44,320 bases of DNA, taken from the NCBI RefSeq assembly GCF_004010195.1, contig NC_057756.1, positions 9,468,923 to 9,513,242 of the forward strand. The letters are read 5' to 3'. Origin of the DNA: Chiloscyllium plagiosum (lineage: Eukaryota). This document shows, piece after piece, positions 1-44,320 of the stretch (position 1 is its first letter; each line of letters opens with the position of its first letter). A program made the position numbers and the translations under genes. A model generated the notes under the pieces. It saw only the letters and a program-made list of their open reading frames with translations. It did no database searches and had not been told where the DNA came from.

Positions 1-192
1 CTCACCTTAACCTCCTTCCACCTATCGTATTCCCAGCGCCCCTCCCCCAAGTCCCTCCTCCCTACCTTTTATCTTAGCCTGCTTGGCACACCCTCCTCAT
101 TCCTGAAGAAGGGCTTATGCCCGAAACATCGATTCTCCTGCTCCTTTGATGCTGTCTGACCTGCTGCGCTTTTCCAGCAACACATTTTTAAG
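1..192 (+). mobile_element. Penelope-like element terminus (family A) with minimal hammerhead core
   Basis: CTGAAGA-a-GGGC-ttat-GCCC-GAAA-c-ATC at 103-130; same family recurs at 1349-1437, 3726-3805 and 8689-8980. Confidence 0.7.
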
Positions 193-549
193 TTCCTCAT
201 CACAGCCCACTTTTCCTACCCTCTCATCATAACCCTTAATGCCCTGACTGATCCCCAAAATCTCAGCTTTAAATATGTACAAGGAGCCTGCCCCCACAAC
301 TCTCGGTGGTAAGGAGTTCCCTCCTCACCTCAGTCTTAACGATTCTCCTGCTCCTTTGATGCTGTCTGACCTGCTGCGCTTTTCCAGCAACACATTTTTA
401 AGTTCCTCATCACAGCCCACTTTTCCTACCCTCTCATCATAACCCTTAATGCCCTGACTGATCCCCAAAATCTCAGCTTTAAATATGTACAAGGAGCCTG
501 CCCCCACAACTCTCGGTGGTAAGGAGTTCCCTCCTCACCTCAGTCTTAA
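130..549. repeat. 2 x 210 bp tandem duplication
   Basis: 130-339 reads identical to 340-549. Confidence 0.9.
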
Positions 550-744
550 ATTGACACTCCTTTATTCTGAGTCCTCGACTCTCCCATGAGGGGAAATGCC
601 CTCTCAGTATTCACCCTGTTAAGAATCCGATATTTTTCAAGGTACCTAGAAATCCACAAGTCTGTCTCGAACATATTCAATGGCTTCAAGCTTCCATAGG
701 CCTCTAGAGGATTCGAGAATTCCAAAACCTCACCATCCAGAATT

Positions 745-852
745 TACATTTGTTCCCTTGTGGGTGTGGTTGGCTGGGCCCAGCATTTATTTTCCCTCCT
801 TAGTTGCCCTTTCAGAAGGTGGTGGTGAGCTGCCTTCTTGAACCGCTGTAGC
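745..852 (-). mobile_element. L2/Crack-like LINE 3' end fragment
   Basis: Minus strand LQRFKKAAHHHLLKG plus 3' tail; same family at 4430-4865 and 23200-23562. Confidence 0.6.
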
Positions 853-1227
853 TTACGTGAAGAAATTCTCAACTCTACTGCACCCTTAATATGAGACTGT
901 GTCCTCTGGTTCTGCCCCCTCCCCCCCTCATCAAAGCCAATGAGAAACATCCTTCCCACATCCAGCCTCTCAAGGCCCGTACAATACAATGAGCTCACCT
1001 TTCATTTATCTAATAGCGACGGAATACTGACCTGGTTTACTCAATCTTTCCTCAGGGGACAATTCCAGAGGTCAGTTCTGGTGAAAGGTGGTCATTTCCG
1101 GTGTGATTTCCAAACATGATCCCTGAAACCATAATTCAATCCAGTTTCCGCTGCCCTCTTACCGACCCCCCCCCAAGAACCATCTTCTTAGAACTTTGCA
1201 CATTTTTTTTCCTCTCATCAGATAATT

Positions 1228-1663
1228 TTTTTTTAGATTCCATTCCCTACAGTGTAGAAACAGGCCCTTCGGCCCAACAAGTCCACATCGAGCCTCTGAA
1301 GAGTAACCCACCCAAACCCATTCCCCTAAATTTACCCCTGACTAATGCTTAAAAATGTGTTGCTGGAAAAGCACAGCAGGTCAGGCAGCATCAAAGGAAC
1401 AGGAGAATCGGCGTTTCGGGCATAAGCCCTTCTTCAGCCCTGACCTAATGCACCTAACACTATGGGCAATTTAGCACGGCCAATTCACCCTAACCTGCAC
1501 AACTTTGGACTGTGGGAGGAAACCGGAGCACCCGGAGGAAACCCACGCAGACACGGGGAGACTGTGCAAACTCCACACAGACAGTTGCCTGAGATGGGAA
1601 TTGAACCTGGGTCCCTGGCATTGTGAGGCAGCAGTGCTAACCACTGAGCTACTGTGCCGCCCC
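1228..1663 (-). mobile_element. HE1-type tRNA-derived SINE, interrupted by a mini PLE insertion
   Basis: Minus-strand head GGGCGGCACAGTAGCTCAGTGG (A box) ... GGTTCAATTCC (B box); CR1-type 3' tail near 1232-1290. Confidence 0.85.
1349..1437 (-). mobile_element. 89 bp PLE terminus insertion (family A) with TSD
   Basis: Flanked by ccctgactaatgc (1336-1348) and ccctgacctaatgc (1438-1451); minus strand begins CTGAAGAAGGGCTTATGCCCGAAACGCC. Confidence 0.75.
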
Positions 1664-1961
1664 AATGATCTAATTCCTTGAAGGTCTCAGTGGAAGCTGC
1701 CCATCCTCTCACTCTCAGTCAGTTTATTTCTAGCTCCTAACCACCTGCTACACTGATATTTTTCAAGTGGGTTTTTGCTTCCTCTGCCACTTAGTTGGCA
1801 TGAGTGTGTGCTCACTGGTTCTCTATTCTTCTGCCAATGGGAGATGTTTCTCGCGTGAGTTTGAACACCTTGATTGAACCTCCTTCCAGATGTTTCAGCC
1901 CCAGTTCCTCCAGTCTGTCCAGATAGCTCAAGTCCCTTCGACCTGGAACAAGATCCTTTAG

Positions 1962-2270
1962 AAGATCCTTTATCTGAAATGCTCGGGACCAGCTGTGTTT
2001 CGGAATTCGGAATTTCTGGGTTTTCAAAATGTGACAGTTTAATGATGAAATTTTTAAAAATCTTACCAGAGGAGCAGACGTCTAAGTAAGAACGTGCTTG
2101 GCCACGCCCCCCCATCTCCCCCGTTGCATGAGTGACACACATCGAGTGGGTGTCGACTTGGGTCAACTGTTTGCTCGCTAAACAGCCTTGTTAATGAGAA
2201 AAAAACTTCACAAAAAGAGCTTTGGATTTTGGAGCTTTTTGGTTTTTTTGATGTTCGGATAAAGGACCTG
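1962..2270. mobile_element. non-autonomous DNA transposon (Tc1/pogo/Tigger-like MITE)
   Basis: Imperfect TIRs agatcctttatctgaa / ttcggataaaggacctg, the right one followed by TA; no ORF. Confidence 0.6.
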
Positions 2271-2774
2271 TATTATGAATCATAGGAGCAGGCACATTGT
2301 GTGTTTGTGTGAGTGTGTGTGTATCCATATGTGCGTGCATGTGAGAACATGGGTCAGTCTTAGGTGAAGTAAATAAGTAAGTAATTGCATATTAACACTG
2401 TGTTTCTAAGTGGAGTAAATATTGAAACCACTCCGAACAGTATCACTTTTTCAGACATGACTCCATGCCTCTATGTTACATCTAGATAGACATTCCAATT
2501 GGATGCCTATTTGGTTGGAAGTGGTGAGCAGAGATATGGGGAAAGGGCAGGAGATTGGGACTAGGTAAATGAACTGGTGTGGATATGATGGGCCCAATGG
2601 CCTCCACCTGCAGTGTCACAATTCTGAGATACTAAACATAAACACAGACCCTGAGAGCTGGGCCGAATGGTCTGAACCTGTGCTGAACTCCCAAATCAGT
2701 GGTGATTACTGGAATATTGCCTAATCTGGTGCCAGATGGGAACATTATTGCTGAAAGCAGAGGCAACGCTGTTG

Positions 2775-3100
2775 GAGTCTTTCTTCTCATACTCATCAGG
2801 ACAGATGCAAGAAAACCAAATTCCAGAGAGGGTAATAATTTGTGCAACATGTGAGCCAGAGTGCTGATTGGTTGAGACTTGCTTTGGGGAATCGACCAAT
2901 TAGAGTCCATTTGCTATTTGTGACTTAACAGAGAAGCTTTTGGATACCTGTTCCCTGGTGCATTCCCCCGCAATAACACTCCAACGAATCAGAGTCAAGT
3001 CATTCGCCAAACAGTTCCTCATGCAGCATGAATTAACCAGCAATCCTTCCAAAATTCGGTTTTCCTGCATCTATCCTGATCGGTGCCAACCAAAAAGCCC
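2775..3100. mobile_element. old palindromic element, probably inverted PLE termini
   Basis: Arms 2795-2822 and 3053-3080 match 25/28 in inverted orientation; minus strand carries a decayed CTGATGA...GAAA..TC. Confidence 0.5.
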
Positions 3101-3275
3101 TTGTTCCTTTTTTCTGCAGTAATACTGAATTTTCTAAAGGGCTTAAAGCCTGAAGCTGTGTTGATGAGAGAGTATCGTGCGGGGCCAGTAGATATCGTTC
3201 TTGGTCGTTCATGGTCTTTCTGGCCTAGAACTTGTGAAGTTTTCCTTCTCTCTCCTCTGCCCCCTCTCCTGTCAG

Positions 3276-3430
3276 TCTACGCCATTCGTGAAGCAGCCAC
3301 CAACAATCTGAAGAAGCTCACCCAGAAGTTCGGCAAGGTCTGGGCTCAGAACACTATCCTCCCCAAGGTGCTGGCTATGTCATCCAATCCCAACTACCTC
3401 CACCGGATGACCACACTCTTCTGCGTCAAT
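3276..3430 (+). CDS. PPP2R1A: PP2A scaffold subunit A, internal coding exon (equivalent to human exon 12; C-terminal HEAT repeats)
   Basis: Polypyrimidine tract plus AG at 3274-3275, donor GTAAGT at 3431; 155 bp; translates (V)[51 protein letters not shown], matching PPP2R1A/B. A versus B paralog assignment is uncertain. Confidence 0.93.
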
Positions 3431-3725
3431 GTAAGTCTCTCACCGTCCGCTGGACTGCCCCCACAGCCCCTCCCTACATCCGCGTTCTTCCCGAGACCCC
3501 CACAGCATGGCGACCTTCACTGCAAAGGAGTCAGGTCACTCCATTTCCTTTTCCAGTCTGTCAAGCCATGTGTCTGATCCAGCACACATGACCCTTCCCC
3601 GACTGCTGCTTGAGTAGAGAGTGACGAGCCACTTTCTTGAACTTCTGCAGTTTATCTGGGCCACATTTGGGCAGAGAGAGAAGAAAGGGAGGTCCGCAGG
3701 ATGCAAGAGAGTGCATAAGCAGTTC

Positions 3726-3805
3726 ACATTCCTGATGAAGGGCTTATGTTTGACACTCCTGCTCCTTGGATGCTGCCTGACCGGCCGTGCTTTTCCAGCA
3801 TCACA
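3726..3805 (+). mobile_element. PLE terminus fragment (family A), hammerhead core decayed
   Basis: CTGATGAAGGGCTTATG followed by ctcctgctccttggatgctgcctgacc..cttttccagca; GAAA lost. Confidence 0.65.
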
Positions 3806-3933
3806 GGGTTTGGGCAGAGTTCCTGAAAGATTCTTCCCTTTTCCAGAGGGTTCAACAAACGTGGAGGCCACCCTGGTTGAGGATGGAAGCTTTTCTTCCC
3901 CAAAGGGCACTCAGATGAGGTTTTCCAACAATC

Positions 3934-4226
3934 ATAGAACATAGAACAAATACAGCACAGAACAGGCCCTTCGGCCCCCGATGTTGTGCCGAACATTTGT
4001 CCTAGCTTAAGCAACCTATCCAATTGCCGCTTAAAGGTCACCAAAGATTCTGACTCTACCACTGCCATAGGCAGCGCATTCCATGCCCCCACCACTCTCT
4101 GGGTAAAGAACCCACCCCTGACATCTCCCCTATACCTTCCACCCTTCACCATAAATTTATGTCCCCTTGTAACACTCTGTTGCACCCGGGGAAAAAGTTT
4201 CTGACTGTCTACTCTATCTATTCCTC
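3934..4226 (-). mobile_element. CR1 LINE 3' end
   Basis: TRGHKFMVKGGRYRGDVRGGFFTQRVVGAWNALP C-terminus plus (TTCTATG)n tail. Confidence 0.85.
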
Positions 4227-4429
4227 AATGGTAGTTTCCTGGTCACCGGTGCCGAAACCAAGTTGCCAATCCAGATTGTTTCTCCCCCTTCACGTTTATA
4301 GCTAATGGCCATCCCTAATTGTTCAGAGGCCAGATGTAGGTAAGGAGAGCCGATTCCATTCTCTGAAGGGTTTCAATGACCCGGATGGGGTATATAGTTA
4401 CTATTTGAGCAGCAGCTCCAACAGCACTC

Positions 4430-4865
4430 TCAAAGTTTGACGCCATCCACTTGATTAATACTCCATCCAGCACCTTCAATATTCACTCCCTACACCACTC
4501 AGGAACAGCAGTGTGTACCATCTACGAGATGTACTGCAGGAACTCACCCAAGATCCTCAGGCAGCACCTTCCAAACCCACGGCCACTTCCATCTAGAAGG
4601 ACAAGGGGCAGCAGATACATGGGAACACCACCCCCTGAGAGTTCCCTTCCAAGCCCTTCATCATTCGATGCATATTGCCATTTGTTTGGTGCAGCTAAGT
4701 TAAACCTGGAACACTGTTCCTCGCAGCCCACTGTGGGTGTACCTACACTCTAATGACTGCAGTCATTTGAGAAGGTGTTTCATCATTATCTTCTCAAGGG
4801 CACTTAGAGATAGATAACAAATTCTGGCCCAGTGAGTGATGTCCACATCCAGTGAACAAACTCAA
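4430..4865 (+). mobile_element. L2/Crack-like LINE 3' fragment
   Basis: IHSLHH..AVCTIYEMYCRNSPKILRQHLPNPRPLPSRRTR; same as 23200-23562. Confidence 0.65.
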
Positions 4866-4924
4866 AGGAAGGCGAGCTACCTGCTGGCATCCACTAGAAG
4901 GGACCATGGTCCAATGAGTTTCAC

Positions 4925-5170
4925 ATTATCTCTGTCTCCACCCGCCCCCACCCCGGCTCTCTCTCCCTCTCCCCTCTCCTTCTCTCTCTCTCTCTGTCTG
5001 TTTCCATGTTTCTCCCTCTCTTATTTTTCTCCCACTTCCTTGTCTCTCTGTGTCTTCCTCTTCTATCTCTCTGTCTCTTGCCCTTGTCCCTCCCCCCGCT
5101 CTCTCACACACACGCACACACTCGCACTCTCCGTGTCTCTTTCTGTTTCTCTCTTCCTTCTGTCTCATCT
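4925..5170. repeat. (CT)n-rich polypyrimidine simple repeat
   Basis: Imperfect CT/CA microsatellite. Confidence 0.85.
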
Positions 5171-5868
5171 TGGAGTTAGAAGTCCATCGGTTTGATTCTC
5201 TCAGACTCTGAGGCCAGTAATCTAGTCTGGCATTCCAGTGTGAGAAAACCTTAGGGTGTCTGAAAAAGCTTCACTGAGCTTTGAGTTGTGGTTCCCATTA
5301 TACCGTTGAGAACACAGCAATCGCCGATTTATGCACAGCAAGATTCCACAAGCAGCAATACAACAACGGCCTAGATCATTTTCTTCCTCTGAGTGATGTC
5401 AATTAAGGAATTGATCTTGATTCCAGGAAGTACAGCCCTTTCCCCCACCTAATCAGTCACCCACACCTCTCCCAAGTAGGAGGGCTGTGGGATCTGTAAT
5501 GTCTGCCTGCGTTTGGTCCTTGGATTTCTATTATCAGTCGTTCCTAACCTCAGAGGTGCTGTCTTTCAGGAGACCCATTAAACCCGCAGGCTCACTCACT
5601 GAAGAGAACCCTGAGGCTTCCAGTGGGGAGGAGAGATTCAAGGGAGCGCTGGCTGTGGCAGGAGTGGGTCAGCTGGCTGCTCTGCCCACTTTGCTGTTTG
5701 TGGGATCTTGCTGTGCGACAGAGGCAATGAACAGCGAGGCAGGTTTTTCTCACGGGGTGGGCGGTGATGCACGACAAACGAGCACAGATTTTTTTTTTTG
5801 TTTAAACATCCACTTGGTGCCCGCCTCTAATTCTAACTCCCACCTCCACCTCCCCGCCTCATCTCCAG

Positions 5869-6011
5869 GCTCTGTACGAAGTCTGCGGGAAGGACATCAC
5901 CACCAAGATAATGCTGCCCACCGTCCTGCGGATGGGGAGTGATGCTGTGGCCAATGTGCGTTTCAATGTAGCCAAGACACTACAGAAGATCGGGTCCACC
6001 CTGGATTACAG
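5869..6011 (+). CDS. PPP2R1A: PP2A scaffold subunit A, coding exon (equivalent to human exon 13), GC donor
   Basis: Acceptor ctccAG at 5867-5868; 143 bp; [47 protein letters not shown](S); followed by AG|GCAAGT, in phase with the next exon. Confidence 0.92.
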
Positions 6012-6494
6012 GCAAGTGGAGCTGTCTTAATACATGCCAGGTCAAATGTCCTCACCCACCCAGTTTTAGTATGATGATCTGTTCCCTTCCTGGCTGTGTT
6101 TGGAAACTGGGGAAGCTTATCCAAATAGCGCATTCACTTTTCTTTCACACGTTCACTTTGCAGTGAGTTAGTTGCAGGCATTCATTGCCTATGTAAAACC
6201 GTAGAGTCTCTTTGTCAGCGTGACCAGGTCATCAATACAGATCGTCGGCCCCTACAGGCCCTTAGTGAACCGAATGGGTTTCTACAACAATTGACCAGAC
6301 CTGACCATCCCAGACCAGGCACCCCCAGCTTCCAGCTTGATTCCCATCCTGATCTCACACCATTTTCCACCCAATTCCTCCAACCTCTCCTAAGAACCTA
6401 ACTAGTAATCTAGACCGTCGCCCACCTGGCAAAGTAGACCATTACCCCTGCTCACCTGGCACATTGCCCCCTCACCCACCATTAGGTACATCGA

Positions 6495-8680
6495 ATGGAC
6501 TGTTGATCCAGAATTATTCCTGATTTATTCTGTTTAATATCTATATCCACATATTTAAAAGTCTGACCTCTAATCTGAAACTTCCTTTTAATTTTATCTA
6601 TCGCACAGCATTCAAATGTCTTAGAAACTTTCCATGAAAATATTGCCAACATACATCATAAATATGCCTGCCAGTCTGCCTGTCTCTCGCTGTAATACCA
6701 GTCAGATATTTCTGACTCGGCGATACAATGAATGCAACACACTTTCAACAAGAAGGAGCTAGGTGAGAGGTACCAAACCCTCACTGTGTAGTTCAACCCG
6801 TAAGCACACTTGTTCATGTCCCAGCTTCCCATCTAAATCACCTGCTTCTCTGAAAGTTGTTGAAACTGCAGGACTACAGCTTTTACCTCGATTCGCTTAC
6901 ATTCCCAAGAGGAAAAGAGTGCTAAAAGAATGAAGATTTTTAAGACTGTTTTTCCTACAATAGTGGTAACCACTTTTGATCATCTTGATCACAGAATTTC
7001 TCTTTAAGACCTGAAAGTACAAGTCTGGATTTTGCTTTATATATGTCCCATCAGGAAACACTCTGTCGATACACCTCTACAGCAAGGCTCACACTTTCCT
7101 ATCTTCCAACTTGGATTCTTTCCAGCTGTCCAGTTTTATTGGTTTGCCTTCCTCTATGAAATTACCTTTTACTTTGTTTGTAGCTACCAAAGCTGGAGAG
7201 AGGTGTACGGGGAAGGGGGAGCTGTACCTCAGTCAGAAGGTGGGGCAACTGTACTCAAACTGGGGTGGGGGTGGGCCACTGCCCTCCAGCTGGGAGGACT
7301 GGAGGGCAAGACTGCGATACTCGATGGGAGGTCACTTTGCTGGGGTCACAGTCACCACTGTGGGGTCAGGGTCACTGCTGAGGGGTCAGGGTCACCGCTG
7401 AGGGGTCAGGGTCACAGCTGTGGGATCAGGGTCACCGCTGTGGGGTCAGGGTCACCGCTGAGAGGTCAGGGTCATGGCTGGGGTGGCAGGGTCATGGCTG
7501 TGGGGTCAGGGTCACCGCTGTGGGGTCAGGGTCACGGCTGGGTTGGCAGGGTCATGGCTGTGGGGTTAGGGTCACCACTGTGGGGTCAAGCCACCGCTAT
7601 GGAGTCAGGGTCACGGCTGGGGTGGTAGGGTCATGGCTGTGGGGTCAGGGTCATCGCTGTGGGGTCAGTGTTACCACTGTGGGGTTAGTGTTAAGGCTGT
7701 GGGGTCAGGGTCACTGCTGAGGTAGCAGGTCACAGCTGTGGGGTCAGGGTCACCGCTGAGGGATCAGGGTCACGGCTGTGGGGTCAGGGTCACGGCTGAG
7801 GTGGCAGGTCACAGCTGTGGGGTCAGGGTCACTGCTGTGGGGTCAGGGTCATGGCTGAGGTGGCAGGTCACAGCTGTGGGGTCAGGGTCACTGCTGAAGG
7901 GTCAGAGTCACGGCTGTGCGGTCAGGGTCACCACAGTGGGTTTCATGGTCACTGCTGAGGGGTCAGGGTCACGGTTGTGGGTCCCCGGTTCAGGTCAGAC
8001 TGTAGTGCTCAGATTGAGTGATCGGAGGACGGTAGGATAATAGATTGTGAGTCAGGTGATATACCCTAATTTGCTTCCCCCGTCCTGGTTGAAATGTTAG
8101 GAAATCTGGTGGAAATGGACAAGTTGACCAAAGGGTCTGTCCATACTGTACATCTCTGTGACTCTATGACATGCTGTAAAATTACTTCTAACCTGACCCA
8201 GACTCTTGCCCTCACTTTGTCCTTCTCTCTTATATCATGTATCTGGATTCGACTTTCATTCTGATAGCTTTAAACAACGCTGCCCAGCTCGGCTGATTTA
8301 GTTGGAGGCTTCTGCCTTAGGTGCTGTGAGAGAGTGGAGCTAATTGTATTCCCTTCCCAAATCTGGGAATGGTTGCTCATCCCTGAAGGAATTTTTGGAT
8401 TTCTCCCTAAAGACAATGGTCCGTGTAGAACTGTAGCTCCAAAAGAGTTGCAGTCAAACTTTTGCATGGACTGCCTGTATCAGGGCAGGTATTAATTTAC
8501 ATCTTGGTTCATATTTTACGAGGCAACTCACCTATCACCACATGTTTTCTTTCACATAATAACTAAAGAGACCTTTCCTTGCCACGTTCATTGCCATAAT
8601 GTTCATATTTTGGCACATATCCTCAAATTCATCATTGTCCATTTGCCCCACAATGTCTGTTATGAATTTAGCCAGTACCC
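6495..8680 (-). mobile_element. decayed Ty1/copia LTR retrotransposon pol (integrase about 8200-8680; RT about 6495-7180)
   Basis: Manual minus-strand translation across frameshifts: integrase AKFITDIVGQMDNDEFEDMCQNMNI..., ALIQAVHAK, GRNPKIPS...EGNTISS; RT KAKSRLVLSG, GKTVLKIF...WECKRIEVKAVVLQ, WDMNKCAYGLNYTVRVWYLS, LAGIFMMYVGN (YVDD decayed), FKYVDIDIKQNKSGIILDQ. Integrase before RT is the copia order. Confidence 0.75.
7341..7982. repeat. 20 bp G-rich minisatellite (TGGGGTCAGGGTCACCGCTG), about 30 copies
   Basis: Visible 19-20 bp periodicity, with GGGTCAGGGTCA in most units. Confidence 0.92.
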
Positions 8681-8688
8681 CCCCTCCA

Positions 8689-8980
8689 GCAGATGCTGGA
8701 GATCAGAGTTGAAGAGTGTGGTGCTGGAAAAGCACAGCAGGTCAGGCAGCATCCGAGGAGCAGGAGAATCAACGTTTCGTGTAAAACCACTTCATCAGCT
8801 CCTCATGAAGAGCTGATGTTGATTCTCCTGGTCCTTGGATGCTGCCTGATCTGCTGTGATGAAGGGCTTATGCCTGAAATGTCGATTTACCTGCTCCTCA
8901 GATGCTGCCTGACCTGCTGTGCTTTTCCAGCATCACACACTCGACTCTGATCTCCAGAATCAGCAGTCCTCACTTCCTCC
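8689..8980. mobile_element. inverted pair of PLE termini (family A) with hammerhead cores
   Basis: 8689-8798 (-) versus 8856-8980 (+); intact minus core CTGATGA-A-GTGG-TTTT-ACAC-GAAA-CG-TT at 8771-8798. Confidence 0.75.
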
Positions 8981-8984
8981 ATAA

Positions 8985-9380
8985 AGTTGGCAAATCTACT
9001 ACTATTGCTGGCAGGGCATTCCATGCTGTTACTACTGTGTAAGAACCTACCTCTGACATTGGTCCTGTATCTATCACCCCTCAATTTAAAGCTACATCCC
9101 CTCGTGCTGGCCATCACCATCCGAGGAAAAGGGCTCTCACTGTCCACCCTATCTAACCCTCTGATCATCTTGTATGTTTCTATTAAGTCACCTCTCAACC
9201 TTTGTCTCTTGAATGAAAACAGCCTCAAGTCCCTCAGATTTTCTTCAAGATCATGCCTCCAGACCAGGCACCATCCTGGTAAATCTCCTCTGCACCCTTT
9301 CCAAATCTTCCACATCCTTCCTGTAATGCAGTGACCAGAACTGTAGGCAGTACTCCAAGTGCAACTGCACCAGAGTTTGA
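8985..9380 (-). mobile_element. CR1 LINE RT C-terminal fragment
   Basis: LRLFSFKRQRLRGDLIETYKMIRGLDRVD. Confidence 0.85.
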
Positions 9381-9409
9381 ACGAGATTAAGCTGAGACAC
9401 AGTCTCAGA

Positions 9410-10545
9410 GAATCTCGACAGCATGGAAGCGGGCCATTTAGTCCATCATGTTTGCACTGCCCCTCCGAAGACCACCCAACCCAGACCCTGTCCCTGTAAC
9501 CCTGTACCTCCTGTGGCTAAACTGCAAAATTTACACATCGCTGGGCACTATGGATAACTTAGCATGGCCAATCCACCCTAACCTACACGTCCCTGGACAC
9601 TATGGGACAATATAGCATGGCCAATCCACCATAACCTGCACATCCCTGGACACTATGGGTAACTTACCATGTCCAATCCACCCTCACCTGCACATCCCTG
9701 AGCACTATGGGTAATTTAGCATGGCCAATCCACCCTAACCTGCATATCCCTGGGCACTATGGGACAATTTCCTATGGCCAATCCACCCTAACCTGTACAT
9801 CCCTGGACACTAAGGGTAAGTTAGCATGGCCAATCCACCCTAACCTACACATCCCTGGGCATTATGGGACAATTTAGCATTGCCAATCCACCCTCACCTG
9901 CACACCTGTGGGCACTATGGGTAATTTAGTATGCCCACTCCACACTAACCTACACATTCCCGGACACTATGGGACAATTTAGCATGGCCAATCCACCCTA
10001 ACCTGCACATCCCTGGGCACTCTGGGATAATTTAGCATGGCCAATCTATCCCAATCTGCACATCCCTGGGCACTATGGGTAATTCAGCATGGTCAGTCCA
10101 CCCAACTTAGTTATTCCTGGGCACTGTGGGTAATTTAGCATGGCCAATCCACCCCAATCTGCATATCCCTGGGCACTATGGGTAATTTAGTGTGGTCAAT
10201 CCACCTCAACCTAGTGGGAAACCAGAGCATTCAGAGGAATCCCATGCAGACGTTGGGGGAGGTGGAGGGGGTGGGGGGGGGGGGGGAGGTGGCGGGCAAA
10301 CNNNNNNNNNNNNNNNNNNNNNNNNNNNNNNNNNNNNNNCACTATGGGACAATTTAGCATGGCCAATCCACCCTAACCTGCATATCCCTGGGCACTATGG
10401 GTAACTTACCATGTCCAATCCACCCTAACCTGCATATCCCTGGGCACTATGGGACAATTTCCTATGGCCAGTCCATAGGACAGGGGGGTGACGTGCAAAC
10501 TCCACATAGACAGTGGAGTGTGGAATCGAGTGTGTCCTCTGTGAG
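9410..10545 (-). mobile_element. HE1-type SINE with an internally amplified segment
   Basis: SINE tail at about 9410-9500, body remnants at 10212-10255 and 10480-10540, surrounding a tandem array. Confidence 0.65.
9543..10472. repeat. 52-53 bp minisatellite derived from an HE1 SINE internal segment
   Basis: Unit cactatgggtaatttagcatggccaatccaccctaacctgcacatccctggg, about 15 copies; closely matches 1458-1500 of the intact SINE. Confidence 0.9.
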
Positions 10546-10745
10546 ATTCTCTGGAAGATCTCATGGCCACTATAAGAAAGAAAAGTGGTGGGGGTGGGAG
10601 TTCTACCCAGTGTCCTGGCACCAATATATAGACCGCTCGACCAACATCACTGTAAGATCAGATGATCTTGATCATTATAACACTGTTTGTGGCAGCAGGT
10701 TATCAGAAGATTGGCCACCGTGTTTTCTTCCTCATTGTAACAATG
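10545..10745 (+). mobile_element. Deu-domain SINE remnant (SacSINE1/AmnSINE-like)
   Basis: gggagttctacccagtgtcctggc..accaacatcac...gtttgtgg resembles the recalled Deu core; similar remnants near 5545-5720 and 13430-13570. Confidence 0.45.
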
Positions 10746-10967
10746 ACCAGATTTCAGGGCAAAGTCCTTCATTCAGTCAATAGGCTGTCAGAGATCGGGA
10801 TGAAGTGATAGAGAATTGCAAACAATCTTGAGTTTGACGTTCACCCTGGGCATGTTAGGAAGCATTGGCCTGTAAGAGAGAGAGAGAGCGCTGTGACAGT
10901 TGGGAAGGATGCTGTGTAACTGTTTCTCTTCCTGTTCCCTTCCCTCTCTTTTCTTCTTTACCTTCAG

Positions 10968-11059
10968 CCCGTTACATAACGAAGTGAAGCCAGTGCTCAA
11001 TAAACTGAGCAAGGATCAAGACATCGATGTGAAATACTTTGCCCAGGAAGCATTAATCG
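10968..11059 (+). CDS. PPP2R1A: PP2A scaffold subunit A, coding exon (equivalent to human exon 14)
   Basis: Long pyrimidine tract plus ttcAG; 92 bp; (S)[30 protein letters not shown]; donor GTGAGA at 11060. Confidence 0.93.
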
Positions 11060-11479
11060 GTGAGAGGCCTGGTTAAAAGGGAGGGTGGTGGTGGTGGTGG
11101 GGAAGATTGAAATTGGCCCCGAGGTCCTCCTCCTCCTCCCTGCCTCCCTTGATGGGTGGGGGGGGGTTCCGGGTGTATTGCCCTGAGGAGAGAGGGGGCC
11201 CTGGCTTGCAGTCACGCTGAAACGCTGCCAACATTGCCCGCTCTTGAAGCCAACGCCTGATGTTAGGCCATTGGGTCGCGGGTCCAGGCCAGGCAATGGT
11301 GTTACTGTCTTCAGTGTTACTGTCTTCAGCATGAGCAGGTTTACGCTACCCCCCACCCCAACTCATCCCCCCTCACCCACCACCCTGCAGAGGAATCTAT
11401 CACATCAACTACAGAAGAAGCAAGGTTGGCAAAGGGGGGAGTAGAGTGAGAAGCTGTAAGGGAATATTGAAACCTGATA

Positions 11480-11765
11480 GAGAGATCTTCATAAATTAAA
11501 GAGGGTTGAGGGCAAGACCATGTTTCCCTTCTGTGGTGGTTGGGGGAGGGGGGACAGGTGAGATCTAGAGACCCATCAAAGGAAGACGGTCAGTAATAAA
11601 TCTAATTGGGAATTCAGGAGAAATTTCCTTTCCTCAGAAAGCGGGGAGAAGGTGGAACTGGGTCCCTGAGGGAGTGGTCAAGGTGAATCATGTTGATCTG
11701 TTAGAAGGGGGAACATAGACAAATACATGAGGGAATAAGGAATACAATGAAATGGCAGAAAAGGG
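11480..11765 (+). mobile_element. old CR1 LINE 3' fragment
   Basis: agagatcttc...aggagaaatttcctttcctcagaaagcggggagaaggtggaac, a decayed RRNFFSQRVV..WN. Confidence 0.55.
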
Positions 11766-11918
11766 AGGTGACAGGTCCTAGTATGTGCTGTCAACATCGA
11801 CTGTTAGAGTTGGATGGAAGTTGTCTGTGGAGAATAAATCTCAGCGGTGACTTGATGGGCCAAATTATCTGCATGCCTGCTGACCCCTGACCTTTCAATA
11901 ATCCTTTCCCCTCTCCAG

Positions 11919-11935
11919 TGCTGTGCCTGAATTAA
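11919..11935 (+). CDS. PPP2R1A: PP2A scaffold subunit A, terminal coding exon
   Basis: Acceptor ctctccAG at 11917-11918; (V)LCLN-TAA, equivalent to human VLSLA*; phase matches the previous exon. Confidence 0.85.
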
Positions 11936-12244
11936 TGCGGAGTCGATCCACAGTCATTGCCGTACCGGAGCAGAGTGGCTTCTCCTCCACACTAACGAAC
12001 ACACCCTGGGCAGGCAGGAAGGAAGGAAAGAATACTCAAAGAGATTCATCTCTTAGCCAGAGGCCTAAAGTGGTCAGTTTATCATCTCGCTGCAACTACT
12101 GCCTTGTCCACCATTGTTACCTCTCGTTTCCCTCCCCTTCCCTTGCTCCACTGTCCTGTTTCCTTTTAAACCTGCAGTTTACAATGTTACAGTTGAAATG
12201 TTGGTCATTTTCTGTTGCTGTTCCAACTGAATGAATTGTTGTAA

Positions 12245-12250
12245 AATAAA
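12245..12250 (+). terminator. polyadenylation signal of the PPP2R1 gene (3' UTR about 11936-12270)
   Basis: First AATAAA downstream of the stop codon, preceded by T-rich sequence. Confidence 0.6.
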
Positions 12251-12362
12251 GATGGTTCAAGAGTTTACTTCAACAATGCACCCCTGCTTGGCCAGGCTGA
12301 TCTGTTTTTAATCAGACAACACTTCACAAGGCAATGTCTAGTCAATGACAACAGAAAGAAAG

Positions 12363-13440
12363 GAGCGTCGCACTGTCGGAGAGTGAGTGCTGAGGGAGTG
12401 CTGCACTGTCGGAGGGTCAGTGCTGGGGGAGTGGGCACTGTCGGAGGGTCAGTGCTGGGGGAGCGCNNNNNNNNNNNNNNNNNNNNNNNNNNNNNNNNNN
12501 NNNNNNNNNNNNNNNNNNNNNNNNNNNNNNNNNNNNNNNNNNNNNNNNNNNNNNNNNNNNNNNNNNNNNNNNNNNNNNNNNNNNNNNNNNNNNNNNNNNN
12601 NNNNNNNNNNNNNNNNNNNNNNNNNNNNNNNNNNNNNNNNNNNNNNNNNNNNNNNNNNNNNNNNNNNNNNNNNNNNNNNNNNNNNNNNNNNNNNNNNNNN
12701 NNNNNNNNNNNNNNNNNNNNNNNNNNNNNNNNNNNNNNNNNNNNNNNNNNNNNNNNNNNNNNNNNNNNNNNNNNNNNNNNNNNNNNNNNNNNNNNNNNNN
12801 NNNNNNNNNNNNNNNNNNNNNNNNNNNNNNNNNNNNNNNNNNNNNNNNNNNNNNNNNNNNNNNNNNNNNNNNNNNNNNNNNNNNNNNNNNNNNNNNNNNN
12901 NNNNNNNNNNNNNNNNNNNNNNNNNNNNNNNNNNNNNNNNGTGCTGAGGGAGCGCCGCACTGTCGGAGGGTCAGTGCTGAGGGAACGCCGCAATGTCGGA
13001 GGGTCAGTGCTGAGGGAGTGCCGCACTGTCGGAGGGTCAGTGCTGAGAGAGCGTCACACTGTCAGAGGGTCAGTGCTGAGGGAGTGCCGCACTGTCGGAG
13101 GGTCAGTGCTGAGGGAGCGCCGCACTGTCAGAGGGTCAGTGCTGAGAGAGCGTCATACTGTCGGAAGGTCAGTGCTGAGAGAGCGTCACACTGTCGGAGG
13201 GTCAGTGCTGAGGGAGTGCCGCACTGTCGGAGGGTCAATAGTGAGTGAATGCTGCAATGTCGGAGCGTTCATACCAAGGGACTGGTGGATCACCACTACA
13301 GAGGGAGTGCTACACTTTCGAAATGTCATTGCTATCGTTTGGTCTGTGTGCTGTGTGTTGGATAAGACATCGCAATGTCGGAGGGTCAATGCTGAGGGAG
13401 CACTACAGTGTCAAGGGTCAGTGCTGAGGGAACACTGCAG
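12363..13440. repeat. 33 bp minisatellite (GTGCTGAGGGAGTGCCGCACTGTCGGAGGGTCA), spans an N-gap
   Basis: Clear 33 bp period (VLRECRTVGGS repeats in the ORF track); each unit has a CAGTGC/GCACTG inverted pair. Confidence 0.92.
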
Positions 13441-13597
13441 TATCAGAGACATTAACCAGGGGCCATTCTGACCTCTCAATATATTATAATAATCACATGT
13501 CCCACTATTTGAAAGTTTTGCGGATGTGCCCTGATGTCATGGGAAATGTTATGCCTTCACAAGCACCACTGAGATAAAAGATAAACGCAATGTACAA

Positions 13598-13705
13598 TGG
13601 ATGCTAGAAATCTGAAATAAAACCAGGGATTGCTTGGAGTATCTCAGCAAGTCTGTATGAAGGAAAAACTTAACATTTCAAATCTAATATGACATCTTCG
13701 GAACC
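13598..13705 (-). mobile_element. PLE-type terminus (family D), decayed
   Basis: ggatgctagaaatctgaaataaaacc... same family as 43270-43420. Confidence 0.45.
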
Positions 13706-14164
13706 TGACTGTGGGTGGCGCGAGAGGCATGCAGTGTGATATTGAGTGCAAACGCACGAGGTAATGAGTCCACATGGGGAGCATACCTTCTCTCATTCTC
13801 TGTCCATGAAAAAACTGTTTCTTCCCAGGGCTTAAAAGCCCTGGAATAATCAGTAATTTATACATGAAAACAGAAATCTCGTGTGCACACTAGTATGGGA
13901 AACAGACACTGCTGTGTTCCCAAATGTATATACACACAGGAACAGAGAGATGATTAATTCAGTTAACCTGTCTTCTAACCATGGCAATGTACTGTAAGCT
14001 ATATCCTATTTTCTGCCAAGTTTACACCTACCTATGTTATACTCCATTTGCCACTTCTTTGCCCACTCAATTAGCCTATTGATATATTTGTAGCCTGCAT
14101 ATTCCTGTTGACAATTTAATATTCTTTTTATCTTTGTGTCATCAGTGCAATTTGGCAACCGTCC

Positions 14165-14395
14165 TCAATTGGGATTTGCCAAAGCCTGATCCACCATCAA
14201 TAAGACACAAGTCAGGAGTGTGATGGAATACTCCCCACTTGCCCCTGGATGGGGGCAACTCCAACAACACTCAAGAAATCCAACACCATCCAGAGACAAA
14301 GCAGCCCCTGCTTGATTGCCACCGTAACCACAAACATCCCCTCCCTCCCCCACCAACGCTCCATAGCAGCAGTGTGTACCATCTACCACAAACTC
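14165..14395 (+). mobile_element. L2/Crack-like LINE RT fragment
   Basis: KTQVRSVMEYSPLA and PTTLKKSNTIQRQ..LI motifs. Confidence 0.6.
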
Positions 14396-14404
14396 ATAAC
14401 CCCT

Positions 14405-14910
14405 CCCCACATAAATACACACACACACCCAGATATAAGTTTGTGGGGTGAATTTGTACTTGCAGAATTATATTTTACTTTGCTCAAAAACTACATGAAT
14501 CCAAGTAAGATTCTGTAAATCACTTTTTTAGAAGTAGAATCAGTCTGAACATTGGGGTACAGACAGCCTCACACAGGGCACCTCTCACCTTCAATGCATT
14601 CTCTGTGACAACATGGCACCTATTGTTAAAGTTCACTTGACATTGTCACTTTTAAGAGAAACTCTGGGATTTGCAGATGAAATAACTGAAGCCAACATGG
14701 TCATTCTAAAAGATGAGAGACTTAACAAACACTCTGGGTCTTTTCCAATATATAATTTTAGTTGCACCACACTGTAAACGTTTGCTATAAATTCTGTGTC
14801 CTACGATCTTATACTCAACAACCACTGACGAAGGAGCAGCACTCCTAAAGCTAGTGTTTCCAAATAAACCTGTTGGACTATAACCAGCTGTGGTGTGATT
14901 TTTAACTTTG
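14405..14910 (+). mobile_element. PLE 3' terminus (family B), hammerhead core mutated
   Basis: Homologous to 41575-41856 and 42841-42930; core CTGACGA-AGGAGCAGCACTCC-TAAA-GCTA at 14825. Confidence 0.7.
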
Positions 14911-15069
14911 GTTTGGAGAGATATGAGCCGGGTGCTGGCAGGTGGGACTAGATTAGGTTGGGATATCTGATTGGCATGGACGGTTTGGACCGAAGGTCTG
15001 TTTCCATGCTGTACATCTCTATGATTCTATGCAATGCAGAATTCACTAAGGCTCCTTAGACAGTACCCA

Positions 15070-16440
15070 AACTGAACATCGGTGAGCAGGTTATTGTGAG
15101 GCAAGTGCTGCTTGACAGCATCGTTGAGACTCTTTTCCATTGCTTTACTGATGATCGAAAGTAGACTGAGTGGTAATTGACTGGGTTATATTCATCCTGT
15201 TTTTTTGTGTACAGGACATACCAGGGCAATTTTCCACATTGTCAGGAAGATGCCAGTGTTGTTGGAAGAGCTTGGCTGGGGGTATGAAAGTTCTGGAGCA
15301 CAAGTTGGAACATTATCAGGGCCCATTTCCTTTGCAGGATTCAGTGCGTTCAACCATTTATTGAAGTTGTTTTTATTCATTCATGGGATGTGGCCAGCAT
15401 TTATTACCCATCCCTAGTGATATCAAGTGAATTGATTTGGCTAAACACAGGCATCTGGTTTTTTTTTCACTTCTTTTAACCTCTGGAAGAGGCTGAGATG
15501 GATTCCATTGGCCAATTCTGGCTGAAGATTCTTGCGAGTGTTTCAGCCCTATCTTTTGCACGGATGTGCTCTGTTCCCCTGTTATTGAGGTTGGGGGTAT
15601 TTGTAGAGCCTCCTTTTCCAATGGCCTGAATGATTGTTCACTGTAATTTGATTCTGTACGTGGTAGCACAGCAGAGCTTCCATCTGATCCACCGGTTGTG
15701 GGATGACTTGGCTGTTTCACGTGCAGATAGCTGTGTTCCTGCTTCATCAGGTTGACACCATATTTTTAGGTGTAGCTAGCAGTACTCCTGGCATGCCCTC
15801 CTGCACCCTTCATTGAACCAGAGCTGATCCCCTGGCTTGATGGTAATGGTAGATGCCAGTGATGTTGCAGACTGTGCTGGAATGCAGTTCTGCCGCTGTT
15901 GGTGGTCTAACGTGCCTCATGGATGCCCAGTGTTGAGATGGAAGATCTGTTTGTAGTCTGTCCCATTTAGCACAGTGATAACGCTACACAACACGATGTA
16001 AGGTAGTCTCAGTGTGAAAGTGGGACAGTAGTCACTCTTACCCATACAGTTTTGGATACATGCATCTGTGGCGGGCAGTCTGGTGAAAGTGAGGTCAAGT
16101 ATGTTTTTACTTCATTTTGATTCTTTCACCACCTGCCGTAGACCCAGTCTGTCAGCTGTGTCCTTTCAGACCTGGCCAGCTCAGTCAGTAGTGAGGCCAC
16201 TAAGCTACACCGAGGTGCCCCACCCAAAGCACATTCTGAGTCTTTACTCAGTGTTTCATCAAAGTTTAACATGGAGGAATACATCAGCTAAATAGAGGGC
16301 AGTACATGTAATCAGTAACAGGTTTCCTTGCCCATGTTGGATCTGATGGCAGGAGAGCCCCTGGTATCTCACCCAACTATATAGCACTGGGCTGCCATCT
16401 CTGCTGCACCTGACATCATGGCAGTGCAACACCCCCGAAC
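15070..16440 (-). mobile_element. L2/Crack-like LINE ORF2 fragment (endonuclease to RT N-terminus), decayed
   Basis: NTGIFLTMWKIALVCPVHKK..NPVNY; GPDNVP..APEL. Confidence 0.7.
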
Positions 16441-16574
16441 CCATACTGAGACACTGTTCCACATACAACTTCATTGACACAGTATTACACCCTCACTCAC
16501 ACTGAGAGACTGTTCACACACATCTCCATTGAAACTGTTACACCCTCACACTCACTGAGACACTGTTTCCCACG

Positions 16575-18371
16575 GAAAGGGATTCTATTAATACATTAAG
16601 GACAAAAGGGTAACTAGGGAGAGAATAGGGCCCCTCAAATATCAGCCTATGTGTGGAGCCACAGGAGATAGGTGAGATACAAAATGAGTATCTGTGTTTA
16701 TTGTAGAGAAAGACATGCAAGATATAGAATGTGGGGAAATAGGTCTTGAAAGATGCCCACATTACAGAGGCGGAGGTGCTGGATGTCTTAAAATGCATAA
16801 AAGTGGATAAAGTCCCAGGACCTGATCAGGTGTACCCTAGAACTCTGTGGGAAGCCAATGATGTGATTTCTGGGCCCCTTGCTGAGATATTTGTATCATT
16901 GATAGTCACAGGTGAGGTACTAGTCACTGGAAGTTATCTAACGTAGTGCCACTATTTTAAAAAGATGGCAAGGACAAACCAGGGAACTATAGACTGGTGA
17001 GCCTGACATCAGTGGTGGGCAAGTTGTTGAAGGAAATCCTGAAGGACAGGACTTACATGTATTTGAAAAGGCAAAGACTGACTGGGGATAGTCAACATGG
17101 TTTTGTCCGTGGGAAAACATGTCTCACTAACTTGATTGTGTTTTTTGAAGAAGTAATGAAGAGAATTGGTGAGGGCAGAGCGGTGGACGTAATCTATCAG
17201 TAAAACATTCGACAAGGCTCCTCATGATTGACTGATTAGCAAGGTTAGATCTCATGGGATACAGAGAGACTAGCCTTTTGGATACAGAACTGGCTTAAGG
17301 GTAGAAGATAGAGGGTGGTGATGGAGGGTTGCTTTTCAGACTGGAGGCCTGTGACCAGTGGAGTGCCACAAGGATCGGTGCTGGGTCCACTGCTTTTCAT
17401 CATTTATATAAATGATTTGGATGTCATATAAATGATTTGGATGTGAACGTGGAAGGTATAGTTAGTAAGTGTATAGATGACACCAAAATTGGAGGTACAG
17501 TGGACAGCGAAGAAGGTTACCTCAGATTACAACAGGGTCTGGACCAGATGGGCCAATGGGCTGAACTGTAGCAGATGGAGTTTAATTCAGATAAATGTGA
17601 GGTGCTGCATTTTGGGAAAGCAAATCAGAGCAAGGCTTATACACTTAATGGTAAGGTCCCGAGGAGTATTGCTGACAAAGAGACCTTGAGGGAGTGCAGG
17701 TTCATAGCTCCTTGAAAGTGGAGTCACAGGTAGATAAGAAAGTGAAGAAGGCATTTGTTATGTTTGTCTTTGTTGGTCAGAGCATTGAGTATAGGAATTT
17801 GGGAGGTCATGTTGCAGCTGCACAGGACTTTGGTTAGGGTACTTTTGTGTGCAATTCTGGTCTCCTTCCTATTGGAAGGATGTTGTGAAACTTGAAAGGG
17901 TTCAGAAAAGATGTACAAGGATGTTGCCAGGGTTGGAGGGTTTGAGCTACAGGGAGAGGCTGAACAGGCTGGGGCTGTTTTCCCTGGAGCGTCGGAGGCT
18001 GAGGGGTGACCTTATAGAGGTTTATAAAATCATGAGGGGCATGGATAGGATAAATAGGCAAGGTCTTTTCCCTGAGGTCGGGGGAGTCCATAACTAGAGG
18101 GTGTAGGTGAGGGTGAGAGGGAAAAGATTTGGAAGGGACCTAAGGGGCAACTTTTTCACCCAGAGGGTGGTACGTGTATGGAATGAGCTGCCAGAGGAAG
18201 TGGTGGAGGCTGGTACAATTACAACATTTAAAAGGCATCTGGATGAGTATATGAATAGGAAGGGTTTAGAGGGATATGGGCCAAGTGCTGGCAGATAGGA
18301 CTAGGTCAGGTTAGGCATGGACAAGTTGGACCAAAGGGTCTGTTTCCGTGCTGTACATCTCTATGACTATC
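16575..18371 (+). mobile_element. 5'-truncated CR1 (HER1-type) LINE, RT and 3' UTR, frameshifted
   Basis: [89 protein letters not shown]; tail catctctatgac. Confidence 0.92.
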
Positions 18372-18565
18372 CATGTGGTGTTTGCACATTCTCTGAGTGC
18401 TCCAGTTTCCTTCCACAGTCCAAAGATGTGCAGGTTAGGTGGCCATGGGAAATGCAGGGTTACAGGGATAGGGTAGAGAGGTGAGTCTGCTTGGGATACT
18501 CTTTGGAGGGCCAGTGTGGACTTGTTGAGCCCAATGGCCTGTTTCCACACTGTAAGGATTCGATG
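18372..18565 (+). mobile_element. truncated HE1-type SINE
   Basis: gtttgcacattct..ttccacagtccaaagatgtgcaggttagg...ggcctgtttccacactgtaaggattc. Confidence 0.7.
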
Positions 18566-19223
18566 AATGAATATGAAAATTGTCCACACAGCTCCATTGA
18601 TACAGTGTTACACCCCCTTACCTACACTGAGACACTGTTCCCACACGGAGGGCCAAGTACGACACTCCTACTATCATGACTGTGTTACAGCCCTCATTCA
18701 AACTAAAGACAATGTTCTCATTTCCCACACAACTTTATTGTTTGAGTGTTTACACCCCTCTCCCACGCCCTCAGAGACATTGCTCCATTGATACAGTGTT
18801 ACACCCTCATCCACACTAATACAGTATCTTCATTTGCCACATAGCCTCATTGATACAGTGTTACACACCCTCACCCACACCAAGAACTCGTCCCCACACA
18901 CCTCCATTGACATGGAGTTACACCCTCACCTGCACTGAGGTACTGTGACAGCACACTTCCATCGTGACAGTATTACACTCCTCACCCAAACGAATACAGT
19001 GTTCTCATTCCATGGACAGCTCTATTGATATAGTCTTACACCCCCTTACCCACATTGAGACACTGTTCCCACATACTTCCATCATGAGACTTGCACACTC
19101 CTTACACACACTAAGATAGTCTTCTCATTCCACTCCCAGCTCCATTGAGAATATGTTACACCCGCACCCAAACTGAGACGCTGTTCTGTCCACATACTCT
19201 GGCACAGAGTTGCACTCTCACCC

Positions 19224-19930
19224 GTTAAGATGGCCGTGGAGTAAGGTTTCAGAGGCCGGGGCTTGTCCGCTCTGTCTGCTTTTTCTATCTCTTTTTGTTT
19301 CTTGATACTATTACTTGCCTCTTGGTGAAGAGTTTGGTCACAGCAACATTATCAGCAGCAGTGAGTGGGCCCAGCAGTGCAGTCCTGAGTCGGCCCAGCA
19401 CCAGTACAGAGTCATGGCAGTGGAGATGGGTTTTGTTTCTTGATGGCATCTATGTCCAGTACAGATTCATGGAGGAGGTGGAAGAGGTGAGATAGGGCCA
19501 AGTACGACACTCCGTGGCATTAGCATCGGCTGTATTAGCGAATTGACCATAAAGCAGACCCATAAAGCAGTGGACTCAAATTGCTTGTGCCTGCACTGGA
19601 CTCATAATGACAAGGGTGTTGGTGAAGGTGAAGTGGTGCCGAGGAACGGTGACTTTCATTCTAGTGCTGGCAGCACTGTGATGGGTCTCATGCCCTAGCC
19701 AACAGGCCCATGGTCTTAGATGGAGCACTTAACAAGAAGGACTTTAAAGCTGGACACTTCTATTATTTTTTTTTTCATTTTTCTGCCTTGGTATTCTATG
19801 TTTTGATTAATTTTTCTGTGTTTTAAATGGCATCTGAGATTGGCAACATTGTACAGCACCTTTCACTGCATTTTGTACAAGATACATGTGACTAAAGATA
19901 AATCAATGCAAATAAATAAATCAAACCAAA
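19224..19930 (+). mobile_element. non-autonomous retroposon with a Rex1/Babar-like 3' tail
   Basis: Interrupts the minisatellite; starts aagatggccg, ends tttcactgca...tacatgtgac...aataaataaatcaaaccaaa; no long ORF. Confidence 0.45.
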
Positions 19931-22900
19931 GCAGTTTTCCTATTCCCAACAGTGCTCCATTGAGATGGTGTTACACCCTCCTCACCCACACTGACAAACT
20001 GTCCCCCACCCCATACACCTCCATTCTCACAGTGTTACACCCCCACCCACACTGAGAAACTGTCCCCCACCCCATACACCTCCATTCTCACAGTGTTACA
20101 CCCCACCCACACTGAGAAACTGTCACTCAACCCCTANNNNNNNNNNNNNNNNNNNNNNNNNNNNNNNNNNNNNNNNNNNNNNNNNNNNNNNNNNNNNNNN
20201 NNNNNNNNNNNNNNNNNNNNNNNNNNNNNNNNNNNNNNNNNNNNNNNNNNNNNNNNNNNNNNNNNNNNNNNNNNNNNNNNNNNNNNNNNNNNNNNNNNNN
20301 NNNNNNNNNNNNNNNNNNNNNNNNNNNNNNNNNNNNNNNNNNNNNNNNNNNNNNNNNNNNNNNNNNNNNNNNNNNNNNNNNNNNNNNNNNNNNNNNNNNN
20401 NNNNNNNNNNNNNNNNNNNNNNNNNNNNNNNNNNNNNNNNNNNNNNNNNNNNNNNNNNNNNNNNNNNNNNNNNNNNNNNNNNNNNNNNNNNNNNNNNNNN
20501 NNNNNNNNNNNNNNNNNNNNNNNNNNNNNNNNNNNNNNNNNNNNNNNNNNNNNNNNNNNNNNNNNNNNNNNNNNNNNNNNNNNNNNNNNNNNNNNNNNNN
20601 NNNNNNNNNNNNNNNNNNNNNNNNNNNNNNNNNNNNNNNNNNNNNNNNNNNNNNNNNNNNNNNNNNNNNNNNNNNNNNNNNNNNNNNNNNNNNNNNNNNN
20701 NNNNNNNNNNNNNNNNNNNNNNNNNNNNNNNNNNNNNNNNNNNNNNNNNNNNNNNNNNNNNNNNNNNNNNNNNNNNNNNNNNNNNNNNNNNNNNNNNNNN
20801 NNNNNNNNNNNNNNNNNNNNNNNNNNNNNNNNNNNNNNNNNNNNNNNNNNNNNNNNNNNNNNNNNNNNNNNNNNNNNNNNNNNNNNNNNNNNNNNNNNNN
20901 NNNNNNNNNNNNNNNNNNNNNNNNNNNNNNNNNNNNNNNNNNNNNNNNNNNNNNNNNNNNNNNNNNNNNNNNNNNNNNNNNNNNNNNNNNNNNNNNNNNN
21001 NNNNNNNNNNNNNNNNNNNNNNNNNNNNCAGGTAGTGTTCACCCCCCCGGCCCACCCACACACTCTGAGACAATGTTCTTATCCCACACACAACTCTATT
21101 GATTCATGTTACACCCCCAACCACAATGAGACACTAGTACCATTCCCCACACAGCTTAATTGAGATAGTGTTACACACCCCCACCCATGATGAAACACTT
21201 TTCCCTTTTTGCAAACAGCTCCATTCAGACTGTGTTAACAACTACCTACCTGTACTGAAATTGTTCCCATTCCTCACAGTTCCTTTAAGACGGTATTACA
21301 CCCCCTCACCCACGTTGAGGTTTTGGTTTCCACTGACCTCATTGATATAGCATCACACACTGGCACACAGTGAGATATTGTACCCTATACAAACCACCAT
21401 GACAATAACACATGCCACTGCCTGTGTCCCAGCTGAAACAACGTCCTTCACTTTGTCACTGAGGTGGTGTTTCATACAAACAGATGAGGCCATTCAGCCC
21501 ATCAAGCCAATCCACACTACAGCAAGTATGGAGAATGTTCCTCTTATACTCTGTAGAATTTTCTCCATTATTCTGCCCAGCCTGTATCAAGCCAGTGGTA
21601 CACACCCCATGTTCTCCCTTCCTTATTCTATTTGTCACACCTTGTCAATCCATCATTTTCTGACCTCACTTGACTTTGATACTATCCAATGTCAGGAAAG
21701 ATCAGCTAACAACATAGGATTTTGTAAGCATACATATCCTCAGTGAATCCTCACTTCTAATATCGCAAACTCATCAACTGTTTATAGAGAAACAATGAAC
21801 CTTATTGCAATTCTCAAGGTCACTGACAGCTGCCAACCAGTTCCCCTGCTCTTTTATTAAGATCTGGTTTATGTAGTGGTTTACAACAATTCCTAAAACG
21901 GCAGTAGTATATTCCTTATGCCTTCAAGAATTTCACCATGACTCAATGGGGTAGCACACTGGACGTCAAGACCCATTATTCCAGAAGTAATCACAAAAGG
22001 TAAAGATTTTAAAATAACTACACTATTTTCAGAAACAGATTGATAGACAGTTCAGACCAGATTTCTGTTTTTAACAAGAATAACTATTTATTACAAGCAA
22101 TTAGATTCTAGCTACAGGTAAACAGTTACAAACTGTCAGCATACAATACCAAAAAATAAATCGTTAACTCCTTTATAAACTTCCCTTTACACTCACATAC
22201 AGATAAACAGGCATGGAAAATAGGTTATGGGCAGAGAAAAAGTGGGAAGGCAGTTCAGTAGTTTCTATTCATATGTTCCTCAGATGATCCTTGTGATTCT
22301 GCTGTTGATCAGAACATTGCTTTCTGACATCTTTCTCCAGATGCTGCCACTAGTTTGAAAGACATAGGGTGGCAGGTTTGCTTACAAGCATTCTCTCAAT
22401 TACCAGTTAAAAGTCACAGCTTACAATAACTGTTGAAATAAAGAACACATATTTTCCTTCATGTTTAATGTTGGTTTTCACAGCCTTGGAGCAGAGGGAG
22501 ACAGTTCCTGAGCTGCGAAAAATCAATCACTTCTCTCTGTATCCCATTCCAGGCCCAAGCTGTTCAGTCAAGTGAGAATGATCTCAGAGTACAACTTGAT
22601 CAGATGGGCCAATGGCCCAAGGAGTTGTAGATGGAGCTTACTTTAGATAACCGTTTTAGGGCAGATCTTATACAGTTAATGATAGGGCCCAGGGGAGTGT
22701 TGCCGAACAAAGAGACCTAGGGGTGCAGGTGCATAGTTCCTTGAAAGTGGACTCATAAGGAAACAGGGTAGTGAAAAAGGCATTTGGCATGCTTGCCTTC
22801 ACTGATCAGTACATTGAGTACAGGAGTTGGGACACAATATTGCAACTATACAGGACATTAGTGAGATCAAGTTTAGAATATTCCATATTATTTTGGTAGC

Positions 22901-23199
22901 CCTTCTAGAGTAATAGTCACAGAATCATACAGCGTGGAATCACAGCCTTCGGTCTAAACTCGTCCATGCTGCCAGGTTTTCGAAACAAAACTAGTCCCAT
23001 CTGCTATCCCTACACATCTCTATAAGAAAGATGTTGTTAAACTTGAGAGGGTGCAGAAAAGATTTTCACAAAGATGTTGTTGGGACTGGAGGATTTGAGT
23101 TTTAGGGAGAGGCTGAATAGGCTGGGGCTATTTTCCCTGGAGTGTTGGAGGCTGAGGGGTGACCTTATAGAGGTTTATAAAATCCAAAGGGCATGGATA

Positions 23200-23562
23200 G
23201 TGTACTATCTATAAGATGCACTGCAGAAATTCACCAAAGAGCCTTAGACAGAACCTTCCAAACCCACAACCACTTCCATCTAGAAGGACAAGGGCAGCAG
23301 GTACTTGGGAACACCACCCCCTGCAAGTTCTCCTCCAAGCTACTCACCATCCTGACTTGGAAATATCCCGCCATTCCTTCACACTCATTGGGTCAAAATC
23401 CTGGAATTTCCTCTCTACCGACGTTATGGGTCAACCCAGAGCAAGTGGACTGCAGCGATTCAGGAAGGCAGCTCACCACCACCTTCTCAAGGGCAAATAG
23501 GCATGGGCTATCAATGCTGGCCAGCCAGCGACACCCAAGTCCCACAAATGAATAAAAAAAAA
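23200..23562 (+). mobile_element. L2/Crack-like LINE 3' end with A tail, inserted in CR1
   Basis: MHCRNSPKSLRQNLPNP...GSKSWNFL...FRKAAHHHLLKGK; ends aatgaataaaaaaaaa. Confidence 0.75.
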
Positions 23563-24737
23563 GTTCTTTTTCCCATGGTGGAAAAGTCGAATTTTAGAGG
23601 GAATGAGTTTAAGATATCAAGGGGAACATTTAAATAGGACCTGCAAAGTAACTTTTTGACACAGAGGTGGATGGTGCCAGAGGAAATGGTGGAGGCAGAT
23701 ACAATTACAATATGTAACAGGCATCTAGATGGTTAGATGCATAGGAAGGGTTTAGAGGGTTATGGATCAAATGCTGATGAGAAAGTTTATAGCCTCAAAA
23801 CTTGTCTTTAAACATTTAGACTAAAATGTAATGCTGAATTATAGAACACATTTGCTGCACTAGAAAATAGACAGACAGGAAGGCTAAGAAAAAGTGGGGA
23901 ACTCAAGGAATGCAGAAGATAGGGACATCTGTGCTCACCAAGTGACAACAGGATGCTGTAAGGCAATTAAGAATATTTGCATTAGTTATTGATGAATCTG
24001 TGTAAACAGGATACCAACTGATAACATTCACAGCCATTCCCTTGTGAAATTAATGACAGTGATTCTGACCCTGAAACAAAACTGGGTACTATCAAAAGTC
24101 TTGTAATTCATGGTCAGATCCTGTCAATTATAATGGATTCTCATTACCCCTTGCAAGCGAGGCAGAAACAGAGGGAAAAAAATCTTTGCTGTTACAAGAC
24201 CCTGACTTGAGAGTTCAAAAGGACACTAGAGAGAGAAACCATTTTATTGCTGAGGTTGCTGAAGCCAGCAGAAAATTAACTCTTAGTGCTTACCGGCTAT
24301 GGATTGAATTTAATTGCATTTTGGGACTTTATGATGATATTGAGTAGCCATTACCGGTTATTAAATACAAACTCTGTAAAAGATAACATTGATGAAGCTT
24401 TAAATTACTTGCTGTTCTTGCAGACCACTCTACAGACTTTGCAATCTGCCCCCCTGTCAATTCGAACTAATCAGATCTTATGTCTTATTTGAATTTGAAT
24501 CACAACCCCGAAAATAAAGCATGTTTAATTTGAAGACTAATGCATCAGTTTAAATGCAACCTTATGGTAACATCTCAGCCTCAGGTACAGAATAATGCAG
24601 TGCTTAAAAAGCAGGAATCTGCTCCTAGCTTAGAAATTATTCTAGGCCTAAAATTGAAAATGTTCTGGCACAATGTGTCAGGAAGCCATTTTATGGTCAA
24701 AAGTTTGTCCTCCTTGCTAAGAAGCCATTTTGTAAAT

Positions 24738-27186
24738 CTATTCTGCTCTGTGGGACTTGATTGGCCAGGACCTGCTGGAAGTGTATGTGAGTATGCTTCT
24801 GGTAGGTACCATGAATGAATCCATGAGGAAAGGCATCATCACCCTCATCTATAAGCGGAAGGGGGAGAGGGAGGAAAACAGAAATTGGAGACCAATCTCA
24901 CTATTTAATGCAGATTACAAAATCTTGGCAAAGGTCATTGCCAACCGGGTCAGGTCTGCTCTGGGATCGGTGATCCACCCTGACCAAACCTGTGCTGTAC
25001 CAGGCAGGAAGATCGCTGAGAATCTCGTACTCCTCAAGAATACAATCGCCTACGTGCAGGACAGGGGGTTGGACACCTGCCTCATCAGCCTGGACCAGGA
25101 AAAAGCCTTTGACAGGATATCACATACATATATGAGAGATGTTCTCTCCAAAATGGGCTTTGGGGAGGGAATCTGCCATTGGATCAGAATGCTCTACACC
25201 AACATTGTCAGTGCAGTCTCAATCAATGGGTGGGAATCAGATAGCTTCCCAGTCAGATCTGGAGTCAGGCAGGGCTGCCCTCTCTCTCCTGCATTGTTTG
25301 TGTGCTGCATAGAGCCATTTGCCGAGTCCATCACGAAGGATGTGAGCCTGAGAGGGGTGACTATTCCTGGCAGCGGGGGCCTGCAGGTTAAGGCTTGCCT
25401 CTACATGGATGACTTCGCCATTTTCTGCTCTGATCTGCTGTCTGTGCACAGAATCATGTGCATATGTGACCAGTTCAAATGGGCCTCGGGGGCCAAGATC
25501 AACCGAGGCAAGAGCGAGGCCATGCTCTTTGGGAACTGGGCTGACCAATTCTTCATCCCCTTCACCGTCAGGACACTTGAAGGTGCTGGGTATTTCGTTC
25601 GGAAGGGCTGAGGCGTGCGCCAAGTCTTGAGGGGAGCATATCAAGAAACCGAGGCAGAAACTGGGCTACAGGCGCTCTCCATCGCAGGTAAAAACCTGGT
25701 CATCAGGTGTGAGGCACTGTCAGTGTTGTTATATATGGCAAAGTTCTGGCCTATTCCCAGGACCTGTGCCATCGCAGTCACCCAGGCCATCTTCCATTTT
25801 ATATGGAGATCAAAGATGGCCCGGGTCCGAAGGGACTCGGTGTACAAAGCTCTGGGCAACGGGGGGAGAAAACACACCAAATGCCACTCTCATCCTGATG
25901 GCCACCTTTGTGTGTGGCTATATCAAGCTGTGCGTGGATCCCCGGTACGCAAACACAAAGTGTCACTACGTACTGAGGTTCTACCTGTCCCCGGTGTTGC
26001 GAAGGATGGGCCTGGCCTCGTTGCCGTGGAACGCTCCGAGTAGTTGGACCGTTCCGTATCACCTGCCCTTCGTAGAGAAATTTATAAAGAAAAACACCTT
26101 TGACCACAAGTCCACCAGGAAGTGGTCAGCATGTAGTGTCCTTGAGACCCTTCGGGAAAAGGAGAGGGCAGATCCTGTTGAGCGGCTCCCTGGGCAGACT
26201 GTCAAAGTTATTTGGCAGAATGCCTCATCGTCAGAACTTTCCAACAAGCACCAAGACATGGCTTGGCTGGTGGTGAGAAGGGCTCTGTCTGTGAGATGCT
26301 TTATGCACGCCCGGACTCTCTGCCGCACCGCACGCTGTCTTCGAAGCGGCTGCAGAGGGGACGAGACTGTCACACACCTCCTTCTGGAATGTGCCTACGC
26401 AAAGGAAGTCTGGAGAGGAATGCAGTGGTGTTTGTCGAGGTTCATCCTGAGCAGCGCCGTGACGCGAGGCTCCGTGCTCTACGGTCTGTTCCCCGGGACG
26501 CACACCGAGACGAACATCAACTGTGCCTGGAGGATCATCAACCCGGTGAAAGACGCGGTCTGTCCGAAACCTGTTGATCTTACAGCTGAAGGAGCTGACC
26601 CCGACTGAGTGTTGCGGACTGGCACATTCCAAGGTCCAGGACTACGTGTTGAGGGACGTGCTGAAGCTTGGGGCAGCTGCTGCCAAGGTGGGGTGGGGAA
26701 AGACCACCGTGTAATGTCTGCCTGCCAAAGAACAGGGGCCCACGCAGTAAGTGGGCTCTGCTGACGCCTCAGCTAATTATATGGATAGTAAACGTACAGA
26801 CGTATATATATGAATGATTACTCCATCTCTGAATGCATAGAAATGGAATGTTTACGTATGTATGGCATGGCCAATTGTACAGATCATAAGGAAATAGGGT
26901 AGTGAAAAAGGCATTTGGCATGCTTGCCTTCACTGATCAGTACATTGAGTACAGGAGTTGGGACACAATATTGCAACTATACTGGACATTAGTGAGATCA
27001 AGTTTAGAATATTCCATATTATTCTGGTAGCCCTTCTATAGTAATAGTCACAGAATCATACAGGTGGAATCACAGCCTTCGGTCTAAACTCGTCCATGCT
27101 GCCAGGTTTACGTATGTATGGCATGACCAATTGTAGAGATCATCAAAATATTTTTATGAATAAAGTATATTTTGGAAATAAAAAAA
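24738..27186 (+). mobile_element. 5'-truncated Tx1/L1-clade LINE: RT, zinc-binding C-terminus, 3' UTR and A tail; frameshifted
   Basis: NWRPISLFNADYKILAK, HPDQT, SLDQEKAFDRISH, SGVRQGCPLSP, LYMDD; C-terminal CLRSGC..ETVTHLLLEC; ends AATAAA..ataaaaaaa. Confidence 0.92.
26884..27109 (+). repeat. templated copy of 22753-22979 inserted in the Tx1 3' UTR
   Basis: About 226 bp, 4 substitutions and 1 indel versus source; flanked by a 38 bp duplication (26850-26887 / 27106-27143). Confidence 0.88.
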
Positions 27187-28656
27187 TTGTATCTGACATG
27201 TGAGCTGTGCAAGGTTACCTTGTGAACTCTCCAATTAACTCAGACTGGTAACTCTTTATGATAGTTTATCTCACTAGCAGGTGCCTAACTCGGCTGGGTA
27301 TGTTTTTCCCACCTAATAAATGGCTTAGAGCCCGAAGGAGTGATTAGTCAATTAACGCTTCTTCCTTACAAATTATTGTCTTTCAAGTTATCTGTCTAAT
27401 TAAGAACATGCAATGTTTTTGTAAACTTTTGTATAAAGGAAGCCACTTTGTATCAGTACATAGGAGTAGACTGCTGGGGCTCTTGAAGAGCTGTGTACCC
27501 CATTCTCCTGGGTTATTAGAACCTAATTAGTTTAGATTATAGGTATCAGTGTTATGTTGTAACAGTGATGCTATTAGTAAATAAAGGGGCTGACTAAAAT
27601 TAAACTAATCTGTCTGTAAGAGGTTTTTTATTAAAAGAATACGATCTCTGGGATGAACCCAGAGAGAGGCTTACAGGTGAGTCCATAAGGGATTCCCTGG
27701 GCCGTCTCAAATCTCTACTTTAACACTGGAAAATGGGACAAGGTCAGATTGGGATGTTTGAATGAGTTGGACTGAAGGGTCTGTATGACTCAATGAGAAC
27801 CAGTCACACAGTTGTCTGCAGGCTAAAGACTAATCCACAGGTCAATCAATGTCATGTTGCCATCCAGCTGTATCTATACACAACTCTTCGGCTCCACTTC
27901 ATTTACAACCCAAACTTCAATGACTGTTTGTTCAAACAGCCATGAGTGTCAGGTTACTCACTTTTCAAAACACTCAGTGATCCTTTAAAACACTGGTCTT
28001 AAATAGTTCTTTCTCAAAAATCATTGAATTAACAAGATCAGTCTTTAAAGACTGAATATATGAATTTGAAATATTTGAGTACTGTTTAATATGCAATACC
28101 TGATCGATAATTTCTCTCTCCACACTCCTCTTACTAGAGGACGCTTTTAGCTCTCAAAATTAACATAGGCAGCAATCCTATTTCAGTATAGAGATGACTG
28201 TGAATTGTAGTTCCAAAATAAATTTCTAGATGGTTAATTGAGAATCTTCCTTCTGCCTTTTGCAGCAGAGTAACAAGTGCGGCAAAGTGAGTACCATTCT
28301 TGACCTCATTGCAATGGTGCATTTCCCATTGCTGATTTTCTTCAATAGTGGATCAGTAAGTACCCTGGAATTTATGCACATTTTTTTCTTAACCAAAATA
28401 AAACCTTGTACAACAGTAAATGAGCAGGGGATCATTCATTAAAAATATCCAGGGCAGAGAATTCATAATATCGGGGGATTTTCATGGCACCAGTAGATCC
28501 GTACAAAATAAAAGCTGTGTACAGTAACTGTAGTGAATGTGAGAAAAGTTTCAGCCACAGGACCAGTACATGCATCAGTGGATCAACATAGGAGAGAGGC
28601 TATATGATGCAAGGAAAGTGCAAGGAGTTTCACATAGCAAAGGAACTTCATAGTAA

Positions 28657-28851
<195 letters not shown>

Positions 28852-29089
28852 TAAATGTACTGAATGTGGAAAGTATTTTACAGAGTCAAGGGGCCTTCAT
28901 AATCATCAGCAGGCACACACAGGAGAGAGGCCATACAAACGTATTCAGTGTCAGGGAGCATCCCTGAACATTGGCAGACCCAAACATGGGATAGACCGTA
29001 TAAGTATGCTGACTGTGGAAAGTATTTCACAGTATCAGGGAGCATCCATTAACACAAGCGGACTCAAACATGGGATAGACCATATAAAT

Positions 29090-30659
29090 TGCTGTGGTTC
29101 TGTTGGCCGAGCTGGAAGTTTTTGTTGCAAACGTTTCGTCCCCTGGCTAGGCGACATCATCAGTGCTTGGGAGCCTCCTGCGAAGCGCTTCTTTGATGTT
29201 TCCTCCGGTGTTTATAGTGGTCTGTCCCTGCCGCTTCCGGTTGCCAGTTTCGGTGTCCGCTGTAGTGGTTGGTATATTGGGTCCAGGTCGATGTGTTTGT
29301 TGATGGAGTTTGTGGATGAATGCCATGCCTCTAGGAATTCCCTGGCTGTTCTCTGTCTGGCTTGCCCTATGATAAGTAGTGTGGTCCCAGTCGAATTCAT
29401 GTTGCTTGTTGTCTGCATGTATGGCTACTAAGGATAGCTGGTCGTGTCGTTTCATGGCTAGTTGATGTTCATGGATGCGGATCGTTAGCTGTCTTCCTGT
29501 TTGTCCTATATAGTGTTCTGTGCAGTCCTTGCATGGNNNNNNNNNNNNNNNNNNNNNNNNNNNNNNNNNNNNNNNNNNNNNNNNNNNNNNNNNNNNNNNN
29601 NNNNNNNNNNNNNNNNNNNNNNNNNNNNNNNNNNNNNNNNNNNNNNNNNNNNNNNNNNNNNNNNNNNNNNNNNNNNNNNNNNNNNNNNNNNNNNNNNNNN
29701 NNNNNNNNNNNNNNNNNNNNNNNNNNNNNNNNNNNNNNNNNNNNNNNNNNNNNNNNNNNNNNNNNNNNNNNNNNNNNNNNNNNNNNNNNNNNNNNNNNNN
29801 NNNNNNNNNNNNNNNNNNNNNNNNNNNNNNNNNNNNNNNNNNNNNNNNNNNNNNNNNNNNNNNNNNNNNNNNNNNNNNNNNNNNNNNNNNNNNNNNNNNN
29901 NNNNNNNNNNNNNNNNNNNNNNNNNNNNNNNNNNNNNNNNNNNNNNNNNNNNNNNNNNNNNNNNNNNNNNNNNNNNNNNNNNNNNNNNNNNNNNNNNNNN
30001 NNNNNNNNNNNNNNNNNNNNNNNNNNNNNNNNNNNNNNNNNNNNNNNNNNNNNNNNNNNNNNNNNNNNNNNNNNNNNNNNNNNNNNNNNNNNNNNNNNNN
30101 NNNNNNNNNNNNNNNNNNNNNNNNNNNNNNNNNNNNNNNNNNNNNNNNNNNNNNNNNNNNNNNNNNNNNNNNNNNNNNNNNNNNNNNNNNNNNNNNNNNN
30201 NNNNNNNNNNNNNNNNNNNNNNNNNNNNNNNNNNNNNNNNNNNNNNNNNNNNNNNNNNNNNNNNNNNNNNNNNNNNNNNNNNNNNNNNNNNNNNNNNNNN
30301 NNNNNNNNNNNNNNNNNNNNNNNNNNNNNNNNNNNNNNNNNNNNNNNNNNNNNNNNNNNNNNNNNNNNNNNNNNNNNNNNNNNNNNNNNNNNNNNNNNNN
30401 NNNNNNNNNNNNNNNNNNNNNNNTTGCTCATTTTGGGTATCGGGTCCTTCGTTCTGGTGAGTTGTTGTCTGAGCATGGCTGTTGGTTTGTGTGCCGTTAA
30501 TGAACACCGGAGGAAACATCAAAGAAGCGCTTCGCAGGAGGCTCCCAAGCACTGATGATGTCGCCTAGCCAGGGGACGAAACGTTTGCAACAAAAACTTC
30601 CAGCTCAGCGAACAGAACCACAGCAACGAGCACCCGAGTTACAAATCTTCGCACAAACG
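29090..30659 (-). mobile_element. Penelope-like retroelement (GIY-YIG), 5'-truncated, inverted pLTRs, 33 nt tail, 14 bp TSD
   Basis: Minus strand PCKDCTEHYIGQTGRQLTIRIHEHQ...[21 protein letters not shown]; 124 bp inverted repeats 29089-29212 / 30503-30626; TSD tagaccatataaat 29076-29089 / 30660-30673. Confidence 0.9.
30549..30588 (+). ncRNA. minimal type I hammerhead ribozyme (PLE family C); identical copy on the minus strand at 29127-29166
   Basis: gca-CTGATGA-t-GTCgCCT-agcc-AGGgGAC-GAAA-CG-TT-tgc: stem I gca/tgc, stem II, palindromic AACGTT stem III, GUU cleavage triplet. Confidence 0.75.
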
Positions 30660-32499
30660 TAGACCATATAAATATACTGACTGTGGAAAGTATTTCACAG
30701 TATCAGAGAGCATCCATTAACACAAGCGGACCCAAACATGGGATAGACCGTATAAATATACTGACTGTGGAAAGTATTTCACAGTGTCAGGGAGTATCCA
30801 TTAACACAAGCGGACTCAAACATGGGATAGACCATATAAATATACTGACTGTGGAAAAAGTTTCACAGTGTCAAGGCAGTTCCACTTACCCTGGCAAATT
30901 TACATGTGAAATAGTCCATATAAATTTACTGAATGCAGAAAGAGTTAAAAATGGAGGACACCACCACTGATCTAGCGAGACCAAACAGGAGAGAAGAATT
31001 AACATACCAAGAGACAGATTTGAGCTTTATTTAGAGAACTTTGCTTCTCTCTTATCAGATGAAAGATCACTCTTGTTTTGTGAAATCCACCATCGGTACA
31101 AGAAAACCTTCAAAGATTCAGCAGCTTTTGTCCTTCACCAGAAAACATTTTCAAACCTATGAAGGGAAAGTATCCAAATAAGAATTTTACTAAAGTTGAA
31201 TATTTCTTTCCATTTGAATGGATTTGAATAGTTGCTATTTATACCAAACATAATGATTACTTACATATTTTGCCATTGATTCCTGATATTTTTGTCAGTA
31301 ATGATGGAATAAATTTCATGATTCCTTACTGCTAGCAAGGGTTGAAGATTTGGTGCAAAGTTGTTCCAGTCTAATGCCAGAACTTCTCTGAAACTGTATC
31401 TTCGGACTGAGTTTCCAAATTGTTTCATCTCATTTAAATGGCAACATCTGTATATTGTGTTTAATCTTCATGACTCTTGTCCCTTCTTTGTCTCAGCTTT
31501 TTAATCTTAACAGTGAAAAATCACTGGTATTGATGCTGTCTCGTTGAAGTCTGGTTACATCTGTATCGGAGAAGTGTTAATCACAAAATATAGTTGTAAA
31601 GTTTAAGAAAGTGTAATAAATCTTTTCAACAGAAGCTCAGTTTGCAAAATAGATGCATTGTAATTTATTTAACACACTCTAGCTTCAACAAAAATGTTTT
31701 AATTTGTATTGTTCCACATTGTATTTGTTATTACCATGCACCAATTTAATCTATAAATATAATTTGTATTTATGTTCAGTATTATTCAAAAATGTTATTA
31801 AAGATGAAAAATGTGATCTGATTGTCAATGAGCAATGAATATAACACTAATGTATTTTATCCTTGAGCAAGCTATATATGGTATTAAAGGGCATTAGATT
31901 GTGCTTTGTAAGTCTGAGCACCTAATAAAGCAATGAGACAGTTGTGTAATAGAGGAGCAGGGAAAGATATACCATCTGAGTCAACTGTAGCCTGGATATA
32001 ACTTAAATTAATGGAGCTGTTTAGGTCAGGCATTTGATTCACGTCCCTTAAGTTTAGTGAAAGTGAACCAAATAAAGTCAGTAATTGACATTAATGCCCA
32101 CCCAATGGATCTTAATTCATCATTCCCCAAATGTAGGCAGTGCGAAGCAAATTGCTAAGCAAAGGAGGTTGTGGACATTAGGGCTCAAAAGAATCAGCTG
32201 GCATGAGCACAAAACCAAGCTGTAAACTTCAACTTGGAAACAATTCAATATGCTAGGTGTGTTCTGCTGTCAATGAGTGCAAAATAACACTGATAGACAT
32301 GCCTGGTGCATTGGCATGTCTGCCAAGGACGAGCAGCACGCAAGTCTAATACAGAACAGATTTTTTTCACTGAATTCACGTCCAATGTTTCCCAGTGTGG
32401 AAATAGTGGACAACACCAAAGGAGAGCTTGTGGTGCTGGATCTTGTAGCTGATTTCTCAACCTCCACTACAGTAAAGGCAGCTGAAACTCATTGAAACT

Positions 32500-32819
32500 T
32501 AGAGAAAACTGAGAGGCCTGGATAGATTGGACATGGTGAAAATGTTTCCACTTGCAGGAGAGACTATCACCTGAGGGCACAACCTCAGAGTTAAGACATG
32601 GTCCTGTAGAACTGAGATGAGGAGGAATTTCTTCAGCCAGAGGGTGATGAACTGGTGGAACTCATTGTCACTGAAGGCTGTGGAGGCCAAATTATTGAGT
32701 ATATTTAATACACAGTTAAGTAGGTGCTTGATTAGTAAGAGGATCAAACTTTATGGGGAGAAGGTAGGAGAATGAAGTTAAGAAGCATACTGGCCACAAT
32801 TGAATGGCAAAGCAGACTT
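32500..32819 (+). mobile_element. older CR1 3' end (continues at 34857-34902)
   Basis: MRRNFFSQRVMNWWNSLS; the 3' UTR resumes gatgggccaaatggcctaattctgctcc after the nested LINE. Confidence 0.75.
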
Positions 32820-34855
32820 AGAGTCATCGAGATGTACAGCACGGAAACAGGCCCTTCGGTCCAACCCGTCCATGCCGACCAGATATCCCAACTCAATCTA
32901 GTCCCACCTGCCAGCACCCAGCCTATATCCCTCCAAACCCTTCCTACTCATATACCCATCCAAATGCCTCTTAAATGTTGCAATTGTACCAGCCTCTACC
33001 ACTTCCTCTGGCAGCTCATTCCATACACGTACCACCCTCTGTGTGAAAAAGTTGACCCGTAGGTCTCTTTTATCTCTTTCCCCTCTCACCTTAAACCTAT
33101 GCCCCTCTAGTTCTGGACTGCCCCACCTCAGGGAAAAGACTTTGTCTATTCACCCTATCCATGCCCCTTATAATTTTGTAAACCTCCATAAGGTCACCCC
33201 TCAGCCTCCAACGTTGCAGGGAAAACAACCCCAGCCTGATCAGCCTCTCCCTGTAGCTCAAATCCTCCAACCCTGGCAACATCCTTGTAAATCTTTTCTG
33301 AACCCTTTCAAGTTTCACAACATCTTTCCGATAGGTTGGAGACCAGAATTGCACACAATGTTCCAACAGTGGCCGAACCAATATCCTGTACAGCCGCAAC
33401 ATGACCTCCCAATTCCTGTATCAATACTCTGACCAATAAAAGAAAGCATACCAAATGCCTTCTTCACTATCTTATCTACCAGCGACTCCACTTCCAAGGA
33501 GCTATGAACCTGCACTCCAAGGTCTCTTTGTTCAGCAACACTCCCTAGGACCTTGTCATTAAGTGTATTAGTCCTGGTAAGATTTGCTTTCCCAAAATGC
33601 AACACCTTGCATTTATCTGATTTAAACTCCATCTGCCACTTCTCAGCCCATTGGCCCATCTGGTCCAGATCCTGTTGTAATCTGAGGTAACCTTCTTCAC
33701 TGTCCACCACACCTCCAATTTTGGTGTTATCTGCAAACTTACTAACTGTACCTCTTATAATCACATCCAAATCATTTAAGTAAATGACAAAAAGTAGAGG
33801 ACACAGCACTGATCCTTTTGGCACTCCACTGGTCACAGGCCTCCAGTCCAAAAAAAAACCCTCCACCACCACCCTCTGTCTTCTACCTTTGAGCCAGTTC
33901 TGTAACCAAATAGCTAGTTCTCCCTTTGTTCCATGAGATCTAACATTGCAAGTTTGTTTCTCAAGTTCCCTCTGACTATTGTCTATAATACAATCCCAAT
34001 AAGGTGATCATCCCTTTCTTATTTCTCAGTTCCACCTAAATAACTTCCCTGGATGTATTTCCAGGAATATCCTCCCTCAGCACAGATGTAATGCTATCCC
34101 TTATCAAGAACGTCACTTCCCCACCTCTCTTGCCTCCCTTTCTATCCTTCCTGTACCATTTGTATTCTGGAACATTAAGCTGCCAGTCCTACCCATCCCT
34201 GAGCCATGTTTCTGTAATCGCTATGATATCCCAGTCCCATGTTCCTAACCATGCCCTGAGTTCATCTGCCTTCTCTGTTAGGCCCCTTGCTTTGAAATAA
34301 ATGCAGTTTAATTTATTAGTCCTATCTTGTCCCTGCCTGCCCTGACTCACTTCTGTTCTCAACTGTACCAGTCTCAGATTGACCTCTTTCCTCACTATCT
34401 CCCTGGGTCCCACTCCCCCACCTTACTGGTTTAAATCCTTCTGAGCAGCTCCAGAATATTTCCCAATATATTAGTCCCCTTCCAATTTAGGTGCAATCCG
34501 TCCTTCTTGTACAGGTCACGTCTATCCCAAAAGAGATGCCAATGACCCAAAAATGTGACTCCTTCTCCTATACATCAGCTCCTCAGCCATGCATTCATCT
34601 GCTCTATCCTCCTATTCCTGCCCTCACTAGCTCGTAGCACCGGGAATAATCCAGATATTACTACTCTTGAGGACCTCCTTTTTAAATTCCTGCCCAACTC
34701 TCTGTAATCTCCCTTCAGAATCTCAACCTTTTCCCTTCCTATGTTGTTGGCTCCAATGGGGACAATGACCTCTTGCTGGCCCCTCTCTCCCATGAGAACA
34801 TTCTGCACCCTTTCTGAGACATCCTTGATCCTGGCACCAGGGAAGCAACACACCA
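32820..34855 (-). mobile_element. CR1 (HER1-type) LINE with ORF1 esterase part, endonuclease start, large internal deletion and RT 3' half
   Basis: VCCFPGARIKDV..GANNIG (SGNH ORF1); LNCIYFKARGL..DIIAITETWL (APE); jumps near 33950 to VTSGVPKGSVLCP..FADNTK..RLRGDL; 3' tail at 32820. Confidence 0.9.
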
Positions 34856-35499
34856 ATTGATGGGCCAAATGGCCTAATTCTGCTCCTTTATCTTATGGTC
34901 TAAGCTTGTGACATCTGAATGCTAGTGGCAGCTCAGACCTAGATGATGAGATCTGTGCTTGTTACCAATCTAGGACATCTGATTAAATTCCTTCAGTTCT
35001 AAATGCATCTTCATTTAGATGCATCAAAAATGCATCTTTGTTTATCCTAATCTTCAATTAGCTGCTTGGGTTGATAAGGGCTTTTGTCACGTCTTTTGTA
35101 CATCATTAGTCACTCTCTGTATCAACTGGCTGAGAGCAGATTCTTCTCAAATGATGGCACAAAGCTGCTTCATGTTCTGGTATTTTATTTCGAATGCAGT
35201 CACTTTGTGCGGAAAGTCAATCTTCCATTGGGATGGTACCACAATGTATATTTCTCCACAATTTTGCTCTACTGTTGAGCCAGACATTGGGTTAGTAGGT
35301 GTTTTCCTCATGTGTCATTCACTTTATCTTGTCCTGGGTCTCCACTTTTCTCACTTTCCATATCTCCTTTTCATGCCCATCATTTTGTTATTAAAACAAT
35401 TCACACACACTTATGCTGATTTTACCTGCTTCTATTATACGTGCTGTTATCGCAGATCAGTATTTATACTTTGCCAGTTCTTACATGGGTCGCACTTGC

Positions 35500-37090
35500 T
35501 GAACCAGGTGAGATATGTGGAGATAGTCATCTTGATAATTAAAACATTTAAATGGACAATAATTTAAGACATGAAGATTTCAGATGATGGGGCTATGACT
35601 GTTTCCTTTGACTGTTTGCTCCACTGCAGAATTGTCCATGGGAAGAAAGATTGTTGATATTGTATCTGAGAAACAAATAATTTGTTTGGTAGCTACTTTG
35701 TATTTTGTCAGCAAAGCAGCAGTTTCTGACAATTTCCACCAGTTCATTTCATACTTTACGGAACATGGTAAATCTATTTTGTTACTCCATTGCTATGATT
35801 TCCTCCAAATGTTTGATCAAGCATATCACGTAAGAGTTCTTCCCATAATGATGTGTATAGAATCATGCAGTATTATCTTTGGGTTGCTTCAATCCTATTT
35901 ACTTCTATTGCCATGTAAGGATCCCATACAAAAAGAATCAATTTTTGGCAAACCATAACTCTGATTTGTTTTTTTGTTGCAGTTCTGAAAACTCCTTAGA
36001 AATCCAAGAAGTCTCTTTGCTTTGGATGCCACCTGTTGAATTTGGCATCCCCACTGAACATTTGTTTTATGATCATTATGGTTGTATAATTACAGAACTT
36101 ATAGCTATTGTTGTTGCATTTTTTTCTTGATAACACATATAGTATTTTTTGGCATTGAATGCTATCTCCCATTGGTACTGCCATCTTTTCAATTCTTGAA
36201 GATCATCTTGCAAATAACTGATATCATCTTGACTTTTCCCTGATGCATAAAGCACACAGTCATCCACAAATAATCAAATCCTTTTGTAAAAAGTCTTATT
36301 GGCAAAATCATTTAAGTATGTATGTCAACAAAAGAAAAGGGACCAAACATTCCACCATGGCATCCAAAGAAAACATCTCTGAGACAATGATTTCCTATTG
36401 CATATCAATTTTGTCATCAGTTGGTAAAGATGATTCGGATCTAACTTAATATCGGTTCCATGATTTTGCAGTGGTGTTGATTGAACAAGAGTGTTCTCAG
36501 GAAGAATTTTATCACAGACTTTTGAAAAACTGCCAAGTGAGTCGTTTAAACTCTTCTGGGACTTGAAGTTGGATTATCGACTGCCTGCAAAACTGTATTT
36601 TGGTTGATGTGTTTAGACCAAAAGCCATGCTATCTACAAGAAATTCAAAGTTCTTCAATACACTTCATGCCATGAGAGTAAACAATATGCTCATAGAATT
36701 TGTAAGTGGCACCAGTGAGAGGCACCAGCCTGTAGTTTTCTGGCTGACTATGATCTTCTTTGTGAGTATGTTAGCTCGGTTTTGCTGGTCTGGTAAGTAA
36801 CTGGCGTTAATTGACTCTTGAAAGAGGTTGGTCAATGGTGGAGCCAGTTCTTAAACTGACAAGTTTAAAACCCAAGAAGGCATTTCATTGATACCTGGAG
36901 GTTTGCATGGATTTTCTTTAATGCAATAACTTCACTTATAATCAGAGTTATAGTAAATGATAATGTCCAATAAATGATAATCACCTCTGCTGGGTAGGTG
37001 AGATAAATCTTCTCTTATGCTTCAGCTTTGGATCATGAATCTGTTTTCTGTTTTGATGTCTGAAACATCAACTTCTTCTATTTTAATTTT
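35500..37090 (-). mobile_element. ancient CR1/L2-group LINE RT, heavily decayed
   Basis: DDCVLY..DISYLQDDLQELKRWQYQWEIAFNAKK; C-terminal SFFPWTILQWSK. Confidence 0.65.
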
Positions 37091-37114
37091 CTTAATGAAT
37101 GACGTGATGCTCTA

Positions 37115-37425
37115 TGAATTCCATAGAACACCCCCACAGTGCAGAAGGAGGTCATTCAGCCCATCAAGTCCACACCAACACTCCAAGTGCATACCAACCA
37201 GAGCCAGACTCCTCCTGTAACTCATGACCTCCCACTTAATATGGTTAATCAAACTTGCCAGTACATCCTTGAACACTGCAGACAATTTCAGCATGGCTGA
37301 TCAACCTAACCATCTTTTGACTGCGGGAACACCATGAGGAAACCAATGCAGACACAGAGAGAACATGCAATAGATGGGTGGCCGAGGCTAGAATCAAACA
37401 CGGTCTCTGGCACTGTGAAGCAGTA
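37115..37425 (-). mobile_element. decayed HE1-type SINE
   Basis: tttcagcatggctgatcaacctaac..cttttgactgcggg..gaaaccaatgcagacacagagagaacatgcaa. Confidence 0.65.
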
Positions 37426-38039
37426 GAAGATTCTCCATATTAGAGATTGCAAGATATTCGGAAACAATATTTACAGATGACTATCTTCGTCTTGTTTTAA
37501 AGATACAGTTTCTTTTTACATAGACTATCGCATTCTTCATGGAACCCTTGGAGGTTCTCTGGTTGGATGTCAACTTGAGGAAAGGCATCTGGATGGGTAT
37601 ATGAATAAGAAAGAGGGATGTGGGCTAAATGTTGGCAAATGGGACGAGACTTATTAAGGATACCTGGTCGGCATGGACAAGTGGAACAGCAGGGTCTGCT
37701 TATGTTATGTAGTTCTCTATGACTGTCTTATCCGTGGCTCCTGTCAAGGTGTTTTGAAACGTGTCCTATCTTTCTTGCAATGACATGTGATGTGACTCCA
37801 ATGAAGGGTACCTGCTGCTGAAATTCTGAAGATGTTTCCTCAACCATTCCTTATCAGAATTTTTTTTTTGAGGTAATGAAGATGGTGTGGGAGAGAGGCG
37901 TGGGGCTCATGAAATGGGGGGGGGAAAAAAACAGTCGAGTCTGGGGAAATACAAGCAGTTTAAGCCCCCTTCAAGAATTTCCTGAGATATTTAAGATGTG
38001 GTTTGGTCTTTGCGCTCTTCTGCCTTGCTCTCCCCCTCT

Positions 38040-38205
38040 TCGTTGGGGCGGGGGGGCGGGGGGGACGGTTGAGGCAGGTTTTGGCGCCTGATTTTTCAAA
38101 CAGCTCGCGCTCCCGCGGCCGTTGGCGGCGCTGGAGTCACGTGTCAAACTCCCCACCGCCTGGAAACGCGCGATCCCCGCTGTAAATAGAGGCAGCGGGT
38201 CCGAA
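38040..38205. promoter_or_regulatory. CpG-rich promoter-like patch (GC boxes, E2F, CDE/CHR-like, E-box)
   Basis: GGGGCGGGG boxes 38045-38062, TTTTGGCGCC 38079-38088, minus-strand CGCGA-GCTG-TTTGAA 38095-38109, GTCACGTG 38136-38143; stands out as a non-repeat CpG cluster. Confidence 0.5.
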
Positions 38206-38229
38206 AATAAATTAAATTTAAAAATTTAA

Positions 38230-39135
38230 ATTGTGGTGCACTAGGAAAATGGGGGTAAATTTTATATTGTACTGCACCGGCAAGATTGGGTAATTTATAT
38301 TGTACTGTGTTGGGAAGATGGGGTAAAATATATTGTCGTGCATTGAGAAGATGGGGTAAATTATGTTGTAGTGCATTGAGAAAATGGATAAATTGTACTC
38401 CATTGGAAAGCTGGGGTAAATTATTATACTGCTTTGGGAAGGTGGGGTAACTTGCATTGGGAAGCTGGGGTAACTTGCATTGTGGCATTGGGAAGGTGGG
38501 GTAACTTGCATTGTGGTGCATTGGGAAGGTGGGGTAATTTGCACTGTGGTGCATTGGAAAGCTGGGGTAATTTGCACTGTGGTGCATTGGGAAGGTGAGG
38601 TAATTTGCACTGGTGCATTGGGAAGGTGAGGTAACTTGCATTGCAGTGCGTTGGGAAGCTGGGGTAACTTGCATTGTGGTGCATTGGGAAGGTGGGGTAA
38701 TTTGCACTGTGGTGCATTGGAAAGCTGGGGTAACTTGCATTGTGGTGCATGGGAAGGTGGGGTAATTTGCATTGTGGCATTGGGAAGGTGGGGTAATTTG
38801 CACTGGTGCATTGGAAAGCTGGGGTAACTTGCATTGCAGTGCGTTGGGAAGCTGGGGTAACTTGCATTGTGGCATTGGGAAGGTGGGGTAATTTGCACTG
38901 TGGTGCATTGGGAAGGTGGGGTAATTTGCACTGTGGTGCTTTGGGAAGGTGGGGTAATTTGGATTGTGGTGCATTGGGAGGGTGTGGTAATTATATCTGG
39001 TTGGCATGGATGAATTGGACTGAAGGGTCCGTTTCCCTGCTGTATATCTCAATATCTATGTCAAATGTCTATGTTGTCGTGTATTGGGAAGATGGATTAA
39101 ATTACATTGTAGTGCATGTGGAGATAGGGTGTGTT
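38230..39135. repeat. 30-33 bp minisatellite (TTGGGAAGGTGGGGTAATTTGCACTGTGGTGCA)
   Basis: Homogeneous core 38430-38975 with diverged flanks; short CR1 tail inserted about 38993-39060. Confidence 0.92.
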
Positions 39136-39684
39136 GTTAAATTGGGCCAGAAGCTAAATGATAAATCAGTGTCCAATTTGTAAAGTCATTTTTAAATCCG
39201 TTTTAAGGACTTGGACCTAAAAGAAATAACTCTGGAGAGTTGCAAGCTGCAACAAAAGCTTGAAAAAGTTGACATTGAAAAAACACTTTAAAAGCTGTGA
39301 GAGGAAAGAACAGATAACAAAAATCTATTTCATCCCAGCTCCTCAAATTGATCATTATACATAAGAAAGTGATCACGTTGAAAAAATGTAAACTAACATA
39401 TCAAGGATTCCAGTGCAAAATACCAATTTGGCAGATGTTTGAAGGGAAATTAAAACAAAAGTCCCATGAGAAGATTTTTAATAATTGTAAAACCTTTGAA
39501 ATAATTCATGAGTTTTTTTTATTTGAATTATGGCAGGCTATCCAGTTTCTGTAGTGTATTTTGGGTTTTTATAAAATTTGTTTGATTAACTTTTTTTCTG
39601 CAACCATATGGGACCACAGGTATGTCTTTAATTTGGATTTTCTGAAGGGCAAAGACATTTGGCTTGTGAGACTTTTAAAAAAAT

Positions 39685-40005
39685 ATTAATTCACAGGATG
39701 TGGGGTGTCACTGACTAGGCCAGCATTTATTGTCCATTCCTAATTACCAAGAGGATGGATAAGAGTCAACCACATTGTTGCAGATATGGAGTTGCACTTA
39801 GGCCAGACCAGGTAAGCACAGCAGTTCTTTCCTAAAGGACATTAATGAACTAACTTTTCTGTCCAATCAGCAAAGATTTCATGGTCATTATTCATCTCTT
39901 AATTTCAGATGTGTATTGAATGTGGCCAAAACAGGGTTCGAACTGGTTTTTCCCAGAACATTATTTTGGTCTGTGGATTAATAGTCTAGCAAAACCACCA
40001 CCATT
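39685..40005 (-). mobile_element. tRNA-derived SINE with an L2/Crack-type tail
   Basis: Minus-strand B-box-like AGTTCGAACCC; tail ccagcatttattgtccattcctaatt shared with the L2/Crack-like 3' ends. Confidence 0.55.
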
Positions 40006-40172
40006 AGAATATAGGTGGACGCCTTGCATTGTATCACCTTGGACAACGCAGTATGCCAATGATTTGCTTAGTAGCACCAATTACAACTTTCATAGCCAAA
40101 CCCTAGAATGGAACTTAAACCTAGAATCTTGTAACTCAGACTGTTAGAAATTGTGCTACAATTATTGGGTCA

Positions 40173-42062
40173 TTATAGATCACGAGACAAATGGAGAAAA
40201 TGGTTAAATTGTGAAATAAAATAATAAACTCAAATTTGCAGATCTCTTGGCTGAGCTTGATCTATGGTGTATTCCTGTGATTCTTGAAGTGACCAATCTG
40301 AATTTGACAATGATGTTTGCTGGGGCATGGGGGGGAGGTGATGCTGAGTCATCCTAAAATGTTGGAGGTTTTCAAGGCGTACAAAGTTAAAAATCACACA
40401 ACACCAGGTCACAGTCCAACAGATTTAATTGGAAACATTAGCTTTCGGGGCACTGCTCCTTCATCAAGTGGTTGTGGCGCTCACAATTGTAAGACACAGT
40501 TTATAGCAAAAGTTTACAGTGTGATGTAACTGAAATTGTACATTGAAAAATACCTTGATTGTTTAATTCACTCATCTGTTTGAATGACCATGTTAGTCTC
40601 ACTACCTCCATATGCAAATCACAAAGCTTTTTAAAAAAAGTTACATTCTCAGGTTAACTTTCACAATTGGTTAGGTAAAAATAATGACTGCAGATGCTGG
40701 AAACCAGATTCTGGATTAGTGGTGCTGGAAGAGCACAGCAATNNNNNNNNNNNNNNNNNNNNNNNNNNNNNNNNNNNNNNNNNNNNNNNNNNNNNNNNNN
40801 NNNNNNNNNNNNNNNNNNNNNNNNNNNNNNNNNNNNNNNNNNNNNNNNNNNNNNNNNNNNNNNNNNNNNNNNNNNNNNNNNNNNNNNNNNNNNNNNNNNN
40901 NNNNNNNNNNNNNNNNNNNNNNNNNNNNNNNNNNNNNNNNNNNNNNNNNNNNNNNNNNNNNNNNNNNNNNNNNNNNNNNNNNNNNNNNNNNNNNNNNNNN
41001 NNNNNNNNNNNNNNNNNNNNNNNNNNNNNNNNNNNNNNNNNNNNNNNNNNNNNNNNNNNNNNNNNNNNNNNNNNNNNNNNNNNNNNNNNNNNNNNNNNNN
41101 NNNNNNNNNNNNNNNNNNNNNNNNNNNNNNNNNNNNNNNNNNNNNNNNNNNNNNNNNNNNNNNNNNNNNNNNNNNNNNNNNNNNNNNNNNNNNNNNNNNN
41201 NNNNNNNNNNNNNNNNNNNNNNNNNNNNNNNNNNNNNNNNNNNNNNNNNNNNNNNNNNNNNNNNNNNNNNNNNNNNNNNNNNNNNNNNNNNNNNNNNNNN
41301 NNNNNNNNNNNNNNNNNNNNNNNNNNNNNNNNNNNNNNNNNNNNNNNNNNNNNNNNNNNNNNNNNNNNNNNNNNNNNNNNNNNNNNNNNNNNNNNNNNNN
41401 NNNNNNNNNNNNNNNNACTGTGGGAGGAAACTGGAGCACCCGGAGGAAACCCACGCAGACACGGGGAGAATGTGCAAACTCCACACAGTCAGTCGCCTGA
41501 GTCGGGAATTGAACCCGGGTCTCTGACGCTGTGAGGCAACAGTGCTAACCACTGTGCCACCGTGCCGCCCACAGTTGTTAAAGCTAACCTGAGAATGTAA
41601 CTTTTTTGTGATTTACAAATGAAAGAAGTCAGACTAAGATGGTCATTCTAACAGATGAGAGACTTAACAAACAATCAAGATATTTTTCAATGTATAATTT
41701 CTGTTAATCACACTGTAAACTTTTGCTATAAATTCTGTGTCTCTCACTCTTATACTCCACAACCACCTGATGAAGGAGCAGTGCCCTGAAAGCTAGTGCT
41801 TCCAATTAAACCTGTTGGACTGTGACCTGGTGTTGTGTGATTTTTTTTTTAACTTTGCATACCTTGAAAACCTCCAACATCTTAGGATGACTGAGCATCA
41901 CCCCCCATGCCCCAGCAAACATCATTGTCAAATTCAGATTTGGTCACTTCAAGAATCACAGGAATACACCATAGATCAAGCTCAGCCAAGAGATCTGCAA
42001 AGTTGAGTTTTTATTTGATTTCATTGTTTTAGCACTTCCTCCATTTGTCTCGTGATCTATAA
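40173..42062. repeat. long imperfect inverted repeat (about 490 bp arms) of PLE family B termini plus flank
   Basis: 40173-40668 is the reverse complement of about 41575-42062; hammerhead cores at 40439-40467 (-) and 41767-41795 (+). Confidence 0.85.
41417..41571 (-). mobile_element. HE1-type SINE 5' half (cut by gap)
   Basis: Minus GGGCGGCACGGTGGCACAGTGG...GGTTCAATTCC. Confidence 0.85.
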
Positions 42063-42102
42063 CACCAGAATCTCCAAATCAGTCTTCATTATGGGTATTC
42101 AT

Positions 42103-42445
42103 CATAGGATCCCTACAGTGTGGAAACAAGCCATTTGGCTCAACCAGTCCACACCAACCCTCCAAAGAGTACCCCACCCAGACACATTCCCCTACCCTGT
42201 CACTCGACATCCCCTCTAACTAATGGACCTAGAATACATATCCCTGAACACTGTGGGCAATTCCCCATGTTCAGTTTACCTAACCAGTAAATCTTTGGAC
42301 TGGGAGTAAACCAGAGCACCTGGAGGGAACACATGCAAACACGGGGAAAAAGTGCAACTCCATACAGACAGTTGCCAAAGTTGGAATTGACCCTGAGTCC
42401 TTGGCCTGTGAAGCAGCAGTGCTGACCACCGAACCACCAGGCCAC
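42103..42445 (-). mobile_element. HE1-type SINE, diverged
   Basis: Colinear with 1228-1663; tail atccctacagtgtggaaacaagcc. Confidence 0.8.
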
Positions 42446-42740
42446 TGTTCTGGAGCATCTTCATTGCAAACAGCAACAGATACCTGAAGTGAGATAGTTG
42501 ATGAAAGTTAGCAATGGAATGTTGCACATAGACATAAAAAAGTAAAGAGGGAATGATTCAGAAAAGAGGATAAAAGCTAGACTGCTTTTAGCAATTTGTT
42601 TTATTAGGCTATGGATACGGACTTGTTCACCCCCAATTGTTCTTGAGGTGGCAGTAGTGAGCTGCATTGTTCAACTGCTGCATTTCATATAGTGAGGGTG
42701 CTGTTGGAACAATGAGAGCGAAGCAATCTCCAAATATTGA

Positions 42741-42930
42741 TTCGGAGATGCCGGTGTTGGACTGGGGTGTACAAAGTTAAAAATCACACAACACCAGGTT
42801 ATAGTCCAACAGGTTTAATTGGAAGCACACTAGCTTGTCAATCACCTGATGAAGGAGCTTCGCTCCGAAAGCTAGTGTGCTTCCAATTAAACCTGTTGGA
42901 CTATAACCTGGTGTTGTGTGATTTTTAACT
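42741..42930. mobile_element. 190 bp PLE family B insertion: tail, perfect 62 bp inverted repeat around a hammerhead, 13 bp TSD
   Basis: Arms 42775-42836 / 42869-42930 are exact reverse complements; TSD ctccaaatattga 42728-42740 / 42929-42941. Confidence 0.85.
42843..42877 (+). ncRNA. minimal type I hammerhead ribozyme (PLE family B)
   Basis: cac-CTGATGA-a-GGAGC-ttc-GCTCC-GAAA-GC-TA-gtg: perfect stems I and II, palindromic AGCT in stem III. Confidence 0.75.
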
Positions 42931-43269
42931 CCAAATATTGACACAGACATAATGACGAACGTAAATCAAAGAATGGTGCAGCACAGAAACAGGCACTTCA
43001 GCTCAAAATGTTTGCACTGACCATGATGTCATTCAAAACTGATCCCATATAACTCCATAAACAATTATATATTTCAAAATAAAGGGTTTTGAGCAACTTG
43101 GAAAGGCACTTGCATATAGTGCTGTAGCCATGCACTGACGGATCACGTTCCTCAAAACGTCAGAGGTTGTATCTTCGCTGGTGCTATTGAGGAAACTAAT
43201 TGAGTCACTGCCATTTGTATTTGGCTTCCCAGACTTCCGGTGGAACAGATTAACTCCGACACTGCAAAG

Positions 43270-43420
43270 CATTGTGGATGCTGGAAATCTGAAATAAAAA
43301 CAGAAAGTGCTGGAGAAACTGAGCAGGTCGGGCAGAATCCTTGAAGAGAGAAACAGAGTTAATGTGTTAAGGAGCATCTCCAAGGAAATCATATATAAAT
43401 CAGAGCATTAACTCTGTTTC
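43270..43420. mobile_element. PLE-type terminus (family D) with a 15 bp inverted repeat
   Basis: gaaacagagttaatg 43350-43364 / cattaactctgtttc 43406-43420. Confidence 0.5.
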
Positions 43421-43684
43421 TGCTGAAGGAAGAATGAACTGATTTGCTTCAGGCTAAAGTTTCATTAGCTACGAAGTGTAGAGACAGCTCCTGAAATTGT
43501 GGAGATCTGATGACCTCTATCCCTAACTTGTTCACAACCCCACACTGTTCAGTTCTCTGGGAGCCAATCACATCATTGTTGGTAAACAGATGGTCAACAC
43601 CATTCTGGCTTCGAAGGTGGTATAGTGAGTAATTACGTTCAGTCTAACTAAGCTGAAGGCTTGGCGGTCAGGGGCTACTGAATG

Positions 43685-43912
43685 GCCTGGACAAGTGGAT
43701 GTTGGGAAGATGTTTCCACTGGCAGGAGAGACTAGGTTCTGAGGGGAGAGATAAGGAGAAAAGTCTTCAACCAGAGAGTGGTGAATGTTTGGAATTCATT
43801 GCCAAATAGAGGCTGTGGAGGCCAGGTCATTGAGTATATGTAAAACTGAGATAGATAGGTTATTGATTGTCGAGGGTTATGGGGAGAAAGTGGGAGAATG
43901 AGTTTGAGAAGC
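43685..43912 (+). mobile_element. CR1 LINE 3' fragment
   Basis: GLDKWMLGRCF.. and RRKVFNQRVVNVWNSLP. Confidence 0.7.
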
Positions 43913-43949
43913 CTCGTGATAGAGAGTCACCCGTGCCACGTGATAGAGA

Positions 43950-44320
43950 GTCGAGGAATAGGGAGAGAGAACAGTTAAATGCGTGGCTACAGGGATGGTG
44001 CAGGAGGGAGGGATTCCGGTATTTGGATAACTGGGGTTCTTTCTGGGGAAGGTGGGACCTCTATAAACAGGATGGTCTGCACCTGAACCAGAGGGGCACC
44101 AGTATCCTTGGGGGCAGGTTTGCTAGTGTTCTTGGGGGGGGGTTTAAACTAACTCTGCAGGGGCATGGAAACCCAGACTGTAGCTTTAGGGTGCAGGACC
44201 TGGAGTATAGGGAGGTTAGGAACATGGCATCAATCTCAAAGGAGGGTGCCTGTAAACAGGAAAGTGGCTTGAAGTGTATATACTTCAATGCAAGAAGTAT
44301 ACGAAATAAGGAAGGTGAAC
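43950..44320 (+). mobile_element. CR1 LINE, end of ORF1 (SGNH esterase) and start of ORF2; runs off the window
   Basis: RNREREQLNAWLQGWCRREGFRYLDNWGSFWGRWDLYKQDGLHLNQRG; LKCIYFNARSIRNKEGE. Confidence 0.85.

Follow-up and report, generated by a model that had tools for sequence, protein, structure and literature searches.

Hammerhead ribozymes occur in Penelope-like elements (PLEs), and dimeric forms are reportedly the subject of a 2017 paper. They are known in fishes, coelacanth (about 4,000) and Xenopus (about 9,000), and a search of the published survey, covering parts of its text and two supplement files, turned up no shark. The published minimal forms cut weakly (PMC4209133), the role of PLE hammerheads has been called unclear (PMC8557442) and, for head-to-head PLE palindromes, the choice between a sense and an antisense template was left open (PMC3846280). 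In vitro work on an Anolis PLE described an internal RT start, a tail, extension on both strands, protein-assisted cleavage and the use of unprocessed RNA (PMC11167929), and eight of nine Xenopus retrozyme dimers did not cut; such non-LTR retrozymes were also found in the sole chondrichthyan sampled (10.64898/2026.07.22.740005). A literature search for shark or cartilaginous fish hammerheads and for capped or untemplated PLE ends, with most subscription journals outside its scope, gave nothing on point.

Here we describe a window of 44,320 nt (the whole stretch analysed) from Chiloscyllium plagiosum (GCF_004010195.1, NC_057756.1, 9,468,923-9,513,242, forward strand). It holds pLTR hammerhead motifs of three PLE lineages (families A, B and C), and we consider it likely that the short copies arose by reverse transcription of the initial ~90-130 nt of the elements' capped, uncleaved mRNA. 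The motif class is already known; the new part is the 5'-end record of the copies.

Hammerhead motifs and their decay

Strict CTGANGA-stem II-GAAA cores were found at seven places in the window (103+, 1437-, 8798-, 29163-, 30552+, 41767+ and 42846+), compared to a mean of 0.17 and a maximum of 1 in 30 dinucleotide shuffles. The initial annotation had claimed at least ten hammerheads; the motifs are real, yet of the 11 copies that it named just three (29163-, 30552+ and 42846+) are complete, satisfying the full descriptor of core, stem II, palindromic 4-mer, U-H and stem I. The core is altered in four others (GACA with a deletion at 3732, G for C3 at 8856, TAAA at 14825 and T for C3 at 40467-), while 41767+ has an intact core and a weakened stem II, 103+ has lost its palindrome (ACAU), 8798- is without stem I and 1437- has lost U16.1. 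The minus-strand positions given in that annotation denote these motifs too, each by its lower coordinate. Of two decayed cores that it proposed, the one near 2780- is a chance match, with core letters at 2799- and no stem II, and was rejected, and core and descriptor searches of the window found none near 13680-.

The stem sequences of the three families were as previously described. Among 115 blind motifs, 81 have palindromic positions 15.2-16.2, which would allow a dimeric stem III; the palindrome is ACGU in families A and C and AGCU in family B, and most of its losses are CpG-type changes. Stem II is closed by G10.1-C11.1 after one extra base, a G following that base in 112 of the 115, and on this sequence evidence the motifs are minimal type I hammerheads, as known in PLE pLTRs. 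An Rfam scan of the window gave no hammerhead match at E≤1, which is not unexpected for motifs without stem III; its miRNA matches at 42.8 kb were set aside as they merely reflect the long hairpin there. In predicted folding, the hammerhead differs from the lowest-energy fold of the monomer.

The great abundance noted for these repeats was borne out genome-wide, with 95,913 exact family A cores and an estimate of roughly 3x10^5 intact cores over all families (~90 cores per Mb). Compared between lineages, stem I, stem II and the palindromic stem III all show covariation. Stem I, which lies outside the search descriptor, is Watson-Crick at pairs 1-3 in 93, 96 and 56 of the 115 blind motifs, and its pairs differ among A, B, C, C3 and D, which counts as about five lineages because the copies are related; in family A most copies have only two firm stem I pairs, the third being Watson-Crick in 15/64.

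The view that stems differ yet still pair thus stands between lineages but not among the genomic copies of one family, where no covariation was seen. A compensatory G:C to T:A change had been read in the copy at 8771-; the T:A pair is present (8798-) but the adjoining pair is broken (G.A). This stem II double change occurs 5 times genome-wide, against 468 and 318 single pair-breaking changes and the 95,913 unchanged cores, with 1.6 expected if the changes were independent, a figure that takes no account of how the copies differ in age. Such double mutants are not evidence of selection, and compensation within a family was rejected (5 double compared to 786 pair-breaking single mutants). Core positions are no better preserved than the tail, and about a fifth of long copies have lost the catalytic G12, which lies at a CpG. 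Copies within a family decay neutrally after insertion; they look like by-products, with no sign of a host function.

Penelope-like origin and structure of the insertions

All three families extend upstream, in the same orientation, into GIY-YIG/RT remnants, and so the repeats are PLE termini, as had been proposed. Upstream of family A, Pfam recognised GIY-YIG (E 4.6e-5, above cut-off) and RT motifs are present in locus L055; upstream of family B RVT_1 was weak (E 0.02) and endonuclease motifs were identified by eye; upstream of family C RVT_1 was above cut-off at two loci (E 8e-9). Loci of the same genome show endonuclease-like frames upstream of both family A and family B, and family C locus L094 has a single 413-aa frame with RT and endonuclease that ends in loop II. 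The Pfam search gave no match for the family B or C endonuclease pieces, and a PDB search merely a weak maturase match (E 0.07). A CX2-5CxxC linker lies between RT and endonuclease in L055 and L064 (A) and in L053 and L071 (B), and a search for it in L094 gave no match. From these linker and ORF features A and B are assigned as Neptune-type PLEs and C as Penelope/Poseidon-type.

Among 42 head-to-head family A pairs, the tail is on one arm in 36, on both in 2 and on neither in 4. A direct repeat of at least 9 nt is shared in 24 of the 42, compared to 5% in mismatched controls, and the window itself has two clear cases of this arrangement. These target duplications vary in length (about 9-19 nt), as do the inner junctions, at which microhomologies are common. 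Head-to-tail tandem units, which define retrozymes, are absent among the window copies and the sampled family A copies, which are solo or head to head. The copies of the window are listed in Table 1.

Table 1. PLE-derived features of the window (family types are putative, from linker and ORF features)
Feature	Position	Strand	Remarks
Family A (Neptune-type) pLTR, long copy	1..192	+	promoter-like TTTATCT box; initiator-like TCATTC (A at 99)
Family A hammerhead core of long copy	103-130	+	palindrome decayed; 3' end short, without tail
Tandem duplication	130-339 / 340-549		210 nt, 100% identical
Family A 3' end, second copy	340..402	+	within tandem duplication
Family A solo short copy	1347..1437	-	starts at C3; U16.1 lost; inside another repeat; apparent 13-14 nt target duplication (by eye)
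Family A short copy	3727..3805	+	starts at -5; deletion breaks core
Family A left arm of head-to-head pair	8689..8798	-	starts at C3, no stem I; private stem II double change
Partial third family A piece	8822-8856		by the right arm
Family A right arm with tail	8857..8980	+	C3 missing
Family B (Neptune-type) 3' end	14392..14910	+	hammerhead at 14825, G12 changed; TATAAA box about 40 nt before core
Left target-site duplication of family C insertion	29076..29089	+	14 nt
Family C (Penelope/Poseidon-type) arm	29089..29536	-	complete hammerhead from 29163 to about 29125; without tail; frameshifted C-terminal GIY-YIG remnant; enters assembly gap
Family C inverted arm with tail	30500..30659	+	complete hammerhead 30549-30591, its loop II containing the upstream ORF's stop codon; ATG at 30558, frame open through tail
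Right target-site duplication of family C insertion	30660..30673	+	14 nt
Family B copy	40389..40671	-	core at 40467, C3 to T
Family B copy	41577..41845	+	core at 41767 intact, stem II weakened
Family B palindromic insert	42741..42928	+	inverted arm with tail 42741-42836; complete hammerhead 42843-42877, in its context sequestered in a predicted 62-bp perfect hairpin; short arm; 13-nt target duplication (42728-42740 and 42929-42941)

5' ends of the copies and the RNA template

In blind samples totalling 1.26 Mb, the 5' ends of 231 family A copies were placed, with local-alignment boundaries uncertain by about 2 nt. Of the 119 that reach the core, 82 stop at most 9 nt before it, at the initiator-like TCATTC; the stop rate per nt is 0.110 at -9..0, compared to 0.011 upstream, 0.008 at +13..37 and 0.010 at +26..30, and this last interval, containing the cleavage site, has no excess of ends (9/34, p 0.23). 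Family B behaves similarly, with 28/48 stopping at -14..+2 and 1/63 at +26..30, so that the sampled copies show no excess at the cut site, while the small family C sample, in which one blind copy out of 13 has its start close to the core, shows no 5' edge at the hammerhead. A cut-site peak seen in a first BLAST pass was gone in the larger sample with several references, and an apparent +43/44 peak of family A ends coincides with the search anchor and was set aside. A conserved TTTATCT lies 31-33 nt upstream of the start motif (at -35..-37 in 23 of 27 long family A copies); the labels initiator-like (TCATTC) and TATA-like are readings of the motifs.

Family A copies often carry a non-native G before the A at -4, about 3.5-fold over background (M-G-ATTCC 4,652 compared to M-A-ATTCC 3,063 genome-wide; background ratio 0.43). 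The control at -7 gave 853 compared to 1,296 (background 0.91), and is not a perfect one, since an A at this position can also come from the partner arm. None of the first 20 G loci (19 independent) has native upstream sequence, and the partner arm accounts for 3/20 in the G set and 3/20 in the A set. The genome-wide count is for family A; in family B an extra G was seen in few copies. In L1 an extra G is a mark of cap copying (PMC11702581). Most copies of family A, the commonest family, stop directly before the motif, in many cases with one added G, and this likely means that their template was the element's own uncut RNA, read up to its capped start. Single-cell polyA RNA reads of a related organism came from both strands, 92% running on into unlike sequence, and had no end pile-ups, in a type of library that may lose 5' ends.

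That hammerhead cleavage makes the ends of a linear or circular template RNA, which is then copied, has been proposed for PLEs and retrozymes (PMC4209133) and would fit the retention of the motif in five or more lineages while its stems covary, the 8 of 231 family A copies that start at +28 to +30 and the tandem duplication beginning at 130, adjoining the cut site. We judge it quite unlikely here, given that the majority of copies retain the entire core and end upstream of it, that the cut-site excess is absent in A and B, that short copies do not form head-to-tail tandems and that insertion in vitro was unaffected by core mutants (PMC11167929). Alternatively, the 5' edge may be a stall or self-priming point of the RT on an antisense template, with palindromes made by fold-back; self-priming of this kind was proposed for head-to-head PLE palindromes (PMC3846280), and the common junction microhomologies and a shoulder of ends within the core and stem II (44 at +1..+12) agree with it. 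A stall would be expected at or 3' of stem II and not 5' of the core, however, and the edge instead sits on the initiator-like motif, which in divergent sub-lineages keeps a fixed distance from the conserved box. The added G is specific to its position and the arms differ by the tail, unlike a simple fold-back product, which makes this reading improbable too.

Two further accounts concern the genomic copies themselves. Being short, very abundant and provided with inverted arms and target duplications, the palindromic inserts resemble MITEs (DNA transposons) in which the hammerhead match is incidental, but this has next to no probability and is largely refuted by the tail on one arm only, the variable duplication lengths and inner junctions, the same ends running on into RT/GIY-YIG frames and the stem I and stem III features, which hold though outside the search descriptor. 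Some intronic copies might instead be co-opted ribozymes that cut host pre-mRNA. The initial annotation had placed copies in introns of a transcribed gene, and five of family A (103+, 1437-, 3732+, 8798- and 8857+) do lie between exons of a plus-strand HEAT-repeat (PP2A scaffold-like) gene, for which intact-looking exons are the evidence of transcription; at ~90 cores per Mb many transcripts will also bear two sense copies. The activity thereby implied is not supported, as 103+ is the sole sense copy with an intact core and lacks the palindrome, and with the decay of core and G12 described above and paired arms predicted to fold into long hairpins we regard co-option as very improbable.

We therefore return to copying of a capped, uncleaved mRNA. 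Judged from the motifs, a Pol II promoter in the pLTR would place the RNA start upstream of CUGA by about 4 nt in family A and about 8 nt in family B, and so the mRNA would open with the 5' strand of stem I. Both target strands would be nicked by the RT-endonuclease. Reverse transcription would begin within the RNA, at either of two sites ~35 nt apart, giving a tail or no tail, and would run to the cap and copy it as an extra base, after which two cDNAs would join head to head. The ribozyme would presumably cut only as a dimer or with the element's protein, and would act on just part of the RNA pool, on molecules that are not turned into insertions. A cut at the 5' copy would take off a capped leader of ~32 nt, and one at the 3' copy would separate the RT start site from the ORF, so that the likeliest role of the ribozyme would be a brake on, or trimming of, the element RNA rather than making template ends; this is conjecture. 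We put forward tentatively, as a possibility with less than even chances, that in the Neptune-type families a capped Pol II mRNA begins with the hammerhead as its first 32 nt, with stem I doubling as initiator, that tens of thousands of insertions record copying of uncleaved sense RNA to the cap, and that the ribozyme serves to limit the element, as a self-decapping switch triggered by a dimer or by protein, and not to process templates. The ~10^5 young copies of one family form a fossil record of template ends, for which the family A analysis proposes an exact start site and cut site; this record points to capped, sense, uncleaved RNA and would support in vivo the in vitro result of PMC11167929.

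Comparison with known systems

With the published PLE hammerheads the motifs share CUGANGA, one extra base before G10.1, the G10.1-C11.1 pair, a short stem I and palindromic 15.2-16.2, as well as many consensus families per genome, found mostly as single motifs or opposite-strand pairs from truncated PLEs. C. plagiosum has about 30-fold more motifs than the published Xenopus count, obtained with a different descriptor, and its 5' ends argue against cleavage making the template. The non-LTR retrozymes (10.64898/2026.07.22.740005) are likewise non-coding and PLE-derived with a type I hammerhead, but are head-to-tail tandems. Rotifer Penelope pLTRs (PMC3846280) and the D. virilis Penelope promoter (PMC2377424) share the inverted pLTR, the tail, target duplications (8-10 nt there) and TATA and initiator-like motifs in the pLTR; they differ in that an antisense template was favoured for rotifer palindromes, and in that D. 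virilis transcription starts 46 nt before an intron ending at the ribozyme and not at the ribozyme.

Family C resembles Poseidon from Anolis carolinensis (PAc; Frangieh et al. 2024, PMC11167929) in an ORF that starts at stem II, with the cut site 28 nt after the ATG compared to 26 in PAc, and in a C-terminal GIY-YIG, two 3' ends (tail) and uncleaved RNA as substrate. The PAc work combined in vitro assays with RNA-seq, and its available parts do not describe a ribozyme-adjacent capped start or an extra G; unlike PAc, the strongest signal here comes from the Neptune-type families. These, A and B, resemble Neptune-clade PLEs (PMC8557442) in the RT, cysteine linker and C-terminal GIY-YIG, the pLTR with a hammerhead, the inverted 5'-truncated partner and the 30-40 nt tail, and differ from them in that the insertions here are dominated by copies of ~90-260 nt ending at the hammerhead.

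Hammerhead motifs and their carriers

The initial annotation had counted at least 10 hammerheads in the window, and seven strict cores with stem II are present there (against 0.17 in shuffles), but the core is changed in four further named copies and only three named copies satisfy the full descriptor (Table). An Rfam search of the window gave no hammerhead match. Decayed cores claimed near 2780- and 13680- did not survive scrutiny, as the candidate at 2799- lacks stem II and was rejected, and a search around 13680- found no core.

The assignment to Penelope-like element (PLE) termini was borne out, as all three families (A, B and C) run upstream into GIY-YIG-like domains and reverse transcriptase (RT) motifs. 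In families A and B these lie in the same orientation, with a different GIY-YIG-like domain in each, and both carry the CX2-5CxxC linker given as a Neptune/Nematis mark in PMC8557442, a likeness drawn by motif. The family C hammerhead in the window lies directly downstream of a frameshifted GIY-YIG-like C-terminus; relatives in the same genome are 95-97% identical, and one family C locus elsewhere (L094) has a single RT and endonuclease frame whose stop codon falls inside hammerhead loop II. In this family an ATG at A9 starts a frame open through the tail (a 3' extension), a layout like that described for an Anolis Poseidon element (PMC11167929). Among loci L088-L097 there are two young family C subfamilies, differing at N7 (CTGATGA or CTGAGGA) and in stem II, both inside the stretch where the end of one ORF overlaps, in coding sequence, the start of the other.

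The ~35-nt tail is on one arm in 36 of the 42 head-to-head family A pairs, and a direct repeat of at least 9 nt flanks 24 of the 42 (5% of controls); target duplications in the window are 14 nt for the C insert and 13 nt for the B hairpin. This is the anatomy of PLE inserts, a structure already known (PMC3846280 and PMC8557442).

A HEAT-repeat gene, with additional exons lying before the start of the window, occupies the left quarter of the window, and we read its translation as probably PP2A scaffold-like. Its introns hold five family A copies (two antisense, three sense), as had been claimed of intronic copies, but two sense copies have broken cores and the sole intact one lacks the palindrome. 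In host transcripts, long hairpins of the paired arms bury the motif and, as the hammerheads of one pair are on opposite strands, dimerisation within one RNA is impossible.

Features of the window by position
Position (strand)	Feature	Observation
103 (+)	Intronic sense family A copy	Core intact
130-339 / 340-549	Tandem duplication, 210 nt, 100% identical	Unit spans family A 3' end and 150 nt of flank; first base one before predicted cut site; recent event or assembly artefact
3275-3430, 5870-6011, 10968-11060 (+)	HEAT-repeat gene	Approximate exons
7305-7981	Minisatellite	20 nt
9485-10483	Minisatellite	52-53 nt; unit derived from dispersed SINE-like repeat, also at 1458
12362-13445	Minisatellite	33 nt
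38227-39117	Minisatellite	33 nt
17269-18315, 32887-33918	Two inverted ~1-kb LINE-like copies	85-92%; 15 kb between
24736-26605 (+)	Non-LTR element	Long RT-like frames; L1/Tx1-like in our reading
28600-30930	Decayed, stop-containing array of C2H2 zinc-finger-like repeats (84-nt unit)	Contains family C insertion, whose target duplication interrupts the 84-nt register
29163 (-), 30552 (+), 42846 (+)	Hammerheads	Full descriptor satisfied
40226-40499, 41735-42010	Two diverging family B copies	~170 nt identical-looking 3' flank common, inverted, across assembly gap; suggests old PLE-linked inverted duplication or 3' transduction

Covariation between lineages and decay within families

Covariation of the stems is real between lineages. 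Stem II is GGGC/GCCC, GGAGC/GCTCC or GTC-CCT/AGG-GAC, with further families in blind genomic samples, and stem I has 189 pairs against at most 131 after shuffling 5' strands among motifs, a sample of ~5 independent lineages rather than 115 independent motifs. Outside the search descriptor, stem I pairs 1 and 2 are kept in 93 and 96 of the 115 blind motifs, the palindrome in 81 and G10.1 in 112. Within a family the claim failed: across 36 long A and 19 long B copies the tail is at least as well conserved as the core, and G12, within a CpG, stands at about 80%. Nor was the compensatory change proposed in the 8771- copy upheld: the double stem II change (8798-) occurs 5 times in the genome against 786 single changes, with 1.6 expected under independence (p 0.02), an expectation that copy age, unaccounted for, raises. 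Selection was on the active masters rather than on the inserted copies.

5' ends and the probable reverse-transcribed RNA

For family A, the 5' boundary was mapped in 231 copies, each anchored on the tail and compared with 22 natural long references, gap-adjacent copies being dropped (0 is C3 of the CTGA core and +28 the cut site). Of 119 copies reaching position 0, 82 end at -9..0, a stop rate ten times that upstream or downstream, while no excess was found at the cut site (9/34 in +26..30, p 0.23). Family B is similar (28/48 ends at -14..+2, and only 1/63 near the cut site); no such edge was seen among 13 blind family C copies. The A edge falls on TCATTC/TTATTC, retained in otherwise divergent sub-lineages, which we take to be an initiator-like motif. 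Of 27 long A copies, 23 have TTTATCT at -35..-37, and family B has TATAAA at about -40, both presumably TATA-like.

Position -5 in long A copies is C or T. Genome-wide, in a count of family A alone, G precedes the -4 A 4,652 times against 3,063 for A, 3.5-fold over background, with an imperfect control at -7 giving 0.7-fold; in both sets the 20 loci at the head of the list have unrelated flanks, and the partner arm accounts for 3/20 in each. In L1, an additional G at the 5' junction is the mark of a copied cap (PMC11702581). Because of the 5' edge, the lack of a cut-site excess and the extra G, we read the A copies as probable products of reverse transcription, to the cap, of uncut sense mRNA starting four bases before the ribozyme core. 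Against this capped start, end pile-ups were not seen in the one RNA run that aligned.

For another PLE in vitro, PMC11167929 describes nicking and extension of both target strands, RT initiation from two internal positions, cleavage that required protein, and uncut RNA as the main substrate. Two cDNAs, one per RT start site, may extend to the cap and, between staggered nicks, be joined head to head; solo copies would be single cDNAs, and in long copies RT would start in the 3' pseudo-LTR. With a cut at the 3' hammerhead the ORF would lose its link to the RT start, and a 5' cut would remove the cap; we therefore conjecture that the likelier role of cleavage is to limit or trim element RNA rather than to make template. 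The 5'-end record renders an open question directly testable.

Abundance and known systems

In 130 blind 10-kb samples (1,261,500 non-N bases), 115 strict motifs were found against 2.4 in shuffles, or 91 per Mb (bootstrap 74-110), and one exact family A pattern is matched 95,913 times (0 for the control). These samples (e.g. L108, L113, L116, L121) hold at least two more families absent from the window, with stem II of GTTACC/GGTGAC and GGGTC/GACCC types, older, CpG-decayed and with their own covarying stem I.

Our literature search, most subscription journals being outside its scope, found no report of such hammerhead abundance in sharks, of a PLE capped start at the ribozyme or of a PLE extra G. 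Minimal hammerheads in PLE termini are already known, fishes and amphibians included, and a 2026 preprint reports retrozymes in one chondrichthyan (10.64898/2026.07.22.740005). Extrapolation gives ~3x10^5 motifs in 3.56 Gb, compared with about 9,000 in Xenopus, counted with another descriptor (PMC4209133).
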